From assembly GCA_021324935.1 (NCBI GenBank), contig JAJPIE010000029.1, positions 18,697-82,696 of the forward strand: DNA of 64,000 bases, in the 5' to 3' direction. A program made the position numbers and the translations under genes. The notes under the pieces were generated by a model. It was not told where the DNA came from. It saw nothing but the letters and a program-made list of their open reading frames with translations, and did no database searches. Positions 1 through 64,000 of the stretch are shown piece after piece. How positions within the stretch are numbered: the stretch's first letter is position 1; the number at the start of each line of letters is the position of its first letter. The stretch comes from Acidobacteriota bacterium. GTDB lineage: Bacteria; Acidobacteriota; Terriglobia; Acidiferrales; UBA7541.

Positions 1-2
1 TG

Positions 3-206
3 CGCGAAGGCTACGATCCCGCATTTGGCGCGCGGCCGCTGCGCCGCACAATTCAAAGGCTGATTCAAGATCCGCTGGCGTTACAGATTCTGGAGGGCGG
101 AGTCCTGCCCGGCGACCACGTGCGCGTGGATCGCGACGCGCAGAAGGACGCCATGCGGTTCGAGCGCGTGGCGGCGAAAAAGCCAGCCGCCGCATCGAAG
201 AAATAA
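3..206 (+). CDS. clpB: ATP-dependent chaperone ClpB, C-terminal fragment (5' end outside window)
   Basis: Frame from nt 3 reads [38 protein letters not shown]...KK-stop (TAA 204-206). GARPLRR is the sensor-2 motif of Clp/Hsp100 D2. ClpB versus ClpC cannot be fully separated from this fragment. Confidence 0.85.
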
Positions 207-238
207 ACGTCCGGCTGAAGGACGAGCCAGGACGTGGC

Positions 239-267
239 TTGACGCTCCCGGAACCCGCTTCTAGACT
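239..267 (+). promoter_or_regulatory. Putative sigma70-type promoter of htpX
   Basis: TTGACG (239-244), 17 bp spacer, TAGACT (262-267), 49 bp upstream of the htpX ATG. Confidence 0.55.
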
Positions 268-315
268 GAAAGTTTTGCGGCGCGTTTTGCGTAGTCATAA
301 GGGAAGGCCACACTC

Positions 316-1182
316 ATGAAGGTTTTGCGTACCGCTACAATTCTCATTTTGCTGAGCGTGTTGCTGGTGGTTGCAGGGGGCGCCATCGGCGGCCGCGGAG
401 GCTTGCAGATCGCGTTGTTTTTCGCGGTGGTAATGAATTTCGTTTCGTATTTCTTTTCGGACAAGATCGCGCTGGCAACCAGCGGCGCGCAACCGGTTAC
501 GCGTGAACAACTGCCGCGTTTGTATACCGTGATGGAGCGCCTGGCTGCCAAGGGGAATATACCCGTGCCGAAGCTCTACGTCGTGCCGGAAGCAGCACCG
601 AATGCTTTCGCAACCGGCCGGAGCCCGGCGCACGCTTCGGTTGCGGTCACGCATGGTTTGCTGCAGATTATGAATGACGAGGAACTGGAAGGGGTCATTG
701 CTCACGAGCTTTCTCATGTGCGTAACTACGACATTCTGACCAGTTCCATCGCCGCGACGATCGCGGGCGCCATCACCTACCTGGCCAGCATGGGACGCTG
801 GGCGATGGCGTTCGGAGGCTACGGGGGCGATCGCGACGACGATCGCGGCGGCGGTGGTTTTGCCGCCCTGCTGATGATCTTCCTGGCGCCGTTCGCGGCC
901 TTGCTGCTTCAGCTGTTTCTATCGCGCACGCGCGAGTATGCCGCGGACGAAACCGGTGCGCGCATGGTGGGCCAGCCCTATGGGCTGATCAGCGCGCTGG
1001 AAAAGCTGGGTCGGTATAATCGGCAGATTCCGACGACGGCCATCTCGCCGAGCACATCTTCCCTGTGCATCGTGAAGCCGCTCTTCGGCAGTGGGACGCT
1101 GACTTCGCTGTTCAGCACGCATCCTCCACTGGAGGAACGCATTGCGGCACTTAAGCAAATGGTGGGCACGCCGCTTCGCTAA
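316..1182 (+). CDS. htpX: Zinc metalloprotease HtpX (M48)
   Basis: HELSH zincin motif, PNAFATG, SRTREYAADETGA, FSTHPPLEERI, and N-terminal TM helices. RBS AAGG upstream. Confidence 0.95.
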   Translation: MKVLRTATILILLSVLLVVAGGAIGGRGGLQIALFFAVVMNFVSYFFSDKIALATSGAQPVTREQLPRLYTVMERLAAKGNIPVPKLYVVPEAAPNAFATGRSPAHASVAVTHGLLQIMNDEELEGVIAHELSHVRNYDILTSSIAATIAGAITYLASMGRWAMAFGGYGGDRDDDRGGGGFAALLMIFLAPFAALLLQLFLSRTREYAADETGARMVGQPYGLISALEKLGRYNRQIPTTAISPSTSSLCIVKPLFGSGTLTSLFSTHPPLEERIAALKQMVGTPLR

Positions 1183-1211
1183 GCGATTCAATCGATGTGC
1201 ATTAAACGTTC

Positions 1212-1259
1212 AAAGCGGGGTAAAGTTTTCCACTCGGGAAAAGCCCGCTTTCCCTTTCC
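1212..1259 (+). terminator. Stem-loop downstream of htpX
   Basis: AAAGCGGG(1212-1219) pairs with CCCGCTTT(1244-1251), with an inner TTTTCC/GGAAAA stem and a pyrimidine tail. Confidence 0.5.
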
Positions 1260-1394
1260 TGGCTTTCTCAATTAGATAAATGATTGTAAACAGGGACGTT
1301 ACACCAATAGCAGAAACCTGAATTCTTTGGCGAATCAGGTGCATCGTATATAACGCCAGCCGGGGGGCACGTGGCCGAGTCTGAGGGAGATTGT

Positions 1395-1586
1395 ATGAGC
1401 TGCCGGGATACTATCCATTTGATTTGCATGTATTTAGAGGGCAAGCTTTCGCCAAGCGTGCAGGACGAAATCGAACACCACTTGGAAAGCTGCGCGGATT
1501 GCCGCTTGGTTTTGGACGCCGCCACGACTACGCTTGACCGGTATTTCGGCCAGCCGAAAGAAGCCGCGGATTCGCAAGCGGCCTGA
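1395..1586 (+). CDS. Small zf-HC2 (anti-sigma-type zinc-binding) protein
   Basis: MSCRDTIHLICMYLEGKLS...HHLESCADC contains the HxxxCxxC ZAS motif. RBS GAGGGAG precedes ATG 1395. The ORF track starts at GTG 1371. Confidence 0.75.
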   Translation: MSCRDTIHLICMYLEGKLSPSVQDEIEHHLESCADCRLVLDAATTTLDRYFGQPKEAADSQAA

Positions 1587-1620
1587 ACTGCGGTCTAACT
1601 TATTTATCCGGAATGGATTA

Positions 1621-1659
1621 TGAGCATGGAGGAAGATTTCCTCCGTGCTCAAATTTTTT
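1621..1659 (+). terminator. Rho-independent terminator
   Basis: 14-bp stem TGAGCATGGAGGAA / TTCCTCCGTGCTCA (one G-U pair) followed by AATTTTTT. Confidence 0.75.
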
Positions 1660-1718
1660 GCAGCGGCTCTGTGAAGATCCTGTGGATGACATGAGACTCC
1701 CCTGTAAAAATTCCCTTT

Positions 1719-1781
1719 GAGGAAGGCAAGCTGTAATCTTTACTAGTACTAGTACCTTCATGACCAATCTTTGCCTTCCTC
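1719..1781. repeat. 11-bp inverted repeat enclosing a 14-bp palindrome
   Basis: GAGGAAGGCAA (1719-1729) and TTGCCTTCCTC (1771-1781) flank TACTAGTACTAGTA (1741-1754). Confidence 0.7.
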
Positions 1782-1907
1782 TTGAATCCACCCAACTTAC
1801 TTTTTTTCAGATGATTACGGTTCTTGCGGCACGGGAAGTAACTTTGGCGCTGCGGGTGCGCACTGCTTGATCACACGGCAAACGAGCCGCAAAAGGAGAT
1901 GACGTAC

Positions 1908-2759
1908 ATGAGCGAGTTTCAGGATTCGAATACCCAAGCACCCATGCCCCGTTGGGTGGGTCTGGCGGTTGTCGCCCTGGGTGCGGCCTCGGTGCTGGGC
2001 ATCGGCGTAGGCGTGACCGCTCTGAACCAGAGCAAGAGCACGGAGCAGACACTCCAGGCTTCCCTGAAGCAGCAAAACGACGCGCTGCAACAGCGCCTGA
2101 ACAGGACAGACGAACAGAATCAGCAACTCCAGAGCGATCTGAAGGTGGTGACGGACAAGCTGAACCTGACGCAGGACGAACTGGACAAGGCCCGCAAGCA
2201 GTCGAGGGCCACAGTTGTCGCCTACGACAAGAAGCTGAGCGGGCTTGAAACGAATGTGAATTCGCAACTGGCCACCAAGGCCAGCACGGACGACGTCAAC
2301 AAGCTGAGCGGCGACGTGTCGGGAGTGAAGAACGACCTCGACGCGACGAAGGGCCGCCTGGACCGCGCGACCGGTGACATGGGCGTGATGAGCGGCTTGA
2401 TCGCCCGCAATCACGACGATCTGGAAGAACTCAAGCGCCGCGGCGACCGCAACTACTATGAATTCACGATCAACAAGGCCAAGACGCCGCAGCACGTGGG
2501 ACCGGTGGCTATTGCGCTGAACAAGACGGACTCCAAGAAGTCGAAGTACACCATCACGGTCCTGGCGGATGACAAGTCCATCGAAAAGAAGGACAAGACC
2601 GCTGGAGAACCCGTGCAGTTCTACGTGAAGGGCGCGGCGCGCATCGCACCCTATGAAATCGTTGTCTTCGACGTGAACAAGAACCAGATCACCGGCTATC
2701 TGTCCACGCCAAAGACGGCTGGCGCGGCGGCATCCGCGAGCAACAACTCCGGACAGTAA
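1908..2759 (+). CDS. Hypothetical membrane-anchored coiled-coil protein
   Basis: One N-terminal TM segment (WVGLAVVALGAASVLGIGVGV), a long Q/K/D-rich heptad region, then a beta-rich C-domain (RRGDRNYYEFTI...). ATG 1908 fits RBS AGGAG better than ATG 1899. Confidence 0.75.
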   Translation: MSEFQDSNTQAPMPRWVGLAVVALGAASVLGIGVGVTALNQSKSTEQTLQASLKQQNDALQQRLNRTDEQNQQLQSDLKVVTDKLNLTQDELDKARKQSRATVVAYDKKLSGLETNVNSQLATKASTDDVNKLSGDVSGVKNDLDATKGRLDRATGDMGVMSGLIARNHDDLEELKRRGDRNYYEFTINKAKTPQHVGPVAIALNKTDSKKSKYTITVLADDKSIEKKDKTAGEPVQFYVKGAARIAPYEIVVFDVNKNQITGYLSTPKTAGAAASASNNSGQ

Positions 2760-2800
2760 CTTGTTCTGTGAGCAGAAGTTACTCCTTGATAGCCTGAGGT

Positions 2801-2834
2801 ACGGGGAGGATCCAGAGAGGCCTCCCCGTTTTTT
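2801..2834 (+). terminator. Rho-independent terminator
   Basis: ACGGGGAGG / CCTCCCCGT stem plus T-run. Confidence 0.75.
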
Positions 2835-2958
2835 CGCGGGGACCCGAATTTGCCACATCCAAGTGCGGGTCTGGACACGTAATCAATAGTTGTGACACCC
2901 TAGGAGGCGCCCTGACGGGGGATCGCAAGTGAAGCTGAAATTCAGGAGGGGATGGAAA

Positions 2959-3279
2959 ATGAAAGTTAAATTCGCAGCTGGATTGGCACTGTCACTCTGC
3001 GCCGCAGTTCTCGCGCTTGGAGCCGATGGGAGCTGGACGGGCTACATTTCCGACAGCGCTTGTGGCGCCAAAGGAGCAAACGAAAAGCACGCGGCTTGCG
3101 CAGCAAAGTGCGTGAACGAAAAGGGAGCAAAGTACGTATTCGTCAACGATGCGGACCACAAAGTCTACAACATTGACGATCAGAAGGCCGTTGCCGCCCA
3201 TGCCGGCCACCACGTGGTGGTGAAGGGCACAGTCAGCGGCGACGATCTGAAGCTCACCGGACTGGAAATGGCCAAGTAA
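2959..3279 (+). CDS. Small secreted Cys-containing protein of unknown function
   Basis: Signal peptide MKVKFAAGLALSLCAAVLALGA, then WTGYISDSACG...HAACAAKC...VVVKGT. RBS AGGAGG. Confidence 0.8.
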   Translation: MKVKFAAGLALSLCAAVLALGADGSWTGYISDSACGAKGANEKHAACAAKCVNEKGAKYVFVNDADHKVYNIDDQKAVAAHAGHHVVVKGTVSGDDLKLTGLEMAK

Positions 3280-3306
3280 CTTCCGCAACATTTAATTATG
3301 CAAACG

Positions 3307-3336
3307 GGGCACGACTCTGATCGTGCCCTTTTTTTT
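3307..3336 (+). terminator. Rho-independent terminator
   Basis: GGGCACGA / TCGTGCCC stem plus T8. Confidence 0.8.
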
Positions 3337-3474
3337 CGATCCCATGGTCTCTGCTTTTGTCTTTCCAACGCCCGGCTCTCAATGCCTTCTGATTTCCCTC
3401 AAGCATTTCGCTTCCACTTGCTCACAAGTGATATAAAAGTTGCTGCGGTGATTTTCGAGAGAAGAGGAACCTGA

Positions 3475-6400
3475 ATGCGGGCCTCGCGAACACTGGGTAT
3501 CGTCCTATTTCTCTTGCTGATCGCTCCAGGGGCACTTTCCGCGCAGGACTTTTCCGGGGCAGTGATCTGGTCGGAGGCCGGATTGCCTGCTGGGGATTCT
3601 GCAGCGCCGCCGCCGGATTTCCTGGCGAGGGCATTGCCCAAGGCGCGATTGGTCCCAACCGGGCAACTCGCGGCACAACTGGAAGATCTCAAAGCAGAGC
3701 TTCTGGTTCTGCCTCAAGGTTCGGCAGTGCCGGAGGCTGCGTGGAACGCCATCCGTGCTTATTTGCAAAGGGGCGGGAACTTGCTGGTTCTAGGCGGCCG
3801 GCCGTTCACACGTTCGGCATACCACGACACAAGTGGCTGGCACTTGCGCGATTTTTCGGTGCGGTTCCTGCATCCGCTGTTGATCGACCAATATCAGACT
3901 ACTCCGGGATCAGCTGGTGAATCGTTCTTCAGCAACCCGGAAATTCCGCTGCAGCTTCCCAGGTTCAGTTGGCAACGAGCTTTCAGCCCGGTGATCCGGC
4001 TGAGCACGAACGCCGTTTACAATCGCGGCGGCTCGACGGGCTTTCTCGATGCACGGCTGGATCCGCTGGCGTGGGGTGAGATCGATGGCAGGCGAATTTC
4101 CGTGCCGATCGAACAAATCGACCATATTTCTTCGGGCTTTGATGGCGGCCGGTGGATATTTGTGTCGGCTGAGCTGCCGGCGGATTTTTACACTTCAGCC
4201 GAAGCAGGCAGCCTGCTGCGCACTCTCGCTTTGCGCGCCATGGAGGGCGCGCTGGATTTTTCCGTGCGCCCGGTCTTGCCGCTCTATCTTCCCGGCGAAC
4301 CAGTGGAACTGGAGACGAATTTCCGTGCCTGGCGGAAGGGCATCACGATCGCAAGGGTGCAGGTAACTTGCTACCCTGAGGATCATCCGGACGAAAGGCA
4401 AACGCTAACGATCGCGCTGCCGAGCTCAACAGTGGCGTTACTGCCAGCCCCGGCGCAAAAAGGACTGCACATCCTTGAAGCAGGATTGATGGAAGGTTCG
4501 CAAGTTCTGGCGATTTATCATTCCGCCTTTTGGATCCGCGATGAAGAGTATCTGCGCAGCGGACCGCACCTGAGCGTCAACGCCGACTATTTCCTGTTGA
4601 ACGGGAAGCCACTCGCGATTGTGGGCACAACGTATATGTCGAGTGAGGTGCAGCGGCTCTATTTCGACCATCCCAATGTCTACGTATGGAATCGGGATCT
4701 GGCGCAAATCCACCAGGCAGGGCTCAACATGCTGCGCACCGGCTGGTGGACCGGTTGGGACAGAATTTGCGATGAAACGGGGCGCCCCTACGAGCGTACA
4801 CTCCGCACGCTGGAAGCGTACCTGATGACGGCGCGAAAATACGGCCTTCCCGTGCAATTCAATTTTTTTGCGTTCCTGCCGGATGTCTTGGGCGGCGCAA
4901 ACGCATATTTGGACCCCGAGGCAGTGCGGCGGCAGCAAAATCTGATACGTGGGGTGGCTGGTCGCTTTCACGATGTTCCGTATCTCGCCTGGGACCTGAT
5001 CAATGAACCGAGTTTTTCGAGCCATTTGTGGACCATGCGTCCAAACGGGGACTGGATCGAGCAGGCCGCATGGAACGAGTGGCTCGCCAGGCGTTATCCG
5101 GACCAAGCGGCATTGGCGGCGGCGTGGAATGTTCCCGAAGGATCGGTGCAATTTCCGGTCTCGTTGCCCTCGGAGGAAGCGTTTTCGGCACGAGGAATTT
5201 ACGCGGGCGCGAATTCCCTGCGGGTCTACGACTACTATCTTTTCGCGCAGGAAAAATTCGCCGAGTGGGTGCGCGGAATGCGCGACGCCGCGCGGGAGGT
5301 GGGATCGACGCAGCCAATCACGGTCGGACAAGACGAAGGAGGGAATGTGGACCGCCTGTCGCCGGCGTATTTTGTCCCGTACGTCAACTTCACGACCACC
5401 CATTCCTGGTGGCAGAATGATGCGCTGCTGTGGGATTCCCTGGTGGCCAAACAACCGGGCGTGGCGATGCTGGTTCAGGAAACCGGCTTGCAGCGTGAAC
5501 TTACGTTGGAAGAAATTGCGCGGCGCACTCCGGAGCAGGAAGCGGCACTGTTCGAGCGAAAATTTGTGCTCTCTTTCGTGGCGGGCTCCGGCGCGATCGA
5601 ATGGCTATGGAACTCCAATTCGTATATGACGGAGAGCAACGAGACGCCGATTGGAGCCCTGCGCCCGGATGGCACAGAAAAGCCGGAAGCAACGGTGCTG
5701 CGCAACCTGGCGAAGTTTGGCGCCTCTGTATCAGCGTATTTACAGGAACCCAAGGCGCCGGAAATCGCGGTGGTCACATCGCAGACAACGCAGTATTCCG
5801 TGCTGAACAACCTACAAATCACCGCTCAGCAGAACTCGATTCGAGCCCTCAGTTATCGACTCCAGCAACCGTGTTATTTGATCGCGGAAAATCAAATTGC
5901 GAAGCTAGGCGCACCGAAGCTGGTGATTCTTCCTTCGGCGCTGGCGCTGCAGGAAAGGACCTGGCAGGCATTGCTGGCTTACGTGCGGAACGGCGGCAAT
6001 TTGCTGGTGAGCGGCCCCGCGGCCCGCGACGAACATTGGCATCCGATCGATCGGCTCTCGCCGCTCGGCGCGAAAGCCACGCTGGAGCCTCTGACGATGC
6101 ACACCGCGGGGGTGGACTCACCGCCACAGAGTCCGGCATTTGATTTCGACCAGCAGATGCAGCTTCTGGCCGAGTATTGGAAATTCGCAGATGGAGCAGA
6201 GAAAAAGGAGCTAGTCGTCGGCAAAGGGAAGATTTTCCTGGAGGCATATCCCGTCGAACTCGCGCGGGATTCGCTTTTCGCCGCCGGTATCTATGAACCG
6301 GTGCTGACAAGTCTCGGGATATCCTCCCCCTACCGCGTGCATGGTCGTGTTTCGCCTGGAGTTCTGATCTATCCAATCGAACTTCGGGATGCCGTGCTTT

Positions 6401-6555
6401 ACGTGCTTGAATCGGAAACGGACCAGGATACAGAGATCGACCTGGAAGACACCGTGACTGGCGCGCCGCTGCGACTGCGGCTTTCAGCGGAACACGGCGC
6501 CCTTGCGCTGATCGGAAAACAGACAAAACAACTCATCGCAAAGTACGGCTTCTAA
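3475..6555 (+). CDS. Large secreted clan GH-A-like glycoside hydrolase (GH42/GH5/GH2-like) with class-I GATase-like accessory domains
   Basis: Signal peptide, GTTY...GLNMLRTG, WDLINEP acid/base motif (4990-5010), candidate nucleophile VQETG (about 5476-5487), and two LVLP...W..L..Y...GGNLLV.G segments. Confidence 0.65.
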   Translation: MRASRTLGIVLFLLLIAPGALSAQDFSGAVIWSEAGLPAGDSAAPPPDFLARALPKARLVPTGQLAAQLEDLKAELLVLPQGSAVPEAAWNAIRAYLQRGGNLLVLGGRPFTRSAYHDTSGWHLRDFSVRFLHPLLIDQYQTTPGSAGESFFSNPEIPLQLPRFSWQRAFSPVIRLSTNAVYNRGGSTGFLDARLDPLAWGEIDGRRISVPIEQIDHISSGFDGGRWIFVSAELPADFYTSAEAGSLLRTLALRAMEGALDFSVRPVLPLYLPGEPVELETNFRAWRKGITIARVQVTCYPEDHPDERQTLTIALPSSTVALLPAPAQKGLHILEAGLMEGSQVLAIYHSAFWIRDEEYLRSGPHLSVNADYFLLNGKPLAIVGTTYMSSEVQRLYFDHPNVYVWNRDLAQIHQAGLNMLRTGWWTGWDRICDETGRPYERTLRTLEAYLMTARKYGLPVQFNFFAFLPDVLGGANAYLDPEAVRRQQNLIRGVAGRFHDVPYLAWDLINEPSFSSHLWTMRPNGDWIEQAAWNEWLARRYPDQAALAAAWNVPEGSVQFPVSLPSEEAFSARGIYAGANSLRVYDYYLFAQEKFAEWVRGMRDAAREVGSTQPITVGQDEGGNVDRLSPAYFVPYVNFTTTHSWWQNDALLWDSLVAKQPGVAMLVQETGLQRELTLEEIARRTPEQEAALFERKFVLSFVAGSGAIEWLWNSNSYMTESNETPIGALRPDGTEKPEATVLRNLAKFGASVSAYLQEPKAPEIAVVTSQTTQYSVLNNLQITAQQNSIRALSYRLQQPCYLIAENQIAKLGAPKLVILPSALALQERTWQALLAYVRNGGNLLVSGPAARDEHWHPIDRLSPLGAKATLEPLTMHTAGVDSPPQSPAFDFDQQMQLLAEYWKFADGAEKKELVVGKGKIFLEAYPVELARDSLFAAGIYEPVLTSLGISSPYRVHGRVSPGVLIYPIELRDAVLYVLESETDQDTEIDLEDTVTGAPLRLRLSAEHGALALIGKQTKQLIAKYGF

Positions 6556-6760
6556 ACAGAGGACGCGGCGTCTCCGCCTTTTGCGAAACGGTGAAGAGTC
6601 TATCCGGCTGATTTTTGGGATGAGGTGCACGACCATGTCCTGGGCGGAAATCGTGCACCCCCTTTCGCGGAGTTCCTTCCAGCCGCAGACCACTCGCAGC
6701 AAGAAGGGAAAATCGTATCCCCCCGGGGTTCCGCAAAGCGGATTGCCGGCGGACGATTGG

Positions 6761-7729
6761 CTAGTGCGCGTCGTAAACAAGCACTTGCATGGAGCCATTG
6801 TCGCTGGTCGGCACGTAGATACGCTTCGTTTTAGGATCGAAGCCCATGGTCTTCGCGCCTTTGGCAGTGGTAAGTTCCTGCACCAGAGAATACTTGTCCG
6901 GCGAATCCTGGTAGAAGATGGAAATTTTTCCGTCTCCGGTGGAGAGAAAGACGAGCTTCGTTGATGGATCAAATGCGGCGGCATCCACTCGTTCGCCAAT
7001 CGGCGCGGTGAAAACGAGTTTCCCGGTTTCGGCGTTGAGAACACCCAGATGCTTGCTGCGGCAGCCAACGAAAAGCCGCTCATTCGCTACGTCCATGGCG
7101 AGAGCCGTCGGAGTACCGCAGGGGGCAAGAGGCCAGCGATGCACAACCTTCATGGACTTTACGTCGATATGCAGCGTTTCAGCTTTCTCTTCGAGGTTGA
7201 CGTAAAAATTGCCTTTGTCATCGGACACGCCGTATTCCGGGCCGCTGCCGAGATCAATCGTGCCGGCGACCGAACCGTCCGCGGCGTTGAGAACCGTAAT
7301 GCTGTCGCTATCGCCATTCATGACATACACGCGCTTGGTGAGCGGTTCGTAGACGATGGCATCGGGCTTCTTGCCTACTTTGATTTCCGCGGAGGCCTTT
7401 AGCGTCTTCAGGTCGAACGGAATCACGGCGTCGGACTTGCCCGAGGTAATATAACCCCGGCCAAACTCCGAGGCGATCGCGATACCATGCGCGCCGGGCG
7501 TATTCGGGATCGTTCCCACCACTGCAAGCGAATCGGCATCCAGCACGTCCACTTGCGTGGAGTGCGCGATGTACACACGCCGCCCGACTTCGTCCACAAT
7601 GACGTAATCCCAACCGCCCGCACCCGCCACGGCCACTTTCTTCGATAACTGATAGTTCGGAGCCGCGGCTGCCAGGACCGGAATCGCGGCGAGACAAAAC
7701 AGAAATGCCGCCAATCGTTTTTTCATCAT
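6761..7729 (-). CDS. YncE/YVTN-type beta-propeller secreted protein
   Basis: Signal peptide MMKKRLAAFLFCLAAIPVLAAA, then GGWDY and repeated V.D...K.V / GKKPDAIVY motifs. Start at ATG 7729 with RBS GAGGAG. The ORF-track extension to 7849 is unlikely. Confidence 0.85.
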   Translation of the reverse strand: MMKKRLAAFLFCLAAIPVLAAAAPNYQLSKKVAVAGAGGWDYVIVDEVGRRVYIAHSTQVDVLDADSLAVVGTIPNTPGAHGIAIASEFGRGYITSGKSDAVIPFDLKTLKASAEIKVGKKPDAIVYEPLTKRVYVMNGDSDSITVLNAADGSVAGTIDLGSGPEYGVSDDKGNFYVNLEEKAETLHIDVKSMKVVHRWPLAPCGTPTALAMDVANERLFVGCRSKHLGVLNAETGKLVFTAPIGERVDAAAFDPSTKLVFLSTGDGKISIFYQDSPDKYSLVQELTTAKGAKTMGFDPKTKRIYVPTSDNGSMQVLVYDAH

Positions 7730-7751
7730 TTTCTCCTCGAAGCAACTTTTA

Positions 7752-7800
7752 CTGAAGCGCAGATAAATAGAACTTAAATCCGTCCTGAAAGGGCTTTCAG
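7752..7800 (-). promoter_or_regulatory. Conserved 49-bp regulatory motif, copy A (upstream of the YncE gene)
   Basis: Minus strand reads CTGAAAGC-CC-TTTCA-N7-TTTAA-N7-TTAT-N6-TTCA and aligns without gaps to copy B at 11039-11087. Contains the palindrome CTGAAAG-GG-CTTTCAG (7785-7800). Confidence 0.6.
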
Positions 7801-7814
7801 AGTCCGCGGTCAGC

Positions 7815-7853
7815 GAAAAAGCCGACGGGCCGCTAAAAAGCGCGCCCATCGGC
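7815..7853 (-). terminator. Probable terminator after the TonB receptor gene
   Basis: Imperfect GC-rich hairpin at 7821-7853 followed by TTTTTC on the minus strand. Confidence 0.45.
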
Positions 7854-7903
7854 CATCCGGGGTACTGAACATTCGCCGTTATTTCGCGATGCTGCCTGCG
7901 GGC

Positions 7904-10768
7904 TTAGTGCTCAAACGAGGGCGACCAGCGGAACCCGGCCGCATAGGTCGGCTGGTAATACTCACGCTGGATCATGTACTGCGGACTGCCCTGGTAGAAG
8001 CCGAAGACCTCGTTGTTGACGTTCAGAATGTACGCGATAAAGGTCAGGCCATGGGCCAGCCGCACGCTGCCCTGCATATCGATTTGCAGATGCGGATAGA
8101 AATAGGTGTCGCTGAAAGGACCTTTCAAGCCGCCAGGAGTCGGGGTGGAGCCGCCAGTGCCGTCCTGGTATCCGTAGCTGAAAATGTTGGCATCGTTGTA
8201 GGAGAGGCCGGCGCGGAAGGACAAGCGCCCCAGATCGTACGTCGGGCTGATGTTCCACGTGTTGGGCGCGGAGCGGAGAAGCCGCGGGCTATCGGAACGC
8301 CCGGGAAGCCCGATCGCGCGGGAATCGGCGTAGCCGTAATTTGCGCCGAGCCCGAAGCCGCGGAGCAGCCCCGGCAAAAAGGTGTAGTGCTGCACATAGG
8401 CGACTTCGAAACCGTAGAGCCAGGCGCTGCCGGCATTGACGAACTGCGTGACCTGATAAAGTCCTGGAGCGATTCCGGGTGCGGGAGAATATCCACTCTT
8501 CAGAAACGTTTCTTGCGCAATGGGATCGTAGAGATTTTTATAGAAAAATCCCGCGGTAATCACGCCAAAAGGTTTGAGGTAGTGTTCCACCGACAGGTCG
8601 AAGTTGTCCGCCGTTTCTGCATTGAGTCCGGGATTCGCAATTGTTGCAGAGCCGGGCGCACCTCCGGTGGGCTGGATGTAGGTAACGGCCTGAGCGATGT
8701 CCTGCGGATCGGGCCGGGATAAGCCGCGCGCGTAGGACAAGCGCACGTAGGTGTCATTTCCCATGTCGTAACGAAGCGACGCGCTGGGCAGCACCTTAAT
8801 ATAGGATCCCGAATTCTTGACGTTTAACACCGGGGGAGTCGCCGTCAGATCGACCGCGATCGTATCCAGATTGGTACCTTCGATGCGCAGGCCGGCCACG
8901 ATGCGCGCCTTGCCAATATCCACCGAGTTCATGACATAGCCCGCCGAGACCTTTTCCACAAGATCGAATTGCGATGAAAAATCCTGTGCCGAAGGATCGT
9001 TCGGGCTTAGGAAGTGGCTGGTGTTAGCCAGATTGGTTGCGTAGAAAGCGTAGACGTCGTTGTAGCTAATGTTGTAGCCAAGCGGGTAGGACCCGCCGTA
9101 ATAATTCTTGTTGGTGAATTTACTTGGAAATGTGGATTGAGGAATTGCACCGACGGCATCCAGAGGTGTCAGCGTGTAATTGATGGAATCATCGTACTTG
9201 TGGGCGTTGCGGAACTTTCCGCCCACCTCGATGCTGGCCAGGCGAGAACCAATGTGGTAGCGCTTGGCAAACGCACCCGTGGCCTGCAAGTTCACCTGCG
9301 CCGTTCGACCATGGGAATACGTGATGCGCGAAAGAAGCATCGTGGTTGGATCGTAGGCTTCGGTGTAGCAGGCGCTGCTCCATTGCGGCCGATAGATGCT
9401 TTTCGTGGCCGCCGGATCGAACTGGCAGTTACTGGAAGCCAAATCGCTTGAAAAAAGCGCTTCTGGGTCGCCGTTCTCGATTTGGCGCGAGCGGGAGGCA
9501 GAAATATCCCAGCTATACCAGGTGGTCGTGAAGACGTGCTTCCCCCCGACGACCAAGCTGCCGATGGCATAGTCTGGCCGGCGAATGGAGGTGTTGAAGC
9601 TGGGCGTTCCTCCATTGGAGCCCAGCAGCGTGATGCCGGGGGTGTTGTCGTTCAGAGAGTACACCCAGCGCTCGCCGAAGTTTTTGAAGTCGGAGTAAAG
9701 AAAACGGGCGTAAACGTTGGACGCTTCCGAGAGTTTGTAATCAACGCTTCCCGCGGTTCCCCAACGGCTGCGGTAGTAGCGGTATTCACGAATGTCCATG
9801 CCGTCCTTCCACACAGCCTGCTGGCCGTTGGGAAAGGTGGCCAAATCCGAAACTGGCTCGATATCGTCTATGCCCCGTCCGTTCCAGTCATAGGAACCGC
9901 CGACGAGAATCCCAAGTCTCTTTTCGGATCCGAAGCGCTGGCCCAATGTTGCCGTGGTTTCCACCACGCCGCGGCCATTGACAATCGGGGTGTAGCCACC
10001 AATACCGTTGATGGCGACGGTCGGCCGCTCACCCGCGGTTTTGGTGATCATGTTGACGGATCCGCCGATGCCGTCACCATCCATGTTGGCCTGAAGCGTT
10101 TTGTTGATCTCGACGGATTCGACCAAATCCGCTGGAATGGTGTCGAATTTGATCTGGCGGATTCCGGACTCCGGCGAAGGAACATTGACGCCGTCGATGG
10201 TGGCGTTCGTCAGGCGCGGCTCGGTTCCTCGGACTTGCACGTACTTTCCCTCGCCTTCATCGCGTTCCAGGGTGACGCTGGGAAGCCGGCCCAACGCGTC
10301 GGCCATATTCGCATTCGGCAGGCTGGTAATCACATCGTTCGTCAGAACCTGGACGGTGTTGTCGGCGGTCAACTGGCGGTTGAGGGCTTCGGCCTCGCCG
10401 GAAACGCGTGGCGCGGTGACAATCACCTGATCCCGCTGCGAACTCACTCCCATGGTCACATCCTGCGTGGTCAGTTGCTCCGCGGCAATATTCACCACCT
10501 TGGTGTAAAGGGCGAAGCCAAGATAGGTCACCGTGATGGTGTAGGTGCCGGGAGGCAAATCGTTGAGGTAGTAGCTGCCTTGCTGGTTGGAAACGACGGT
10601 GATCGTGCCCGGCTGGAGCTCGACTTCCGCGCCTTGCAGCAGGCTGCCGGAACTATCTTTGATGGTGCCGGTGATCGATCCCTTGCCGGTCTGCGCTGCA
10701 GCGGCAGGCCCGAAGCCCAAAACCGCCAGCAAGGACAGATAAGTCCAGAGACGGGTGATGCGTTTCAT
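7904..10768 (-). CDS. TonB-dependent receptor with N-terminal carboxypeptidase-regulatory-like domain
   Basis: Signal peptide MKRITRLWTYLSLLAVLGFGPAAAA, GSITGTIKDSSG, plug region NMADALGRLPSVTLERDEGEGKYVQVRG, and a beta-barrel with a C-terminal aromatic strand. ATG 10768 with RBS GGAG. The ORF-track extension to 11020 is unlikely. Confidence 0.9.
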   Translation of the reverse strand: MKRITRLWTYLSLLAVLGFGPAAAAQTGKGSITGTIKDSSGSLLQGAEVELQPGTITVVSNQQGSYYLNDLPPGTYTITVTYLGFALYTKVVNIAAEQLTTQDVTMGVSSQRDQVIVTAPRVSGEAEALNRQLTADNTVQVLTNDVITSLPNANMADALGRLPSVTLERDEGEGKYVQVRGTEPRLTNATIDGVNVPSPESGIRQIKFDTIPADLVESVEINKTLQANMDGDGIGGSVNMITKTAGERPTVAINGIGGYTPIVNGRGVVETTATLGQRFGSEKRLGILVGGSYDWNGRGIDDIEPVSDLATFPNGQQAVWKDGMDIREYRYYRSRWGTAGSVDYKLSEASNVYARFLYSDFKNFGERWVYSLNDNTPGITLLGSNGGTPSFNTSIRRPDYAIGSLVVGGKHVFTTTWYSWDISASRSRQIENGDPEALFSSDLASSNCQFDPAATKSIYRPQWSSACYTEAYDPTTMLLSRITYSHGRTAQVNLQATGAFAKRYHIGSRLASIEVGGKFRNAHKYDDSINYTLTPLDAVGAIPQSTFPSKFTNKNYYGGSYPLGYNISYNDVYAFYATNLANTSHFLSPNDPSAQDFSSQFDLVEKVSAGYVMNSVDIGKARIVAGLRIEGTNLDTIAVDLTATPPVLNVKNSGSYIKVLPSASLRYDMGNDTYVRLSYARGLSRPDPQDIAQAVTYIQPTGGAPGSATIANPGLNAETADNFDLSVEHYLKPFGVITAGFFYKNLYDPIAQETFLKSGYSPAPGIAPGLYQVTQFVNAGSAWLYGFEVAYVQHYTFLPGLLRGFGLGANYGYADSRAIGLPGRSDSPRLLRSAPNTWNISPTYDLGRLSFRAGLSYNDANIFSYGYQDGTGGSTPTPGGLKGPFSDTYFYPHLQIDMQGSVRLAHGLTFIAYILNVNNEVFGFYQGSPQYMIQREYYQPTYAAGFRWSPSFEH

Positions 10769-11038
10769 GGAGAAGGCTCCTCGCTTCCTGAAGATATGAA
10801 CGAAAGTCATGAAAACACTCAGGAGTGCACCCGCGTGCAACACCCGGTTCCTTGGACCAGCCAGTCGCAGTTCTTTTTCCGGCAAAGAGGTGGTTCCTGG
10901 CCCTGCAGGCCTGAGTTCAGATTGGCCGAACACACCCCTTCCGCGGCGGCGCGGCATCGGCGTAAAAGGGACGAACCTGGGGCCGTCTACAACGGTGACT
11001 GCTGAGGCGTATCTAGCCACACGGCTGCTGAATTGCCG

Positions 11039-11087
11039 ATGAATGTGGATTAACGGAATGTTAAAGAAGGGGTGAAAAAGCTTTCAG
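11039..11087 (-). promoter_or_regulatory. Conserved 49-bp regulatory motif, copy B (upstream of the TonB receptor)
   Basis: Minus strand reads CTGAAAGC-TT-TTTCA-N7-TTTAA-N7-TTAA-N6-TTCA, with the same spacing as copy A. Confidence 0.6.
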
Positions 11088-11099
11088 CTTGCTGTGAGG

Positions 11100-12545
11100 C
11101 TAAACAAGATGGGCGCGAATTTCCCGGGATTCGGGCGCGGCCTCGAGTTGGCCAAGAAAACCTTCCTCAGCTAACGGAAGGAGGATCGTCGCCTGCGTGC
11201 CGCGTCCTGGCTGGCTCTGAAGTTCAATGGACCCGCCATGTCGCTCGGCAATCCACCGGGCGATGGCCAGCCCTAGCCCTGCTCCAGGCGTCTCCCGGGA
11301 ACGTACGCGATCCGCGCGATAAAAGCGCTCAAAGACGTGAGGCAAATCCTCCGGATCGATGCCCGCCCCAGTATCGCAAATCTGGATCACCGCTTTGCCC
11401 GTTTCCAGGCGGAAACTTAGGGAGATCTCTCCCGCGGCCGGTGTGTATTTGACGGCATTGTCCAATACGCTCAGAAACAGGCGCTGCAGCGCGACTTCGT
11501 CTCCGAGAATGGCGTGGCTATAGGGAACGATGGACTCGGAGAAGGCAATTCCTTTTCCGAGCGCCAGCAGGTTTGCTTTTTGCGCGGCGCGCTGAAGAAT
11601 CGGATACAAACTGAGGGGTTCGTGCCGGAGCTGCGCCACGTTAGCGTCCGCGCGCGCCAGCATCAATAATTTCTCGACGAGCTCCGTAGTTTCCTCCGAT
11701 GTCGCCAAAATGCGGCGTAGCGCATCCTGATATTCCGAATCGCTGCGCGGTCTGCGCAAGGCGAGTTCAGCGTTTGTGCGAATGAGCGAAAGCGGCGTCC
11801 GCAGGTCGTGCGAAGCGTCGGCGGTGAATTGCGTAATGCGCTTCACGGAGGTTTCGATGCGTTCCAGCATGGCGTTGAGCGTTTCCGTCAACCGCCGCAG
11901 CTCGTCCTTGGCCTTCGGGACTTCCAGCCGCTCCGAGAGATTGCGCACACCGACGCGCTCCGCGCCTTCAATGATCCCGTTGACCGGTGCGAGCGCGCGT
12001 CCACTCAGCCAGTAGCCCAATAGCGAGGCAAGCGCCACCAGCAGAGGTAAAAACCGCTGCTCGAGGATGCGGAAATTGTCGAGGGCTTGATCGAAAGGCT
12101 CGGTGGGCACAGCGGCGTCGATCTGGTAAACGCGTCCATTCACCCAGACGCGCTGGCGGGCAAGACGATATTGCTGAAAGTCCAGATTGGAGGTCGCATA
12201 GGTGAGAGCGTCGCCGTTCAGCGGCTCCGCGTGTGGCCAGGCGGAAACGAAAGGTTTCGGCCGGAAAACCCACTGTCCATTGGGCCCGGCGACTTCGAAA
12301 ACGGCGCCATTCGCCCACAGAGCAGAAACATCGGCCAGTTCTTTCTGCACTTCGGGAAGACCCTTGCCCACGGAATCGTCCAGCACCCTATGAACGATTT
12401 CCAGGTTGCGGCGTGAAGCATCGTTAACAGTCGCATCAATACTGCGTTGGAAACCAATGTCGCAAATGAAAAAGAAGGCGGTAAACGAGGCGGTCAACAC
12501 CAGGAAGTACAGCATCGTGAGCCGAGCGCGGATGGTAAACTTCAT
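11100..12545 (-). CDS. HAMP sensor histidine kinase (CusS/CzcS-like)
   Basis: Two TM helices, HAMP, H-box ADASHDLRTPL, N-box DNAVKYT, G-boxes DTGAGI and GAGLGLAI. Confidence 0.93.
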   Translation of the reverse strand: MKFTIRARLTMLYFLVLTASFTAFFFICDIGFQRSIDATVNDASRRNLEIVHRVLDDSVGKGLPEVQKELADVSALWANGAVFEVAGPNGQWVFRPKPFVSAWPHAEPLNGDALTYATSNLDFQQYRLARQRVWVNGRVYQIDAAVPTEPFDQALDNFRILEQRFLPLLVALASLLGYWLSGRALAPVNGIIEGAERVGVRNLSERLEVPKAKDELRRLTETLNAMLERIETSVKRITQFTADASHDLRTPLSLIRTNAELALRRPRSDSEYQDALRRILATSEETTELVEKLLMLARADANVAQLRHEPLSLYPILQRAAQKANLLALGKGIAFSESIVPYSHAILGDEVALQRLFLSVLDNAVKYTPAAGEISLSFRLETGKAVIQICDTGAGIDPEDLPHVFERFYRADRVRSRETPGAGLGLAIARWIAERHGGSIELQSQPGRGTQATILLPLAEEGFLGQLEAAPESREIRAHLV

Positions 12546-13222
12546 GCGCCCCTAACCGCTCCCAGCGAGTAGCCAAAGCCACGGTGCGTCTGAATCAGCT
12601 TGCTTTCCGAGGATTCATCCACTTTTTTCCGCAGCAGTCGGACGAACGCGTCCAGGGTGTTCTCGCTCACCTCGCGACCCGGCCCCCAAACATTGGCGAG
12701 AATTTCGTGCCGGGAGACGATGCGGCCGGTATTCCTGGCGAGCAGTTCCAGAAGGCGAAATTCCGTCAGGGAAAGAAAAATTTCGATTCCCGCGCGAAAA
12801 CTCCGGTGCGTGGTCAGATCCAGAACCAAATCCTGAACTTCCAGAACATTTTTCCGCCGGAACTGGCTCCGCCGGACCAGCGCGCGCATGCGGGCCAGAA
12901 GTTCGGTGAACGAAAAGGGTTTGGTCAGGTAATCGTCGGCGCCGGCGTCGAGTCCCTTCACGATGTCCGCCAGAGAGTCGCGCGCCGTCAACATGAGGAC
13001 CGGAGTTTCCGTCTTCCAGCCACGCAACTGCCGCGCCACCTGGATGCCGTCCATTTGGGGAAGCATGACGTCCAGGAGGATCAAGTCAAAGGAGTTGACG
13101 GCAGAAAGCTCCAAAGCAGCGCGGCCGTCGCGAGCCACACTAACTTCGTAGGACTCTTCGCGGAGGCCCCGAGCGAGCAACCCGGCCATTTCCGGCTCGT
13201 CTTCCACAACCAAGATATGCAT
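12542..13222 (-). CDS. OmpR-family response regulator
   Basis: ILVVEDE, LILLDVMLP, GADDYLTKPF, winged helix with IQTHRGFGY. 4-bp overlap with the kinase gene. Confidence 0.95.
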   Translation of the reverse strand: MHILVVEDEPEMAGLLARGLREESYEVSVARDGRAALELSAVNSFDLILLDVMLPQMDGIQVARQLRGWKTETPVLMLTARDSLADIVKGLDAGADDYLTKPFSFTELLARMRALVRRSQFRRKNVLEVQDLVLDLTTHRSFRAGIEIFLSLTEFRLLELLARNTGRIVSRHEILANVWGPGREVSENTLDAFVRLLRKKVDESSESKLIQTHRGFGYSLGAVRGA

Positions 13223-13310
13223 GGCGCGACTCGTGAGCTGAAATGGGAATGATACAGGACGCTTTTTGAACGACGGGTTACCGCTGTGTTACACCTGAAT
13301 CGAAGTTTCC

Positions 13311-16300
13311 TCAGGCATCGACCGACGGCTTCCCGCGCCCTATCCGTATGCTGTCCAGATAATAGTGAATCGTGGGTGTAAATACCAGCGAAAGGACGAT
13401 CGAGCTGAGCAGCCCGCCGATAACGGCAATGGCCAATGGCTGCAGCATCTGCGAGCCGGAACCGATGGCCAGGGCCAGCGGCAACATGCCCGCTATGGTC
13501 GCCAAAGCGGTCATGGCGATCGGCCGCAAACGGCGGCGGCCCGCTTGAATCATGGCTTCTTCCGGGGTGAAGCCCAGTTGCCGGAAGCGGTGGTCCGCGT
13601 CGAGGAGCAAAATTCCATTCTTTGCCACAATGCCGATCACCATGATCATGCCCATAAAGGAAGCTACGTTGAATGTGATGCCGGTGATGAGCAAGGCAAG
13701 GAAACCGCCAAAGGTCGAGAGAAGTGCCGAACCCAAAATTGCGGTTGGTGCAGTGAACGAGCGGAATTCGAACAACAACACGGCGAAGAGGAGGAGAAGG
13801 GCCAGCAGAAAGACCGTCGCGAGGTCGCGGAAGGATTTCTGTTGTTCCTCGTACAGGCCGCCATATTCAACGCGGATGCTCGAGGGAAGGTGCATGGCGG
13901 CCACTGCTTTCTGGATTGAGGCCATGCCCGTCCCAAGATCCACTCCCTCGAAGCGGGCGGTGACTTGCACGAGCCGCTGCAGGTTTTCACGGCGAATTTC
14001 GGTCTGGCCGGGATCGGAGGTGATGGTGGCGAGGCTTGCGAGGGTCGCGGTCTTGCCCGTGGAGCTCGTCAGGAGCGTGTTGCCCATGCGATCGAGCGAA
14101 GCGCGGTTCTGCTCGGGAAATCGCACGCGGATGGTGTACATGCGGTCGTTCAGAACCACAGGGGACGCCGCGGGCTCTCCTTCCAGCACGGCCGAGGCGT
14201 CCAAAGCCACTTCCTCCGACGAAAACCCCGAGCGCGCAGCCACAACAGGATTCACCTGATAGGTGACCGCGGGTCCGCTGATGGTATTTTCAATTCCGTC
14301 CAGCACATCGACCACGTGCGGCAGTTTTTGGATCGTTTCGGCAACACGCGGCGCCGTTTGGTTGAGCAACTTGCCGTCCTGGCAAAATAGCTTGATGACC
14401 ACGGGCTCGGGGGCGCTGGTCAAGTCGCCGATCATGTCCTGCAACACCTGGACGAATTCCACGTCGACGGAGGGCTCGGTCTTTTTGATTTCGGCGCGAA
14501 TGTCGGAAATGATGTCGTCAATGCCGCGCTTGCGATCCCTTTTCAACTTGACGGTGAAATCGCCGGTATTCGCTTCGGTCACGGCCACAAGACCAAGTTG
14601 CATCCCGGTGCGGCGTGAAGTGTTTTCCACTTCGGGCATCGAACGGATGATCTCCTCGACATGCAGCAGCATGCGGTTGGATTCCGCCAGCGAGCTGCCG
14701 GGGGGAGTGTAGTAATCGAGAATGAAGCCGCCTTCATCCATCTCCGGCAGCAGATCCGAACCCAAGGCGTTGTAGCAAAAGTAGGAGAGGACGACGATAG
14801 CCAGCGAGGAGACGACGAGCACGACGGGGCGGTGCACAATGGCCTGCATCGCGCGGCCATAGAAATTCACCACCTTGCCGAATAATCCGGAGAGATGCTC
14901 CTCTTCCGCCGCAAGCAAAGCCGCAACGTCGTGTTCGCCGCCTTGTTTCCCGCTTCCGCCGGCTGTTTCCTTCCGGCGGACGAGGTATTGGCTCAGAGTC
15001 GGCGTCCAGGTGAGGGCCAAAAGCAGCGAGCTGAGAAGTGAAACCGTCATGGTAATGGCCAACGCGCGGAAAAAGCTGCCGGTCACCCCGGTTACAGAAA
15101 TCAATGGCAGGAACACGACGATCGGCGTGATGGTGGAACCGATCAGCGGTACGGTGATTTCTTTCAGGGCGCTCTGAATCGCCTGGAAACGTGATTCGCC
15201 CGCGTCGCGGTGCAGCACGATGTTTTCGAGTACGACGATGGCATCGTCAATCACCAAGCCGACCGCGGCGGCTAAGCCGCCTAAGGTCATCAGGTTGAAA
15301 CTTTGCCCCACAAGCCACAGGGCAATCAGGGTCAGAGACAAGGTCACTGGGATCACAAGACCCGCAACCAGGGAGGAACCCCAATCGCGCAAGAAGAGCA
15401 CCAGAATCGCGGCAGACAAAATAATTCCCAGCAGCACCGCGTCGCGCACGCTGGAGATGGACTCTTGCACGATGGTGGACTGATCGTAGAAGGGCTCAAG
15501 ATGCACGCCGGGCGGGAGCGTGGGCTGGAGTTCGGCAATGCGTTCATGCACCAATTGCGCGACGTCCAGGGCGTTGCTTTGCGGCTGGCGGATGACGCTC
15601 AAAAGGACAGCAGGCTTCCCGTTGGCAGTCACGATGGTGTACACGGGAGCTTCCGAGGGCCCGACTTTCGCGATGTCGCCAACGCGAATGGGCACGCCAT
15701 TCGCCGAACTCTTCACGACGATCTGCCCTATCTCCTCCGGCGTTCGTACCTGGCCGCTGACCAGGCCCAGGACAAGCTGATGCTCATGCTCGAGCAAACC
15801 GGGCGAGTCAATCAAGTTGGTGCGCCGGATGGCTTCGAGAATATCGGGCACGGTAATACCAGCGGCCTGCAGCCGGGCAGGATCCGGTGTGACCTGAAAC
15901 TCCGGCACGCGCCCACCCTGCACAATCACCGTTGCCACGCCGTTCAAACGGTTGATACGCGGCTTCAAATCGTAGGTGGCAATTTCCCAAAGCTTGGTTT
16001 GGGAAACGCTATCGGAAGTCAGGCTGTAGCCAAGAATCGGAAAGGTAGCGAAAGTCAGACGATGCGTCTCGAGCTTTGCCGTCGGCGGGAGTTCGGGCTG
16101 AAGGCGCGCCACGACGGCGTCAACGCGCTGGAGCGTCAGAATCATGTCCGAGCCCCAGTCAAAGAACAAATCCACTTCCGCGGAGCCGCGGCTAGTGATC
16201 GAGGTCACTTTGGTGAGCCCCGGCACGCTGTTGACGGCCTCTTCGATCGGCTTGGTCACGGTGACCAGCATCTGGTCGATCGGCGCGACGCCATTGTCCA

Positions 16301-16499
16301 CCCCAACCACAATGCGGGGGAAATCGGTGTTAGGGAAAACGGCCACGGGAATTTTGGCCGCCAGATAGATTCCCACGAGGGCAAAGCTCACCAACAGAAA
16401 TAAAATCGGGCTGGAGAGCTTGCTGAACCAGGGCTGTTCCTCCTTGCCCTGTGCCGCCCGGTTTTTCTTTTCCTGAGACTCTTCGGAACCCAATGCCAT
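13311..16499 (-). CDS. RND efflux permease (AcrB/CzcA superfamily)
   Basis: 1062 aa with two sets of TM helices and proton-relay motifs GLVIDDAIVVLEN, KNGILL and RRRLRPIAMT. Confidence 0.95.
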   Translation of the reverse strand: MALGSEESQEKKNRAAQGKEEQPWFSKLSSPILFLLVSFALVGIYLAAKIPVAVFPNTDFPRIVVGVDNGVAPIDQMLVTVTKPIEEAVNSVPGLTKVTSITSRGSAEVDLFFDWGSDMILTLQRVDAVVARLQPELPPTAKLETHRLTFATFPILGYSLTSDSVSQTKLWEIATYDLKPRINRLNGVATVIVQGGRVPEFQVTPDPARLQAAGITVPDILEAIRRTNLIDSPGLLEHEHQLVLGLVSGQVRTPEEIGQIVVKSSANGVPIRVGDIAKVGPSEAPVYTIVTANGKPAVLLSVIRQPQSNALDVAQLVHERIAELQPTLPPGVHLEPFYDQSTIVQESISSVRDAVLLGIILSAAILVLFLRDWGSSLVAGLVIPVTLSLTLIALWLVGQSFNLMTLGGLAAAVGLVIDDAIVVLENIVLHRDAGESRFQAIQSALKEITVPLIGSTITPIVVFLPLISVTGVTGSFFRALAITMTVSLLSSLLLALTWTPTLSQYLVRRKETAGGSGKQGGEHDVAALLAAEEEHLSGLFGKVVNFYGRAMQAIVHRPVVLVVSSLAIVVLSYFCYNALGSDLLPEMDEGGFILDYYTPPGSSLAESNRMLLHVEEIIRSMPEVENTSRRTGMQLGLVAVTEANTGDFTVKLKRDRKRGIDDIISDIRAEIKKTEPSVDVEFVQVLQDMIGDLTSAPEPVVIKLFCQDGKLLNQTAPRVAETIQKLPHVVDVLDGIENTISGPAVTYQVNPVVAARSGFSSEEVALDASAVLEGEPAASPVVLNDRMYTIRVRFPEQNRASLDRMGNTLLTSSTGKTATLASLATITSDPGQTEIRRENLQRLVQVTARFEGVDLGTGMASIQKAVAAMHLPSSIRVEYGGLYEEQQKSFRDLATVFLLALLLLFAVLLFEFRSFTAPTAILGSALLSTFGGFLALLITGITFNVASFMGMIMVIGIVAKNGILLLDADHRFRQLGFTPEEAMIQAGRRRLRPIAMTALATIAGMLPLALAIGSGSQMLQPLAIAVIGGLLSSIVLSLVFTPTIHYYLDSIRIGRGKPSVDA

Positions 16500-16505
16500 G
16501 CGCCG

Positions 16506-17870
16506 CTACTCCTTGTCCTTCGCCGGCTTGTCGTCGGGAGCAGCCTTATCGTCCGCGGCGCCGCCCTTGTCATCCGCTCCGCCCGCGTCTTGCCCCTTTT
16601 CAGCGGGAGGCGCGGCCTCGATCTGAATCTGCGTCCCATCCGGAAGCGCGTAGCCGCCGAGGGTGATTACGGAATCGTTTTCCTTCACGCCCGATTCGAT
16701 CTGCGCAAGCTCCTTGTTCTTGATGCCGACTTTCACCTTGGTGAGGTGAGCCTTCTTGTCCGATCCGGCCAGCATCACGTAATCGCCGGCATCTTCGGAG
16801 TTGTACACAGCGGAAGCAGGCACTACCAGCGCGTTGTCTTCGCTCTTGGCAATCACATTGACGCGGGCGTTCATGCCCGGCTTCAGCGCGGCGTTGGGCT
16901 TGTTGGAAACCACCCAAACTTCGACCGTTGTGCTTCCGGGATCAAGCGCCGGACTGACCAAGGTCACTTTCGCCTTAATCGGCTCTTCGAGGCCGGGGAG
17001 TTCGATCTCCGCCTCGTTTCCGACCTTCAGCAACACGGCTTCGGACTGCGCGACATGGGCTTTTGCAATCAGCTTCGAGGTATTCATCACCGTGAGCAGC
17101 GGCACATTTGCCGTCGCCAGCTCGCCCTCATACTGCGGGCGGTCCGTGACCACGCCGTCAATCGGACTGCGAATTTCCGAGTAGCTCAACTGCGCCTTGG
17201 CGTTCAAGTATTTGCCCTTCGCGGCGGAGAGCTGGCCGCTCGCCGATTTCAGCGTTTCCTGTTTGCCGATTTTCTGCAGATCTGCAAGCTGTTTTTGGGC
17301 TTGTTCGTTGGTGCTGCGCGCCTGCGCCAGAGCCACCACGGCCGCGTCGTAATCCCGGCGCGGCAGCGCGCCTTCGTCAAAAAGCTGTTTGCGCGCGTCG
17401 TAGATTTTTTGCTGTGCGTCAAAAGCCGCCTGCGCGGCCGCGGCATCCAGCTCGGCCTTCTGAATCTCTTCCGGCAGGCTTGCGCCCGTGGTCGTGGCGT
17501 AATTGGCTTCGGCTTGCTCGAATTCGCCCTTGCTCTGTTCCGCCTGGCCGGAGAGGTCCGCATTCTCCAGCAGCGCAAGCAACTGGCCTTGCTTCACCTT
17601 GCTCCCGCGCTGCACGTAAAACTTTGCGATCGTCGAAGTGATCTTGGGCGTGATGACGGCCTGTTCCAGCGGGTAGACGACGGCATCGGAACTTACTTCC
17701 AGTTCGATCGGCCCGCGTTTTGCCGGAGTCACCTGCACGGTCACCAGCGGTGTGGGCTCTTTTTCCGCGCCGCCGCAGCCATAGAGCAGCGCCGCGCCCG
17801 CCAGCAGCCACGCGCCTCGCGACATCCCGCGAAATCCCCGTGCTACAAAATCACGATTGCCATTCTTCAT
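16506..17870 (-). CDS. RND membrane fusion protein (periplasmic adaptor)
   Basis: Lipobox-like LLYGC, hairpin coiled coil, IRSPIDGVV, LKPGM. D/K-rich low-complexity tail. Confidence 0.93.
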   Translation of the reverse strand: MKNGNRDFVARGFRGMSRGAWLLAGAALLYGCGGAEKEPTPLVTVQVTPAKRGPIELEVSSDAVVYPLEQAVITPKITSTIAKFYVQRGSKVKQGQLLALLENADLSGQAEQSKGEFEQAEANYATTTGASLPEEIQKAELDAAAAQAAFDAQQKIYDARKQLFDEGALPRRDYDAAVVALAQARSTNEQAQKQLADLQKIGKQETLKSASGQLSAAKGKYLNAKAQLSYSEIRSPIDGVVTDRPQYEGELATANVPLLTVMNTSKLIAKAHVAQSEAVLLKVGNEAEIELPGLEEPIKAKVTLVSPALDPGSTTVEVWVVSNKPNAALKPGMNARVNVIAKSEDNALVVPASAVYNSEDAGDYVMLAGSDKKAHLTKVKVGIKNKELAQIESGVKENDSVITLGGYALPDGTQIQIEAAPPAEKGQDAGGADDKGGAADDKAAPDDKPAKDKE

Positions 17871-19273
17871 GGTGTTGTCAGCACCCCTGTCAATGTCTGC
17901 AGATTCGCCAGCGCCACCCGGTAACGCACGGCGCCGTCCTGGTAAGCCGCGTTGGCTTGCGCAAAGGTCGTCTGCGCGTCCACCACTTCCAAAACCGTCG
18001 CTTCCCCGCCCTGATAGCGCATGGTCGTCAGGCGTAAACTGTCAGCGGCAAGTTCCGAGGAACGCTGAAGCCCCGCAAGCTCGTTCAGGGAAGTCTCCGC
18101 TTCGGCGTAGAGCGAGCGCATTTCCGCGAGCAGTTTTCGTTGCGCGAAGGAAAGTTCGCGTTTGGACTGATCGCGCTTGAGCTGGGCTACGCGCACCTGG
18201 CTTTGCGTGGCGCCCCAGTTCCAAAGGGGAAGGCTGAGCGTGGCAAGATAGGATGCGCCGAGGTTGCTGAATTTGCTTCCATTGGGATTTGTCCCGTTCA
18301 TCGCATAGCGCTCGGCATCAATACCATAGAAATAATCGAAAGTGACGGAAGGCAGGTAACCCGCCCAAGCCCCGATGAGTTCGTGGCCCGCAGCTTGTGT
18401 ATCGGCCAGGGCGGCGCGGATATCCGGGTTGTTCTGCGCGGCCTGCGCTTCGAATTCCGGCTGCGGCGGCAACGCGACATTCGCGTGCAAATCGTCCGCG
18501 AGTTCGTAATTGTCGGTGAAGTCCGGGAAAAGCAGCACCGCAAGATCCAGCCTGGCATTCAGGAGTTGCAATTTCGCTTCCTGCAACTGGCGCCGCCGGT
18601 CCTGCGCCTGCAACTCGGCCTTGATGACGTCGGAGTGCGCCACTTCCCCGCCCTTTTCGAGCGACTGCGTGAGTTGAAAGAATTTTTCGCCTTCATCGGC
18701 GGTGCGCTCCGCCGCTTGCAGCTTCTTCTCCGCGGCGGCAGCCGCGAAGTAGTCCTGGACGACGGTCGCCACCAAGCCGCGCGCCGCGACTTCTGCGCGC
18801 GCCTTGGCCGCGGCCGCGGACGCCGCTGCACTACGGTACGATTCCCAGGCAGCGACACTGAGGGCCTCGTGCACATCTCCCTGGGCGACATATTCGTGAG
18901 GCGAATTGTTTGCGATAAACGCAATTCCCAGTTGACTGCCTGTAATTTGGGTGTAAAGAGCGGACGTGTTGAAATCGACGCTGGGCAACAGCGCGTCACG
19001 CGCCTGCGCTCGCGCCTCGCGAGCCACACCGGCATCGGTTGCCACCGCCTGGTAGGTTGGCTCATTCTTCTTCGCAAGCGCCAACGCTTCTAGCAGAGTC
19101 AACCTCACCGGCGCGCCCGGCGCGGGTTTACCGGCGGCCAATTGGACCTGCTTGGCCATCACCGCGGGTTTCGGCTGCGGTGCTTCAGGCTGCTGGGCCG
19201 CGGATTCCCCCGAAAAAGAGAGTCCCGCGGCGCAAAGCAGCAGAATCAATTCGACATGATGTTTCCGATGCAA
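17867..19273 (-). CDS. TolC-family outer membrane efflux protein
   Basis: LTLLEALALA..NEP, two OEP repeats, RYQGGEATVLEVVDAQ. Confidence 0.92.
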   Translation of the reverse strand: MHRKHHVELILLLCAAGLSFSGESAAQQPEAPQPKPAVMAKQVQLAAGKPAPGAPVRLTLLEALALAKKNEPTYQAVATDAGVAREARAQARDALLPSVDFNTSALYTQITGSQLGIAFIANNSPHEYVAQGDVHEALSVAAWESYRSAAASAAAAKARAEVAARGLVATVVQDYFAAAAAEKKLQAAERTADEGEKFFQLTQSLEKGGEVAHSDVIKAELQAQDRRRQLQEAKLQLLNARLDLAVLLFPDFTDNYELADDLHANVALPPQPEFEAQAAQNNPDIRAALADTQAAGHELIGAWAGYLPSVTFDYFYGIDAERYAMNGTNPNGSKFSNLGASYLATLSLPLWNWGATQSQVRVAQLKRDQSKRELSFAQRKLLAEMRSLYAEAETSLNELAGLQRSSELAADSLRLTTMRYQGGEATVLEVVDAQTTFAQANAAYQDGAVRYRVALANLQTLTGVLTTP

Positions 19274-19316
19274 AATGCTTCCCTCGAAAATTTATTTCGG
19301 AATGCCGGTTTCGGAC

Positions 19317-19688
19317 TTAGAGATTCGACTTGCCGGACTCCTGCTGCATTTCTTTCGATTCGCTCGCCGCGCTTTCCTTCGTCACACTGACGATCGAACC
19401 GTTGATGGCGTTCACCTGCACTTCGGTGATGTCTTTCCGGCCGGCAGGCCGAATGTCGAACGAGTAGACCAGCTTGCCGTGCTCTTTTTCAAGCTCTTCC
19501 TCGTCGATGACGCCTGGCGCCTTTTTCAGGGCGGCCGCCCGCGCCTCCTCCACGGAAATTTTGGCGTCCTTCCTGAGCGCGGGGGGAATTTTCGATTTTT
19601 TCGGAGTTTGCGTCTGCGCGCCAGAGGCCACGCAAATTCCCGCTGCAAAAGCCATGCAGAAAATCGCTCGTGTCCATGCAATTCGCAT
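19317..19688 (-). CDS. PepSY domain protein
   Basis: Signal peptide, then ISVEEARAAALKKAPG...ELEKEHGKLVYSFDI...EVQVNAINGSIV. ATG 19688. The ORF track extends upstream to 19850. Confidence 0.85.
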   Translation of the reverse strand: MRIAWTRAIFCMAFAAGICVASGAQTQTPKKSKIPPALRKDAKISVEEARAAALKKAPGVIDEEELEKEHGKLVYSFDIRPAGRKDITEVQVNAINGSIVSVTKESAASESKEMQQESGKSNL

Positions 19689-19785
19689 TTTGCTTCTTCC
19701 CGCCGGCGCCGCTCCATCCCAATTCAGGAAGCGGTTCGGCTCCTGTTTATAAGCCGAGATTAGAAAGGGTGAGATAAACGTACGA

Positions 19786-21258
19786 TTAATGGCCGGAAGG
19801 GCTCCCGGCAGGTGCCGGAAGGTAGGCCGTGAATGTGGATCCCGAAGCATCCGAGCGGGTCAGTTCCAGCCGGCCGTGATGCGCCTCGGCAATCCAGCGG
19901 GCGATGGACAAACCAAGTCCTGCGCCGCCGGTATCGCCTTCGCTTCGCGAGCGCGCTTTGTCCGCCCGGAAAAACCGCTCGAAAATTCTCGACTGTAGTT
20001 CCGCGGGAATCCCGGCTCCAGTGTCGATAACGCGCAGGACGTAATCGTTAGCCTCACGGCAGCATTCCACGAGGACTTTCCCGCCCGCGGGGGTGTACTT
20101 GATCGCGTTGTCAAGAAGATTGAGCAGCATCCGCCGCAACAAATCTTCGTCGGCTTGTACTGGAAGCTCCGGCTGGATAGTGGATGACAGCGAAATCCCC
20201 TTGGAGATTGCCAAAGAGCGCGTGCGCCGGAGGACGTCCGCCGTTAGTTCATCCAGATAAAGTTCCCGGATCTGCAAGGGGTACTGGCCGGCATCGGCCC
20301 GTGTGAGGGTGAAAAGATCTTCGATGATATGGGCCAGGCGCTGTGATTCGTCGCGGAGGATGCTCAATGTTTCGCGATATTCCTCGGCGGATCGCGCCGG
20401 CCGGGAGAGCGTCACTTCCGTTTCGCCTTGCAAAATCGCGACCGGGGTTCGCAGTTCGTGGGAAGCATCGGCCACGAAACGCCGCTGTTGTTCGAAGGAC
20501 TTTTCCAGCCGATCCAGCAATTCATTGAAGGAGAGGGCCAGGGTGCCCAATTCGTCGCGCGGATTGGAAACTTTCAAGCGATCGCTAAAGCGCGCTGCGC
20601 CCATTCCCCTCGCCTGCCGCGCCATATCCGCCACGGGCGCCAGGCTCTTTCTGGCCAAAAAATATCCGCCGGCGCTGGCTAGAAGGAGGGCGATCGGAAT
20701 GATCCAGAAGAAAATGTTCCGGATGTCCTCCATCATCTCATGTTGGGGATGAAGCGATTGCAGGACGATGAGTCTGGTGGCGCGATCATCTTGAGATAGC
20801 GGCCGCGCATAGCCGCGGAAACCGTTCCTTCCGCCTGGCACATCCTGATAGACCCCTCCTGCCGTTTTCAGCGGGCTTTGTGCCAGTCTCTGAAACGCTG
20901 CCGAGTCAAACATGTCCGGAGCAAATTTCTCGGCGCCACCCCGCACAGCCGGCAAATCCAAAGAGCTCAACAGGATTTTGCCGCCGCCATCAACGATTAC
21001 GTACACCACATCGCGGAAGCGATGTTCGAGCATTGCTTCGCGCGCGGCGTTTTTGATTCCGTCGGGTCCTTTGTCGTCCTTCAGTTCGGCGTTGAAAGTT
21101 GCAATGAAAGTCTCGCTCTGCTCCGAGAGATTGCTGTCGGTCCGCTCCAAACTGTTCCGCCAATAAAGAAAATAGGTGAGACCGGCGAGCAAAATCAGAA
21201 ACAACCCGAAAAGGGCGCTATACCAGACCGTCATGCGCGAGCGGACCGAGTCAAGCAT
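19786..21258 (-). CDS. HAMP sensor histidine kinase, second copy
   Basis: ADASHELRTPV, NLLDNAIKYT, DTGAGI, GAGLGLSI. ATG 21258 overlaps the end of the regulator gene. Confidence 0.92.
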   Translation of the reverse strand: MLDSVRSRMTVWYSALFGLFLILLAGLTYFLYWRNSLERTDSNLSEQSETFIATFNAELKDDKGPDGIKNAAREAMLEHRFRDVVYVIVDGGGKILLSSLDLPAVRGGAEKFAPDMFDSAAFQRLAQSPLKTAGGVYQDVPGGRNGFRGYARPLSQDDRATRLIVLQSLHPQHEMMEDIRNIFFWIIPIALLLASAGGYFLARKSLAPVADMARQARGMGAARFSDRLKVSNPRDELGTLALSFNELLDRLEKSFEQQRRFVADASHELRTPVAILQGETEVTLSRPARSAEEYRETLSILRDESQRLAHIIEDLFTLTRADAGQYPLQIRELYLDELTADVLRRTRSLAISKGISLSSTIQPELPVQADEDLLRRMLLNLLDNAIKYTPAGGKVLVECCREANDYVLRVIDTGAGIPAELQSRIFERFFRADKARSRSEGDTGGAGLGLSIARWIAEAHHGRLELTRSDASGSTFTAYLPAPAGSPSGH

Positions 21259-21982
21259 GGGATTTTTTGATGCCGGACGGGCTTTGCCCGGAAGCCTTTT
21301 TTGCGGACGACTCGTTTTCACAGAGCACGTAGCCGCTTCCACGTCGCGTTTGCAGCAGGGGCTTCCCGCCTTCGTCGCCCAGTTTGCGGCGCAAGCGATT
21401 CACGTAGACCTCAATAAGGTTGGAAAACGGGTCGAAGGTTTCATCCCAGACATGCTCGGCAATCTCCGAGCGCCCGATTACGCGCCCGGCATTGCGCGCG
21501 AAATATTCGAGCAGGGCATATTCCTTCGCAGTCAGGGGAATGGAGCGGTTACCTCGCTTTGCGGTCTGCGAGGCGGTATCGAGTTCCAGATCGCCTACGA
21601 TGATACGCGGCGGCCGCAAATCGCTTGGGCGGCGCAGCAGCGCGCGCAGCCGCGCCAGCAACTCCCGAAATTCGAAAGGCTTGGTTAGGTAGTCGTCGGC
21701 GCCGGAATCGAGGCCTGTGATGCGATCGTCCACGCCGTCGCGAGCGGTCAGCATGAGGATGGGCGTCCGCTTGCCGGCCGCGCGAATCGCTTGGCACACG
21801 GCGAGTCCATCCATGCCGGGAATCATGATGTCCAAAATGATCAGGTCGTAATCGTTGATCTCCGTCTGGTAAACAGCATCATTCCCGTTCTCCGCGATGT
21901 CCACGGCATACGACTCTTCCCGCAGGCCTTTTGCTACGAATCGTGCGATTCGCGCGTCGTCTTCGACCAGGAGCACTCGCAT
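21251..21982 (-). CDS. OmpR-family response regulator, second copy
   Basis: MRVLLVEDD, LIILDIMIP, GADDYLTKPF, NLIEVYVNRLRRKL, TRRGSGY. Confidence 0.95.
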   Translation of the reverse strand: MRVLLVEDDARIARFVAKGLREESYAVDIAENGNDAVYQTEINDYDLIILDIMIPGMDGLAVCQAIRAAGKRTPILMLTARDGVDDRITGLDSGADDYLTKPFEFRELLARLRALLRRPSDLRPPRIIVGDLELDTASQTAKRGNRSIPLTAKEYALLEYFARNAGRVIGRSEIAEHVWDETFDPFSNLIEVYVNRLRRKLGDEGGKPLLQTRRGSGYVLCENESSAKKASGQSPSGIKKSHA

Positions 21983-22067
21983 GCACGTATCATACGGCAA
22001 TTTCACAGCGGGGGAGCAAATGCCGCCCGGCGTCGCGCTGGGGCGGATGCAAGGAAGGAGTAGTCAC

Positions 22068-23387
22068 TTATTTGTGGCGAAATTCGATAGGGGCACGCAC
22101 ACGGTCCAGAGGAAAAACCTGTATTTGCCACTTCACGGGCACTGAAGTGGGCACAAAGCACATGGTCTTATCGCAAGCCTGGTATTCCAGTTTGCCAGTG
22201 ATGGAGATGATCTTTCCATCTTTTCCCAATCCGCTCCAGAACGACGAACTCGTGTTTACATTCACCTCCTGACTGACCCGAAAGGCTCCTTCGTACACTG
22301 GCACTTTTTCCTTGATTGCCGGCAGGTAGAGAATTTGCGACGCCGGGTACATCGGAGAACTGAGCAGGAAATCCGGCGAAGAATCGATCACGAGTTTGAC
22401 CGGCTTGTAACCCTGAGTCCCCGGGGCGTAGACGTGCACATCTGGAGGCAATTCCACCGCCGCGTAAACCGTGATGCGCGTCCCAGGTACGCCGGTACGA
22501 TCCGATTGCTCGAGGGACAGCTTCAGGTGTGGCGCCTCGATCGTGCCGACCACTTCCTGTCCCAGTTCCGGGAATAACTTGGAGAGAATGCTGTTACCCG
22601 TCAGACGTTCCCGATATCTCGGGTCAAAGAATTTTTCCTTGATGATTCCGTCAGGACCGATGAAAAAATAACCAGGTCGCGCGAACCCCTTTTGCATGCC
22701 CGTAGCTTCGTGATTGAAGACCCCGTAGGCCCGGATCGTGCTGGAATCCGGATCCGCGAGCATGGGATAAGTGATCTTGAAGCGACCCGCGAAGAACTTC
22801 AGGATGTCTTGCGAATCGTAGCTAATTGCCGCGAACTTGAGTCCCTGCTTTTCGAATCTTGGGATTGCACTTTGCAGCTGGACCAGCTGCCCTTTGCAGA
22901 AGGGTCACCAGTCCGCCGAACGGAAAAACAGCAGCACTGTGCCGTTCTTTCCCTTCAGCGATTCGAGCGTTTGTGCATTGCCAAATTCGTCCTTCAGCGA
23001 AAAATCGGGGGCTTTTTGGCCAACCTCAAGGCCGATGGCCATGGGCCCGCAGGACGTGACCTGGATCGTGTCGTCGTCGAGCGTGCCGTGAACTGTGACT
23101 GTGTCGCCCAGCTTCCCGGTGACTTTGTTTTGTGGCGACAGGCTGTACATCACACGGTTGGTGTCGTCGTAAAGCGCAATCTCCGCGCCAGGCACGTTCT
23201 TGAGGCATTCCGGCGACTCGCTGAACGCCTCATCCGCGTTACACGCGCTGGTCACCAGCACTCCGGACCAGAATCCGGGCTTGGATGTAGCGCCTTGATT
23301 CGCGAACGTGCTCGCGGCGAAAAAAACAACGGCAACCGCCGCCAGGCAGAGAATTTTCGAAGTGGACGTAAGCCGCAACGGTGTCAC
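22068..23387 (-). CDS. Exported selenoprotein (439 aa, Sec161): small Cys domain + AhpC/TSA thioredoxin-fold UxxC domain + DsbD-alpha-like domain
   Basis: ORFs 22905-23387 and 22068-22763 are in the same frame with no other stop between them. The read-through sequence is FFRSADW-UGA-PFCKGQLVQLQ...FAAISYDS...ITYPMLADPDS. UGA at 22905-22907 occupies the first Cys position of a CxxC motif and is followed by a SECIS-like hairpin. Sec signal peptide at the N-terminus and YQACDKTMC near the C-terminus. Confidence 0.85.
22866..22898 (-). promoter_or_regulatory. Bacterial SECIS-like element
   Basis: mRNA after UGA: CCCUUC-UGCA-AAGG-GCAGCUG-GUC-CAGCUGC-AAAG-UGCA. Perfect 7-bp upper stem, apical GGUC starting 21 nt after UGA, and a 4-bp lower stem. 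Confidence 0.75.
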
Positions 23388-23471
23388 TGATTCGACCGCC
23401 TCGATTCGCTCAAGTTCGCTCGCACTATACGCCTATGAATCAGGCCGTGCAAGTTGCGCGCCTAAATCGCT

Positions 23472-24401
23472 TCACATCGCGACCCAGCCTCTGAGAATTC
23501 CGTAAAGGGACAACGAGCCTACAATCAACCACAAAACTACACCAAGTGCCATCGGACGCCAGCCGACCTGTCGCAGCGTCTCCCGCGAGATGCCCGCTCC
23601 GATCAGAAAAAGAGTCGCCGTCAAGCCAAGGCGCCCCGCTTGAAAAAGCCAGTGATAACCCGTGGAAAGCATCGGCAGGTAGGTGTTCAAAACCGCCGCG
23701 AGACAAAAGAATAGAATGAACCACGGAAACTGAATCTTCGACTTGCTGTGCTTCAGCGCTGCGGTCACCAGCGCCAAAGGCACGATCCACAACGCGCGCG
23801 CGAGCTTCACCGTGGTGCCGATAATGAGCGACTCCGCGCCGTAGCGCGATGCCGCGCCGACCACGGAACTTGTGTCGTGAATTGCCAGAGCCGCCCACAA
23901 GCCAAACTGCGTCTGCGAAAGTTTCAGAAAGTGCCCGAAAGGAGGAAAAATCAGCAAGGCAACGGAATTGAGAACGAATACAGTCCCCAACGAAATGGCC
24001 ATCTCTTCCGCATCCGCATGCAGGATCGGGCCGACGGCGGCAATCGCACTGCCGCCGCAAATCGCCGTTCCGGTGGTGATCAGATAGCCGGAGTTGCCGC
24101 CCACTTCCAGCAATTTCGCCAAGGTAAGTCCAACCAAGAAAGAGAAGCTGATTCCCAGCGCCGTGTAAATGAACCCGTTGCGGCCGGCCTTCAGCACCTC
24201 GTGCAGATTCATCCCGAAGCCGAGGGCAATCACGGAGAGCTGCAGCAGCAGCCGCGCGCCGGTGCGGCTCTGTTTTGGGAGCGGATTGGTGAGAATTAGT
24301 CCGAACAGAATTCCCAGCGTCAGCGCCACCGGGGGTGAAATATATCCGCTGAAACATGCAACAAAAAGCAGGATGAAAAATACGATGCGCGCTGAATCCA
24401 T
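23472..24401 (-). CDS. YeiH / putative sulfate exporter (PSE, UPF0324) membrane protein
   Basis: Multi-TM protein with GTAICGGSAIAAV, AIHDTSSVVGA and TVKLARALW. Confidence 0.9.
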   Translation of the reverse strand: MDSARIVFFILLFVACFSGYISPPVALTLGILFGLILTNPLPKQSRTGARLLLQLSVIALGFGMNLHEVLKAGRNGFIYTALGISFSFLVGLTLAKLLEVGGNSGYLITTGTAICGGSAIAAVGPILHADAEEMAISLGTVFVLNSVALLIFPPFGHFLKLSQTQFGLWAALAIHDTSSVVGAASRYGAESLIIGTTVKLARALWIVPLALVTAALKHSKSKIQFPWFILFFCLAAVLNTYLPMLSTGYHWLFQAGRLGLTATLFLIGAGISRETLRQVGWRPMALGVVLWLIVGSLSLYGILRGWVAM

Positions 24402-24487
24402 GGACTCCTTTGAACTTTAGTGTGGTCTAGGTTCTTCTGCATCCTGCCGCGGAGTTTCGCGCGGCTTCGATAATATTCGGGCCATGG

Positions 24488-25192
24488 TCAGCCGTTGAAA
24501 TTTAAGAATATCGGCGACAATGGTTTTAACTGAAAGCACAGATGGTCACCCGCTTCCACCCAAATCGGCGGAGTGATCGAACCGGCGATGATGACCTCGC
24601 CCGCCCGCAGTTTCTCTCCGAAGTAGGAGAGCAGGTTGGCGACATGGCCGACAATCTGAATCAATTCTCCCGTTAAAGCCTCCAGATCAAAAGTGTCGGC
24701 AATCACAGCCTCATTTCGCTCCACGTGCGCTTGCAACCCCGTAAGTTTGCCGCCGGCGTAAGCTGTATCACACGCTCCCAGAGTCAGGTGGCGCTGATAG
24801 ATGTCCCGCGCGAGCGTTCCTTCCACATCTTCGGCTGGATGATCCACGTCCGCCACTTCAATCGCCGCGCCAAGTCCGGCAATCGCGGCTCGAAGACTCT
24901 CCCGGTCTGCGTTGGCTGCGATGTCCTTGCCGAGATAGACGGTCACCTCCGGCTCCGCGGCCGGCTTGGTCCAATCTGCCAGGGAAACCGTGGATCTCGA
25001 AGGAACGACGGCATCCGCCATGAGAAATCCCACCAGCGGCGCATTGATTTTCAACCGCTGCATTGCCGCGGGGCCGCCGAAAGCGAGCTTCCACCCGAGA
25101 GGCTTTTTGCCCTGCTCCAGCAACTCGCGACGCCAGCGCAACTGGCTCTTCATGCCGCTGACGATTCGCGGGTCTTCCCACGGAAGTGTCAT
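24488..25192 (-). CDS. 2-keto-4-pentenoate hydratase / fumarylacetoacetate hydrolase family protein
   Basis: GWKLAFG, AEPEVTVYLGKD, AAIEVAD, LRAGEVIIAGSIT. Confidence 0.8.
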   Translation of the reverse strand: MTLPWEDPRIVSGMKSQLRWRRELLEQGKKPLGWKLAFGGPAAMQRLKINAPLVGFLMADAVVPSRSTVSLADWTKPAAEPEVTVYLGKDIAANADRESLRAAIAGLGAAIEVADVDHPAEDVEGTLARDIYQRHLTLGACDTAYAGGKLTGLQAHVERNEAVIADTFDLEALTGELIQIVGHVANLLSYFGEKLRAGEVIIAGSITPPIWVEAGDHLCFQLKPLSPIFLNFNG

Positions 25193-25210
25193 CGCAAGCT
25201 CACTCTCCGC

Positions 25211-25612
25211 TCAGTAACCCTCGGGCGGAATTTCGTAACCGGCGGCCTCCAGCGATCCGGCGCCGCTCCATCCCCAGACGAGTACCACGTCTTCCTTGCC
25301 GGTGTTGTCGAAGCCATGCCAGTGCCCACGAGGCGTGAAAATCACGTCGCCCTTGGTGGAAGGCTCGCGGCCCGTGTCGGTGTAAATGTAACCGCTACCC
25401 TGGAGCACGATAAAAAATTCGTCGCAATTCGGGTGGCGATGCTTGTCGTGGCGCGCGCCTGGCGGCAAAACGGTCCAACCGATCAGCAATTTGTCGGATT
25501 GCACCGTTTTCTGATCGATCAGAAACTGCACCTGCATGTTGATCCAGCCTTCGTCTTCGCGGAGCCCCCCCACGCGCGGCACATCGCGCAGATTCGTTCG
25601 ATACGGCTTCAT
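25211..25612 (-). CDS. Cupin domain protein
   Basis: PPGARHDKHRHPNCDEFFIVLQG and PRGHWHGFDN metal-binding cupin motifs. Confidence 0.88.
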   Translation of the reverse strand: MKPYRTNLRDVPRVGGLREDEGWINMQVQFLIDQKTVQSDKLLIGWTVLPPGARHDKHRHPNCDEFFIVLQGSGYIYTDTGREPSTKGDVIFTPRGHWHGFDNTGKEDVVLVWGWSGAGSLEAAGYEIPPEGY

Positions 25613-26493
25613 GATGACATCCCTCCCATCCGTCGGTAGACCTCATATACCGTAACAAAATCGTGTTGCTGCAATCCCAGCCCCCGGCAGGCGTTCAGGA
25701 GTTCATTCGCCGCGGCGCCCAGTGGCACCGGCAGGCCCATTTTTCTGCCAAGATTCAGCGCCAGGAGCATGTCCTTCTGCTGCAGATCCACGCTGCCATA
25801 AGTTGCATCGGAAATGTGTCCTTCCAAAATCAGCGGCGCGCGGTAGGCAATCACCGGCGAAGCAACCACGCTCTTGAGCATCGCGTCCACGGCTACCTCG
25901 CGCGGCACACCGCCTTTTTCGGCCAGCGCCACGCCTTCGCAGAAGCCAATTACCTCGATCACCAGGGTCATATTCAGCGCCACCTTTAGCTGGATCGCCA
26001 GCCCTTGCGCGCCGATATATGTCACCTTCGGCCCGATCGCCAGCAACAAAGGCTGCACACGCTCGAACGCTTCCTGTGGGCCACCCGCCATCAGGGAGGC
26101 CTTGCCCTGTCCGATGGTGAGCGTCGTGCCGGAGATGGGCGTATCCATCATCGTCAGCCCGGCCTTGGCGAATTCCACGCCAATTTCACGGCTGACTTCG
26201 GGATCGATGGTGCTCATGTCGCAATAAATTCCGTCCTTGCGCAACCCGCGAATGACACCGTTTTCACCGAGAGCGATGTTTCGCACCGCATCCGAATCGG
26301 TAACGATCGAGATCACCACGTCCGATTCTGTGGCAAGTTCCCGCGGCGAATTCGCCCAGATCATTCCTAGCTTAAATAGCGGCTCGCCCTTTTCCTTCGA
26401 GCGGTTCCAACCGGTGACCTGGTGCCCCGCGGCCAACAACCGCGGCACGATGGCCTTCCCCATATCACCGAATCCAATAAAGCCGACCTTCAC
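25609..26493 (-). CDS. NAD(P)-dependent beta-hydroxyacid dehydrogenase (3-hydroxyisobutyrate/tartronate-semialdehyde reductase family)
   Basis: VGFIGFGDMG, DMSTIDP, DTPISG, MAGG, catalytic LK. Confidence 0.9.
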   Translation of the reverse strand: MKVGFIGFGDMGKAIVPRLLAAGHQVTGWNRSKEKGEPLFKLGMIWANSPRELATESDVVISIVTDSDAVRNIALGENGVIRGLRKDGIYCDMSTIDPEVSREIGVEFAKAGLTMMDTPISGTTLTIGQGKASLMAGGPQEAFERVQPLLLAIGPKVTYIGAQGLAIQLKVALNMTLVIEVIGFCEGVALAEKGGVPREVAVDAMLKSVVASPVIAYRAPLILEGHISDATYGSVDLQQKDMLLALNLGRKMGLPVPLGAAANELLNACRGLGLQQHDFVTVYEVYRRMGGMSS

Positions 26494-26548
26494 TGCACAC
26501 CTCCAGTTTCTGTTTCCGCGGGCCTGGGGGGATTTTCCAATGCTCTGA

Positions 26549-27571
26549 TTAGTGTTTCAAATGCTTGTCGAAGTATTCCATGAAGATATCAAACGTCTTC
26601 TCCTGAATGGCATCCGGCTTGTAAGAGCCGTCCGGCTGGTTGAAGATGAAAACGTATCCGTGCACGGGATGATCGAAGCTGGCCCATTGCACATCCTTCC
26701 CTGCCTCTTTCATCCACTCATAGGTCAGCTTGAAGATTCCTTGCTGGTGATCGGTTTCGCGGCCAAAAATCAGTATCGGGGTGTGGATGCGTTCAATGCG
26801 CTCCATCGCCGCAGTCTTATTGGCGTTCTTTCGCGCGACTTCGATGTCGTTGTACTGAATTTCATTGTCTTTTCGCGGCGCGGTCGGCCCCGTGTTGACA
26901 CTGAGGAATTCGTGATCGGCAGGCTCAATGCAAACCCCCGCCCCGAACGTGAATTCGCTCGCCGCCTTCATGATCATCTCTCCGCTGTGGCTCACACCCA
27001 TCGCCCCCACGGCGTTCTTGTCCACGTACGGCAGCGTTTGCAGATACCGGATGACCGCAATCAGATCTTCATGATCGAGGGTCGGTCCGGATTTCAGCAT
27101 TCGGCGCTCGCCGCTAATGCTGTCCGGCAGATTTTGCGGCGGCTTGGAGCTTTCGTAGGCGTAGGGAATCTCATTCCTGTAGTTGACCGTTGCCACCACG
27201 TAGCCGCGCGCGATCATGCGATCCTGCATTTGCGTCAGCCGCTCGGAAAGGTCCTCCACCTTCTTCATCCCCTCGCGGCCTTCGCCCCATCCCATCGTGA
27301 TTACCGGAAATGGACCTTTTCCCTCCGGCTTGCGGACCAGGATCGGCACGTAGATTTCGTCGCGCGTCAGTACGAACGTGTAGTCGCCCGGCACCTTGGC
27401 TCCGGTGATTTGACTCCGTGACACGACGTACCCGTGGGATGAAATCGCTTCGGCGGGCGGCTTGCCAGTGCTGAGTTGCGCCTGGACCACGGCAGACTTT
27501 GAGGGTAAAAAGAGCGGAGCCGCCAAGATCGCACCCATCACCCACAAAACTCCCTGATAGTGAACGCGCAT
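26549..27571 (-). CDS. Secreted alpha/beta hydrolase (dienelactone hydrolase / peptidase S9-like)
   Basis: Signal-like N-terminus, KGPFPVI, nucleophile elbow GAMGVSHSG, C-terminal HPVHGY. Confidence 0.75.
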   Translation of the reverse strand: MRVHYQGVLWVMGAILAAPLFLPSKSAVVQAQLSTGKPPAEAISSHGYVVSRSQITGAKVPGDYTFVLTRDEIYVPILVRKPEGKGPFPVITMGWGEGREGMKKVEDLSERLTQMQDRMIARGYVVATVNYRNEIPYAYESSKPPQNLPDSISGERRMLKSGPTLDHEDLIAVIRYLQTLPYVDKNAVGAMGVSHSGEMIMKAASEFTFGAGVCIEPADHEFLSVNTGPTAPRKDNEIQYNDIEVARKNANKTAAMERIERIHTPILIFGRETDHQQGIFKLTYEWMKEAGKDVQWASFDHPVHGYVFIFNQPDGSYKPDAIQEKTFDIFMEYFDKHLKH

Positions 27572-27639
27572 ATCACACCTCCAGACCCAGAAATAAATTC
27601 GGAGCGGGCCTTGAATTAAGAGCTATTAAGCCAAGATTA

Positions 27640-27650
27640 TGGTTCTACCA
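27640..27650. promoter_or_regulatory. Candidate FadR-family operator
   Basis: TGGTTCTACCA matches TGGT-N3-ACCA in the divergent intergenic region 27572-27742. Confidence 0.45.
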
Positions 27651-27742
27651 CCTGACCTTTGCTCCGTCAATCTTTTTGGGCTATGCTCCCCTGTTTCGTT
27701 CTCCTCGAAGCTTAGTTCTATCCCGCGATCATTGGAGGTCCA

Positions 27743-28771
27743 ATGAAAAGTTCTTTATTCGCAGCTTCTGCAGCCCTGTTTTTCATGGCCGCGTCTGCTT
27801 GTTTGGCGGCTCAATCCAACGCGGCTCCAACTCCAGAGCGCCCTTTGGTTCTTACGGAGGCCATTCCAACGCCTGGCGTCCAAGGACGCTTTGATCATTT
27901 TGGCTTCGATGGCAAAAATCGCCTGTTTGTGGCCGCGCTTGGCAACAACTCGGTCGAAGTCATCGACATCAGTGCGCGCGTTCGCGACCGCTCGATCACA
28001 GGCATTCCGCGGCCGCAAGGAGTCGTCTACTCGCCCGAAGCAAAGAAACTGTTTGTGGCTAGCAGCCAGGGGCTTCTCCGCATTTTCGATGGCGCTTCCT
28101 ACAATCTGATCAAGGAGATCGATTTTCACGGCGACGTGGACAATCTCCGCTACGATTCCTCCACGCATCGCGTTTACGTTGGTTTCGGCGAGGACGAAAC
28201 CGGCGCCATCGGCATTGTCGACGCTCTCACCAACGAGCGGCTGCCCGAAGAATATATACTCGGCGCGCACCCGGAGTCTTTTCAGCTCGAATCGCAAGGA
28301 CCCAACATTTATGTGAATCTTCCCGATCTGAAGCAGATTGCCGTTATCAATCGCAAGACCGGCGCCATCACGCGCTGGCCCATGACGCTGGAACACAATT
28401 TTCCGATGGCCTTGGATGAAGCGGATCACCGGCTATTCGTCGTTACCCACGAACCCGCGCGTCTGGCCGTTTTTGACACTGCCTCTGGAAAAGCCATCGC
28501 TGAACTTGCTTGCGTGCAGGATGCCGATGATGTCTACTATGATGCCTCTCGAAAGCGTATTTACGTTTCCGGAGGAGAAGGCTACATCAGCGTGTTCCAG
28601 CAGTCCGACCCTGATCACTATGCGTTGCAAGCCAAGGTTCCCTCAACGCTCGGCGCACGCACTTCCGGCTATTTCGGGAAGGGGCAAAAGGGGTTCGACC
28701 GCTTTTTCATTGCCGTGCCGGCACGCGCGGATCACGGGGCAGAGATCTGGCTTTACACGGTCCAGGATTGA
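27743..28771 (+). CDS. YncE/YVTN-type beta-propeller secreted protein, second copy
   Basis: Signal peptide, GRFDHFG, RPQGVVY, HPESFQLE, DADDVYYD. RBS GGAGG. Confidence 0.85.
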   Translation: MKSSLFAASAALFFMAASACLAAQSNAAPTPERPLVLTEAIPTPGVQGRFDHFGFDGKNRLFVAALGNNSVEVIDISARVRDRSITGIPRPQGVVYSPEAKKLFVASSQGLLRIFDGASYNLIKEIDFHGDVDNLRYDSSTHRVYVGFGEDETGAIGIVDALTNERLPEEYILGAHPESFQLESQGPNIYVNLPDLKQIAVINRKTGAITRWPMTLEHNFPMALDEADHRLFVVTHEPARLAVFDTASGKAIAELACVQDADDVYYDASRKRIYVSGGEGYISVFQQSDPDHYALQAKVPSTLGARTSGYFGKGQKGFDRFFIAVPARADHGAEIWLYTVQD

Positions 28772-28904
28772 GACCGAAACTCCGGTGGAGCAAGATGTCT
28801 TCCGGGTGCCTGCCATTCAAGTCGACTGGACCTTGGAGATTTGGGGCAGGAGCACCGTCGATGATGCCAAACTCACACGGAAGAGCTTCACTTTCCACAG
28901 CTTA

Positions 28905-28919
28905 ATTGGTCAGTCCACA
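28905..28919. promoter_or_regulatory. Degenerate FadR/PdhR-type operator upstream of TonB receptor 2
   Basis: ATTGGTCAGTCCACA versus consensus ATTGGTC-N-GACCAAT. A promoter-like TTGACA (28984-28989), 18 bp, TACAGC lies downstream. Confidence 0.4.
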
Positions 28920-29071
28920 GTACCAATTCTTTTCCAAGGCTCTCGCTTATCACTTATTTTGCTTTGTAAAAGAAAGGAAATAGTTGACAATCTGCATCGT
29001 ATGATGGTACAGCGGCTATACCTATTGTGCGGGATTCTTCTCCCGAGCAGGGGATTTTACAGGGGTGTGTC

Positions 29072-32000
29072 ATGTTGAATTGTGTCAGTTTGAAAAAGTC
29101 CGTTGGGGTCATGGCTGTCTTCCTCGCGGTTCTTCTCTTCTCGCTCCCGGCCTTTCCTCAGGGCAACACCGGGCGCATCCTGGGCACGGTGACGGACCAG
29201 ACGGGTGGGTACATTGCAGGAGCAACGGTCACCGTCACCGACGTGGCGCGCGGCGTTACGCAAACGCTGACCACCGACGCGGATGGCGCATACGTCGCTA
29301 TAAACTTGATCGCGGGCACTTACACGGTGAAGGCGGAGTTCAAGGGTTTCAAGACCTTCGAACGGAAAAACGTCCTCGTGGAAGTCGGTAAGGACGTGCG
29401 CGTAGATCCCGTGCTGCAGACCGGCTCGCAGACGGAAACGATCACCATCACCGAAGAAGTCCCAATGGTCGACACCACTTCGACTACGCTCGGCGGTACG
29501 ATCAGCAACACGACTATCAATGAGATTCCCCTGAATGGCCGGAACTACCAGAACCTGCTGACGCTGCGTCCGGGCACAACGGTATATCCCGGTGGTGGCC
29601 CGTGGACGCAAACGACCAACGGCGCGCGCCCCGAAGACACCAGCTACCTGGTCGATGGATTGAGCAACGACGAATCGTTCATGGGCTTCAGCGTCACCAA
29701 TGCCGCTGCCGTCGCGGGCGATGCGGCCACGATCCTGCCCATCGACGCGATTCAGGAATTCAACACGCAGGTCAACCCGAAGGCGGAATTCGGCTGGAAA
29801 CCCGGCGCCATCACCAGCGTTGGTTTGAAGTCCGGCACGAACGAGATTCACGGTTCGGCTTATGCGTTCGGCCGCTCGGACGCTTTCGACGCCCGCAACT
29901 ACTTCAATCCTGTTGGCACTCCGCAGACGCCGGTGGAGCTCGAGCAGTACGGCGCGACGGCTGGCGGACGCTTCGTGAAAGACAAGGCTTTTTGGTTTGG
30001 CGGGTTTGAGAATCGCAATTACACCGTGGGGAATTCCATTCAGACGAATTCGCCGACCACAGTGTCGACGGGAAATCCAGCTATCAGTATTCCGGACGCA
30101 CTCGCCGGCCTTGCCGCACAAGGCGTACCCTTTAGCGCCCAGAGTCTTTACCTCCTTGGCTGCCCAGCCAACATCACAGCCCCGTACACTTCTTGCACAG
30201 GCGGGGCTTACGGTCCAAACGCTACGGGCGGCAAAACGCTAACTGGTGGATTCCCTGACGTAGATTCTTCGCGGAATGCTATCGGCAAAGTGGACTATCA
30301 CATCAATGAAAAGAACACGCTGAGCGGATCGTATTTCTTCGGGAACGACAACATCACCGCCGAGGATTCCCCTGAATTGCTTCCATCCTATGGCACAGTG
30401 ATCCACTCCCGGGCACAGGCTGCCGCAGGTCACTATGCATGGACTCCCAATGCTACGTGGGCGAATGACTTAAGAATCGGCTATACGCGCTATCATCTGA
30501 CAATCATTCCAGCGAACGTTGGCACATCGTATCAACTCAACACAGGCCTTGCCCCCGATGTTGTGTCTGTCGTTGGCGGGCTGCCCAACGTGCGCATCAA
30601 GGGTTTCACGGAACTTGGGGGATTCCACAATTTCCCAAAACTCGTCGGTCCGGACAACGTCTACGACTTTGTAGATCAGGTGTCTTACCTGAAAGGAAAG
30701 CATGCTTTCAAATTCGGCGGAGAGGCTCGCATCGATAAAGTTCTCCAGGGCACTTATCGCGGAGCCCGAGGGCGCATCGCGTTCAACGCGAACGGCCCCT
30801 TCAACGGCGCAACTCCTCTGGAAAGCTTCCTTGCTGGTATTCCAACCAATGCATCCATCCTGGCAGGCGATCCCATTCGTGACATGACGCAAAATCTGAT
30901 GGCGCTCTTCGCGCAGGACGACTGGCGCGTCTCTCGCAATGTCACCTTGAACCTGGGCGTTCGCTACGAACTGCAAGGCGTGCCGAGCGAAGCCAGCAAC
31001 CTGCTCGGAAACTGGGAACCGAACGTAGGCCTCGAACAGGTGGGCAAGAATATCGGCTCGCTCTACAAAAAGGATCCTACCAATTTTGCGCCGCGAGTCG
31101 GCGTCGCGTGGGATGTCACTGGAAACGGGACTACTGTGGTCCGTGCGGGTGCAAGCATCGTTTACGACCTTCTCTCCATGAGCACCTTCCTCTCGCAACA
31201 GGACACGAACAACACCGTTACCCTCGGTTCAAACGTGGTGCCGACCGGTGCCGCGATTCAGGTCAATGGCGTAACCACCCCGGGCATCGGCAATATCGTT
31301 GCCTCGGGTATCACCTTGCCAGCCTCTGAGCTGAACTGGAATGGCTCGTCAGTTGGGGGAGCAGGCATTTATCCTTCGAACCTGACCTCGCAGGTGGTGT
31401 GCGGGGACGGCAAGACGGTCAGCACCCCAACTGGTCCTGTCACTGACGCCGGTCCGTGCGACATTTTCGCGATGGATCGCAACTACAAGACTCCTTATGT
31501 AACGACCTGGACGCTGGGCATCCAGCATGCTTTTACCAACAAACTCTCGCTGGACGCCGCCTACGTCGGAAATCACGGCTCGCGGTTGACCGGTATTCAG
31601 GACTTAAACCAGCCCGCAGTTGGCTCCGGTTGGACGCCCGCTGCGATCGCCGCTGGCGCAGCCGATCCCAACGCGGAAGCCGCCGCACGGCCATACACCC
31701 TCAACGGGCAATACCCGTATCTGGGTTTCATCAACTACTACTCGAACATTTATCATTCAAACTACAACGGCCTGCAAATGACATTCACGGGCCGAAATTT
31801 CCATGGTCTTGACTTCGTCGCGGGCTATACCTATTCTCACGCCAACGACAACCAGTCCTACAACTGGAACCAATATCTGCCCCAAAACAGCGCTAGCCCG
31901 AACCTTGAATACGGTGCGAGCGACTTCGACATCCGTCACCGCTTCACACTTTCTGCCACGTACACGATTCCCGGCAAGAAGGGATACGGCCAGTTGCTGG

Positions 32001-32698
32001 AAGGATGGCAGGTCAACGGCATCTTGACGCTACAGACCGGCCAGCCGTGGCAAGCCTTTGACACCAGTAACGACTTCAGCGGCACCGGCGAATTTGCAGA
32101 TCGCTGGAACATTTATGGTTCACCCGCTAACTTCAAGTCCGGAGGCCAGGATTCCATCCCCCTCTGTGTGAACGGGGCTCCTGGCGGCTGCACTTATTCT
32201 AGTCCCGGCGGCACCGTGGCGCTCTCCAATCAGCAAACTGCTGCCGCTTGGACACAGTGTTTGGCATTCGCAAACGCAACTCCTGGCATGCTCTACTCCC
32301 TGAACACCGCCATTGCCGCGGGCACTGGCGGTTGCTACGTCAGTCGCAATGGAAAGTCGTTCCTGCTACCACCGGCAGTTGGAACGTTTGGCAATTCCGG
32401 CCGTAACATCTTCCGCGATACCGGCTTCCACAACTTGGACCTCTCGGTTTCCAAAAACTGGAAATTCTATGAGAGGCTGACGGTGCAATTCCGCGCCGAA
32501 TTCTTCAACATCACCAACCACCCGAACTTTGCGAACCCGTGGGGCGGCACGAGCGGCTTCGGCGCCGGCGCCACGGCCGATCCTTCCGTCGGTCCGTTTG
32601 GCTGCGGCTGCGCCACGCCGGACGTCGCGGCGGTCAACCCGGTGCTGGGCTCCGGCGGCATGCGGGCCATCCAGCTCGGCTTGAAGTTCCTGTTCTAA
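29072..32698 (+). CDS. TonB-dependent receptor (Oar-like, carboxypeptidase-regulatory N-domain)
   Basis: Signal peptide, GRILGTVTDQTG, IPLNGRNYQNLLTLRPG, PIDAIQEF, and C-terminal RAIQLGLKFLF. Likely ATG 29072. Confidence 0.92.
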   Translation: MLNCVSLKKSVGVMAVFLAVLLFSLPAFPQGNTGRILGTVTDQTGGYIAGATVTVTDVARGVTQTLTTDADGAYVAINLIAGTYTVKAEFKGFKTFERKNVLVEVGKDVRVDPVLQTGSQTETITITEEVPMVDTTSTTLGGTISNTTINEIPLNGRNYQNLLTLRPGTTVYPGGGPWTQTTNGARPEDTSYLVDGLSNDESFMGFSVTNAAAVAGDAATILPIDAIQEFNTQVNPKAEFGWKPGAITSVGLKSGTNEIHGSAYAFGRSDAFDARNYFNPVGTPQTPVELEQYGATAGGRFVKDKAFWFGGFENRNYTVGNSIQTNSPTTVSTGNPAISIPDALAGLAAQGVPFSAQSLYLLGCPANITAPYTSCTGGAYGPNATGGKTLTGGFPDVDSSRNAIGKVDYHINEKNTLSGSYFFGNDNITAEDSPELLPSYGTVIHSRAQAAAGHYAWTPNATWANDLRIGYTRYHLTIIPANVGTSYQLNTGLAPDVVSVVGGLPNVRIKGFTELGGFHNFPKLVGPDNVYDFVDQVSYLKGKHAFKFGGEARIDKVLQGTYRGARGRIAFNANGPFNGATPLESFLAGIPTNASILAGDPIRDMTQNLMALFAQDDWRVSRNVTLNLGVRYELQGVPSEASNLLGNWEPNVGLEQVGKNIGSLYKKDPTNFAPRVGVAWDVTGNGTTVVRAGASIVYDLLSMSTFLSQQDTNNTVTLGSNVVPTGAAIQVNGVTTPGIGNIVASGITLPASELNWNGSSVGGAGIYPSNLTSQVVCGDGKTVSTPTGPVTDAGPCDIFAMDRNYKTPYVTTWTLGIQHAFTNKLSLDAAYVGNHGSRLTGIQDLNQPAVGSGWTPAAIAAGAADPNAEAAARPYTLNGQYPYLGFINYYSNIYHSNYNGLQMTFTGRNFHGLDFVAGYTYSHANDNQSYNWNQYLPQNSASPNLEYGASDFDIRHRFTLSATYTIPGKKGYGQLLEGWQVNGILTLQTGQPWQAFDTSNDFSGTGEFADRWNIYGSPANFKSGGQDSIPLCVNGAPGGCTYSSPGGTVALSNQQTAAAWTQCLAFANATPGMLYSLNTAIAAGTGGCYVSRNGKSFLLPPAVGTFGNSGRNIFRDTGFHNLDLSVSKNWKFYERLTVQFRAEFFNITNHPNFANPWGGTSGFGAGATADPSVGPFGCGCATPDVAAVNPVLGSGGMRAIQLGLKFLF

Positions 32699-32724
32699 TT
32701 CACGCTTGAAGTCTGAGCTTTCCC

Positions 32725-32756
32725 GGGGCCGGACTTGTTCCGGCCCCTTCTTTTTT
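32725..32756 (+). terminator. Rho-independent terminator
   Basis: GGGGCCGGA / TCCGGCCCC stem plus TTCTTTTTT. Confidence 0.8.
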
Positions 32757-32806
32757 CGCGGTCGTACGGCAAGGCAAATTAAATCTGCGATGGAAAGGAC
32801 TTATGC

Positions 32807-33673
32807 GTGATGCGTGCCCGGACCAGAAAGTCTCTAGCTGTTGCAATCGTTTGTGTGTGTTTGTTAATCCCGTTTGCGGCAAGAAAAGCGAACGCCGCGG
32901 AAAGTGATTCCGCCGTTCTGCAGGCCGACCGGAAATTTGTGCAAGCCGCGGCGCTGGCGAATGCCTCGCTGCTGCATAAATACCTGGACGATGACTTTAC
33001 GTGGACCGACGCGGAAGGAAAAACGCTGACCGCCGCGGAAGTATTGCAGGCCGTTCCCAAACCGACGCTCGGCGACGAAAGTGGCATTGACGTCGCGGAA
33101 CGCACCTATGGCCAGGTCGGCGCCGTCTCAGCCAGCAAGGGCAAAATGCATGTCCTGCGGTTGTGGGTGCAGCGGCCCGGAGGCTGGAGATTGCTTGTCT
33201 ATCATGAGGTGAAACAGCTCGACGAGCCATCGAACGTGAAGGGCACGGGTGTGGCTGAATGCGAAAATCCCTGCAAGAGCGTGCCCTTCCAGCCTGCAAA
33301 CGCGGACGAAGCCGCGATCATCGCCTCCTGGCAAGCATTGGAAACGGCGGTAACACACCACGAGGCGGAAAATTGGGCCCCGCATATTGCCGACGAATTC
33401 GTGCAGATCAGTTCAAACAGCGACCACCCGATTTCCAAAGCCGGCCGCATGGAAACGCTGAATAAGCAGAAGCAAAGCGGCGTCGGCTCCGCGCCGTCTC
33501 CGCTGGTTTCCGCGAAGATGTTCGACTTTGGCGATGCGGTGATTATGACTTGTCTGCACCAGCCGCACACCGGCAAACCGGTGCACGTGAGCCGTTTGTG
33601 GATCAAGCGCGACGGCAAGTGGGTGATGTCCATCAGCTATCAGACAACCATTCAAGCGGGAGAGGCGAAGTAG
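32807..33673 (+). CDS. Secreted tandem DUF4440 (NTF2/SnoaL-like) protein, paralog 1
   Basis: Signal peptide, two NTF2-like repeats (LDDDFTWTDAEGKTLT; IADEFVQISS...HVSRLWIKRDGKW), and linker CENPCK. Confidence 0.8.
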   Translation: MMRARTRKSLAVAIVCVCLLIPFAARKANAAESDSAVLQADRKFVQAAALANASLLHKYLDDDFTWTDAEGKTLTAAEVLQAVPKPTLGDESGIDVAERTYGQVGAVSASKGKMHVLRLWVQRPGGWRLLVYHEVKQLDEPSNVKGTGVAECENPCKSVPFQPANADEAAIIASWQALETAVTHHEAENWAPHIADEFVQISSNSDHPISKAGRMETLNKQKQSGVGSAPSPLVSAKMFDFGDAVIMTCLHQPHTGKPVHVSRLWIKRDGKWVMSISYQTTIQAGEAK

Positions 33674-33750
33674 TTTCAATCTGGCAAAACTTTCGAATAG
33701 ACTCCGCCGTTCGAACGATTTGCCAATGTTCCGCGAGAAACATTCTCAAT

Positions 33751-34605
33751 ATGTTGCACTCTAGTTATCACAATCTCAAAATTTGCGTAAAAGTCGGCGC
33801 GCCGACATTGCTCTTGCTGGCCTTCTGCCTCGCGTTCGCCGGGACTGCGGCGGCAAGCGGCGCCGACATTTTGCTGCAAACCGATCGCACACTGATTGAA
33901 GCGTTCCAACAGAAGCAAGAGGCCGCCGCGGAAGCGCTGCTTTCGCCCAATCTTGCATGGATCGATTCCGCGGGCAGGCGGTTCACCCGCGCCGATGCCC
34001 TGAAAACCTTTCCGATGATCGCAAACGCCGATGTGAAACCCAGTGCTCGGATCTATGGCGATTCCGCGGTTCTATTCGCCAACCAGGGCAAAATGAACGT
34101 TCTGCGAGTGTGGTCGAAATCGCCGCAAGGCTGGAAACTGCTTCTCTATCAGGAAGTCCAGCAGGTGGAAAAGTCGGAACCGGCCAACAGCCCGCTTTTG
34201 GGCGAATGCGTAAATCCGTGCAAGGAAATCCCCTTTTCGCCGGCGACGGCTTCGGAAAAAGCCGCCATCGCTTCCTGGCAGGGCGTCATGAAGGCCATGG
34301 CGGAAAACGACGTGTCGGCGTATGCACCGCTGATCGCGGATGAATTCACGGCGACGGATACATTTCATGAACGGCCGTATACAAAAGCGGATCGACTCGC
34401 GCAAATTGAGAAGCAAAAGGCGTCCGGCAAACATAACGCCCCGCCGGAATTGGCCTCCGCGGACATGTACGATCTTGGGGAAACTGTACTGATGATTGCG
34501 AGGGAACAGCGGCGCGGCAGCAACGACTATTTCAATTCAAGGATGTGGGCGCTGCGCGATGGACGCTGGCAGATGCTCTTCAGTTTCAACACACGCATCG
34601 GCTAA
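33751..34605 (+). CDS. Secreted tandem DUF4440 protein, paralog 2
   Basis: LSPNLAWIDSAG, linker CVNPCK, IADEFTATD, WALRDGRWQ. Start uncertain: ATG 33751 chosen, ORF open from 33550. Confidence 0.75.
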   Translation: MLHSSYHNLKICVKVGAPTLLLLAFCLAFAGTAAASGADILLQTDRTLIEAFQQKQEAAAEALLSPNLAWIDSAGRRFTRADALKTFPMIANADVKPSARIYGDSAVLFANQGKMNVLRVWSKSPQGWKLLLYQEVQQVEKSEPANSPLLGECVNPCKEIPFSPATASEKAAIASWQGVMKAMAENDVSAYAPLIADEFTATDTFHERPYTKADRLAQIEKQKASGKHNAPPELASADMYDLGETVLMIAREQRRGSNDYFNSRMWALRDGRWQMLFSFNTRIG

Positions 34606-34620
34606 AACCACCAAATTGCA

Positions 34621-34650
34621 AAATAAAGGGGGCGGAAAAGGCTCCGCCCC
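34621..34650 (-). terminator. Terminator between convergent genes
   Basis: GGGGCGGA / TCCGCCCC stem with a TTTATTT tail on the minus strand. Confidence 0.6.
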
Positions 34651-34678
34651 ATGGAGAAGTAGTGAACTCGCGAGTCGC

Positions 34679-35845
34679 CTACGCGCTTTGGTAAAGCTTG
34701 GTCATCACGAACTCTCGATGCCCCAGAGCTTCCGCGCAAGTGAGCCGGCCATTACAGGTACGCAGCGTGATGTCGATCAGGCGGTCGCCCGCCTCATCGA
34801 GAGTCATCTCGCGCCGCAAGAGACCGGAGACATCGAGATCAATGTGCTCGCTCATGGTGCGCGCCGTTTTCGGGTTGGCGGTCAGCTTGATCACTGGCTC
34901 GATCGGATTGCCGATGACGTTGCCTTGCCCCGTGGGAAACAGGTGAACGACGAAGCCGGCCGCGGCCTGCAAGGTCACGCACTCCGCCGCAGCCGAGGAA
35001 GTATCCATGTAATAGAGGCCTGGGCCCTTGGCTGGCGGTTCCGCTGGTTTCAGAACGTCGATGAATTTCGTCTTCTTGCCGATTTTCTGGAAATTGCCGA
35101 AGGCTTTTTCTTCGATGGTGGTTAAACCGCCCGCAATGTTTCCTTTGGTGGGCTGCGATTCAGAAAGATCGCTGGTCTTGTGGCGCTCGATCACGTCCTG
35201 ATACGCGCGGAAGACCTGGAGGAACTTCTCGCCCACTTCTTTCGTGGCCGCGCGGCTGGCACAGACCATTTCCGCGCCGGTGAGTTCCGAGGTCTCGCCG
35301 AAGCAAGTGGTTGCACCGAGCGGATCGAGCTTATCGATCAGGTTTCCAACGGTAGGGCAAGAGCCGAGTCCCGAGGTGGTGTCGCTCTCGCCGCATTTGG
35401 TGGAAACAAACAAATCCTTAATGGAGCAAAGTTCGCGCTGCTTCTCGGTGGCCCACTGAACGAACTCGCGCGCCTTGCGCGAAGCGTTGGCAATCGTGGT
35501 GATGTCGCCGTTGCCCTCGATCGAAAAACCCGCCACCGGCTTTCCGGTTTTGGCGATCCCGTCCACGATGCGGCTGGTCCAGCCGGGTTCGATGCCGATC
35601 ACCACACAAGCGGCAACGTTGGGGTTGCACCCCGTGCCGATCAACGTGCGAAAGTGCAACTCCAGGTCCTCGCCGAACTGCAGGCGCCCGTAGGCGTGCG
35701 GCAATGCGAGCGTGCCCTTGATGTTGTTGGCCACGGCTTCGCAAGCCGCATTGGACAAGTCATCCAAAGGCAGAATCACCACGTGATTGCGAATGCCAAT
35801 TCTTCCGTTCTCCCGCTTGTATCCGTAAAAATCGTAGCGTCCCAT
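34679..35845 (-). CDS. suyB: UxaA-family hydro-lyase, (2R)-sulfolactate sulfo-lyase beta subunit-like
   Basis: [68 protein letters not shown] and C-terminal [14 protein letters not shown] closely resemble SuyB as I recall it. Confidence 0.75.
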
Positions 35846-35848
35846 CGC

Positions 35849-36133
35849 TCACCACCTTTTCGTTTTCATGTTGTGGACATGCACGTGATGCCCCTTGCCG
35901 ATTTCCGCGATGGCGCGGCCCACATCGTGGCCGTATTTGAGGATGGTGTCGCCGGGACGAATGTCGTTGAGGGCGATTTTGTGGCCCAGCGGCACCGGGT
36001 CGAGGGATTTGAGGGAGATAGTTTCATCCGTCTCCATGATCCAGCCGTTCAAGTCCGCGCCGGCTGGCACGTCTTCCACAACCATGACGCCGACGGTGTC
36101 GGCTTTGTCGTGCACAATAAAATGCGTGATCAT
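35849..36133 (-). CDS. suyA: SAF-domain alpha subunit of UxaA/SuyAB lyase
   Basis: FIVHDKADTVGV...GWIM...PLGHKIAL...KYGHDVG...HVHVHNMKTKRW. Confidence 0.75.
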   Translation of the reverse strand: MITHFIVHDKADTVGVMVVEDVPAGADLNGWIMETDETISLKSLDPVPLGHKIALNDIRPGDTILKYGHDVGRAIAEIGKGHHVHVHNMKTKRW

Positions 36134-36173
36134 TGCCCCTTCTCTTTCGTGGATTTACTAAAGCGCTTGCAAA

Positions 36174-36890
36174 CTACTGTGGAGATTCCTTCACCAGCAG
36201 ACGGTTGACTTCCGCCGCCGCTTTCTGCACGTCTTCGCGGATGGCCTGTTCGGCCAGCTTTGCGTCGCGCGCACGCACTGCGCGCAACATCACGCGAAGA
36301 TTCCGGATGCTCTCCTGTTGCCGCTCGAAGGAACGCTGCGGATGCGACAATCCTATAGCCCGCCAACGCCGGATGCGGCCATGCAACATGGCAATCATGG
36401 ACGACAGAGTCTGACTGCGCGCGCCGGCGAAGAGCACGTCGTAAAAAGTGTTCTTCATTTCCAAGATGCGTTCGGGATCGCCGGTTTCATAGGCATCGGC
36501 AACGCCACGCAGAGCTTCATCGAGTTGGTCCACCTGCATATCGCCGGCATGCTGGGTGAAGAGACGCGCCGCCAGCCCCTCCAAAACGGCGCGAATTGCA
36601 TAGAGATCCTGTGCTTCTTCCAGGGTCAACGCGCGCACGACCGGCCCCTTGTTCGGAATAATGGCCACCAGTCCTTCGGACTCAAGCTGCCGCAAAGCTT
36701 CGCGGATCACGGTGCGGGAAACACCCATCATGGAGATCAATTCGCGCTCGACAAGGCGCTCGCCGGGATTCAGCCGGCCGGAAATGATGGACTGGCGCAA
36801 CTCCTGAAGCACCTGGCGCCGGAGGGGAGCGGCGGCCTTGGGGATGGCGCCAATGAGGGAAGGACCTGAATGAGGGCTTGACTGTCTCAT
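36174..36890 (-). CDS. GntR-family (FCD) transcriptional regulator
   Basis: GRLNPGERLVERELISMMGVSRTVIREALRQL HTH plus FCD domain. Start at ATG 36890 or 36926. Confidence 0.9.
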   Translation of the reverse strand: MRQSSPHSGPSLIGAIPKAAAPLRRQVLQELRQSIISGRLNPGERLVERELISMMGVSRTVIREALRQLESEGLVAIIPNKGPVVRALTLEEAQDLYAIRAVLEGLAARLFTQHAGDMQVDQLDEALRGVADAYETGDPERILEMKNTFYDVLFAGARSQTLSSMIAMLHGRIRRWRAIGLSHPQRSFERQQESIRNLRVMLRAVRARDAKLAEQAIREDVQKAAAEVNRLLVKESPQ

Positions 36891-36971
36891 ATTCTCGTAA
36901 TACGGTACTATGGGTGGGCCATTCATGCAACTTTATTCTCTTATTCCCGCCCACTCTAATTCGAGGTTACC

Positions 36972-38045
36972 GTGACTCCTTCTCCTGTTAAGGTAGCTAT
37001 TGTTGGTCTCGGCCGCTGGGCTAAAGTTCTCACGCGCGCCATCTCCAAATCCGACAAACTGAAAATCGTCGCCGGCTTCAGCCGATCCGTGGAAAAACGC
37101 GAGGCTTTCCAGACGGAGATGGGCGTGCCTTCGGCTCCGAGCATGGAAGCAATTTTATCCGATTCGTCGATCGAAGGTGTGATTTTGACGGTGCCGAATG
37201 AGCAGCATCTGCCGATGGCTGAACTCGTGGCCAAGGCGAAAAAGCACGTCTACACGGAAAAGCCCATCGCCAGCTCGCTCGCCGAAGGGTTGCAGATTGC
37301 CGACCTCGAGAAGAGGTATGGCATTACCGTGACCGTCGGGCACAGCGCGCGATTGATGGGCGGAATTCGGAAAATCCGCGAGGCCATTGACAAGGGCGAA
37401 CTAGGCCGCGTGGCGTTTATTGAAGCAAATTTTTCCAACAATCGCGCGCTCGAGCTGACGCCGAAAACCTGGCGCTGGTACAAGGATCGCGCGCCGGGCG
37501 GCCCGCTGTCGCAACTCGCCATTCACATGTTCGACGTTCTGCACTACCTCGGAGGCGAAGTTGTCGAGGCCAGCTCGATGGCCTCCAAGCTGTCGCCGGT
37601 GGGGGCAGAGGTGGACGACCAGTCCATGACGCTGGTGAAGTTCGCCGACGACAAGGTGGGATACGTCGGATCCTGCTGGACATCGCCCGGCGTGTTTGCC
37701 GTGCGCGTGTTCGGCTCCACCGGGTTGATGCACTTCGAAATCGACTTTGACACCTGGGACACGCCGGACCAATTGCACAAAAGTTCGATGCTGTACATCC
37801 AGCGCGGCAAGGATGGCTACGCGAAGCGCGAGGAACTGCGGGTGCCGGAGAGCGACATGTTCCGCGCGGAGCTGGAAATGTTCGCGGAGAGCTGCCGGAC
37901 CGGAAAATCGAATGAGCTGAGCGCGAACAACGGCAACGTCGCGGTGGCCATGGTGTATGCCGCGCTGAAATCCATCGACAAAAATGGACAGCGCATCCGC
38001 ATCGCCGACGTCATGCAAGAAGTGAAGACCAAGTTGGGAGCCTGA
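36972..38045 (+). CDS. Gfo/Idh/MocA family oxidoreductase
   Basis: VAIVGLGRWA, HVYTEKPIA, GGPLSQLAIHMFD. GTG start with RBS GAGG. Confidence 0.9.
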   Translation: MTPSPVKVAIVGLGRWAKVLTRAISKSDKLKIVAGFSRSVEKREAFQTEMGVPSAPSMEAILSDSSIEGVILTVPNEQHLPMAELVAKAKKHVYTEKPIASSLAEGLQIADLEKRYGITVTVGHSARLMGGIRKIREAIDKGELGRVAFIEANFSNNRALELTPKTWRWYKDRAPGGPLSQLAIHMFDVLHYLGGEVVEASSMASKLSPVGAEVDDQSMTLVKFADDKVGYVGSCWTSPGVFAVRVFGSTGLMHFEIDFDTWDTPDQLHKSSMLYIQRGKDGYAKREELRVPESDMFRAELEMFAESCRTGKSNELSANNGNVAVAMVYAALKSIDKNGQRIRIADVMQEVKTKLGA

Positions 38046-38055
38046 CGGGAAACCC

Positions 38056-38859
38056 ATGCTGACCAGCCGATACTTTATCGACCTCACACAACCGGAAATC
38101 GCGGCGCAATTGAAAAAACACCCGCTGGTGATATTGCCGCAGGGCAGCGTGGAGCAGCATGGCCCGCATCTGCCGACGGGAACGGACATTTACGCGTCCA
38201 ATATAATTGGCCACGCGGTGGCCGAGCGCATGGATGGGCTGGTCCTGCCTGGCGGACCGCTGGGTGTCACCCCACTGCACATGCCGTTTGAAGGCACGAT
38301 TACGCTCACGCCAGACACCTATATCCGGCTGGTGATGGAAACCTGCGGCTCGATGGCAAAGCACGGCGCCAAATACCTGCTGATTTTGAACTGGCACGAG
38401 ATGAATATTCCGGCGCTGGGTGTTGCGGCGGACCGGCTGCATCGCGAGCATGGCATGACCGTGCTCACCGTGCAGGCTTGTTACGTGGCCGAGGAGCACT
38501 TCGGCAAGGAGTGTGGGGGCCTGACGCATGGCGGCGAAATCGAGGCACTGGCGGTTTTGGCATATCGGCCGGACCTTGTGCATCTCGACCGCATCGATTA
38601 CTCCTCTGACCACACCCATGGCAAGCGGGTTGACGCCTTGCGGCGCACGCGCATCTATCAGCCGGTGCTGACGGATGTCCGCTCGATTGCCCCAACGGGC
38701 TGGTACGGCAGCCCGCAACATGCAACGGCGGAAAAAGGGCGGAAGATGGTCGCTGAGGTGGCTGATTCCATCGCGGCAAAGGCAAAAGAAATCTTCCGGG
38801 AACTCGACCGCATCCAGGGCGGCGTGGCGGAAGTCCGCACTTTGGACAAGGGATGCTGA
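38056..38859 (+). CDS. Creatininase-family cyclic amidohydrolase
   Basis: GSVEQHGPHLPTGTD, LNWHEMN and HGGEIE metal-ligand motifs. Confidence 0.88.
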   Translation: MLTSRYFIDLTQPEIAAQLKKHPLVILPQGSVEQHGPHLPTGTDIYASNIIGHAVAERMDGLVLPGGPLGVTPLHMPFEGTITLTPDTYIRLVMETCGSMAKHGAKYLLILNWHEMNIPALGVAADRLHREHGMTVLTVQACYVAEEHFGKECGGLTHGGEIEALAVLAYRPDLVHLDRIDYSSDHTHGKRVDALRRTRIYQPVLTDVRSIAPTGWYGSPQHATAEKGRKMVAEVADSIAAKAKEIFRELDRIQGGVAEVRTLDKGC

Positions 38860-39257
38860 TGGCCCAGGTATTCCGACAATCGGAGGCGAAGCAACTCGGG
38901 CTTCCCGGGCGTAAGGCGCTGGAAATCGTCTCTGGGGCCCTTGGCTCGCGCAATGTGACGCTGCGGCTGGCGGAAATCCCCGTGCCGCAGCCCGGCGATC
39001 CTCCGCGCGCCGCGCATCAACACAATGAATTTGAGGAGTGTATCTTCGTCCTTTCCGGAGAAGGCAGGACGTATGCGGATAGCGGCGAATTTTCGCTGAA
39101 GGCGGGAGACACGCTTCTGATGCCTGCGGGCGAAAAACATGTCACGCGCAACACGGGCAAAGAGCCGCTCTTGCTTCTCTGTTTCTTTCCCGTGCCGGAT
39201 ATCACCGCAGGCACGCAGGAACCCGGCGTTTCCAGGGGGCCCTCGAATCGATCATGA
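38859..39257 (+). CDS. Cupin domain protein
   Basis: HQHNEFEECIFVLSG and PAGEKHVTRN. TGATG overlap with the upstream gene. Confidence 0.85.
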   Translation: MAQVFRQSEAKQLGLPGRKALEIVSGALGSRNVTLRLAEIPVPQPGDPPRAAHQHNEFEECIFVLSGEGRTYADSGEFSLKAGDTLLMPAGEKHVTRNTGKEPLLLLCFFPVPDITAGTQEPGVSRGPSNRS

Positions 39258-40234
39258 GCTGTGACGTCCTTTGCCTGAGACCCGAAGCGGATTTTCAGCG
39301 TGTCGGCGCCATGCCGCCAGCGCATCTCGACGTTGTTTACCGCGCATGGAATGATCCCGATGTTCCGGCGTTGATGAGAGAAGCGCGAGCGCTGGTGATT
39401 CCGGCCGTTGGCCCGAAGCTGCCGGCAAGCCTATTCGAGAAGAGTACGGTGAAGTTCGTGCAGGTCACCGGCGCCGGGCTGGATCGCCTGGATCTGCCCT
39501 TCCTGAAACAACGCAGCATCGCCGTGGCCAACGTTCCCGGCGGGAGCAATGAAGCCGTTGCGGAATACGCCGTGACCACCGCCAGCGTGCTATTGCGGCG
39601 TTTTGCGTGGGCCGATGCGGAAATTCGCCGGGGCAATTATCGTGATTTTCGCGCGCGCATGATCGCAGACAGCCTGCTGGGCCTGGATGGCTTGACCGTG
39701 GGGATTGTCGGTTTCGGCGTGATCGGCGTCGCAGTGGCCAGCGCGTTTCACAAGCGCGGGTGCTCCATTCTTTTTTATGATCCGGCGCCGCGGGATCCGA
39801 AAGCCGCGGAGGCGCTTGGCGCGAAAGCATGCTCACTGGATGAACTTCTGCGCGTATCCGACGTAGTTACGCTGCACGTGCCATTATTGCCGCAGACGAC
39901 CGGCTTGATCGGCGGGCGTGAATTTTCCCTGATGAAACCCGGCGCCGTGCTCGTACAGGCTTCGCGTGGCGGCATCGTCGATGAAGCGGCGCTGGTGCAG
40001 GCGTTGCAGGACGGAAAACTGGGTGGAGTGGCCGTTGACGTTTATTCCACGGAGCCGCCGGCGACGGACCACCCGCTGTTTATGTTGCAGGGTGAAGCCG
40101 GACTCCGGATTCTTTTTACGCCGCATATTGCCGGCGTGACACGGCAATCAACGGCATTTCTCTGCCGCTCCGCGTGGAGGAACGTCGACCGATTTTTTTC
40201 AGGAACGGAAGCACCCCTGGACGTGGTGAATTGA
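39254..40234 (+). CDS. D-isomer-specific 2-hydroxyacid dehydrogenase
   Basis: TGAGLD, VGIVGFGVIG, LHVPLLPQT, ASRGGIVDE, DVYSTEP, TPHIAG. Confidence 0.92.
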   Translation: MSCDVLCLRPEADFQRVGAMPPAHLDVVYRAWNDPDVPALMREARALVIPAVGPKLPASLFEKSTVKFVQVTGAGLDRLDLPFLKQRSIAVANVPGGSNEAVAEYAVTTASVLLRRFAWADAEIRRGNYRDFRARMIADSLLGLDGLTVGIVGFGVIGVAVASAFHKRGCSILFYDPAPRDPKAAEALGAKACSLDELLRVSDVVTLHVPLLPQTTGLIGGREFSLMKPGAVLVQASRGGIVDEAALVQALQDGKLGGVAVDVYSTEPPATDHPLFMLQGEAGLRILFTPHIAGVTRQSTAFLCRSAWRNVDRFFSGTEAPLDVVN

Positions 40235-40362
40235 AGCCGGGTTCGGGACACAACCACGGGTTATGGCGCAGGCTGTGTTGCCGGTGCGGGACTTAACTCA
40301 GGGGATCGTACGGGCAGCCCGGAGTGGCTGTGCAACAGAATTTGCAGCGCGGAGACCATCGA

Positions 40363-41667
40363 GTGGGCAACGTCGCGTCGAATCGAAAAGCCAGGCCCTG
40401 GTACAGCGTGCTTTATATCCAGGTGCTGATTGCCGTGGTGGTAGGGTGCGTCATCGGCGCCTTGTTTCCGAAAACGGGTATGGCGCTGAAACCGCTCGGG
40501 GATTCCTTCGTAGCGCTCATCCGCATGATGATCGCTCCGGTGATCTTCTGCGTGATCGTGCAAGGGATCGCGTCGATGAGCGACCTGAAAAAGGTGGGCA
40601 CGATCGGCGTAAAAACGCTTGTCTATTTCGAAATCGTCTCCACGCTGGCCCTGATCATTGGTATTTTGGTCGCCGTCGCGTTTCACCCCGGCTACGGCCT
40701 CAATATTGACCCGGCGACCCTGGACCCGAAGGCGGCTTCGGCATTTGCTACACGCGCCAAGGAATCGGGATTCATTCCCTTTCTTGTGGGTTTCCTTCCG
40801 AAAACATATATCGGGGCACTTGCTGAAGGAGAAGTGCCGCAAGTCCTGCTGATTTCGATCCTGACGGGGTTCGCGATCGCCAATATGGGCGAAGTGGGCC
40901 TGCGCGCGCTGAAGGGCATTGAGATCGCGAACAAAGTGGTGTTCGGTATCGTGCGGATCGTGGTCCGCGCCGCGCCTCTCGGCGCCTTGGGCGGGATGGC
41001 GTTCACAGTGGGGAGCTACGGCGTCGCTTCGCTGACGAACCTGTTGAAGCTAATGGGCACGTTTTACCTTTCGAGCTTCTTGTTCGTGGTGGCGGTGCTG
41101 GGGACCATCGCGCATTTTGCAGGGTTTTCGATTTTTCGCTTCCTGGCGTATATCAAAGACGAATTGTTGATTGTGCTGGGAACCAGCTCTTCGGAAACCG
41201 TGCTGCCGGATATGATGCGCAAGCTGGAGGCATTGGGCGCGCCGCGAACCATAGTGGGCCTGGTTTTCCCGACTGGCTATGTCTTCAATACGGACGGCAC
41301 GAATATTTATCTGACACTCTCCGCCATTTTTCTGGCGCAAGCCACCAACACGCATCTCTCGATGGGACAGATCGCCGGCATTCTGCTCTTTGCACTGGTA
41401 GCATCCAAGGGGGGATCCGGCGTAACCGGAACGGGCTTTGTGACGCTGGCGGCCATTCTTGCAGCTGTGCCCTCGATTCCCGTCCAGTCACTGGCGTTGC
41501 TGGTCGGAATCGAAAAGTTCATGAGTGAATGCCGCGCGCTGACCAATGTTGTGGGCAACGGCGTGGCAACACTGGTCGTGAGCCGCTGGCAAGGCGAATT
41601 AGACGTGGTCAACATGCGGCGCGTGATGGAGTCGCGAACGGAAAATGGCACGCCGGATTCGGCGTGA
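40363..41667 (+). CDS. dctA: Dicarboxylate/amino acid:cation symporter (DctA), copy 1
   Basis: LYIQVLIA, GTSSSETVLP, PTGYVFNTDGT, SKGGSGVTG. GTG 40363 fits RBS GGAG; alternative start 40324. Confidence 0.9.
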   Translation: MGNVASNRKARPWYSVLYIQVLIAVVVGCVIGALFPKTGMALKPLGDSFVALIRMMIAPVIFCVIVQGIASMSDLKKVGTIGVKTLVYFEIVSTLALIIGILVAVAFHPGYGLNIDPATLDPKAASAFATRAKESGFIPFLVGFLPKTYIGALAEGEVPQVLLISILTGFAIANMGEVGLRALKGIEIANKVVFGIVRIVVRAAPLGALGGMAFTVGSYGVASLTNLLKLMGTFYLSSFLFVVAVLGTIAHFAGFSIFRFLAYIKDELLIVLGTSSSETVLPDMMRKLEALGAPRTIVGLVFPTGYVFNTDGTNIYLTLSAIFLAQATNTHLSMGQIAGILLFALVASKGGSGVTGTGFVTLAAILAAVPSIPVQSLALLVGIEKFMSECRALTNVVGNGVATLVVSRWQGELDVVNMRRVMESRTENGTPDSA

Positions 41668-41718
41668 TGCCAAGGCAGCGCGGACGGAAAAATTGCAAAC
41701 GCCACCCGAGGCGAACGC

Positions 41719-42960
41719 TTAGTTGCCCGAAGGCATTTCGAGATTGCGGACCAGCCAGGGCACCAGCACTTTCCGGAATATTACCGGATCCGGCCAGATC
41801 TTCACCTGACGTCCCAGATGCCCGCCCTGCGGATTGATCCACGCCTCTTTTGGAACGTCTCCGTTGCTCAGCAGGAGATACGCGTCAGAAACTGGCACTT
41901 GTGTGTCCAGGGCACCGGCGATAATGAGCATGGATGTGGTCGGCTTGCCCAATAGATGCTGATTGACGAGGGAAAGCTTCGGGAGAATTTCTCCCAGGTC
42001 CTCGACTTTGTTCGCGCCTTCAAAAATCGACATGAGCGCCGGGCCAAGGCCGAATAGATATTCGCGATTGCCGAGCGTTTTCTGGAGAACGAAATCCTTC
42101 TGAAAGGTGGCGTCGACCGGAGGGGATTGCGCGACGACTGCCTTTAGGCGCGCGTGCTCAACGATGGCGAGTTTCGTAGCCCAATACGCGCCAAAGCTCT
42201 GGCCGTCGACGCCGATGCGCGTTTTATCCACTTCCGGCCGCGACTCCAGGTAATCGATCACTTTGGAAAACATGCGTTCGGCATTGACGCCAGCCTTGAT
42301 TGGCGCCTGGCCTGTGCCGGGGGAATCGATGCCAATGAATCCGATGCCGGAATTCAGAACCACGCCGAAATTTACAGAGAGGTCTTCCTTGCGGCTGTCG
42401 AGCCCGCTGATGGCAATCACCACGGGAACGGGGCCTTTCTCGTTTTTCGGCAAACGCATGTAGCCGACGATCTCCGAACCTTCGAAGGGAATGCGCACCA
42501 CCTCGAGCGGGGGATCCATCATCTTCGCGTGCGCCAGAAACGCCTCCAGCGCCTTGGTGTAGGCGCGCTGCTTGCCGGGCGAAGCGGGGACCGGCCAGCG
42601 CCCAAAGGAATAGAGGCGCCAGGCGCGAATAAAATCCGCGTCGGCCTTCCTGGGATCGCTGGCAAGCAGCGAATTGCCCTCATTCATGTAACGATCGGCA
42701 ACGGCGCTGAACGCGGCGGCCCATTTGTCGTTGTCCATGGTATCGATGTGCGAAAAGGCTTCGCGCACGTCCGCCGAATCGAGCCCGATGAGCGGGTACA
42801 TGCCATTTTCGGCGCGCTTGATCGCCTCGGCCTTGATTTCGTCCAAGGTGCGCTCTTGTTGCGGCTGAGCGTTAGAGGGAGGCACCAGCGAAGCCAGAAA
42901 AATTGCTGCAAACAAACCGAATAGAAATTCACGCAAAACAGGTCTCCTTTGACGGCTCAT
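41719..42960 (-). CDS. Secreted alpha/beta hydrolase, FrsA/DUF1100-like
   Basis: Signal peptide, RIPFEG, ISGLDSRKED, DSPGTG, GQSFGAYW nucleophile elbow. Confidence 0.8.
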   Translation of the reverse strand: MSRQRRPVLREFLFGLFAAIFLASLVPPSNAQPQQERTLDEIKAEAIKRAENGMYPLIGLDSADVREAFSHIDTMDNDKWAAAFSAVADRYMNEGNSLLASDPRKADADFIRAWRLYSFGRWPVPASPGKQRAYTKALEAFLAHAKMMDPPLEVVRIPFEGSEIVGYMRLPKNEKGPVPVVIAISGLDSRKEDLSVNFGVVLNSGIGFIGIDSPGTGQAPIKAGVNAERMFSKVIDYLESRPEVDKTRIGVDGQSFGAYWATKLAIVEHARLKAVVAQSPPVDATFQKDFVLQKTLGNREYLFGLGPALMSIFEGANKVEDLGEILPKLSLVNQHLLGKPTTSMLIIAGALDTQVPVSDAYLLLSNGDVPKEAWINPQGGHLGRQVKIWPDPVIFRKVLVPWLVRNLEMPSGN

Positions 42961-43952
42961 TTTGCTTTGACAAGGGCGGCATCATAGTAGGAGGGATCGT
43001 AATATTTATCCGGCGAAGGTGGATGGCCGCCCCAGGAACCTTCCACTTCTGCGCGAAGTTTCAGCACGTTTTTGAAACCTGCGATGTCGAAGGCTGCGTC
43101 CTTGGCGAATCCTCCCGGCTCATTGACGCTCATTTCGTAGTCTTCAGCAGCAATTTCCGGCGCAAGGTGGAATTGCTTGGTGAGGAGTTCAACGACCTGC
43201 GCCTTGTTTGCGGGGTTCATCAACCAGCGCTGCGCCTCAATGCACGCCGTGAGGAACGAAATCAGGACCTCGCGATGCTCCTTGGCCCAGGCGCGTTGCG
43301 TGAAGAATCCCGCAGCCTGGTAGGGGCCGATCAGCTTTTGCACCGAGCCGAGGCTAGCGAAGCCTTCATGCTTGGCGACCAGGGAAGTCGGCGGTCCCAG
43401 CATTGAGCCGGCGAAGTCTTTGTTTTCCCGCATGGCCACCAGGCGCATCGGCGTGGCCCCGTAGGCTTTCATCTGGTAATCTTTGTCGGCAGCCATGCCC
43501 TGAAGCAGCATGATTTTTTTCATCTGCAGAGCGTACGCGGTGTTTACCGCATCGACGATGAGGGTCTTTCCACGGAGATCCGCGAAGGACTTGACGACGG
43601 GCTGAACGATAAGCTCATTTTGCGAGCCTTCGCCGCCCATGACGATGACCACGTCCTGGTGGGCGAGTTCGACCATGGCTACATCGTTGTCGACAGCAAG
43701 GTACGCGAGGTCACCCTTCCCCCCCGCCAGATCGCTGCGCAACTCTTCGGAATTTTTCTTGTTGTCGTTAATGACTTCGAGCCCGTACTTGGCGAAGAGT
43801 CCCTGCTGGTCGGCGATGACAAATTGCAACGGCCTGCCAAGCAGCGTGAGCACGTGAATTTGCCGCTTCGGCGCGGGCTGCGCCTGGCAAATCGCCGAAA
43901 GCAGAATCGCGCACAATAGCAGCACGAGTGCAGCGGGAGCGATGCGTTTCAT
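42957..43952 (-). CDS. Substrate-binding protein, NMT1/SsuA/THI5-like
   Basis: Signal peptide MKRIAPAALVLLLC, QGLFAKYGLEV, SFADLRGKTL, type-2 PBP pattern. ATG 43952. Confidence 0.8.
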   Translation of the reverse strand: MKRIAPAALVLLLCAILLSAICQAQPAPKRQIHVLTLLGRPLQFVIADQQGLFAKYGLEVINDNKKNSEELRSDLAGGKGDLAYLAVDNDVAMVELAHQDVVIVMGGEGSQNELIVQPVVKSFADLRGKTLIVDAVNTAYALQMKKIMLLQGMAADKDYQMKAYGATPMRLVAMRENKDFAGSMLGPPTSLVAKHEGFASLGSVQKLIGPYQAAGFFTQRAWAKEHREVLISFLTACIEAQRWLMNPANKAQVVELLTKQFHLAPEIAAEDYEMSVNEPGGFAKDAAFDIAGFKNVLKLRAEVEGSWGGHPPSPDKYYDPSYYDAALVKAK

Positions 43953-43975
43953 TGGTTTCTCCTGTCGAGAAAGAA

Positions 43976-45580
43976 TCATGGTGCGCCTTCGTTGAGCTTA
44001 TCGAGCGACCACTCAGTTACGGGCATGGGGTCCAGACTGGGCTTGCCAAGGTTCGGGCAGCTCAAAGCATACAGCCCAGTATCGGTGGCCGCCCAGATCA
44101 CGTTGCGATCCCATTCGACGAGGACGTTATCCACGGTACGGTCGTAGCTGCCGAATTTTTTCAGATCGCCGCCCTGTGGGGGAATGAAGTACGCCACTTC
44201 CTCGGGCCGGTAAAGATCGCCGATATCATAGCAGCGCAATCCGGCAATGAAATAGCTGTAGGCGATGAACTCCTGACGCGGCTTTCCCGGAGCTTTCAGA
44301 TGAGGAGGATTGTGAGCGCCAAAACGTCCGCGCTTGAAGCAGAAATCGCGGTAAGGCGCTTCGGGCGGCGGAACAGGGCGCGGAAGTTGCGCGACGGGGA
44401 CGGGATTGGTCTCGTCGCGGATGTCGACCACCCAATTCGGCAAATAAATTTGGTTGCAGTCGGAGTTCGTTGTCTCCCCGTTGGTCAGGACGAAGCCGCG
44501 TTCGAGGATGCCGCAATAAATGGTGTGGAACGCAATGCCCATGCCGGCGTATTGCGGTGGCGGTTCAAACTTTCCGATCTCTTTCTGGTGCTCCGGGTCG
44601 GAAAGATCGAGAATGCGGAAGCCGTTGCACCCAAAGGCGCCGTAACCGCGATTCCCGCCGTCTTCGAGTTTCTTGGGAACGTAGACAGGACCATGCAGCC
44701 CGGCAAACGGCGTCTGGTCGGCAACAACTTTGGGCGGCACAAGCTTCGACCAAACCCACTTGTTATATTCCGCTTCTTCGCCCTTGCGCGATCCGGGTAC
44801 CCACCACATCGAGACTTCTTTGACGTTCGTGGGATCGGACATATCTACGATCATGTTGCCGTTGACGAGTTCGCGGAAATACGAAGGCTGGTGAATGAAG
44901 CTTTCGTCGGGCGCGGTGTCGAGATAGGCGTATTTGCCGCCGTCGTAGTAATTGCGGTGAGTACCTTGGCCGGTGGCGCCAGTACTGAATTCGGAAAGCT
45001 TCACGATGTTGGAGGGATTGGTGGCATCATAGACTCGAATTCCGCGCAGCCCTTTGTAGTTCTTCCGCTTGTCGTCGAGGTGCGGGTCATCATATTTGCC
45101 CATCGGCGCTTCGGGAGTGGAATCGGTGATGGGAGTTTGCGCCCCAGTGACCAGAATCCACTTTTTCAGATTCTTGTTGTAAGCCACCTGGACCTGATAG
45201 CCGTCGAAGCCGCCTTTATTGAACATGGTGGGCTTGCGCACGTCGCTCACATCAACCACGTCGCCCTGCTGGAAGATATAGCGGCGATTGCCAACGGACA
45301 TCATCTGCATTTTCCCGTGGCGCGGCTGGCCCGGCGCGAAATGTGCCAGGACTTCCATATTCCGGATATACATTCGGCGATCGAGATAAGAAATGCTGTT
45401 CGGGCTGGGATGGCCATGATGGTCTGCCAGAGCGGACAATGGGGAAGCGGCCAAGGCCAACCCCGCGCCGGCGGCGGTTCGGAGGAAGTCGCGGCGCGTG
45501 GGGTGGGGAGTCTTTGCTTTGAGCACTTTTGACAGGTCGTTCGATGAGTGCGGCGTACGAGATGATTTCTTGCGTTTCAT
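43976..45580 (-). CDS. Tat-exported LVIVD-repeat beta-propeller protein
   Basis: TRRDFLR twin-arginine signal, repeated RILDLSDP / WVVDIRDETNP / RCYDI motifs, RFGAHN. ATG 45580. Confidence 0.8.
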   Translation of the reverse strand: MKRKKSSRTPHSSNDLSKVLKAKTPHPTRRDFLRTAAGAGLALAASPLSALADHHGHPSPNSISYLDRRMYIRNMEVLAHFAPGQPRHGKMQMMSVGNRRYIFQQGDVVDVSDVRKPTMFNKGGFDGYQVQVAYNKNLKKWILVTGAQTPITDSTPEAPMGKYDDPHLDDKRKNYKGLRGIRVYDATNPSNIVKLSEFSTGATGQGTHRNYYDGGKYAYLDTAPDESFIHQPSYFRELVNGNMIVDMSDPTNVKEVSMWWVPGSRKGEEAEYNKWVWSKLVPPKVVADQTPFAGLHGPVYVPKKLEDGGNRGYGAFGCNGFRILDLSDPEHQKEIGKFEPPPQYAGMGIAFHTIYCGILERGFVLTNGETTNSDCNQIYLPNWVVDIRDETNPVPVAQLPRPVPPPEAPYRDFCFKRGRFGAHNPPHLKAPGKPRQEFIAYSYFIAGLRCYDIGDLYRPEEVAYFIPPQGGDLKKFGSYDRTVDNVLVEWDRNVIWAATDTGLYALSCPNLGKPSLDPMPVTEWSLDKLNEGAP

Positions 45581-45788
45581 GCATGGCTCCTTGGGTTGGG
45601 CCCGGGGAAGCACGACTTCCTGTGGCAGACTCCTCAGTAATTGAGCTCAGCCCTGTGCGCAGGAAGAGAACAGCGCCAAATGGGGCAAAGCTCAAAGCCC
45701 AAACGTAAAAAGGTAGGACCCCTGTACCACTTGGCGCGGAGGACTGTCAACGACTAAATTCTATAAATCAGATATTTCAATGCTTAGC

Positions 45789-45818
45789 TTGTCTGAGAAC
45801 GTCACCATGGGGTATATT
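45789..45818 (+). promoter_or_regulatory. Putative sigma70 promoter of the aldehyde dehydrogenase gene
   Basis: TTGTCT, 18 bp spacer, TATATT; overlaps the operator at 45816. Confidence 0.45.
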
Positions 45819-45830
45819 GGTCAGACCAAT
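45816..45830. promoter_or_regulatory. FadR/PdhR-type operator (perfect palindrome)
   Basis: ATTGGTC-A-GACCAAT, essentially the PdhR/LldR-type box AATTGGT-N3-ACCAATT. Confidence 0.8.
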
Positions 45831-45896
45831 TCCCCTTTTGCTTGCGATCCCAAGCGAACCCATTTGCCTGGGCTGGGAAAATGAGTGAGGCCAACC

Positions 45897-47261
45897 ATGG
45901 CGATTGCCACTGTAAATCCGACGACAGGACAAGTCGTTAAAACTTTTGAGCCATTAAGCAGCGCGCAGATCGAAATCAAGCTGCAGAAAGCCATCGACAC
46001 TTTCCATACTTACCGCAAGACTCCGTTTTCCCAGCGCGCCCAATGGATGCTGAAAGCCGCTTCGATCCTCGAGAATGAAAAAGAAGCGTTTGCAAAAGTG
46101 ATGACCACGGAGACGGGCAAAACGCTGCGCTCAGCCGTGGACGAAGCGGCGAAGTGCGCATGGGTTTGCCGGTATTACGCGGAGAACGCGGAGCGCTTCC
46201 TGGCCGATGAGATCGTGGAGACGGGAGCAAAGAAGAGCTACATCCACTACCAGCCGCTGGGACCAATCCTCGCCGTGATGCCCTGGAATTTCCCGTTCTG
46301 GCAGGTGTTGCGATTTGCCGCACCGGCGCTGATGGCGGGAAACGTTGGCTTGCTGAAGCACGCTTCGATTGTTCCGCAGAGCGCGCTTTCGATTGAGGAA
46401 TTACTTCTGAGAGCGGGGTTCCCCGATGGCGCGTTTCAGACGCTGCTCGTCGGCTCGAAAGAAGTGGACCGCATCCTGGCCGACCACCGCGTGATGGCCG
46501 CAACGCTGACGGGCAGCGAGCAAGCAGGGATTGAAGTGGGCATTGGCGCTGCAAAAAGAATCAAGAAGGTCGTGCTGGAGCTTGGTGGAAGCGATCCCTT
46601 TATTGTCATGCCCAGCGCCAACCTGGAGACGGCCACGAGCACGGCGGTGAAGGCGCGCATTTTCAATAACGGGCAATCCTGCATCGCCGCGAAGCGTTTC
46701 ATCGTTGCGGAAAGCATCGCCGACAAGTTTGAAGGCTTGTTCGCCCGGAAGATGGCGGAGCTGCGCGTGGGAGATCCCTTTGACGAGAGCACGGAGCTGG
46801 GCCCGCTTTCGACGGCGGATGGAGTGAAGGATCTGGAGCGCGACGTGCAAAGATCCGTAGAGTTGGGCGCAAAAATTTTGACCGGCGGAAAAGCCCTGCA
46901 GCGGCCGGGGAACTTCTATGCCCCCACGGTGCTGGTCAACATCCCGCAGGATTCGCCCGCCTACAAGGAAGAAATGTTCGGCCCGGTAGCCAGCGTCTTC
47001 CGTGCGAAAGATATCGACGATGCCATCCGCATCGCGAACGACAGTCGGTTTGGACTAGGCGCCAGCGCCTGGACCAACGATCCTGCCGAACAGCAGAAAT
47101 TCATTCAGGAATTGGAAGCGGGCATGGTCTTCATTAACCGCATGGTGGCTTCCGACCCACGCATCCCGTTTGGTGGGGTGAAATGGTCCGGACATGGGCG
47201 GGAACTAGGTGCGGTGGGAATCAGGGAATTCACGAATATGAAGACAGTCTGGGTAGAATAG
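45897..47261 (+). CDS. NAD(P)-dependent succinate-semialdehyde dehydrogenase (Sad/GabD1-type ALDH)
   Basis: VMPWNFPFWQV, LKHAS, LELGGSDP, NNGQSCIAAKR, EEMFGPV, PFGGVKWSGHGRE. Confidence 0.9.
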   Translation: MAIATVNPTTGQVVKTFEPLSSAQIEIKLQKAIDTFHTYRKTPFSQRAQWMLKAASILENEKEAFAKVMTTETGKTLRSAVDEAAKCAWVCRYYAENAERFLADEIVETGAKKSYIHYQPLGPILAVMPWNFPFWQVLRFAAPALMAGNVGLLKHASIVPQSALSIEELLLRAGFPDGAFQTLLVGSKEVDRILADHRVMAATLTGSEQAGIEVGIGAAKRIKKVVLELGGSDPFIVMPSANLETATSTAVKARIFNNGQSCIAAKRFIVAESIADKFEGLFARKMAELRVGDPFDESTELGPLSTADGVKDLERDVQRSVELGAKILTGGKALQRPGNFYAPTVLVNIPQDSPAYKEEMFGPVASVFRAKDIDDAIRIANDSRFGLGASAWTNDPAEQQKFIQELEAGMVFINRMVASDPRIPFGGVKWSGHGRELGAVGIREFTNMKTVWVE

Positions 47262-47274
47262 GGATAAGAAAGAC

Positions 47275-47313
47275 TTGCAAAGGGTGATGGAGCGTGGTAA
47301 TGTGGTCTGACAA
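47275..47313 (+). promoter_or_regulatory. Promoter of the FadR-type regulator with an overlapping degenerate operator
   Basis: TTGCAA (47275-47280), 17 bp, TAATGT (47298-47303, preceded by TG). TGGTCTGACAA at 47303-47313 is one mismatch from TGGTC-N-GACCA. Confidence 0.55.
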
Positions 47314-47414
47314 CTCGACCATATCTCGGTCTGCCGCGTCTACCGCCTGAGTGTCCCCTTCCTTAGCGCCCAGATCAATGCGTCGATGAACTCGGTGTGG
47401 CCTCGGAGGTGCAG

Positions 47415-48110
47415 ATGTATAAGATCGTTCGCTCTTCTCGCCTTTATGAGCAGATCGTCCAGCAGGTCGAGGAATCCATCCACAAGGGAGCTTTAAAACC
47501 GGGGGACCAATTGCCACCGGAACGTGAACTTGCCGAGCAGTTTGGTGTGAGTCGTACGGCAGTGCGCGAAGCGGTGAAAACCTTGCGGGAAAAAGGTCTT
47601 GTGGAGGCGTATCCCGGACGCGGAACATTTATCACCGACGGAAGTTCCTACACCATGCGGCAGTCTTTTGACAGGTTGCTGCGTTCCGGAAATGAGGGAT
47701 TTGCATCGCTGGCCGAGGTGCGCGAGATACTGGAGCCGGAAATCGCCGCGCTGGCGACGACTCGCGCGGACGGCGAGGATCTGGCGGCGATGCGCGAGCA
47801 AGTGGCCGTGATGGATGCGGCGCGGCGTGATCCCGACGCGTACATCGAAGCGGATCTCGATTTTCATCTTGCGCTCGCCGAAGCGGCCGGAAATCCGATC
47901 ATACTTTCGTTGATTGATTCGATCGTGGGACTTCTGCGCGAACAGCGCATGGGGATTTTCCAGGTGGAAGGCGGCCCGGAGCGCGGCCAGTATCATCACA
48001 AGCGGATTCTGGAAGCGATCGAGCACCGGGATCCGGTGGGTGCGCGGGAAGCAATGAAAGCGCATTTGAAGCAAGTCCGCGAAGATTCGCGGAATGCGCC
48101 CAGCGAATAA
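47415..48110 (+). CDS. FadR/GntR-family transcriptional regulator (PdhR/LldR-like)
   Basis: LKPGDQLPPERELAEQFGVSRTAVREAVKTL, RGTF, FCD domain DLDFHLALAEAAGN. ATG 47415 with RBS GGAGG. Confidence 0.93.
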   Translation: MYKIVRSSRLYEQIVQQVEESIHKGALKPGDQLPPERELAEQFGVSRTAVREAVKTLREKGLVEAYPGRGTFITDGSSYTMRQSFDRLLRSGNEGFASLAEVREILEPEIAALATTRADGEDLAAMREQVAVMDAARRDPDAYIEADLDFHLALAEAAGNPIILSLIDSIVGLLREQRMGIFQVEGGPERGQYHHKRILEAIEHRDPVGAREAMKAHLKQVREDSRNAPSE

Positions 48111-48161
48111 CCGGCGGCACGTCAATAAAAACCAGTTGAAATCAATCGCAGAGGAGAGCTC

Positions 48162-49043
48162 GTGGCTAATTTAGGATTCGTCGGACTGGGTGTGATGGGC
48201 AGCGAAATGGTGAATCGTCTGCTCAGCAAGGGGCACGGCGTCACCGGCTGGAACCGGACGCGGTCCAAAGCCGAATGGCTGCTGAAGAAGGGAATGAAGT
48301 GGGCGGATTCACCGCGAGCCGTGGCCGAAGCCTCAGACGTGATCTTCTCCATGGTCACAAATTCGGCGGCGCTCGCGGCGGTGATGAACGGCCCGGATGG
48401 CATGTTGGTGGCTGCGGGGCCCAACAAGACCTTCGTGGACATCAGCACGGTGGCTCCGGCGGTGAGCCGCGATTTTGCCGCAAAGCTCCGGGAAAAAGGC
48501 AGCGACATGGTGGACGCGCCAGTTTCGGGCAGCGTGATCACACTGCAGGAGGGGAAGCTCTCCGTGATGGTGGGGGGCCGCAAGGAAACTTTCGAGAAGG
48601 TAAAGCCGCTGCTGCTCGACATCGGTCCGAAGGTGACGCACGTGGGAAACAACGGACTCGCCCTGGTGATGAAGATCGGCACCAACTTGAGCCTGGCGGT
48701 GCAAATGCTCGCCTTTTGCGAGGGCGTCCTGCTGGCCGAAAAGAGCGGCATCAAGCGGGAAGTCGCGGTGGACGTGCTGACACATAGCGTGATCGCTTCG
48801 CCGATGGTGCAATATCGCGGCCCATTCGTGCTGAAGCAACCCGATGAAGCCTGGTTCAACGTAAACATGATGCAAAAAGACATGCTGTTAGCGCTTGAAT
48901 TGGGACGGCAACTCGACGTGCCCATGCCGACGACGGCAGTGACCAACGAATTTCTGACCGCGGCGCGCGGAATGGGCTTGGTGGAAAAGGATTTCGCAGT
49001 CGTATTTGACGTACTGGCACAGATGTCCGGGGTAAAACCATGA
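48162..49043 (+). CDS. NAD(P)-dependent beta-hydroxyacid dehydrogenase, second paralog
   Basis: LGFVGLGVMG, DISTVAP, DAPVSG, MVGG, MK, KDMLLAL. Confidence 0.9.
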   Translation: MANLGFVGLGVMGSEMVNRLLSKGHGVTGWNRTRSKAEWLLKKGMKWADSPRAVAEASDVIFSMVTNSAALAAVMNGPDGMLVAAGPNKTFVDISTVAPAVSRDFAAKLREKGSDMVDAPVSGSVITLQEGKLSVMVGGRKETFEKVKPLLLDIGPKVTHVGNNGLALVMKIGTNLSLAVQMLAFCEGVLLAEKSGIKREVAVDVLTHSVIASPMVQYRGPFVLKQPDEAWFNVNMMQKDMLLALELGRQLDVPMPTTAVTNEFLTAARGMGLVEKDFAVVFDVLAQMSGVKP

Positions 49044-50038
49044 AAACGGCCGAAGAAGCCATAAAGACGGAAGCGGCAGTTTCCCCAGAATTGGGAATCC
49101 GGCTGTACCGGCAGATGGTACGGATTCGCCTCTTCGAAGAACAGGTGAACGAGCTTTATATGCGCGCGCTGATGCCAGGCCTTGCGCACCTGTATATCGG
49201 CGAGGAAGCCATCGCGGTGGGTCTCTGCGAGGCACTGAAAAAGACGGACTACATCACCAGCACGCACCGCGGCCACGGGCATTGCCTGGCCAAGGGAGCC
49301 GAGCCCGACCGCATGTTCGCGGAGCTTTTGGGGAAGGAAGCCGGCTATTGTCGGGGCAAAGGCGGCTCGATGCACATCGCGGACCCGGCAACGGGAAATC
49401 TCGGAGCTAACGCCATTGTTTGCGGCAGTGCGGGAATTGCAACAGGCGCCGCGCTTACGGCGAAGCGATTGAAGCAGGATAATGTGTCGGTTTGCTTTTT
49501 TGGCGAGGGCGCGCTCGGCCAGGGAGTCCTCTACGAAGTGATGAATCTGGCGACACTTTTCAAGCTGCCGGTGATCTACGTCTGTGAAAACAATTTCTAC
49601 ACCGAATACACGCACTACACGGAGACGACGGCGGGCGACATCCTGACCCGCGGCACGGCGTTCGGCGTGCATTCCGAGAGCGTGGACGGGCAGGACGTGC
49701 GCGCGGTTTACGCCGCCGCGAACCGGCTCGTCAGCCGCGCGCGGCGTGGCGAAGGCCCCGCCTTCCTCGTAGCCAACACGTATCGCTACACGGGCCACCA
49801 CGTTGGCGATATCAACCGAGAATACTACCGCTCCAAGCAGGAAGAGCAGGAGTGGAAGACAAAGCGGGATCCCATCAAGAACATGGGCGAATGGCTGGTG
49901 AGCCAGAAGATCACCGATGCCGCCGCGCTAAAAAAAATCGAGGACGAAGTCCGGCAGGAGATGAAGGCAGCGGTCGAGTTTGCGATCGCCGCGCCGTATC
50001 CCTCCGTGGAGGAGGTCGATCAGGACGTTTATGCCTGA
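49040..50038 (+). CDS. ThDP-dependent 2-oxoacid/acetoin dehydrogenase E1 alpha
   Basis: HLYIGEEA, STHRGHGH, GKGGSMH, GEGA...CENN, TYRYTGH. Confidence 0.9.
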   Translation: MKTAEEAIKTEAAVSPELGIRLYRQMVRIRLFEEQVNELYMRALMPGLAHLYIGEEAIAVGLCEALKKTDYITSTHRGHGHCLAKGAEPDRMFAELLGKEAGYCRGKGGSMHIADPATGNLGANAIVCGSAGIATGAALTAKRLKQDNVSVCFFGEGALGQGVLYEVMNLATLFKLPVIYVCENNFYTEYTHYTETTAGDILTRGTAFGVHSESVDGQDVRAVYAAANRLVSRARRGEGPAFLVANTYRYTGHHVGDINREYYRSKQEEQEWKTKRDPIKNMGEWLVSQKITDAAALKKIEDEVRQEMKAAVEFAIAAPYPSVEEVDQDVYA

Positions 50039-51026
50039 AACAGCCCAGCGGGAACTAACATTTGCCCAAGCCATCCGGGAAGCGCTTGCGGAAGAGATGT
50101 GGCGCGATCCGCGCGTGTGCATCTTCGGAGAAGACGTTGCGGAAGCTGGCACGCCATTCAAAGTTCTGTCCGGATTGGTGGAGGAGTTTGGAGCCGAACG
50201 CGTGTTGGACACGCCGATTTCCGAACAGGGTTTCACCGGAATGGGCGTGGGCGCGGCAATGACCGGCCTGCGGCCAGTGGTGGATATCATGTTCGGCGAT
50301 TTTCTGACGCTGACGATGGACCAACTGGTGAACCAGGCGGCGAAGGTCCACTACATGTCCGGGGGAACATGGAAAGTGCCGATGGTGTTGCGCACCACGC
50401 TGGGAGCGACACGCCGTTCCGCGGCGCAACATTCGCAGTCCCTGCATGCCTGGCTTTGCCATGTGCCGGGTTTGAAGGTCGCCATGCCTTCCACGCCGTA
50501 TGATGCGAAGGGCCTGCTGAAAACAGCGATCCGCGACGACAATCCGGTGATCTTTTTCGAAGACAAAATGATGTACAAGCAAAAAGGCCGCGTGCCAGCC
50601 GAAGATTACACGATTCCCTTTGGCGTGGCGGACGTTAAACGCGAAGGTGAAGACATTACGCTGGTGGCCACCAGCAGCATGGTGGATGTCGCCCTGGGCG
50701 CCGCGAAACTCCTGGAGGGCATTGGCGTAAGCGCGGAAGTGATTGATCCACGGACGATGTGGCCGCTGGACGAGAAGACCTTGGTGGAATCCGCAAAGAA
50801 GACCTCGCGCGCGATCGTGATTGACGAGGGCTACGGCCGCTATGGCGTGACCGGTGAAGTTGCCTCCGTAATCGCCGAAGGCGCATTCTTCAATCTCGAG
50901 GCACCGGTCAAGCGCATGGGTGCGATGCACGTGCCAATTCCATTTTCGCCGCCGCTGGAAGACGTCACCGTGCCAACCGAGCAGACGGTCTTCGAAGCGG
51001 CGCGCAAACTGTGCGGCAAAGCCTGA
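50031..51026 (+). CDS. 2-oxoacid/acetoin dehydrogenase E1 beta
   Basis: GEDVA, DTPISEQG, DIMFGDF, AAQHSQ, EVIDPRT. ATG 50031. Confidence 0.92.
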   Translation: MPETAQRELTFAQAIREALAEEMWRDPRVCIFGEDVAEAGTPFKVLSGLVEEFGAERVLDTPISEQGFTGMGVGAAMTGLRPVVDIMFGDFLTLTMDQLVNQAAKVHYMSGGTWKVPMVLRTTLGATRRSAAQHSQSLHAWLCHVPGLKVAMPSTPYDAKGLLKTAIRDDNPVIFFEDKMMYKQKGRVPAEDYTIPFGVADVKREGEDITLVATSSMVDVALGAAKLLEGIGVSAEVIDPRTMWPLDEKTLVESAKKTSRAIVIDEGYGRYGVTGEVASVIAEGAFFNLEAPVKRMGAMHVPIPFSPPLEDVTVPTEQTVFEAARKLCGKA

Positions 51027-51051
51027 ACAGTATTTCCTGAGGAGGCGTATC

Positions 51052-52395
51052 GTGGCAATCAAAACATACGGCCCGATGGCCGTGGATTGGGAAAATCGCA
51101 TCGATTTTGACCGCCTGCGCCGCGAGCGGCTGGCGAAGGCGAAGGCACTGCTCGCAAAGTCTGAAATGGGCGCGTTGCTCTGCTTCGACATGAACAACGT
51201 GCGGTATCTCACCGCAACCCACATCGGCACATGGGCGCAGGACAAGATCAGCCGTTTTTGCCTGCTGCCGCAAAATGACGAACCGATTCTGTGGGACTTC
51301 GGTTCAGCCGCCCGCCACCACCAGCAAAATTGCCCGTGGCTTGGCGAGCGCTCCCGCGCCGGCATCCCCCTGCTCCGGGGCGCGATGTCTCCGGAAATGG
51401 GGCGCGCGGAGAATGTGGCGCGCAAAATCAAGGTGGAACTTGAGAAGAGGGGCTTGCTCAACGAGCCTCTGGGCATCGACGTGGTCGAGCCGCCAATTCT
51501 GTTCGCGCTGCAACGCGAAGGCATTAAGATCGTCGACGGGCAGCAATTGATGTCCGACGCACGGGTGATCAAAACGCAGGACGAAATTTCCCTGCTGACA
51601 CACTCGGCAATGATGGTGGACGCGGCGTACGACGAACTCTATCGCGCCATGAAGCCGGGTTTCACGGAAAACCAGGCAGTGGGCCTGGCCAGCAAGGTCT
51701 TGTACGACCTTGGCTCGGAATACGTGGAGGCGGTGAACGCGATTTCCGGCGAACGCTGCAACCCGCACCCGCACGTCTTCAGCGACCGCGTACTGCGCCC
51801 GGGCGATCCGGTTTACTACGACATCCTGCATTCCTACATGGGCTACCGCACGTGCTATTACCGGTGCTTCACGATCGGTTATGCATCGCACGCGATGGTC
51901 GACGCTTACAAGCGCTGCCGCGATTATCTGGATGCCGCGATCGAGCTGGTGCGGCCTGGCCGCACCACGGCGGAAATCGCTTCCGTATGGCCGAAGGCGC
52001 AAGAGTTCGGCTTTCCGGACGAAGAGGCGGCCTTCGCGCTGCAATTCGGGCACGGCATCGGCCTGGCGATCTGGGAAAAGCCGGTGATCAGCCGCATGGT
52101 CTCGCTGGAGCACTCGCACGAGATCAAGCCGGGAATGGTGTTTGCGCTGGAGACGTTCTGGCCTTCAAAGGACGGCTGGAGCGCGGCGCGCATCGAGGAA
52201 GAGATCGTGGTGACCGAAACGGGTCACGAAGTAATCACGCGCTTCCCCGCTGACCAGCTCATGGTCGCAGGCGCGCATTACTTCACCGTGGACGGTCCGT
52301 TGCCCACGACGCGCGAGAACGAAGCGCCACCAAGCGTCGCGGTTCAAGAGCTGGTGGCCGGGGCAAAGCGTGAAGGCGTGGCGGCTACCGATTGA
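51052..52395 (+). CDS. M24 (creatinase/prolidase-fold) amidohydrolase of unknown specificity
   Basis: N-terminal creatinase domain, KTQDEI, FGHGIGL, ALET, RIEE. GTG 51052 with RBS GGAGG. Confidence 0.85.
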   Translation: MAIKTYGPMAVDWENRIDFDRLRRERLAKAKALLAKSEMGALLCFDMNNVRYLTATHIGTWAQDKISRFCLLPQNDEPILWDFGSAARHHQQNCPWLGERSRAGIPLLRGAMSPEMGRAENVARKIKVELEKRGLLNEPLGIDVVEPPILFALQREGIKIVDGQQLMSDARVIKTQDEISLLTHSAMMVDAAYDELYRAMKPGFTENQAVGLASKVLYDLGSEYVEAVNAISGERCNPHPHVFSDRVLRPGDPVYYDILHSYMGYRTCYYRCFTIGYASHAMVDAYKRCRDYLDAAIELVRPGRTTAEIASVWPKAQEFGFPDEEAAFALQFGHGIGLAIWEKPVISRMVSLEHSHEIKPGMVFALETFWPSKDGWSAARIEEEIVVTETGHEVITRFPADQLMVAGAHYFTVDGPLPTTRENEAPPSVAVQELVAGAKREGVAATD

Positions 52396-52426
52396 TTTAC
52401 TGAAATTTGCATCCTAGGAAAGAACA

Positions 52427-53614
52427 ATGGCTATCAGTGTGGTGATGCCTGCGCTCGAAATGGCGCAGGAAAACGGTAAATTACTCGCCTGGCGCAAAAA
52501 GGAAGGCGAGAGCGTCACAAAAGGCGAACCGCTGCTGGAAGTGGAAACAGACAAGGCGGTCGTCGAAGTGGAAGCGCCGGGTGACGGAATCCTTGCGGGA
52601 ATCACCGCCCAAGTCGGCGCGGTGATTCCAGTTGGGGAGACAATCGCGTGGCTAGTGGCACCCGGTGAGCAACCCCCGGCAAAGGCGGCCACTGCGGCGC
52701 CCGGGGCGCGCGCCACGAGCGCGGCTGCATCGGCAGCGGCGGCTCCAACAGCGGCAAAAACTTCGGCCGAGCCGGTAGCTATTCAGATTTCTCCGAAGGC
52801 ACGGCGTTTGGCGAAAGAACTTGGCGTGGATATTGGCCAGATTCGGGGCACCGGCCCGGACGGCACGATCACTTCCGACGATGTGCAAGCCGCGGCGAGC
52901 GCCAAGGCTTCTGGTGGCGCGACAGCGGCTCCAGCGGCGGCAGAGCCCCTCAGCCAATTGGCGCGCCTGATGGCCGAGCGCACCACGCAAAGCTGGACCA
53001 CGGTGCCCCACTTTTTCCTGCAACAATCCGTCGACGCAAGCGCATTGCAGACATATCAAAAGAAACTCAGTGTGGGCAGCGCGCCGGGAACCTCGCCAAC
53101 GATCACGGATGTGCTGATCGCTTTGATTGCCAGGTCGCTCGAGAAGCACCCCAAGTTGAACGCAAGTTGGACCGGAGACGGAATCCGGCTGAATGCAGAC
53201 ATCAACATCAGTGTCGCGATGGCCGTGAAAGACGGCGTCGTCAGCGCTGTGATTCCCAATGCGAACCGAACGCCGCTGGCAACTCTCTCCACGCTGCGGC
53301 GCGAGCTGACCCAGCGTGCCCGCAGCGGCCGGCTGCGGCCCGCAGACATCACCGGCGGCACCTTCACGCTGAGCAACCTGGGCATGTACAAGATTGACGC
53401 GTTCACCGCGATCATCACGCCGCCGCAATGCGCGATTCTCGCCGTTGGCGCGATCGCAGACGCCGTGGTTCCCGTCGATGGCAACATTGGCGTCCGGCCG
53501 ATGCTGACCATGACGCTTTCGAGCGATCACCGGGTGGTGGACGGAGCGCGCGCCGCCGAATTTCTGGGCGAACTGGCCGTGGCCATTCGCGAACCGGAGA
53601 AGTGGCTGAAATAA
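52427..53614 (+). CDS. Dihydrolipoamide acyltransferase E2
   Basis: Lipoyl domain EVETDKA, E3-binding [12 protein letters not shown]...GTGPDG, catalytic SDHRVVDG. Confidence 0.93.
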
Positions 53615-53681
53615 AGCTTTCGCAAGCTATTCCTGGAGAGGGGATCAGAGCGCCGGCCACTTTGTGCGTCCGGCCCGAACC

Positions 53682-54953
53682 ATGACCAAGCCCAGCGGAA
53701 ACAGCAGGTCTCTGTATGCAAACCCCACAGCCCAGGTTTTGTTTGCCGTCGCCGCGGCGATTGTCCTCGGCTATTTGCATCCCCCCGCAGCCATCGCGAT
53801 GAAGCCGCTAGGCGACGGATTCATCCGCCTGATCACGATGATCATCACGCTGATCATTTTCTGCACCGTGGTGACCGGCATTGCGGGCATGGAAGATATG
53901 AAAAAGGTTGGGCGAGTTGGCGGAAAAGCGCTGATCTATTTCGAAGTGGTCTCCACAGTTGCGCTGCTCATCGGATTTATCATTGGCAATGTCACCAAGC
54001 CCGGCGGAGGCATGAACATCAATCCCGCCACGCTCGACGCCAAGGCCGTAGCGGAATACGCCGGCGCGGCGAAATCGCAAAATGTTCCGGATTTCATCAT
54101 GCACATCATCCCCACCTCGGTGGTGGATGCCTTCGCAAAGGGCGACATTTTGCAAGTGATGCTGATTTCGGTCCTCTTCGGCTTTGCGTTGTCCGCGGTT
54201 GGGCCGCGCTGCAAACCGCTGGTGGATCTGTTCGACGCGCTTACACATGCGGTTTTTGGAGTCGTGCGCATAGTGATGAAGCTTGCGCCGCTCGGAGCGT
54301 TTGGCGCGATGGCCTTCACCGTGGGAAAGTTCGGGCTGGCGTCGCTGGGACCTTTGCTAAAACTGATCGCCATTTTCTATCTGACTTCCCTGCTCTTTGT
54401 TCTGCTCGTTTTAGGAATCATCTGCCGTCTGTGCGGATTCGGGATTTTGCGATTTTTGCGGTACATCAAGGATGAAATTGTGCTGGTGTTGGCGGTAAGT
54501 TCTTCGGAGCCGGCCATGCCGACGCTGATGGAGAAGCTTGAAAAATTGGGCTGTTCCAAGGCGCTGGTCGGGTTAATCGTGCCCACGGGCTACACATTCA
54601 ACACGGACGGCACCGGAATTTACATGACCCTCGCGGCACTGTTTGTGGCGCAGGCGACCGGAACGCAATTGACACTGATGCAACAACTGACCATTCTCGC
54701 GGTTGCCGTGCTGACCTCGAAGGGAGCGAGCGGCGTGCAGGGGGCTTCCTTCATCGCGTTGGTGGGAACGCTGATGGTGATTCCGTCCATCCCAGTCGCC
54801 GGAATGGCGATCATTCTTGGAATCGACCGCTTTATGAGCATGTGCCGTGCCACGGTAAACATGATCGGGAACGGCGTGGCCACCGTGGTGGTGTCGCGAT
54901 GGGAACGCGAATTGGACGGAGCGACGTTACAAAAAAATCTGGCCGCGCAGTGA
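53682..54953 (+). CDS. dctA: Dicarboxylate symporter DctA, copy 2
   Basis: [36 protein letters not shown]. Confidence 0.9.
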
Positions 54954-54980
54954 AACTACCGCAGTTGATGGGGGGAACGC

Positions 54981-56555
54981 ATGCCAGAACAATTTGATTT
55001 TGTGGTGGCGGGCGCGGGGCACAACAGCCTGATTACGGCGGCATACCTGGCGAAGGCGGGGTACCGCTGCCTGGTGTTGGAAGGACGCCCGATCGTGGGC
55101 GGCGGCGTGAAATCCGCTCACCTGACGTTGAAAGGATTCGTCCATGATGTGTGCTCCTCGGCGCACAACGGAATCCACGGCAACCCCCTGCTGCGGAACA
55201 ATGAATTGAATCTCGGCGAATACGGTCTGGAGTACATCTATCCCGATCCAGTGTTTCACATGCCGTTTCCCGACGGCTCTTACCTCACGCAATGGCGCGA
55301 CCTGGACCGTACGTGCGCGGAATTCGCCAAATTTTCAAAAAAAGACGGCGAGGCGTATCGCCGCATGATCGCGGAATATGAATCCGTTAGCCCGCTTCTG
55401 GGGCAGATAAGCTTCTCGCCCGTCGGTTTCGGCAAACCGTTGAATGAACTTCTCGCCGCACATCCACAGGGAAAGATCTGGCAGCGGCGCCTGGCGATGT
55501 CCGCGTGGGAAATCATTTCCGAGACCTTCGAGGACGCTCACTGCCGCGCGTTCATGCTGGGTTGCCCGTATTCGCTGCAACCCGTGCTGGACCCGGCCAC
55601 CGCTCGCGCCGCCTACATTCCACTGCACCAGCAACGCGAGAGCCGCCCCTTGCCAAAGGGCGGATCGGGGGAGTTGACTGCGGCTTTGGCCCGCGTGATC
55701 GAGGCCCACCAGGGGACGATTCTGGTCAACAAATGGGTGAACGCACTGATCATCGAGAATGGACGCTGCGTGGGAGTGGAATGCTCGGATGGCAGCAAGT
55801 ACCGCGCGGATAAAGCGGTGGTTTCCACCATCCACATCAAGCAACTTGTCGACATGGCGCCGGCTGAGCTTTGGGGCGAGGACTTTCTGGATGGCGTGAA
55901 AACCTGGGAGGCCGGGCTGACGCTGTTCGCCGCGAACTACGCCACTACGGAACCTCCCAAATACAAAGTGGACGGCGGCGAACTTTCGCCGGTCCATTCC
56001 GGACTGATGGTCAGCCCGGAACGCGCGATGCAGATGACGGTAGACTACCGCAGCGGCAATGCAAATACCGAAGATCCTTCCCTTCACGTAATCTGCTGCA
56101 GCGTTGCCGACCCGACCCGCGCACCAGCCGGGATGCACACCATCAAAATCGTGGCGTACCATCCCTATCAACTAAAGGAAGGCCCTGCGCATTGGGACGT
56201 AATCAAGGAACAAGTGGCCCAGGCCAATCTGAAATTCCTGCGGCGCTTCTCTCCCAACCTGACCGACGACAAAATTCTGGCGCATACGGTGGAGACCCCA
56301 CTCGATCTGGAGCGAATGAATCCGCACAATTGGCACGGGAGTTGCCACGCCGGCGGATCTGGTCCTTCGCAGGTGGGAGCGATGCGCCCGATGCCGGGCT
56401 ACGCGCAGCACCGTATGCCGATTCCAGGACTCTATCAAACGGGGGCGACGACGCATCCAGGCGGCTCGGTGACCGGTGGGCCGGGGCGCAATGCCGCCGT
56501 TGTGATACTCAAGGATCTCGGCACCAGCATCGAAGCGGTGGTTCACAAAGCTTGA
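54981..56555 (+). CDS. FAD-dependent oxidoreductase, phytoene desaturase-like (COG1233), paralog 1
   Basis: VVAGAGHNSL...LE.RP.VGG, PKGGSG.L, PIPGLYQTGATTHPGGSVTG.PGRNAA. Confidence 0.88.
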   Translation: MPEQFDFVVAGAGHNSLITAAYLAKAGYRCLVLEGRPIVGGGVKSAHLTLKGFVHDVCSSAHNGIHGNPLLRNNELNLGEYGLEYIYPDPVFHMPFPDGSYLTQWRDLDRTCAEFAKFSKKDGEAYRRMIAEYESVSPLLGQISFSPVGFGKPLNELLAAHPQGKIWQRRLAMSAWEIISETFEDAHCRAFMLGCPYSLQPVLDPATARAAYIPLHQQRESRPLPKGGSGELTAALARVIEAHQGTILVNKWVNALIIENGRCVGVECSDGSKYRADKAVVSTIHIKQLVDMAPAELWGEDFLDGVKTWEAGLTLFAANYATTEPPKYKVDGGELSPVHSGLMVSPERAMQMTVDYRSGNANTEDPSLHVICCSVADPTRAPAGMHTIKIVAYHPYQLKEGPAHWDVIKEQVAQANLKFLRRFSPNLTDDKILAHTVETPLDLERMNPHNWHGSCHAGGSGPSQVGAMRPMPGYAQHRMPIPGLYQTGATTHPGGSVTGGPGRNAAVVILKDLGTSIEAVVHKA

Positions 56556-56637
56556 AAAGCCCGAAACTTGCAGGCGGTTTTGAGCGCCTCTTGCCGGCCC
56601 CCCACAATCGTTTTTCGGATGCGCGGAAACGGAGAAG

Positions 56638-56656
56638 GCGGCAGCCGGGCTGCCGC
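56638..56656. terminator. Hairpin between convergent genes
   Basis: GCGGCAGC-CGG-GCTGCCGC. Confidence 0.45.
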
Positions 56657-56667
56657 ACTGCAAACAA

Positions 56668-57543
56668 TTATTCCACCCAGGTTTGCTGGCCGAACGCGAT
56701 CTGCCAGTGCCCTTCGTGTTTTTCAAACAAGCGCGTGACGTGCAGGATTTTCCCGTGCCGCGGCTTGTGCTCGGAGCGCATCACCGCCGCGTCTCCAAAC
56801 ACCCAGATCTTCATGGACAATACTTCCGCAGGGATCAGTGTCGTGTTGGTCCGGCGAAGTTCCTTGATCATGGCCACGCGGTCGGCTTTGTTGAGAGGAG
56901 TGCCACCGTCGGGCGTTACGAAAAGAAAATCGTCGGTAAAATTCGGAATCCACGCTTCGACGTCGTTCGTTAAAACTGTCCGCTCCACCGCCTGCCACAT
57001 CGTTGCCACTTCCTGTTCATCGGGCGTATCTGCCTTGAACGGCATCGTCTTGCAGGGATTTTCGCAATGCACCGGCTCGCCGTTGCTGGGAGCGCCAAAA
57101 CCCGCGCGCTTTTCCGGATTCTTTTCCGCCTTGTTTGTCTCCTGATAAATGAGCAGTTGCCAGGCTGCGGGACGCTTGACCCATACCCGGACGAAGCGCA
57201 CGTTCACATCCTGCGAAGGAAGAAAATGGGAACCGCGCACCAACACCACCGTGCCGGCATCCATCAATTGCACATCCGAGTCGTGCCCCGTTGAGAGAGA
57301 AGAGAGCTCGGAGAGATATTCCACCTTGGTCATCGTCATGCCCTTGCGGTCCGTGCCAGCGAAATCGGGATCCAGGAGTTTTGCGAGCGCCGCGCGATCC
57401 GCATCGTGGAACGCGGCAGTGAAGGCGCGATCAATCTTCATGACTTCGTCCCGGGAACTTGCAGCGAGTACGGGGAGCGAGAGGGCGCACAGCGTGAAAA
57501 GCAGGCACACCAGAGTTAGGAGAGATCGAACAGGATAGCGCAT
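56668..57543 (-). CDS. Secreted tandem DUF4440 protein, paralog 3
   Basis: Signal peptide MRYPVRSLLTLVCLLFTLCALSLPVLA, LDPDFAGTD, linker CENPCK, FTDDFLFV, HVTRLFEKHEGHWQ. Confidence 0.82.
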   Translation of the reverse strand: MRYPVRSLLTLVCLLFTLCALSLPVLAASSRDEVMKIDRAFTAAFHDADRAALAKLLDPDFAGTDRKGMTMTKVEYLSELSSLSTGHDSDVQLMDAGTVVLVRGSHFLPSQDVNVRFVRVWVKRPAAWQLLIYQETNKAEKNPEKRAGFGAPSNGEPVHCENPCKTMPFKADTPDEQEVATMWQAVERTVLTNDVEAWIPNFTDDFLFVTPDGGTPLNKADRVAMIKELRRTNTTLIPAEVLSMKIWVFGDAAVMRSEHKPRHGKILHVTRLFEKHEGHWQIAFGQQTWVE

Positions 57544-57568
57544 GAGGGCCTCCCGGAGGCTGCTGGCA

Positions 57569-57583
57569 ATTGGTCGGACCAAT
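57569..57583. promoter_or_regulatory. FadR/PdhR-type operator (perfect palindrome)
   Basis: ATTGGTC-G-GACCAAT in the divergent intergenic region 57544-57796. Confidence 0.8.
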
Positions 57584-57796
57584 ACACCTTTGGCGTGTTA
57601 CACGCACCAGTATCATATTTTTGAATGGGTTACAACAAGGAAACGCTTGACGCGCCCTATTATATGGTGGCACAGTAACCAGACCGATTCGAATCTCTAT
57701 CGGCCTTGGCACTCCGCCCAGCGGGCTTGTTTCAGCTCTACGTTCCTGGCCCGACGCCTGAAGCAGGCCCGGCCAAGGAGAGGACTTTCCAGGCCA

Positions 57797-59380
57797 ATGC
57801 CTGACCTTTTCGACATCGTGGTTGCAGGAGCAGGACACAACAGCTTGATCGCGGCTGCCTATCTGTCAAAGGCTGGCTACCGCTGCCTAATCCTGGAAGG
57901 CCGGCCCCTGGTCGGCGGCGGAGTAAAGACTGCGCAGCTCACCCTGCGCGGCTTTCATCACGATACCTGCTCTTCGGCCCATGTCTTGATCCAGGACAGC
58001 CCGCTGATGCGCAACAACGAGTTGCATCTGGATCAGTACGGGCTCGAGTATCTCTTTCCAGACCCCGTTGTTCACCTTCCTTTTTCCGATGGCAGCTACA
58101 TCACCCAGTGGCGCGATATCGATCGCACCTGTCAGGAATTTGCCAAGTTTTCGAAAAAAGACGCTGAGGCTTATCGCCGCATGATGACGGAATACGAAGA
58201 GATGCAGCCGATCTTCGCCGCGGCGGCGTATACGCCCATTGGTTTCGGCAAACCACTGAACGAGCGTCTGGCGGAACATCCCAAAGGCAAAATCTGGCAG
58301 CGACGGATGGCAATGTCCGCTTGGGAAATTATTCGCGATACTTTTGAGGATGAGCATTGCCGCGCATTTATGGTGTGGATGGCATACCAGACGGTTGAGC
58401 CGCCTGAAGCAGCGTCCACGGGGCGACTCGCGTATGCGATTTGCGCCGGCCGGCAGCGCTGGAGTTGGACTACCCCGAGGGGCGGCTCGGGCAGCTTGAC
58501 GCAGGCGCTGGTCCGCTTGATTGAGGCGCACGGCGGCGTGGTACTTACCAATAAAAACGTGACTCGCCTGATTCTTGACGATGGCAAATGCACCGGAGTG
58601 GAGTGCAGTGACGGGACTTCCTACAAAGCGCAAAAAGCCGTGCTCTCGACCATTCACATCAAGCATCTGGTCGACATGGCGCCCAAGGAAGCATTCGGCG
58701 AAGACTTTCGGGCGGGAGTGGATTCCTGGCAGGCGGGAATTACGCTCTTCGCCAGCCACTATGCGACCACCGAGCCTCCGAAATTCCCTGTCGCCGGCGG
58801 CACGCTTTCTCCTGTGGCCGCGGGAACCATGGCGAATGCCGAGCGCGGATTGCGGGTTTCTTACGACTTTGCGATGCGCAACGTGAACGTGGAGGAACCG
58901 CCGTTACTCGTGGTTTGCAGCACGGTGGCCGATCCTTCCCGTGCGCCCCAAGGAATGCACACGATCAAAGTGATTGGCAACCAGCCTTACGAATTGAAAG
59001 AAGGTCCCGAGCACTGGGACGAGATCAAGGACAGAGTTTCCGAAGCCAACCTGAACTACCTGCGGAAGTTCGCGCCGAATCTGACCGAGGACAAAATACT
59101 GGCGCGGCTGGTGGAAAGCCCTCTCGACCTGGAACGCATGAACGCGCACAATTGGCATGGCACTTGCCACGGCGGCGCGCAAAACGCCGCGCAATCCGGC
59201 GCGTTGCGCCCTGTGCCGGGCTGGGCCCAGCACCGCATGCCGATTCCCGGGCTCTACCAGACAGGCGCAACCACGTACCCGGGCGCATCCGTTTCCGGCG
59301 GGCCGGGAAGAAACGCTGCCACGGTAATGCTGAAGGATTTTGGCTCGAGCATCGAGCAGGCAATTGAAGGCAAGGCCTAG
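57797..59380 (+). CDS. FAD-dependent oxidoreductase COG1233, paralog 2
   Basis: MPDLFDIVVAGAGHNSL; same family motifs as paralog 1. The ORF-track extension to 57542 runs through the regulatory region and is unlikely. Confidence 0.88.
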   Translation: MPDLFDIVVAGAGHNSLIAAAYLSKAGYRCLILEGRPLVGGGVKTAQLTLRGFHHDTCSSAHVLIQDSPLMRNNELHLDQYGLEYLFPDPVVHLPFSDGSYITQWRDIDRTCQEFAKFSKKDAEAYRRMMTEYEEMQPIFAAAAYTPIGFGKPLNERLAEHPKGKIWQRRMAMSAWEIIRDTFEDEHCRAFMVWMAYQTVEPPEAASTGRLAYAICAGRQRWSWTTPRGGSGSLTQALVRLIEAHGGVVLTNKNVTRLILDDGKCTGVECSDGTSYKAQKAVLSTIHIKHLVDMAPKEAFGEDFRAGVDSWQAGITLFASHYATTEPPKFPVAGGTLSPVAAGTMANAERGLRVSYDFAMRNVNVEEPPLLVVCSTVADPSRAPQGMHTIKVIGNQPYELKEGPEHWDEIKDRVSEANLNYLRKFAPNLTEDKILARLVESPLDLERMNAHNWHGTCHGGAQNAAQSGALRPVPGWAQHRMPIPGLYQTGATTYPGASVSGGPGRNAATVMLKDFGSSIEQAIEGKA

Positions 59381-59404
59381 GGCGTTGAACCAACGGGGGA
59401 CGGG

Positions 59405-61075
59405 ATGAAGAAAATCACGCGACGAGGATTCGTGAAGAGCGCGGCCATTGCGCCGCTGGCCGTGAAGCAGATGGCGCTGCAGCAAGTGGCGGGAGTTTCG
59501 GACAAGTACGACTTCGTCGTTGCAGGGGCGGGGCACAACAGCCTGATTACAGCGGCTTATCTGTGCAAAGCGGGTTTCCGCTGCCTGGTTCTGGAGGGCC
59601 GGCCGAAGATTGGCGGCGGCGTGAAGACTGCGGAACTCACCTTGAAAGGTTTTAACGACGATTGCTGCTCCACAGCTCACGTTTTCATCCAGGAAAATCC
59701 GATGATGAAAAACAATGAGCTGAACCTCGGCGAATACGGGCTGGAATACATCGATCCCGACCCGATGTTCCACGTTCCTTTTCCCGACGGCACGTACATC
59801 ACCCAGTGGCGCGATGTGGACCGCACTTGCGCGGAATTCGCCAAATTCTCCAAAAAAGATGCGGCTGCCTACCGCAAAATGCTGGCGGACCTGGATGCCA
59901 TCCGCCCGATCATCGCGGCGGGATCGTTTACGCCAATCGGATTTGGGAAACCGCTGAACGATCAACTCGCGCAAATCCCGCATGGAAAAATGTGGCAGCG
60001 CCGGCTGGCTATGTCGGCGTGGGACATCATCCACGACAATTTTGAAGACGATCATTGCCGGACGTTCATGCTGTACATGTCGCACCTGGCCGCCGAACCG
60101 CCGGATGCGCCGGTGACGGGACGTCTCGCCTACGGCGCGCCCCGCCAACAGCATAGCGGCCGCCCGCTTCCAAAGGGCGGCTCCGGAATGCTGACGGTAG
60201 CGCTCGGCCGCTTCATCGAAGCGCATGGCGGCACGATTCTGGTGAACAAATGGGTGAAGAGCCTGATCGTGGAAAATGGAAAGTGCGCTGGAGTGGAGTG
60301 CAGCGACGGCAGCGCGTACCGCGCTTCTAAGGCGGTGGTCTCCACCATCCATATCAAGCACCTGGTGGACATGGCACCGAAAGAACTTTGGGGCGAGGAT
60401 TTTCTCTACGGCGTGCAAACGTGGCAAGCGGAAAACGCCATGTTCGTTACGCATTACGCCACCAGCGAGCCGCCGATTTACAAAGTCGATGGCGGCACGC
60501 TGTCGCCCGTGGAATCGGGGGTTCTGGCTTCACCTTACCGGGCGCTGCGGTTCGCCTTTGACGATACCCGGGGTTCGATCAACCTCGACGAGCCGCCCCT
60601 GCAGGTGATTTGTTGCAGCATTGCCGATCCTTCACGCGCCCCGAAGGGCATGCACACACTTAAGGTGCTGGGCTGGCAGCCGTATCAATTGAAGGAAGGC
60701 CCGGAGCACTGGGACAGCATCAAGAACGACGTTTCCGACGCCAACTTGAAATATCTGCGCCGCTTCGCGCCGAACCTGACCGACGACAAAATCCTGGCTC
60801 GCTTTGTGGAAAGTCCGCTTGACCTGGAGCGCATGAATCCGCATTTCTGGCACGGCAGCGCGCACGCGGGAGCGCAAAACGCGGCGCAAAGTGGCGCGCT
60901 GCGTCCGATGGCCGGCTGGGCGCAGCACCGGATGCCGATTCAGGGCCTCTATCAGACAGGTGCCACAACGCATCCGGGCGGCTCGGTTACCGGCGGCCCG
61001 GGGCGCAATGCAGCGACTGTCATTCTAAAAGATTTCGGCATGTCGATCGAAGAAGTGGCGGCAAAGAAAGCCTGA
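59405..61075 (+). CDS. FAD-dependent oxidoreductase COG1233, paralog 3, with twin-arginine leader
   Basis: MKKITRRGFVKSAAIAPLAV precedes DKYDFVVAGAGHNSL. Confidence 0.88.
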   Translation: MKKITRRGFVKSAAIAPLAVKQMALQQVAGVSDKYDFVVAGAGHNSLITAAYLCKAGFRCLVLEGRPKIGGGVKTAELTLKGFNDDCCSTAHVFIQENPMMKNNELNLGEYGLEYIDPDPMFHVPFPDGTYITQWRDVDRTCAEFAKFSKKDAAAYRKMLADLDAIRPIIAAGSFTPIGFGKPLNDQLAQIPHGKMWQRRLAMSAWDIIHDNFEDDHCRTFMLYMSHLAAEPPDAPVTGRLAYGAPRQQHSGRPLPKGGSGMLTVALGRFIEAHGGTILVNKWVKSLIVENGKCAGVECSDGSAYRASKAVVSTIHIKHLVDMAPKELWGEDFLYGVQTWQAENAMFVTHYATSEPPIYKVDGGTLSPVESGVLASPYRALRFAFDDTRGSINLDEPPLQVICCSIADPSRAPKGMHTLKVLGWQPYQLKEGPEHWDSIKNDVSDANLKYLRRFAPNLTDDKILARFVESPLDLERMNPHFWHGSAHAGAQNAAQSGALRPMAGWAQHRMPIQGLYQTGATTHPGGSVTGGPGRNAATVILKDFGMSIEEVAAKKA

Positions 61076-61118
61076 GCAGAAAAACGATCGGGATCCAATT
61101 TCGATTTAAGGAGATGGG

Positions 61119-61667
61119 ATGATGGGGAGCGCGACGAGTAGTCGATTTGGAATCACGGTTTCATTGGCAGCAGCCCTTCTTTTTTTGTGTCCAGCCACGC
61201 GGGCGCAGCAGTCCGTGAAAATGGTGCCCGACAATCCCAGCCCGCATCCCGCTCCCGAGCAGCCAATTCCTTACAGCCACAAACAGCATCTGGCTTTCAG
61301 CCTGCCGTGCAAACGCTGTCACACAAATCCAGAACCCGGCAACTTAATGACGTTCCCTGCGACCTCGGTTTGCATGCAATGCCATGCGTCGATCGCGAAA
61401 GACAAAACGTCTATTCAAAAGCTGGCGTCTTACGCCGCTTCAAACCAACCCATTCCGTGGGTACGCGTCTATAAAGTCCTGCCCGGCGTCGCTTGGAGCC
61501 ATCGCCCGCACCTCGATGCAGGAGTAAAATGTGAGACGTGCCACGGCGAGGTCGCCGAGATGGCCACCATGTCGGAAGTCACCAGTGTCACCACGATGTA
61601 CAGTTGCCTGCACTGCCACGAAATGAATCACGCGAAATCTTCCTGCGACACTTGCCACAAACGCTGA
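61119..61667 (+). CDS. Periplasmic pentaheme c-type cytochrome (class III / ActA-like)
   Basis: Signal peptide, five CxxCH motifs (CKRCH, CMQCH, CETCH, CLHCH, CDTCH), plus PIPYSHKQH, IPWVRVY and WSHRPH. Confidence 0.9.
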   Translation: MMGSATSSRFGITVSLAAALLFLCPATRAQQSVKMVPDNPSPHPAPEQPIPYSHKQHLAFSLPCKRCHTNPEPGNLMTFPATSVCMQCHASIAKDKTSIQKLASYAASNQPIPWVRVYKVLPGVAWSHRPHLDAGVKCETCHGEVAEMATMSEVTSVTTMYSCLHCHEMNHAKSSCDTCHKR

Positions 61668-61700
61668 TCTGTTCAACGGACTCGCGGAAAGGGATGCAGA

Positions 61701-62180
61701 ATGGCCGGAAGTCTTCAGTTGGAAATCAATGGGAGGCGTGTTTCGGTCAGCTATCCTCCCGAGACGCCTCTCCTCTATGTGTTGCGGGACGAATTAGGCC
61801 TGACTGGCACGAAGTATGGCTGCGGTGAGGGCATGTGTGGCGCTTGCACCGTGCTGATCGGAGGAACGGCGCGAAGGTCGTGCCAGATTCCCGTAAGCGC
61901 GGCAGCATCGCGGCCCGTCACAACCATTGAGGGCCTGGAAAAAGACGGCGCGCTACATCCCGTACAACAGGCATTTCTCGATGCCGGCGCATTTCAATGC
62001 GCTTACTGCACCTCCGGCATGATCATGAGCAGCGTGTCCTTGCTGAATGCAAATCCGCATCCCACCCGTGAGCAGATCGTGCAGGCGATGCAGGGGAATG
62101 TCTGCCGCTGCGGAACACATCCGCGCATTATCGAGGCCATCGAGAAAGCAGCCGGCCAGATGCAGGGGCGTGCCAAGTGA
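61701..62180 (+). CDS. (2Fe-2S)-binding small subunit of a molybdenum hydroxylase (CoxS/IorA-like)
   Basis: GTKYGCGEGMCGACTV, QCAYCTSG, VCRCGT. Confidence 0.93.
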   Translation: MAGSLQLEINGRRVSVSYPPETPLLYVLRDELGLTGTKYGCGEGMCGACTVLIGGTARRSCQIPVSAAASRPVTTIEGLEKDGALHPVQQAFLDAGAFQCAYCTSGMIMSSVSLLNANPHPTREQIVQAMQGNVCRCGTHPRIIEAIEKAAGQMQGRAK

Positions 62181-64000
62181 AGCCCGCGCTGGATTGGATG
62201 GATCTCGAACCGGAGCGCTACGAATTCCGCGCTCTGCCTATGCACCAATTCGCGCTCGGCCGCCGCGACTTCGTCAAGATCTTCGGCGCCGGGCTCGCGG
62301 TCTTTGCCGTGGTGAAAAAAACCGCGGCGATGCAGGAAACCGCGCCTGGCCCGCACGGATTCCACACCGAAGAACTTCCGAAAGACATTGGCGCCTGGCT
62401 GCACATTGGCGAAGATGGCAAGGTCACCGGCTTTGTCGGCAAGGCGGAAATCGGACAGAATGTGCGCACTTCGCTCTCGCAAACGCTGGCCGATGAATTG
62501 GGCGTGCCTTTCGAGAGTGTGCATCTCGTCCTCGCCGATACGGCGCTTACCCCGTTCGATGCCGGCACATTTGGGAGCCGCAGCACGCCGACGATGACCC
62601 CGCAACTCCGGAAGATGGCGGCGGCAGCGCGCAGCATTCTGATCGAGCGCGCCGCGAAACAATGGAGCGTGAGCCCGGACAAACTCGCTGCTGCGGACGC
62701 GAAGGTCTCTGATCCAACCTCGGGAAAATCCCTGAGCTATGCGGAACTTGTGCGCGAGGACATTGGCAAGGAGACGCCACCGCCAGACGAGCACACGAAG
62801 CCTGCCGCACTATGGACCATTGCGGGAAAGCCCATCCCCAAAGTGGACGCTCGCGCGTTTGTCACCGGCAGCCACCGCTACAGCACGGACCTGCGCCCGG
62901 AAGGCATGCTTTATGGCAAGGTGCTGCGGCCCCCTTCGTTCGGAGCGACGATTGCCAGTTACGACGACGCTGCAGCCAAAGCGATGGCGGACGTCGTCAT
63001 CGTGCGCGACGCCGATTTCGTTGGTGCCGCCGCTCCCACCGCAGCGGCCGCGGAAGCGGCGCTGGCCAAGATTCAAGTGCAATGGAAAGAGGTGCCGCAG
63101 ATTTCCGGCAAGGACATCTTCGCTTATCTGAAAAAGAACGCCGAACCTTCGAAAGACGAGCGATTCCGCAAAGCAAAGGGTACAGTTTCCGATGGATTGG
63201 AAAAAGCTGCCCACAAACTGGAATCGTCCTACACGGTGGCCTACATCGCGCACGCGCCGCTGGAGCCTCGCGCCGCTCTGGCTCAGTGGAACGGCGGCAA
63301 GTTAACCGTCTGGATGGGAACGCAAAGGCCGTTTGCAGTACGCGATGACCTGGCGGACCTGTTCCATATCGCGGAGAAGGACGTCCGGGTGATTGTGCCG
63401 GATACCGGCTCCGCGTACGGCGGCAAGCACACCAGTGATGCGGGGCTGGAGGCCGCGCGAATTGCCCGAGCGACCTCAGGCCGCCCCGTAAAGCTGATCT
63501 GGACGCGCCAGGAAGAGTTCACCTGGGCCTATTTCCGCCCTGCCGGCGTAATCGAAGTGAAGAGCGGCGTCGCTGCCGATGGCAAATTGACTGCGTGGGA
63601 ATTTCACAACTACCACTCGGGCATGTCAGCGATTGAGACGCCGTATGACGTGGCAAATCAGCTCACGCAATATCACCAAGTGCCGCTGGTGCTGCGCTCA
63701 GGTTCCTATCGGGGGCTTGCGGCGACCGCGAATCATTTCGCCCGCGAAACCCAGATGGATGCGCTGGCTCGAGCCGTGTCGATGGATCCGGTGCAGTTCC
63801 GCCTGACGAATCTTTCCGACGCGCGCATGAAGGCGGTGATCGAAGCCGCCGCGAAGGCGTTCGGCTGGCCGAAATCAAAAAGCGAGGCGGGCCAAGGGTT
63901 CGGCATGGCCGCAGGTTACGAAAAAGGCAGTTACGTGGCAACTTTCGCCGAAGTATTCGTGGATCCAAAAACGAAGAAGGTCCGCGTGACGAAATTGGTG
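62177..64000 (+). CDS. Molybdopterin-binding large subunit (IorB / aldehyde oxidoreductase-like), Tat-exported, truncated by window end
   Basis: Absent from the ORF track because it is open-ended. GTG 62177 overlaps the upstream TGA and reads MKPALDW...GRRDFVKIFGAGL...GKAEIGQ...DAGTFGSRS...AHAPLEP...GSAYGGK...SYRGLA and is still open at 64000. Confidence 0.9.
   Translation, partial: MKPALDWMDLEPERYEFRALPMHQFALGRRDFVKIFGAGLAVFAVVKKTAAMQETAPGPHGFHTEELPKDIGAWLHIGEDGKVTGFVGKAEIGQNVRTSLSQTLADELGVPFESVHLVLADTALTPFDAGTFGSRSTPTMTPQLRKMAAAARSILIERAAKQWSVSPDKLAAADAKVSDPTSGKSLSYAELVREDIGKETPPPDEHTKPAALWTIAGKPIPKVDARAFVTGSHRYSTDLRPEGMLYGKVLRPPSFGATIASYDDAAAKAMADVVIVRDADFVGAAAPTAAAAEAALAKIQVQWKEVPQISGKDIFAYLKKNAEPSKDERFRKAKGTVSDGLEKAAHKLESSYTVAYIAHAPLEPRAALAQWNGGKLTVWMGTQRPFAVRDDLADLFHIAEKDVRVIVPDTGSAYGGKHTSDAGLEAARIARATSGRPVKLIWTRQEEFTWAYFRPAGVIEVKSGVAADGKLTAWEFHNYHSGMSAIETPYDVANQLTQYHQVPLVLRSGSYRGLAATANHFARETQMDALARAVSMDPVQFRLTNLSDARMKAVIEAAAKAFGWPKSKSEAGQGFGMAAGYEKGSYVATFAEVFVDPKTKKVRVTKLV

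Follow-up and report, generated by a model that had tools for sequence, protein, structure and literature searches.

A candidate exported three-domain selenoprotein of soil Acidobacteriota that public annotation routinely cuts in two

The 'Prx-like 1' thiol:disulfide oxidoreductases are selenoproteins that combine a PF00578 domain with a UxxC motif (PMC1794560, Zhang et al. 2006; PMC2398784, GOS 2008; PMC13188914, Table 1). A further entry in PMC13188914 reads 'Redoxin family protein, PF08534, UxxC, HEU0032618.1'; the paper behind it reports a marine 'Prx-like 3' whose resemblance to PF08534 is only weak, a poor fit to the family presented here. The consensus model of the bacterial SECIS (bSECIS) quoted in PMC13188914 has a loop of 3-9 nt with G[G/U], a stem of 4-16 bp, a spacing of 16-37 nt from the UGA and a minimum free energy (MFE) of at most -7.5 kcal/mol. 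There is also a precedent for a DsbD-family alpha domain that feeds a periplasmic peroxiredoxin pathway, in the order ScsB > TlpA > PprX (PMC3322552). Here we describe a single gene within 64,000 nucleotides of an Acidobacteriota genome (the window) that very probably encodes a secreted three-domain selenoprotein, in which UGA-161 would be read as selenocysteine (Sec) by way of a downstream bacterial SECIS, as judged from comparison with its relatives.

The minus-strand frame that runs from 23387 to 22068 comprises 440 codons, and its sole in-frame TGA is codon 161 (Table 1). The upstream ORF (22905-23387, 160 aa) starts with GTG and ends at the TGA (22907-22905), after which the same frame stays open to a TAA at 22070-22068; the residues around the codon read FFRSADW-*-PFCKGQL. 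ORF 22905-23387 and ORF 22068-22763, which the original prediction had joined across the TGA, are indeed one frame. Full-length homologues (430-440 aa) can be aligned from end to end. On both flanks of the TGA, dN is 0.05-0.17 against a dS of at least 0.95, and by this measure purifying selection acts on both sides of the codon.

Table 1 Features of the selenoprotein gene (positions in the window; residues in the full-length protein)
Feature	Position	Strand	Basis or remark
Complete selenoprotein CDS	22068..23387	-	439 aa + TAA stop, GTG start; frame open throughout except for the TGA of codon 161
Predicted Sec-type signal peptide, residues 1-29, cleaved between MTPLRLTSTSKILCLAAVAVVFFAASTFA and NQG	23301..23387	-	Basic n-region, hydrophobic core, TFA cleavage motif
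Small N-terminal beta-rich domain, residues ~36-115, with Cys49 and Cys61	23043..23282	-	Conservation, AF2 strands
Peroxiredoxin-fold (AhpC/TSA, Redoxin) domain, residues 122-251	22635..23024	-	Pfam; spans the TGA
Predicted Sec codon UGA (codon 161)	22905..22907	-	TGA or Cys codon in all aligned relatives; same in 4 assemblies and 4 runs
Redox motif U161-P-F-C164	22896..22907	-	Homologue motifs and profile alignments
Bacterial SECIS element	22866..22898	-	RNAalifold, covariation, wobble freezing, published constraints
DsbD-alpha (DsbD_N)-like Ig-fold domain, residues 300-414	22146..22490	-	Pfam, AF2, Foldseek
Invariant Cys405	22173-22175	-	Within YQACDxxxC
Invariant Cys410	22158-22160	-	Within YQACDxxxC

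The TGA is not a sequencing error, because the gene that contains it is identical across four independent assemblies (NCBI, JGI, ENA) and in contigs from four sequencing runs of three studies, at depths of 15-105x. Codon 161 is TGA in all 80 related species-level genomes, and the 78 metagenome relatives divide into 57 with TGA and 21 with TGC or TGT (Cys). The whole family as sampled comprises 139 TGA forms and 123 Cys forms; in a neighbour-joining tree the former make up two Sec clades, and the residue has switched at least twice. Around the variable position the sequence SADW-x-P[FY]CK is invariant across the family, so that homologues read either WCP[YF]C or W-TGA-P[FY]C. The alternation of Cys and UGA at position 161 that the original prediction would lead one to expect is therefore found, with conserved sequence on either side, and an in-frame UGA in place of a homologous Cys between conserved flanks is the mark of a selenoprotein gene. 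As TGA is the commonest ordinary stop in the window, no global recoding is at work. A general reassignment of TGA (code 4 or 25) was considered and rejected: of 33 long ORFs, 17 terminate in TGA, and homologues have Cys, neither Trp nor Gly, at this position.

Past the UGA, the mRNA is predicted to fold into a hairpin that begins about 20 nt (20-21) downstream. Its lower stem pairs nucleotides +10 to +13 with +39 to +42 (4 bp), and its upper stem pairs +18 to +24 with +28 to +34 (GCAGCUG/CAGCUGC, 7 bp, 22874-22890) below an apical G-GUC-C loop. The element lies within all the published bSECIS constraints, with a stem of 6-7 bp, a spacing inside the allowed range and an MFE of -11.2 kcal/mol for the core or -16.5 kcal/mol for the 45 nt that start at the UGA. 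A strong hairpin had been proposed at this place; the hairpin is present, but its free energy is unexceptional against shuffled sequence (z = -1.56). Thermodynamic strength alone is thus weak evidence, and the case rests on conservation and covariation. RNAalifold predicts the hairpin independently, 98% of the cells in the SECIS alignment are paired, and the observed score was reached by none of 500 shuffles. Compensatory changes occur at three pairs, G-C to A-U in five sequences, C-G to U-A in one and G-C to C-G in one.

The wobble positions of the coding sequence carry the same signal. The Gly codon at +18 ends in G in 78 of 82 Sec forms but in 8 of 21 Cys forms, and the Leu codon at +24 in 82 of 82 against 7 of 21; within the alignment, the SECIS wobble sites are frozen in Sec forms only and relaxed in Cys forms. 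G25-U26 of the loop is invariant in all Sec forms, while Cys forms carry A25 (an Ile codon). Part of the pairing is due to the protein sequence, since Cys forms too conserve the peptide QL.QL and CAGCUG is self-complementary. As in the SECIS of E. coli fdhF, the hairpin lies inside the ORF directly after the UGA and presents an apical GGUC loop with G-U at the positions that SelB would contact. It differs in that the upper stem has no evident bulged U and that the loop lies 2 nt farther from the UGA. An Rfam scan of the whole window returned no family at the gathering score; to our knowledge, Rfam holds no model for bSECIS elements.

The domain that spans the TGA has a peroxiredoxin fold. Residues 122-251 match AhpC-TSA (E = 2.8e-30) and Redoxin (E = 3.2e-19) in Pfam, and profile searches of the PDB find BCP 2cx3 (3.8e-16), AhpE (5.5e-15) and ResA (7e-11). 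Foldseek, queried with a model of a Cys homologue, likewise places Bcp4, AhpE and Bcp1 first, with target TM values of 0.83-0.86. Overall, residues 113-250 are matched best, in sequence and in fold, by BCP/PrxQ and AhpE (PDB 2cx3, 3hjp, 1xvw). In the profile alignments, C164 falls on the peroxidatic Cys and U161 on the Ser/Thr of the T/SxxC motif. The original prediction had put the UGA at the peroxidatic or the N-terminal Cys of a CxxC motif; the N-terminal position holds, and the peroxidatic residue is instead aligned with C164. The canonical PxxxT/SxxC motif is absent, its Thr/Ser column being occupied by Sec (or Cys) and its Pro column by Arg156, which argues for a thioredoxin-type U/CxxC site rather than a canonical peroxiredoxin. 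An invariant arginine, R237, stands beside the catalytic-Arg column, one column before R116 of AhpE and the Arg of BCP. With the Pro and Thr of PxxxTxxC missing and R237 one residue off, peroxidase chemistry is not assured.

Two further domains flank this redox centre. All homologues share an equivalent hydrophobic N-terminus, and the protein would be exported to the periplasm. In the small N-terminal domain, W40, G42, C49, D52, F55, E57 and C61 are invariant or nearly so; DUF5818 is its sole match in Pfam, below threshold, and the AF2 model of the Cys homologue P0018 predicts it as beta strands. This homologue, 62% identical, also supplied the whole-protein structure model (pTM 0.49), which does not fix the contacts between domains. 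The C-terminal domain carries the DsbD_N signature (PF11412; 28.8 bits against a cut-off of 25, E = 1.4e-6) and a predicted Ig-like fold. Its AF2 model, built from the true window sequence, has a pLDDT of 88.5, and the top eight Foldseek matches to this model are all nDsbD structures (E = 7e-6 to 2e-4, target TM 0.63-0.73). These predicted fold matches are led by nDsbD of E. coli and of Neisseria and by the N-domain of ScsB, with 1vrs, 1jzd and 1z5y among the structures. A weak hhalign match over 18 columns (E = 0.005) pairs YQAC-DKTMC with YQGCADAGFC and so sets C405 and C410 on C103 and C109 of E. coli DsbD; a PDB sequence search with the profile of this domain found nothing.

The Cys/UGA alternation, the covarying consensus bSECIS and the domain that spans the TGA support the proposal of a Sec-containing exported thiol oxidoreductase of 439 aa. 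In the mechanism that we propose, UGA-161 would be read as selenocysteine because the mRNA just past it folds into the SECIS hairpin, which would recruit SelB with its Sec-tRNA(Sec). Once mature, the protein would reside in the periplasm, with the Cys-pair domain, the peroxiredoxin-fold domain and its U-P-F-C centre, and the DsbD-alpha-like domain in one chain. We infer the direction of electron flow and the substrate as follows. Sec, as the exposed attacking residue of the U-P-F-C centre, would reduce an oxidant of the periplasm, whether a peroxide or a protein thiol or disulfide in oxidised form, and would then be linked to C164 in a selenenylsulfide. The Cys pair of the tethered DsbD-alpha-like domain may re-reduce the Sec/Cys centre and may itself be recharged by a membrane electron transporter of the DsbD/ScsB/CcdA type. 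On a more far-reaching view, the family would be a self-contained periplasmic selenoenzyme, a Sec peroxidase or disulfide reductase hard-wired to its own DsbD-alpha-type electron adaptor, with the Sec form kept across most soil Acidiferrales and Terriglobales lineages because selenium chemistry is of benefit in the oxidising cell envelope. We put this wider view forward tentatively, as a possible reading that has somewhat less than an even chance of being right.

The same selenoprotein could also run in reverse and serve not as a terminal reductase but as a soluble electron hub of a 'gamma-alpha' type. The UxxC domain would then be DsbD-gamma-like, fed by a CcdA- or DsbD-beta-type membrane protein, and would pass electrons to the alpha-like domain, which would reduce several periplasmic partners. 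In DsbD, electrons do travel from gamma to alpha and on to substrates, the alpha domain being the substrate-docking module; the DsbD structures 1vrs, 1jzd and 1z5y are top fold matches, and the alpha-like Cys pair is invariant. Against these points, the closest matches of the redox domain are the BCP/PrxQ and AhpE peroxidases rather than DsbD-gamma or TlpA, the selenoprotein gene has no CcdA or DsbD gene linked to it, and Sec is usually the residue that attacks the terminal oxidant. We regard a hub as unlikely.

Sec insertion and selenium-free read-through, in which the hairpin would promote decoding of the UGA by a near-cognate Trp or Cys tRNA, differ in the machinery that they call for. The 64-kb window contains no tRNA-Sec, selA, selB or selD; ARAGORN finds no tRNA of any kind in it, nor a tRNA-Sec in the 60 loci scanned among 80 related genome loci, and tblastn with the SelB of one relative (L002) finds no match in the window. 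This absence from the window is what read-through has in its favour. In other members of the family, however, SelA and SelB adjoin the homologue (L002) or SelB lies 2-3 kb from the Sec-form gene (L015 and L033). Moreover, a 10-13 kb contig carries selB-like pieces from both ends of the gene, and its depths in four runs (108.8/18.6/14.4/21.5) track those of the window contig (105.1/17.5/15/19.6), a covariance that points indirectly to Sec machinery in this particular genome. The hairpin also fits the SelB-type consensus in detail (GGUC loop, spacing, stem), and the UGA stands in for a catalytic Cys, the signature of Sec. Read-through without selenium is accordingly very improbable, and we retain decoding as selenocysteine.

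The gene belongs to a large family, concentrated in soil Acidobacteriota, that public annotation routinely cuts in two. The three-domain architecture, which had been thought unusual, is common in the lineage and recurs in over 1,900 homologues, complete or fragmentary. That pipelines would split the gene was correctly anticipated: gene calls at NCBI, ENA and JGI give a 160-aa ORF without a domain and a fragment of 231-271 aa (here 160 aa and 231 aa). Some JGI calls are full-length with a false Trp at the TGA, because a short contig was read with genetic code 4. The splitting of the gene into 160 aa plus 231 aa by every public gene call speaks for a pseudogene, for two separate genes or for a misassembly, with the TGA a true stop and the downstream ORF either dead or started at Met209. 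Sequence comparison already refutes this reading: the TGA occupies the same codon in 139 sequences, drawn from 80 species or more; codons 162-208, which precede the first ATG of the downstream ORF, show protein-level conservation (dN/dS far below 1); a break at 160/209 would halve the thioredoxin fold; and independent assemblies and runs give an identical sequence.

The neighbourhood of the gene is not conserved beyond the genus, no neighbour cluster occurring in more than 18 of 82 loci; the cluster found at 18 is probably an antisense ORF of the selenoprotein gene itself, and real flanking clusters reach at most 13 loci. An adjacent two-component system and CzcCBA-like efflux genes are common to the closest relatives only. 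A search of the window for a second selenoprotein (an in-frame TGA with coding-like GC3 on both sides) returned only adjacent-gene junctions and antisense frames, and no RNA-seq run was found to hold the gene.

If the hard-wired arrangement is correct, this would be among the most widespread selenoproteins of soil bacteria, visible in public protein databases only as truncated ORFs. The databases contain hundreds of such fragments; with these corrected, the inventory of the Acidobacteriota, a dominant soil phylum whose use of selenium is barely described, would gain a widespread selenoprotein. The Sec and Cys orthologues form a natural, experimentally tractable pair for asking why Sec persists in an exported redox enzyme, and the DsbD-alpha-like fusion suggests a route for electrons in the cell envelope that can be tested. 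What is known of Sec decoding, and of the kinds of protein that use Sec, is not changed.

Compared with the DsbD alpha and ScsB-alpha > TlpA > PprX pathway (PMC3322552), the C-terminal domain shares the DsbD_N signature, the predicted nDsbD/ScsB fold and a periplasmic location, here predicted from sequence; its YQxC...C motif may correspond to that around C103 and C109 of DsbD. It differs from DsbD alpha in being soluble and fused to a peroxiredoxin-fold domain instead of a membrane beta domain, and in a Cys spacing of Cx4C rather than Cx5C. None of the NCBIfam selenoprotein models reaches its cut-off (SelL_rel_redox 41/120 bits, PrxU 37/270, WAxxUGC_long 27/300), and a literature search found no paper that describes the three-domain architecture as a selenoprotein. 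The protein has the PF00578 domain and UxxC motif of the Prx-like class and is likened to its representatives (e.g. Geobacter WP_010940744.1) by domain and motif. With the Prx-like selenoproteins it shares this domain, Sec as the first residue of UxxC, abundant Cys homologues, a SECIS within the coding region and a standing as computational prediction only. Unlike them, it begins with a predicted signal peptide and carries two extra domains, the Cys-pair domain towards the N-terminus and the DsbD-alpha-like domain towards the C-terminus, in a family concentrated in soil Acidobacteriota. UxxC Prx-like selenoproteins are a known class, to which this family is a new and systematically mis-annotated addition.

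The gene at 22068–23387 is very probably a genuine selenoprotein gene. On the minus strand, an ORF with a GTG start (23387–22905) spans 160 codons before a TGA at 22907–22905, beyond which the same frame stays open as far as a TAA at 22070–22068. The joined product has 439 aa, with the context ...TVLLFFRSADW-U-PFCKGQLVQLQ..., and the original prediction of one frame running across the TGA is borne out by this frame and by Pfam domains that span the codon. Four contigs assembled independently, two from NCBI MAGs and one each from a JGI and an ENA metagenome, carry the 1,320-nt gene without a single difference, TGA included. Coverage over the TGA, proposed as a check, leaves it unchanged: three studies of soil and mine metagenomes supplied four sequencing runs whose contigs all agree at the site (depths 15–105×). 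The TGA at codon 161 is not an error. Genome-wide reassignment is ruled out, since no other ordinary stop is as frequent in the window as TGA, which closes 17 of 33 long ORFs.

Two further same-frame ORFs with a TGA between them lie on the plus strand (61119–61667 and 61701–62180). The CxxCH haem-binding motif SCDTCHKR immediately precedes the TGA that ends the first, and the two are probably adjacent cytochrome c-like genes.

Over 1,900 relatives of 430–440 aa, retrieved by a protein search, share the three-domain layout, an architecture that had been thought unusual and is instead common in the lineage. In protein alignments, more distant relatives (58–63% identity) carry WCPYC, and the closest JGI entries show an odd "W" at residue 161, which is TGA in the DNA of one such entry. 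This false Trp arises because the short contig was gene-called with genetic code 4, and database entries of this kind can mislead motif analyses. Scanning species-representative genomes gave 80 loci, all with TGA at codon 161; most come from Acidobacteriota MAGs under the labels Acidoferrum, Acidiferrales, Sulfotelmatobacter or Terriglobales, and a few short contigs under other labels are probably mis-binned. Among 78 metagenome loci with a readable motif, found with a Cys-form relative as query, the codon is TGA in 57, TGC in 15 and TGT in 6, the anticipated alternation between Sec forms (TGA) and Cys forms (TGC or TGT). In a rough neighbour-joining tree built from 139 Sec and 123 Cys forms, the Sec forms fall into two large clades, and at least two switches between Sec and Cys are required. 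Between the window and ten relatives, dN is 0.05–0.17 and dS, where estimable, at least 0.95, for codons 116–160 and codons 162–280 alike. The region downstream of the TGA is therefore translated in this frame, as are the 47 codons in it that precede the initial ATG in the "second ORF".

The MAGs behind Sec-form loci L009, L011, L022, L024, L025, L058, L062 and L080 bear the labels Limnocylindrales, Methylomirabilota, Cybelea, Udaeobacter, Dormiibacterota, Formivibrio or Alphaproteobacteria; these loci, some of them short, may lie on wrongly binned acidobacterial contigs and so not be genuine cases from outside the phylum. One JGI protein entry with 17 member sequences (P0013) reads ADW-S-PFCK, Ser replacing Sec/Cys in the S-x-x-C arrangement of BCP-type peroxiredoxins. 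In a close homologue, P0014 (ENA contig k141_2097352), GAA (Glu) replaces the Sec TGA (TGGGAACC versus TGGTGACC); its gene adjoins selA-selB and retains a SECIS-like hairpin despite the Glu codon. An assembly artefact is one possible explanation, an inactive variant another.

The sequence after the UGA is TGACCNTTCTGCAARGGGCAGCTGGTCCAGCTGCAAAG in 82 Sec-form sequences and is kept even at fourfold-degenerate sites. RNAalifold gives an upper stem of 6 bp (+18 to +23 with +29 to +34), a GGUCC loop and a lower stem of 2 bp; in a separate count on a 7+2-bp version of the hairpin, 98% of cells are paired. Two-sided changes occur at three pairs (G-C to A-U in five sequences, C-G to U-A in one and G-C to C-G in one), and none of 500 shuffles reaches the covariation score. 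Since both forms preserve QL(V/I)QL, and CAGCUG can pair with itself, more weight attaches to the control in which Sec forms are compared with Cys forms. The Gly wobble position (+18) is G in 78 of 82 Sec forms versus 8 of 21 Cys forms, and the Leu wobble position (+24) in 82 of 82 versus 7 of 21. G25-U26 is invariant among Sec forms, whereas every one of the 21 Cys forms has A at position 25, because the residue there is Ile, not Val. The hairpin does not form when a representative Cys-form sequence is folded. The published bSECIS model (loop of 3–9 nt with G[G/U], stem of 4–16 bp, spacing of 16–37 nt, MFE ≤ −7.5 kcal/mol) is satisfied throughout, with a spacing of 20–21 nt and an MFE of −11.2 kcal/mol for the core and −16.5 kcal/mol for 45 nt. 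Against shuffled sequences the free energy does not stand out (z about −1.6 to −2), so the "strong hairpin" of the original prediction is present and conserved, but its strength was overstated. As judged from these alignments, conservation, not thermodynamics, carries the SECIS argument.

The 64-kb window contains no SelB homologue and no tRNA of any kind. The Sec machinery is present in the lineage: SelB with winged-helix domains lies 2–3 kb from Sec-form genes (L015, L033), and selB and selA directly adjoin the homologue in L002. Comparing the L015 selB (L015:5659–7572) with Logan contigs of runs X1, X2, X3 and X5 identified one 10–13 kb contig per run, in which short selB-like stretches match both selB ends in the correct order. 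The depths of these contigs (108.8, 18.6, 14.4 and 21.5) parallel those of the window contig (105.1, 17.5, 15.0 and 19.6), which suggests, short of proof, that the window's own organism carries selB. A further selB contig (about 2.3–3.7 kb) shows greater similarity; its depths follow a different pattern, and it belongs to another organism.

Features of the selenoprotein, its surroundings and homologous loci
Feature	Location	Basis or detail
Signal peptide, Sec pathway, predicted	residues 1–29	read from sequence
Small N-terminal beta domain	residues ~36–115	conserved C49 and C61; sole match DUF5818, sub-threshold
AhpC-TSA domain	residues 122–251	Pfam E = 2.8e-30, spanning TGA
DsbD_N domain	residues 300–414	Pfam, above gathering score
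Flanking genes	window 13311–22006, minus strand, directly downstream	OmpR-type response regulator, HAMP histidine kinase, small PepSY protein, OEP/CusB-type MFP/AcrB-family RND efflux set (CzcCBA-like)
Homologue (P0014)	L002:45–1364	
selB	L002:1435–3345	directly adjoining
selA	L002:3398–4159	directly adjoining
False-Trp full-length entries P0001–P0012, P0015	L001:573–1892 (DNA of one entry checked)	JGI metagenome calls

The N terminus looks like a Sec-pathway signal peptide. In a Pfam scan run with Cys substituted at residue 161, Redoxin also matches across the TGA. Sequence profile and fold agree that the central domain is nearest BCP/PrxQ and AhpE peroxiredoxins, then ResA. Against BCP/PrxQ and AhpE, C164 falls on their peroxidatic Cys and U161 on the Ser/Thr of S/TxxC. 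This makes Sec the attacking, N-terminal residue in a UxxC of thioredoxin type, one of the two positions first proposed, and not the peroxidatic residue. Arg156 occupies the Pro column of the peroxiredoxin motif and the invariant R237 aligns one column off the catalytic Arg in profile alignments; the domain therefore has a peroxiredoxin fold but is not a canonical peroxiredoxin. The model of the C-terminal domain (pLDDT 88.5) best matches the N-terminal domains of E. coli DsbD, Neisseria DsbD and ScsB in the PDB, and hhalign puts its invariant YQACDxxxC on DsbD C103/C109 with weak statistics.

To our knowledge, the DsbD alpha domain exchanges disulfides with thioredoxin-fold partners only. The simplest reading of a protein in which an alpha-like domain is joined to a UxxC peroxiredoxin-fold domain is that it would act in the periplasm as a terminal reductase or peroxidase. 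A selenenylsulfide at the UxxC centre would be re-reduced by the protein's own alpha-like Cys pair, itself recharged by a membrane DsbD/ScsB/CcdA-type transporter. A precedent is the DsbD-like ScsB of Caulobacter, which supplies a periplasmic TlpA-PprX peroxide-reducing pathway (PMC3322552). Electrons could also run the other way, from the UxxC domain, as a gamma-like donor, into the alpha domain; this is a genuine alternative to a terminal reductase or peroxidase. The gene neighbourhood is no help here; linkage to the regulator, kinase, PepSY and CzcCBA-like genes is kept only in the closest relatives (L003–L013).

As predicted, annotation pipelines mis-split the gene: the best 120 database matches to the C-terminal ORF (NCBI, JGI, ENA, Logan) are all truncated products of 231–271 aa, named "hypothetical protein" or "AhpC/TSA family/DsbC". 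No NCBIfam selenoprotein model matches the window protein at its cut-off, and our literature search found no description of the three-domain, DsbD-alpha-fused, Acidobacteriota-wide family as a selenoprotein. The family is systematically mis-annotated and of an already known type; it is of value for annotation and for the selenium biology of soil bacteria, and how Sec works in it holds no surprise. Catalogues have listed AhpC/TSA-domain UxxC selenoproteins since the mid-2000s under the names "Prx-like thiol:disulfide oxidoreductase" or "Prx-like 1" (PMC1794560, PMC2398784, PMC13188914), and a 2026 inventory of 119 families includes the "Prx-like" UxxC selenoproteins (PMC13188914). Judged by the criteria of those papers, Pfam domain and motif, the window gene belongs to this Prx-like UxxC class.

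Follow-up and report, generated by a model that had tools for sequence, protein, structure and literature searches.

SelB-dependent insertion of selenocysteine (Sec) at UGA codons is established in E. coli and in Moorella, and in E. coli SelB contacts the apical G and U of the SECIS of fdhF. SECIS elements of this E. coli type present a GGUC tetraloop closed by an A-U pair, on an upper stem with a bulged U, and place the loop G and U at positions 23 and 24 counted from the U of the UGA. A more general description is the bSECIS model of Zhang & Gladyshev (2005), summarised in PMC13188914 (Fig. 2 there): an upper stem of 4-16 bp carries an apical loop of 3-9 nt with a G at one or both of its first two positions, the UGA and the apical loop lie 16-37 nt apart, and the MFE is no higher than -7.5 kcal/mol; the typical loop given there is N1-G-[G/U]-N-N2, with N1 and N2 pairing. 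Among selenoproteins, the Prx-like thiol:disulfide oxidoreductases (PF00578, with UxxC or UxxU centres) are a recognised family (Kryukov & Gladyshev 2004, as listed in PMC9312934 and PMC13188914). Cys homologues derived from selenoproteins can retain SECIS ‘fossils’ (Zhang et al. 2006, PMC1794560, Fig. 4). Acidobacteria include Sec users (PMC1794560; Occallatibacter riparius in PMC12013277), and they also have tRNA-Sec-like allo-tRNAs that are able to suppress stop codons (PMC5389517).

The hairpin described here lies 14 nt after an in-frame UGA in a gene from an Acidobacteriota bacterium and, judging from the comparison of its relatives, is very probably a functional bacterial SECIS. This function had been proposed in a first-pass annotation of the DNA, and the proposal is now supported by synonymous constraint on the hairpin codons, by compensatory changes in the stem and by the loss of the hairpin in forms of the gene that carry a Cys codon.

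The window, that is the whole stretch of 64,000 nucleotides (64 kb) that was analysed, contains the predicted selenoprotein gene on its minus strand at 22068..23387, with 439 codons when read through the UGA and a putative GTG start at 23387. Its translation begins with a signal-peptide-like N-terminus and an N-domain of ~90 aa, followed by an AhpC-TSA/Redoxin domain at aa 122-251 (PF00578, E = 2.8e-30; PF08534) that contains W-U-P-F-C, and by a DsbD_N-like C-domain at aa 300-414 (PF11412) that contains C405 and C410, both invariant Cys columns in the alignment of homologues. The Pfam domains were called on a translation with Cys put in place of the UGA, and the PF00578 and Redoxin matches both span it. 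No curated NCBIfam model attains its cut-off for the gene product. The gene is syntenic with an RND efflux pump and with a two-component system of the OmpR type.

The UGA itself is codon 161 (22905..22907, minus strand), in the redox motif F-F-R-S-A-D-W-U-P-F-C, and in Cys homologues its aligned counterpart is the N-terminal Cys of CxxC. The nearest solved structures are those of M. tuberculosis AhpE and of ResA-type thiol-disulfide oxidoreductases, and structure comparison places U161 at the first position of TxxC/CxxC and C164 at that of the peroxidatic or second Cys. In the alignment of TGA forms, conservation carries on codon by codon, in frame, beyond the UGA. The UGA is conserved at a redox-active Cys position and the sequence continues to code in frame after it, and the host gene is predicted to encode a selenoprotein, a putatively exported Prx-like thiol:disulfide oxidoreductase with a UxxC centre. 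Contigs of four runs, which belong to three independent studies (soil and mine metagenomes, at depths of 15-105x), show the TGA and the hairpin without difference, and these are thus not an assembly error. When the window was scanned for other ORFs interrupted by TGA, the 133 candidates were essentially noise, with a redox-motif context only at 22907.

More than 1,800 homologues came up in a protein search, the best 120 of them close to full length. About 100 of these best 120 have W-C-P-Y-C at the active site, and the 15 closest have W-W-P-[FY]-C; in the relative P0005 the second W is a TGA that the gene caller translated under genetic code 4. In contigs from metagenomes and GTDB genomes, scanning identified 160 loci, almost all of them in Acidobacteriota (Acidoferrum, Sulfotelmatobacter, Terriglobia, Bryobacterales). 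With the window included, the codon 161 site is TGA in 159 of 161 sequences, TCA in one and TGC in one. The relatives with TGA have 58-83% protein identity, and the spacing between the UGA and the stem is free of indels in every one of the 159 TGA forms.

Read on the minus strand from 22907 to 22866, the UGA is followed by the segments CCCUUC (22904..22899), UGCA (22898..22895) and AAGG (22894..22891), which together form the 14-nt spacer CCCUUCUGCAAAGG (22891..22904) that separates the UGA from the stem base, a distance that is invariant among the relatives. The 5' arm of the stem, GCAGCUG (22884..22890), comprises the third base of Gly+5 and the codons Gln+6 and Leu+7. The apical loop GUC (22881..22883) is the codon of Val+8 and reads GGUCC together with the flanking G22884 and C22880. 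The 3' arm, CAGCUGC (22874..22880), comprises Gln+9, Leu+10 and the first base of Gln+11, and is followed by AAAG (22873..22870) and UGCA (22869..22866), the 3' side of an internal loop and of a lower stem (22866..22873) that are present here and are not conserved. The segments and the hairpin drawn in the first-pass annotation agree letter by letter with the minus strand, and its GGUC does start at the 21st nucleotide after the UGA. RNAfold, which it had suggested as a check, returns the structure as drawn: the MFE fold of 61 nt has a 7-bp upper stem, a 4x4 internal loop and a 4-bp lower stem, at -17.1 kcal/mol.

As a single-sequence fold, the hairpin is no more than would be expected by chance. 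The 61-nt MFE has a z-score of -0.87, with 43 of 200 dinucleotide shuffles folding equally well or better; the 25-nt core, at -11.2 kcal/mol, has a z-score of -1.98; and the window contains 18 perfect 7-bp hairpins with loops of 3-5 nt, against 14.3 +/- 2.8 in shuffles. The stem moreover arises from the self-complementary hexamer CAGCTG, present twice and each time encoding Gln-Leu (in Q-L-V-Q-L). These palindromic codons and the unremarkable fold made a coding by-product a serious rival explanation at the outset, and the significance of the hairpin comes only from comparison with relatives.

Among 145 unique TGA-form sequences, the codons that build the hairpin are nearly fixed. Gly+5 is GGG in 139/141, a minor Gly codon elsewhere in the gene; Gln+6 is CAG in 142/145 and Leu+7 is CTG in 145/145; Val+8 is GTC in 129, GTT in 13 and GTG in 3 of the 145; Gln+9 is CAG in 136/136 and Leu+10 is CTG in 138/145. 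The other Leu, Gly, Val and Gln codons of these forms are near saturation at synonymous sites, and just beyond the hairpin the third positions of Ser+12 and Ala+13 are free to vary. Normalised synonymous entropy over codons +5 to +10 is 0.10, against 0.71 for 68 other codons (Mann-Whitney p = 4.6e-5). Both sets of codons come from the same sequences, so that shared ancestry is no explanation for the freezing of the six.

Pairing was counted in an ungapped alignment of 126 unique 60-nt sequences, in which 98.6% of the cells of the 7-bp stem are paired. Covariation is sparse (four sequences, two pairs) because the stem is nearly invariant: one pair has changed from G-C to A-U in L141, L142 and L152, and a second from G-C to C-G in L125, in each case by a double compensatory change. 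A G-U variant (L147, L148, L151) pairs in the sense-strand RNA only. RNAalifold finds the stem by itself, as 6 bp with a 5-nt GGUCC loop. The apex G-G-U (alignment columns 30-32) is invariant in all 126 sequences, and at the fourth apex position C predominates, U and G are rarer and A does not occur. Nine of the 126 sequences lack the closing G-C pair; they are Q-to-E variants in which the loop becomes GGUCG and the TGA is kept. For the apex, a GGUCC pentaloop is on this modelling more likely than a GUC triloop with a closing G-C.

The Cys forms provide a natural control. In a small DNA sample of 11 distinct genes, L154 among them, TGC or TGT stands at the UGA site and the G-Q-L-[IV]-Q-L-Q peptide is the same as in the TGA forms, and the codons that specify it are mixed: Leu+7 is CTC, CTA or TTG, the Gln codons include CAA as well as CAG, and Gly is GGC, GGA, GGT or GGG. 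The energy of the core hairpin falls between -0.5 and -3.7 kcal/mol in the Cys/Ile(Met) forms, compared with an average of -11.0 kcal/mol over 158 TGA forms. The apex residue is Val (GUN) in all TGA forms and Ile (AUN; ATC or ATT) in 99/103 Cys forms. In an NJ tree built without bootstrap, the TGA forms L155 and L157 are sister to the Cys/Ile clade, and forms with TGA and hairpin lie on both sides of that clade; next to the main Sec clade, as its sister, stands a small Cys+Val clade (L170-L172) whose hairpins are partial (-7.9 kcal/mol) or decayed (-1.2 kcal/mol). The codons of the Cys forms, the split at the apex and these tree positions together indicate that the hairpin goes with the UGA rather than with phylogeny or with the peptide.

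The pattern to be expected of a functional SECIS, a structure kept in Sec forms and relaxed in Cys forms, is the pattern found. The first-pass annotation had named equal conservation of the hairpin in Cys homologues as the result that would speak against function, and the Cys forms instead lose the hairpin; the covariation that it had proposed to look for is likewise seen, in that the TGA forms keep the stem with compensatory changes and the Cys forms do not keep the hairpin. The stem and its G-G-U apex are, as judged from these alignments, under selection at the RNA level only where the codon is UGA. The Cys+Val clade resembles the SECIS ‘fossils’ of PMC1794560 in retaining a partial or decayed hairpin after a Cys codon, whereas the direction from Sec to Cys is read here from the unbootstrapped NJ tree only.

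The lower part of the structure behaves differently from the stem above it. Over the 126 sequences the lower stem is 73% paired, the inner A-U pair (19-45) being absent in 94/126 and the outer U-A pair (16-48) in 41/126, and its only constant pairs are the two that are fixed by Cys and Ala codons. On these counts it is rejected as a conserved feature, so that the lower stem and 4x4 loop of the first-pass annotation hold for the MFE of this sequence but are not conserved. They appear to be particular to this sequence and some of its relatives; the conserved element, as the alignment delimits it, excludes the lower stem, and 22866..22873 probably falls outside the functional element. Between the UGA and the stem, the spacer codons +2 to +4 show a synonymous entropy of 0.34, against 0.71 (p = 0.0026). 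Ile+27 is likewise low in synonymous variation in the TGA forms. Pair counts and wider RNAalifold windows supported no pairing partner for spacer codons +2 to +4 or for Ile+27. The upstream and long-range helices that emerged from the wider RNAalifold windows were rejected, as they involve only invariant coding positions and no double changes, and a long-range alternative helix is broken by caActg variants that the local hairpin compensates.

Compared with the bSECIS model as given in PMC13188914, the hairpin shows no essential difference. Stem and loop are 7 bp with 3 nt (RNAfold) or 6 bp with 5 nt (RNAalifold), the loop is G-G-U-C-C with the outer G and C pairing, the spacing is 20 nt to the pentaloop or 21 nt to the triloop, and the energy is -11.2 kcal/mol for the core here and -11.0 kcal/mol on average in the 158 TGA forms; the hairpin thus lies within all four constraints given there. 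What sets it apart from that model is an unusually perfect palindrome, formed from two Gln-Leu codon pairs, and the fact that no lower helix is conserved. In Rfam, the whole window gave no match at the gathering score, and permissive thresholds near the site gave only chance-level matches (E at least 1.9) and no bacterial SECIS family.

The likeness to the E. coli fdhF SECIS, which the first-pass annotation had drawn, survives in part. The sequence TGACACGGCCCATCGGTTGCAGGTCTGCACC is a 100% match to fdhF in 5,413 E. coli records and has GGUC at the 19th nucleotide after the UGA, as that annotation had given it, but the apex here is not an fdhF-like tetraloop. Both hairpins have a GGUC apex, at the 21st nucleotide here and the 19th there, and the invariant G and U here correspond to the G and U that SelB contacts in fdhF. 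In contrast to fdhF, the stem is perfect and without a bulged U, the G and U stand at positions 25 and 26, a register shifted by 2 nt, and the leading G of GGUC is paired with the C that follows this tetranucleotide, leaving a triloop, or else the loop is GGUCC. The 25-nt core is also more stable (-11.2 against -5.7 kcal/mol), and the host proteins are unrelated, a thioredoxin-fold oxidoreductase here and a molybdoenzyme there. With no bulge, no tetraloop closed by A-U and positions 25/26, the hairpin does not belong to the E. coli fdhF type, and it is predicted by analogy to act like the fdhF SECIS without being its copy.

Within the 64-kb window, no tRNA genes were found, nor were selA, selB, selC or selD (Pfam on ~20 of ~50 ORFs; tRNA and Rfam searches). 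A tRNA with anticodon UCA is found 600 nt downstream of the homologue in L023, a TGA form with 76% identity, and is called tRNA-Sec both by ARAGORN and by Rfam (RF01852, 64.5 bits against a gathering score of 47). Its acceptor stem consists of seven Watson-Crick pairs and one A·A; the T-stem has 5 bp, the D-stem has 6 bp and a CGGU loop, and the discriminator base is G73. This architecture, predicted from the sequence, fits a bacterial 8/5 tRNA-Sec. An allo-tRNA of the 8/4 or 9/3 kind is ruled out by the length of the T-stem and by G73, and a U73 tRNA-Cys identity by the 5-bp T-stem and G73. A blastn search of this tRNA against E. coli, a method too insensitive for the purpose, gave no match.

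Other explanations of the hairpin and its UGA have to be weighed against the SECIS. The self-complementarity of CAGCTG, the conservation of QLxQL in Sec and Cys forms alike and the unremarkable single-sequence energy are all as expected if the hairpin is a by-product of encoding Q-L-V-Q-L in the preferred CAG and CTG codons and has no function in the RNA. However, the Cys forms encode the same peptide with CTC, CTA, TTG and CAA and lack the hairpin, the six codons are nearly frozen in TGA forms while their neighbours approach saturation, Gly+5 is held on the minor codon GGG, and compensatory double changes are present, all of which makes a coding by-product exceedingly improbable. It is also very improbable indeed that the inverted repeat acts as a DNA site for a dimeric regulator, or as some other RNA element involved in pausing, stability or attenuation. 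A perfect 7+7 palindrome with a 3-nt spacer is of the type that dimeric DNA-binding proteins recognise, and a two-component regulator is encoded in the adjoining gene, but neither role would explain the strict co-occurrence with TGA at 14 nt, the loss in Cys forms on both sides of the tree, or an apex GGU that is fixed though the protein accepts Ile; the G-U variant, which pairs in the sense RNA only, speaks against a DNA site, and the lack of a U-run after the hairpin means that it is not a terminator.

The remaining alternative accepts the read-through and concerns the residue inserted: the UGA might be decoded as Trp, or as Cys or Ser via an allo-tRNA or a SelC*-type tRNA-Cys, or the hairpin might stimulate its leaky read-through by near-cognate tRNAs. 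JGI gives Trp at this codon in relatives, stop-suppressing tRNA-Sec-like allo-tRNAs occur in Acidobacteria (PMC5389517), and Ser (TCA) variants exist (L150, P0013). Yet the Trp reading is only the gene caller's fallback to table 4, the codon stands in place of the nucleophilic Cys of CxxC, which is the classical Sec/Cys pair, and the tRNA beside the L023 homologue, with its 5-bp T-stem and G73, is neither an allo-tRNA nor a U73 tRNA-Cys. The hairpin also agrees with the SelB-type SECIS model in PMC13188914, and decoding other than as Sec is very unlikely.

If the hairpin is a SECIS, the steps would be those of the standard bacterial mechanism, which is of an already known kind; we infer delivery of Sec by SelB at this UGA from the mechanism in E. 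coli and Moorella. As the ribosome nears the UGA, the C-terminal domain of SelB would bind the apical stem-loop via the exposed G and U, SelB arriving with GTP and Sec-tRNA(Sec). The fixed spacing of ~20 nt would put the tRNA at the A site, Sec would be inserted at the UGA in competition with RF2, and the product would have a U-P-F-C active site.

The protein belongs with the Prx-like UxxC selenoproteins as PMC9312934 defines them, with PF00578 at aa 122-251 extending across U161-P-F-C164. It is like them in having U at the first Cys of a CxxC-type centre and in having Cys homologues, and it differs from them in having three domains, in being apparently exported, and in carrying a DsbD_N-like C-domain with a second invariant Cys pair. 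No description of this three-domain architecture as a selenoprotein was found in a limited search of the literature, and the text of the BSepDB paper does not mention the lineage or the family. Neither this exported layout of three domains nor its dominance among soil Terriglobia seems to have been described before. A tentative reading, possible but somewhat short of probable, is a widespread and undescribed selenoprotein architecture of soil Terriglobia in which Sec is the ancestral and dominant state, with repeated change from Sec to Cys, and which the databases hide. A relay may run through the protein, formed by a DUF5818-like N-domain, the Prx-fold U-x-x-C domain and the nDsbD-like C-x4-C domain. 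Each conversion from Sec to Cys may have been followed by decay of the SECIS and by a change from Val to Ile at the loop codon. Mis-translation as Trp and the splitting of ORFs may conceal the family in public databases.

For annotation, the locus is best taken as one predicted selenoprotein gene, and neither as a pair of ORFs nor as a pseudogene; the public database entries for its relatives are wrongly translated, with Trp, or truncated. The family is an unusually clean natural experiment on the evolution of the bacterial SECIS, since one peptide occurs with and without the hairpin, and the GU determinant of the loop sets whether the protein has Val or Ile. The abundant soil Acidobacteriota are predicted to use selenocysteine in a redox protein of the envelope, which would be relevant to the selenium ecology of soils.

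Public protein records of the closest relatives carry Trp at the position read here as selenocysteine, giving the motif WWPFC (the JGI records P0001-P0012, P0015, P0028 and P0082). The P0005 protein is a table-4 translation of its own gene (positions 301-1620 of its DNA locus, L175), and under table 11 that gene has a single internal stop, the TGA at codon 161. These Trp-bearing records are mis-translated selenoproteins.

Other residues also occur at the Sec position. At one related locus (L150) the Sec codon is replaced by TCA, a Ser codon one step away from TGA, and the putative SECIS hairpin that follows is fully intact. Ser is also found in the motif WSPFC of a group of 17 members (P0013), and Glu in the motif WEPYC of a single protein (P0014), both seen as protein records only. 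The Ser and Glu variants reflect either errors or mutations of recent origin by which the redox centre is inactivated. A small clade adjoining the Sec clade (L170, L171 and L172) combines Cys at this position with Val at the hairpin apex codon, in the motif WC[PA]FCKGQLVEL, and the hairpin after the Cys codon is either partial (-7.9 kcal/mol) or decayed (-1.2 kcal/mol). Such a remnant has the look of a SECIS fossil, Sec having been converted to Cys.

Low synonymous variation is not confined to the stem-loop codons. Synonymous variation is also reduced in codons +2 to +4 of the spacer between the UGA and the stem (TTC-TGC-AAA, window 22895-22903, minus strand) and at Ile+27 (22824-22826, minus strand), which is ATC in 135 of 138 sequences; a search for a pairing partner for these spacer codons or for Ile+27 gave no supported one.

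One homologue of the selenoprotein gene has a tRNA-Sec gene about 600 nt downstream of it (L023 3143-3241; anticodon UCA; RF01852, 64.5 bits). This tRNA has an A·A mismatch at the eighth acceptor pair, a 5-bp T-stem, a 6-bp D-stem with a CGGU loop, and G73 as discriminator.

The neighbourhood of the selenoprotein gene is conserved (window 13311-25192, all minus strand). Upstream lies an FAA-hydrolase-family gene (24488..25192). Downstream are genes for a response regulator of the OmpR type (21251..22006) and a HAMP histidine kinase (19786..21342), for an efflux protein of the outer membrane (17867..19273) and for an HlyD-type adaptor (16506..17870), together with a 1062-aa ORF (13311..16499) presumed to encode the RND pump. 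At 36-53 related loci the TGA-form gene likewise has the regulator, kinase and hydrolase as neighbours.

Elsewhere in the window, a plus-strand cluster (53664-61075) includes three flavin amine-oxidase paralogues (54981..56555, 57542..59380 and 59405..61075) as well as a gene of the sodium:dicarboxylate symporter family (53664..54953); a second symporter gene of the same family lies at 40324..41667.

The exact sequence of the selenoprotein gene (22068-23387) was recovered, with 100% of sampled 31-mers, in soil metagenomes from 2017 and mine metagenomes from 2024; a look for RNA runs turned up none. Since these metagenomes come from three different studies, the source organism is widespread.

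The selenoprotein begins with a signal-peptide-like N-terminus (residues 1-30), followed by an N-domain (residues 30-120) for which a faint similarity to DUF5818 is seen in relatives. Its C-terminal DsbD_N-like domain (residues 300-414) contains the motif Y-Q-A-C-D-K-T-M-C-F-V-P, and Cys 405 and Cys 410 of this domain are both invariant among 62 aligned family members. This domain make-up and the invariant Cys pair suggest that thiol/selenol-disulfide exchange is relayed within the molecule, in the cell envelope.

Follow-up and report, generated by a model that had tools for sequence, protein, structure and literature searches.

A 41-kb run of genes on a contig of a Candidatus Acidoferrum-like acidobacterial MAG, from a soil acidobacterium, is probably best read as a supercluster on the chromosome, put together within its lineage from acid-catabolism modules, rather than as a single operon-like pathway. 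Judged from sequence, these modules appear separable and under two predicted regulators, and none of them matches a described pathway.

Gene content and boundaries of the region

In the window—the whole 64-kb stretch of DNA analyzed—and just past its end, Pfam and NCBIfam profile matches delineated 35 catabolic, transport and regulatory genes from position 23472 to ~64330, the right end of the region lying 330 bp beyond the window end. The first-pass annotation had described a dense catabolic and uptake run devoid of housekeeping genes; indeed, none was present among the genes annotated from 23472 to the window end. All gene families it listed were recovered at their places with Pfam and NCBIfam, and profile and other searches agreed that the combination matches no described pathway. 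Its list lacked three exported proteins with two DUF4440 domains each, two beta-propellers and the YeiH-family membrane protein. Upstream (1–23 kb) lie an M48 peptidase, another TonB receptor, two two-component systems and an RND pump, and the source contig continues past the Mo subunit with an HTH_28/UvrD/methyltransferase/ResIII block. Since G+C is flat (0.56–0.61, with neither a GC shift nor an integrase) and neither tRNA genes nor Rfam families were found, the region is an ‘island’ by gene content only, not by composition.

23472–24401, minus: YeiH-family (PF03601) membrane transporter (Pfam, 171 bits; TIGR00698, 101 bits vs a cut-off of 233); last gene of the left operon
24488–25192, minus: FAH-superfamily protein, MhpD/HpaH/DmpH hydratase/decarboxylase-like (scores far below equivalog cut-offs)
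25211–25612, minus: cupin A, single-domain metal cupin (Cupin_2, 65 bits)
25609–26493, minus: HIBADH-family dehydrogenase A, tartronate-semialdehyde reductase-like (191 bits vs 397)
26549–27571, minus: exported DLH/S9-type alpha/beta hydrolase (Pfam; signal peptide judged by eye)
27743–28771, plus: exported YncE-like beta-propeller (profile matches)
28904–28928, no strand: long-spaced version of box B, AATTGGT-N11-ACCAATT, 5′ of the TonB receptor gene (palindrome)
29027–32698, plus: TonB-dependent receptor with CarboxypepD_reg N-domain (Pfam), likely starting at 29072; strong terminator 3′ of it at 32725–32747
32807–34605, plus: two exported proteins (32807–33673 and ~33751–34605), each with two DUF4440 (NTF2/SnoaL-like) domains (Pfam)
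34679–36133, minus: split UxaA/GarD-superfamily enzyme, large subunit 34679–35845 (388 aa) and small SAF-like subunit 35849–36133 (94 aa) (profile matches); terminator after these genes at 34650–34629
36174–36926, minus: GntR1 (GntR/FCD; Pfam)
36896–36911, no strand: box A, CGTAATACGGTACTAT, palindromic candidate GntR1 operator (conserved motif)
36972–40234, plus: four-gene core of Gfo/Idh/MocA dehydrogenase (36972–38045), creatininase-fold hydrolase (38056–38859), cupin B (38853–39257) and D-2-hydroxyacid dehydrogenase (39254–40234)
40324–41667, plus: DctA1, C4-dicarboxylate transporter (NF002461, 570 bits vs 513)
41719–42960, minus: exported FrsA/Ayg1-family alpha/beta hydrolase (Pfam)
42957–43979, minus: orphan NMT1/SsuA-like periplasmic binding protein (profile matches)
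43976–45613, minus: Tat-exported beta-propeller with faint LVIVD match (Tat motif TRRDFL; AF2 model), probably starting at 45580
45816–45830, no strand: box B1, ATTGGTCAGACCAAT, PdhR/LldR-type palindrome in the divergent LVIVD/ALDH promoter region (motif)
45885–47261, plus: SSADH-like aldehyde dehydrogenase, ALDH (NF006915, 688 bits vs a cut-off of 730)
47397–48110, plus: GntR2 (GntR/FCD; NanR/LldR/PdhR-like; profile matches)
48162–54953, plus: six-gene unit of HIBADH-like dehydrogenase B (48162–49043), E1alpha (49040–50038), E1beta (~50031–51026), DddP-like M24 protein (~51052–52395), E2 (52427–53614) and DctA2 (53664–54953)
54981–56555, plus: flavoprotein A, CrtI/CrtO-like, cytoplasmic (profile matches)
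56668–57582, minus: exported protein C (DUF4440c), two DUF4440 domains (Pfam); missing from more distant relatives
57569–57583, no strand: box B2, ATTGGTCGGACCAAT, in the divergent DUF4440c/FlavB promoter region (motif)
57797–61075, plus: flavoproteins B (57797–59380, cytoplasmic) and C (59405–61075, Tat motif TRRGFV) (profile matches)
61119–61667, plus: exported pentahaem c-type cytochrome, c7/c3/QrcA-like (five CXXCH motifs)
61701–64000, plus: IorA-like 2Fe-2S subunit (61701–62180) and Tat-signalled IorB-like molybdopterin subunit (62177 onwards; 717 aa, RRDFV motif, ending ~330 bp past the window) (profile matches)

With domains assigned by Pfam and NCBIfam equivalog or whole-protein thresholds as family cut-offs, only the two DctA passed (DctA2 with 616 bits vs 513 for NF002461), and E1beta passed the PDH-E1beta subfamily model only; the other functional assignments are predictions at the family level, far below equivalog cut-offs. 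Several families are duplicated, with two DctA, two HIBADH-like proteins, two cupins, two GntR/FCD regulators and three CrtI/COG1233-type flavoproteins; the two alpha/beta hydrolases are one DLH-like and one FrsA-like. A large fraction of the products is predicted to be exported: Sec-type signals were found in both hydrolases, both beta-propellers, the three DUF4440 proteins, the binding protein, the cytochrome and the receptor, and Tat motifs in the LVIVD protein, flavoprotein C and the Mo subunit. The region contains no ABC permease or ATPase to partner the orphan binding protein.

Operator motifs and candidate regulons

As predicted from the sequence, GntR1 and box A lie between two diverging units, the split UxaA/GarD genes and the core, the latter extended by DctA in Acidobacteria. 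GntR1 probably starts at ~36812 (212 aa), as in the gene call of L002, with the operator inside the longer ORF. Box A occurs once within the window, and ~40 loci spanning four classes of bacteria carry it in the equivalent place.

The PdhR-type box B (ATTGGTCNGACCAAT) has two perfect copies, as opposed to 0.0016 expected, both in divergent promoter regions, and is thereby common to promoters 12 kb apart; box B1 overlaps a promoter-like −10 hexamer. Conservation covers only part of the relatives: the box 5′ of ALDH is kept in L007, L013, L015 and L016, and the DUF4440c/FlavB promoter carries related palindromes in 11 of 23 relatives (background, 0.09 per 430 nt). The TonB receptor gene is preceded by what reads as a degenerate box B; canonical TGGTCAnACCAAT boxes take this place in L017 and L020, and a box B is found there in L096 also. 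The putative second regulon would comprise three groups: the LVIVD hydrolase, binding protein and FrsA/Ayg1-like hydrolase; ALDH, GntR2, the HIBADH-like dehydrogenase, E1alphabeta, DddP-like M24, E2, DctA2 and flavoprotein A; and DUF4440c, flavoproteins B and C, the pentahaem cytochrome and the IorAB-like Mo enzyme.

Two different operator motifs suggest, at the level of motifs, two regulons; given that no box B accompanies the core and that the window has a single box A, different compounds may act on the two halves. Among RNA runs, none was found to contain this sequence. This bears on the previous assumption of one island for one substrate, of which the purely catabolic content stands, whereas the modules prove separable and carry two operator motifs. 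A single dedicated pathway, in which all 35 genes act in one sequence on one substrate of the N-heterocyclic or sulfonated type, would account for the uninterrupted catabolic content, for the ring or amide chemistry suggested by the names creatininase, M24 and Mo-hydroxylase, and for the sulfur-type names (YeiH ‘sulfate exporter’, SsuA-like binding protein, SuyAB-like enzyme, DddP-like M24). We nevertheless regard it as unlikely, in view of the difference between the two operators, of the presence of two GntR regulators, of the paralogous DctA, HIBADH, cupin and flavoprotein genes—which suggest parallel branches or related substrates—and of ‘sulfur’ and ‘N-heterocycle’ matches that all score far below family cut-offs. 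The N-heterocycle hint, having drawn on family names only, is weakened in the same way.

Gene neighborhoods in other genomes

Eighty loci anchored on the creatininase-fold hydrolase (72–91% identity in Acidobacteriota and Alpha-, Beta- and Gammaproteobacteria) were surveyed for the core. The hydrolase was accompanied by Gfo in 76/80, by the cupin in 67/80 and by the 2-hydroxyacid dehydrogenase in 61/80 loci; GntR1 was present in 40 and UxaA in 20 of the 80, and E1beta, M24 and E2 in none. Most loci contained the core alone, the rest of the supercluster being absent, and the core together with GntR1 and box A recurs as a cross-phylum module. DctA1 comes after the core in 19 loci, acidobacterial without exception; Proteobacteria replace the transporter with TctABC or a NitT/TauT ABC system, and an M24 gene lies close to the core in one of ~55 proteobacterial loci examined (L009).

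The right half, comprising the E1/M24/E2 and flavoprotein/cytochrome/Mo units, is colinear in ~40 related metagenome loci, in the order ALDH, GntR2, HIBADH, E1alphabeta, DddP-like M24, E2, DctA, CrtI-like flavoproteins, pentahaem cytochrome and IorAB-like Mo enzyme. The E1/M24/E2 operon also occurs independently of the core and the Mo module (L093–L096), which further argues against a single pathway. The core sits beside this unit in the Acidoferrum lineage only, an adjacency that could be synteny by descent.

Neighboring unrelated operons are common in large soil-bacterial genomes, and unrelated acid-utilization operons might simply have come to lie side by side here. Such fortuitous juxtaposition would agree with the separability of the modules in other genomes, with the lack of a compositional island, with a full gene order kept among close relatives only, and with L183, where the LVIVD gene stands alone. 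We consider it improbable, however, because the same families recur together in different gene orders and in different phyla, and promoters 12 kb apart have box B in common. In L052 (Acidipila), the genes right next to the core encode the flavoprotein, cytochrome, Mo enzyme, FrsA and DLH proteins, and DLH orthologues (76–80% identity) adjoin the core in L020, L038 and L052. Three of four distant LVIVD homologues (~50% identity) sit among related genes; L097 and L098 hold M24 and E1/E2, and L098 additionally HIBADH, FrsA and a TonB receptor. In L182, FlavC (53% identity) is found with a c7 cytochrome, FeS/Mo subunits, HIBADH, FAH and a ThDP enzyme. The modules thus come together again in different arrangements in distant genomes (L052, L097, L098, L182, L009), which argues for a related function and would fit a single pathway as well. 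Sub-clusters that occur independently and lack co-regulation, or a characterized match, had been named beforehand as evidence against one island: sub-clusters do occur independently elsewhere, and under two operator motifs, whereas the modules re-associate and no characterized pathway was matched.

Candidate chemistry and substrate

The split UxaA/GarD enzyme, previously labeled a SuyAB-like lyase, looks like a dehydratase instead on its sequence: the nearest characterized relative of its large subunit is galactarate dehydratase, and this subunit retains cysteines that align with those of GarD and has six invariant ones, whereas SuyAB was reported without the family's four. In L033 and L053, an enolase-type talarate/galactarate-dehydratase-like gene fills the UxaA slot. 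A sulfolactate or other C3-sulfonate pathway, with this enzyme as a SuyAB releasing sulfite and YeiH exporting it, would be in keeping with the two-subunit architecture, the YeiH-family gene 10 kb away, the Frd/AprA-like flavoprotein and ferredoxin adjoining UxaA in L048 and L089, and the TTT transporters that flank the core in Proteobacteria, SlcHFG being a TTT transporter for sulfolactate. It is very improbable, and the sulfonated-compound hint accordingly weak, as the split architecture is not diagnostic of SuyAB (split dehydratases are predicted elsewhere; PMC6336799), the cysteine pattern and enolase-type replacement speak against a sulfo-lyase step (also within a single pathway), UxaA is missing from 60/80 core loci, and TauE/SuyZ, Xsc and sulfite dehydrogenase are all absent.

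For the supercluster of acid-catabolism modules, we propose that an anionic, probably esterified or lactonized compound derived from plants, fungi or humus would cross the outer membrane via the TonB receptor. Exported DLH-like, FrsA/Ayg1-like and Sb-PTE-like propeller hydrolases may then open ester, lactone or C–C bonds. The best solved relatives of the FrsA-like hydrolase are Ayg1/Yg1-like polyketide-trimming C–C hydrolases (110 bits) and DHPON hydrolase (PMC11165489), and the top fold match of the LVIVD protein's AF2 model (pLDDT 85.8) is the phosphotriesterase Sb-PTE (5HRM; E 1e-18). The products would be oxidized by the Mo enzyme and by flavoprotein C, itself Tat-exported, with electrons passing to the pentahaem cytochrome, and the resulting hydroxy- or oxo-dicarboxylates would enter the cytoplasm via the two DctA.

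There, the core could operate in the manner of sugar-acid or cyclitol breakdown, starting with an NAD-dependent oxidation, after which the creatininase-fold enzyme would open the ring by hydrolysis; isomerization by the cupin, keto reduction and UxaA/GarD-type dehydration would come next. In a second branch, the M24 enzyme, HIBADH-like dehydrogenase, ALDH and PDH-like E1/E2 complex would lead to an acyl-CoA. Periplasmic hydrolysis or oxidation, carboxylate import and oxidative decarboxylation, as first suggested, follow an order that fits the export topology, lending that interpretation partial support. The sugar-acid logic derives from the kinship with galactarate dehydratase, the enolase-type replacement, the split dehydratases, an LRA6-like diketo-acid hydrolase gene adjoining the UxaA large-subunit gene in five loci, and the precedent of IolN, a creatininase fold able to open a carbocyclic diketone (PMC5931981). 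Our tentative best guess for the substrate is an acid of the aldarate, uronate or carboxy-cyclitol type, and what the cupin and the three DUF4440 proteins do is guesswork. For a uronate or cyclitol with a single carboxylate, DctA would be an unusual route of entry.

Gene content and borders of the cluster

Genes were called from third-position G+C and their products scanned against Pfam and NCBIfam. From position 23472 to the end of the window, this returned 35 genes, which encode only catabolic enzymes, transporters, regulators and exported proteins of unassigned role. Every catabolic gene family named by the first-pass annotation is present; missing from its inventory were three exported proteins with two DUF4440 domains each (DUF4440a-c), two beta-propellers and a YeiH-family membrane protein. 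The start codon was over-called in the long ORFs of the first GntR-type regulator (GntR1), flavoprotein B (FlavB), the M24-family enzyme, E1beta and DUF4440b. Inspection by eye revealed Sec-type signals on the DLH-like and FrsA-like hydrolases, a YncE-like propeller, the TonB receptor, the three DUF4440 proteins, the binding protein and the cytochrome, the last with five CXXCH motifs. Twin-arginine motifs occur in the LVIVD propeller (TRRDFL), flavoprotein C (FlavC; TRRGFV) and the Mo subunit (RRDFV).

The cluster measures ~40.9 kb and closes with the Mo subunit, whose gene ends ~330 bp beyond the window on the source contig. With G+C flat across the window (0.56-0.61), no tRNA found in it, and the right side showing no more than a fragment of HTH_28 and a restriction-modification block, a horizontally acquired, mobile or compositional island was rejected: the cluster is an island by gene content, not by composition. 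The right-hand genes (12854-20480 of L099, the source contig past the window end) comprise, along with the HTH_28 fragment, those for a UvrD helicase, DUF6946, an N6_N4 methyltransferase and a ResIII restriction enzyme. This block, of restriction-modification or defence type, delimits the cluster on its right. On the upstream side, genes encode an M48 peptidase, a further TonB receptor, two two-component systems and an RND pump. Two features noted on this side are:

6761-11020 (-), TonB-dependent receptor (1038 aa) paired with a beta-propeller protein (362 aa), resembling the propeller/receptor pair at 27743-32698
22068-23387 (-), two adjoining ORFs (231 and 160 aa), each with a partial AhpC/TSA domain and one also with DsbD_N

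The ORF pair looks like one thiol-disulfide protein interrupted by a frameshift or stop. Near the core of one relative (L012; L-numbers denote loci compared with the window), small fragments of AhpC are likewise found.

The window matches a 98-kb MAG contig (GCA_037025105.1). The closest genome matches were Candidatus Acidoferrum/Acidoferrales MAGs, and the same DNA is present in soil and mine metagenomes. Among sequencing runs containing the window sequence, all were soil and mine DNA runs and none was an RNA run. As for a riboswitch that might serve as a ligand clue, no Rfam family matched the window.

The core module and box A

In its general kind the system is familiar, namely a GntR-controlled acid-catabolic cluster, of which the window's example was previously uncharacterised. 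One unusual feature is a creatininase-fold enzyme within a sugar-acid-like operon common to several phyla. We used this enzyme as the anchor for comparing the core, whose features are:

36896-36911, palindrome CGTAATACGGTACTAT (box A), upstream of the Gfo/Idh/MocA dehydrogenase gene
36972-38045, Gfo/Idh/MocA dehydrogenase
38056-38859, creatininase-family hydrolase
36972-40234, entire core, including cupin B and a D-2-hydroxyacid dehydrogenase

At E ≤ 1e-10, over 3300 homologues of the creatininase-family protein were found; its identity to the best 120 is 71-91% (all but one at least 77%). A scan of one genome per species returned at least 584 relatives, and the best 80 of these loci (72-85% identity) fall within Acidobacteriota and Alpha-, Beta- and Gammaproteobacteria. 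All 35 window proteins were then compared with these 80 loci by tblastn.

Window genes detected among the best 80 core-hydrolase loci
Gfo/Idh/MocA dehydrogenase: 76/80
Cupin B: 67/80
D-2-hydroxyacid dehydrogenase: 61/80
GntR1: 40/80
Split UxaA/GarD enzyme: 20/80, Proteobacteria among them
DctA1: 19/80, Acidobacteria only
FrsA-like hydrolase: 16/80
E1beta, M24, E2: 0/80

In the proteobacterial loci, a TctABC/Bug or NitT/TauT ABC system takes the place of DctA. Box A occurs once in the window and is kept in ~40 loci from Acidobacteriota and Alpha-, Beta- and Gammaproteobacteria, three alphaproteobacterial loci carrying a second copy 5' of a TctC gene. As a palindrome in a divergent promoter that is co-conserved with GntR1, it is a candidate operator of the kind expected for a GntR/FCD regulon. 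Since both the gene set and box A are conserved across classes while the transporters are swapped, the core is predicted to be a self-contained, widely exchanged GntR regulon. The cluster members inspected all derived from MAGs or metagenomes, none from a cultured organism, and a search for a plasmid-borne or cultured-organism copy of the core returned a Haloarcula protein of 42% identity as its sole match.

Several further observations concern the core and its surroundings. Between Acidobacteriota and Alpha-, Beta- and Gammaproteobacteria, the creatininase-family protein retains 72-91% identity (38056-38859; L013-L092) and its neighbours less (cupin 49-81%, 2-hydroxyacid dehydrogenase 55-79%), a gap that suggests horizontal exchange combined with strong constraint. 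A second, IolG-like Gfo gene follows 3' of the core in 13 loci; the window's own Gfo/Idh/MocA dehydrogenase has a close solved relative in PDB 3DB2 (232 bits), a structural-genomics entry without an assigned function. In three loci (L007 at 13614-15842, L013 and L017), the gene between DctA1 and the FrsA-like gene encodes another IorB-like Mo subunit, with 28-29% identity to that of the window; it ties Mo enzymes to the core in a second, independent way. Two gammaproteobacterial loci (L048 and L089) harbor, beside the core and in one operon with the split UxaA/GarD genes, a fumarate-reductase/AprA-like flavoprotein, a small 4Fe-4S ferredoxin and two TTT transporters, which have no counterpart in the window.

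The right half, box B and re-association of the modules

The second unusual feature is a DddP-like M24 gene embedded in a PDH-like complex that is coupled to a flavoprotein/cytochrome/Mo system in the periplasm. Three loci (L093-L095) carry ALDH, the second GntR regulator (GntR2), HIBADH, E1alpha, E1beta, M24, E2 and DctA as a unit, with the core and the Mo module absent, and in a fourth (L096) this ALDH-to-DctA unit has a TonB receptor and a diverging FrsA-like gene as its neighbours. Flavoprotein C was also used to scan metagenomes, which returned 80 loci; in every sufficiently long one, FlavA, FlavC, the cytochrome, and the FeS and Mo subunits come after the E1/M24/E2 unit in the same orientation, the more distant loci being devoid of DUF4440c and flavoprotein B.

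Inspection of the right half also revealed a perfect PdhR/LldR-type palindrome, ATTGGTC[A/G]GACCAAT (box B), twice in the window as compared to an expected 0.0016 per 64 kb:

45816-45830, box B copy 1, in the divergent LVIVD/ALDH promoter region, overlapping a promoter-like -10 hexamer
57569-57583, box B copy 2, in the divergent DUF4440c/FlavB region

Terminator and promoter scans of the window gave counts no higher than chance, and we relied solely on their two strongest hairpins and on the single promoter overlapping box B. Related boxes lie 5' of ALDH in four loci (L007, L013, L015, L016), 5' of the TonB receptor in two (L017, L020) and between receptor and GntR2 in L096; upstream of the window's TonB receptor, both half-sites are present with an 11-nt spacer (28904-28928). 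For the DUF4440c/FlavB region, 11 of 23 relatives contain related palindromes (background, 0.09 per 430 nt). The conservation of box B is partial, given that only one locus among metagenome relatives matches at ≤1 mismatch and looser matches reach these 11 of 23. GntR2 is most similar to NanR, LldR and PdhR in NCBIfam, and within the FadR subfamily a regulator of this type fits a PdhR/LldR-type box; the resemblance fits box B, making the two a candidate regulator-box pair. Together, two operator motifs and two regulators offer a direct experimental handle.

Soil metagenomes commonly contain the two conserved modules. The M24 protein retains 84-98% identity across its best 120 clusters, some with thousands of members; for the gene at 51052-52395, metagenome 90% clusters comprise up to 5859 member sequences, placing this DddP-like protein among the commoner uncharacterised proteins of acidic soils. 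Acidobacteriota dominate such soils and are hard to grow. Identifying the substrates could allow a sizeable part of acidobacterial 'hypothetical catabolism' to be annotated, and could suggest growth substrates.

The first-pass annotation had treated the region as a single island serving one pathway. Against this, the core and the E1/M24/E2 unit each occur alone; in its favor, the modules re-associate in rearranged form. In L052 (Acidipila), the core and DctA are directly adjoined by FlavC, the cytochrome, a Tat flavoprotein, FrsA, the Mo and FeS subunits and DLH, followed by unrelated DNA-repair genes, and in L020 and L038 the DLH, propeller, TonB receptor and DUF4440 genes run directly into the core. 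Neighbourhoods, sampled at ±10 kb, were also examined around four distant LVIVD homologues (~50% identity). L097 combines two TctC genes, LVIVD, M24, E1, E2 and RidA; L098 (Pseudomonadota) HIBADH, M24, a TRAP transporter, LVIVD, a TonB receptor, a metallo-beta-lactamase-fold protein, FrsA, E2 and E1beta; L182 a c7 cytochrome, FlavC (53% identity), FAH, a ThDP enzyme, HIBADH, the FeS and Mo subunits and LVIVD; around the L183 homologue no related genes were found. L009 (Rhodospirillales), in turn, unites the core with an LVIVD-like protein, HIBADH and M24. Because such rearranged re-associations recur (L052, L020/L038, L097, L098, L182, L009), we consider the modules related, and read the cluster as a putative network of modules linked by function rather than as one pathway or as neighbours by chance. 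In L097, M24, E1, E2, Amidohydro_3 and other genes are fragmented, probably through frameshift errors of a long-read assembly rather than as real pseudogenes.

Enzyme assignments, proposed route and known systems

Equivalog or whole-protein cut-offs were passed by the two DctA proteins only (570 and 616 bits; NF002461 subfamily cut-off, 513), and labels like creatininase, SuyAB-like or DddP-like are misleading as statements of function. The creatininase-family protein is equidistant from creatininase (97 bits), MftE (94) and the ring-opening IolN (57), scoring 96.6 bits for creatininase proper (TIGR04448 equivalog cut-off, 235) and 56.6 for IolN (NF041098 cut-off, 245); its best solved relative reaches 54 bits. 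The M24 enzyme resembles the DMSP lyase DddP most closely in both NCBIfam and the PDB, with 119 bits as compared to the NF043017 cut-off of 600 and 80 bits for the DddP structure 4S00. ALDH narrowly misses the model for NADP-dependent succinate-semialdehyde dehydrogenase (688 bits; NF006915 cut-off, 730). Of the components most like those of PDH, E1beta passes only the PDH-E1beta subfamily model (386 vs 321), while E1alpha (346 vs 394) and E2 (287 vs 445) fall under the PDH equivalog cut-offs. Cupin B was checked for likeness to KdgF, with no KdgF structure among its PDB matches.

The SuyAB-like lyase of the first-pass annotation holds as a two-subunit member of the UxaA/GarD superfamily, its sulfo-lyase role less so. 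A 94-aa SAF-like and a 388-aa GD_AH protein both match regions of TIGR03248, with galactarate dehydratase as the nearest relative, at 140 bits as compared to a cut-off of 731 for GarD, itself a single chain of 523 aa. Two subunits do not discriminate SuyAB, the (2R)-sulfolactate sulfo-lyase, because split dehydratases have also been predicted (PMC6336799). According to Watanabe et al., SuyAB lacks the four conserved iron-binding cysteines of the family's dehydratases (PMC6336799). Compared with this published description, the large subunit UxaA_L appears to have a dehydratase-like pattern: C151 and C289 align with GarD cysteines, and C80, C151, C163, C181, C195 and C289 are invariant in 15 orthologues. 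No sulfite-handling genes adjoin it, an enolase-type talarate/galactarate-dehydratase-like gene fills its slot after GntR1 in L033 and L053, and an LRA6-like diketo-acid hydrolase is its neighbour in five loci. The cysteines, the slot replacement and the LRA6-like neighbour speak for chemistry of the acid-sugar or cyclitol kind and against desulfonation.

Neither the family libraries nor the searchable literature, where nothing relevant to these gene combinations was found, matched the cluster to a pathway, in agreement with the first-pass view that it is not a recognised one. In the mechanism that we propose, the TonB-dependent receptor would import an anionic compound, possibly esterified or lactonised, which enzymes of DLH-like, FrsA/Ayg1-like and Sb-PTE-like type would hydrolyse in the periplasm. 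Oxidation of the products would fall to flavoprotein C and the IorAB-like enzyme, with electrons passing to the pentahaem cytochrome, and DctA1 and DctA2 would take up hydroxy- or oxo-dicarboxylates. The core would oxidise, open, isomerise and reduce one product, to be dehydrated by UxaA/GarD; the other would yield an acyl-CoA through the M24 enzyme, HIBADH, ALDH and the PDH-like complex. A further reading, which we hold with reserve, is that the cluster encodes two undescribed, widespread soil pathways acting on products of one extracellular compound. The first, GntR-controlled and common to Acidobacteriota and Proteobacteria, may serve a carboxylated sugar or cyclitol, with the creatininase-fold metallohydrolase opening the ring as a lactonase or C-C hydrolase. 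In the second, the PDH-like complex, with the DddP-like M24 enzyme as an integral partner, may be fed by periplasmic oxidation through the Tat-exported CrtI-like flavoprotein, the pentahaem cytochrome and the IorAB-like Mo enzyme.

As substrates, aldarate-, uronate- or carboxy-cyclitol-like acids are a possibility that we hold with reserve. One close parallel, the myo-inositol route of Thermotoga maritima (TM0411-TM0416: IolG, IolM, IolN, IolO, then UxaB/UxaA; PMC5931981 for intermediates), likewise comprises Gfo/Idh/MocA dehydrogenase(s), a ring-opening creatininase-family hydrolase, isomerisation, keto reduction and a UxaA-type dehydratase. Besides its low IolN score, the window differs in having the cupin and D-2-hydroxyacid dehydrogenase in place of IolO and UxaB, a split dehydratase, di-/tricarboxylate rather than inositol transporters and a GntR/FCD regulator. 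Non-phosphorylative sugar and sugar-acid routes (aldose 1-dehydrogenase, lactonase, acid-sugar dehydratase, 4-dehydrogenase and FAH-type diketo hydrolase; 'Route III', PMC6336799) share the order of chemistry and a UxaA/GarD-superfamily dehydratase, which in relatives of the window is adjoined by the LRA6-like FAH hydrolase. The window's hydrolase, however, has a creatininase fold rather than being SMP30 or an amidohydrolase, its FAH protein is only MhpD-like and 10 kb off, and a sugar ABC transporter is absent. With the D-glucarate/galactarate pathway (GarD/GudD, GarL, GarR, GarK), the window shares the GarD-like dehydratase, dicarboxylate uptake and two HIBADH proteins resembling GarR (tartronate-semialdehyde reductase), but it lacks GarL aldolase, glycerate kinase and KdgD.

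Aromatic or polyketide-derived acids appear unlikely, N-heterocyclic carboxylates less likely again, and sulfonates highly improbable; the remaining odds fall outside these four classes. A creatinine/creatine pathway was rejected: the creatininase-family and M24 genes belong to different predicted regulons and score far under the cut-offs, the M24 protein is DddP-like rather than creatinase-like, no sarcosine oxidase was found in the cluster, and the transporters are for dicarboxylates. A co-mention of creatininase and lactonase in a zearalenone review proved a reference-list coincidence.

With regard to the remaining modules, Bacteroidota-type polysaccharide utilisation loci combine SusC/SusD with glycoside hydrolases, whereas the cluster has no SusD, glycoside hydrolase or lyase domain. 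As compared to pyruvate and acetoin dehydrogenase complexes, the M24 gene is inserted between E1beta and E2, and the cluster has no E3 gene. Periplasm-facing IorAB-type Mo dehydrogenases with c-type cytochromes (the nicotinate hydroxylase NicAB, membrane-bound aldehyde dehydrogenases) share with the window a 2Fe-2S small subunit, a Tat-signalled MoCoBD large subunit and an adjacent cytochrome c; in the window, however, the cytochrome is a small pentahaem, c7/c3/QrcA-like one, and CrtI/CrtO-like flavoproteins, one of them Tat-exported, flank the enzyme. The LVIVD propeller had no sequence match in the PDB, but its predicted model (pLDDT 85.8) matches Sb-PTE, the binuclear-metal beta-propeller phosphotriesterase of Sphingobium TCM1, at E 1e-18 (16-17% identity, no detectable sequence match) as compared to 1e-9 for generic WD40 folds. 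A NosZ- or methanethiol-oxidase-type copper enzyme was also considered; the fold search gave Sb-PTE as the sole specific match. The FrsA-like hydrolase is nearest to the Ayg1/Yg1 C-C hydrolases (110 bits; PMC11165489) and belongs to the same sequence family as Ayg1 among the Ayg1/AntI polyketide-trimming hydrolases. In contrast to Sb-PTE and Ayg1/AntI, both window proteins are exported, and their surroundings are catabolic rather than biosynthetic or xenobiotic.
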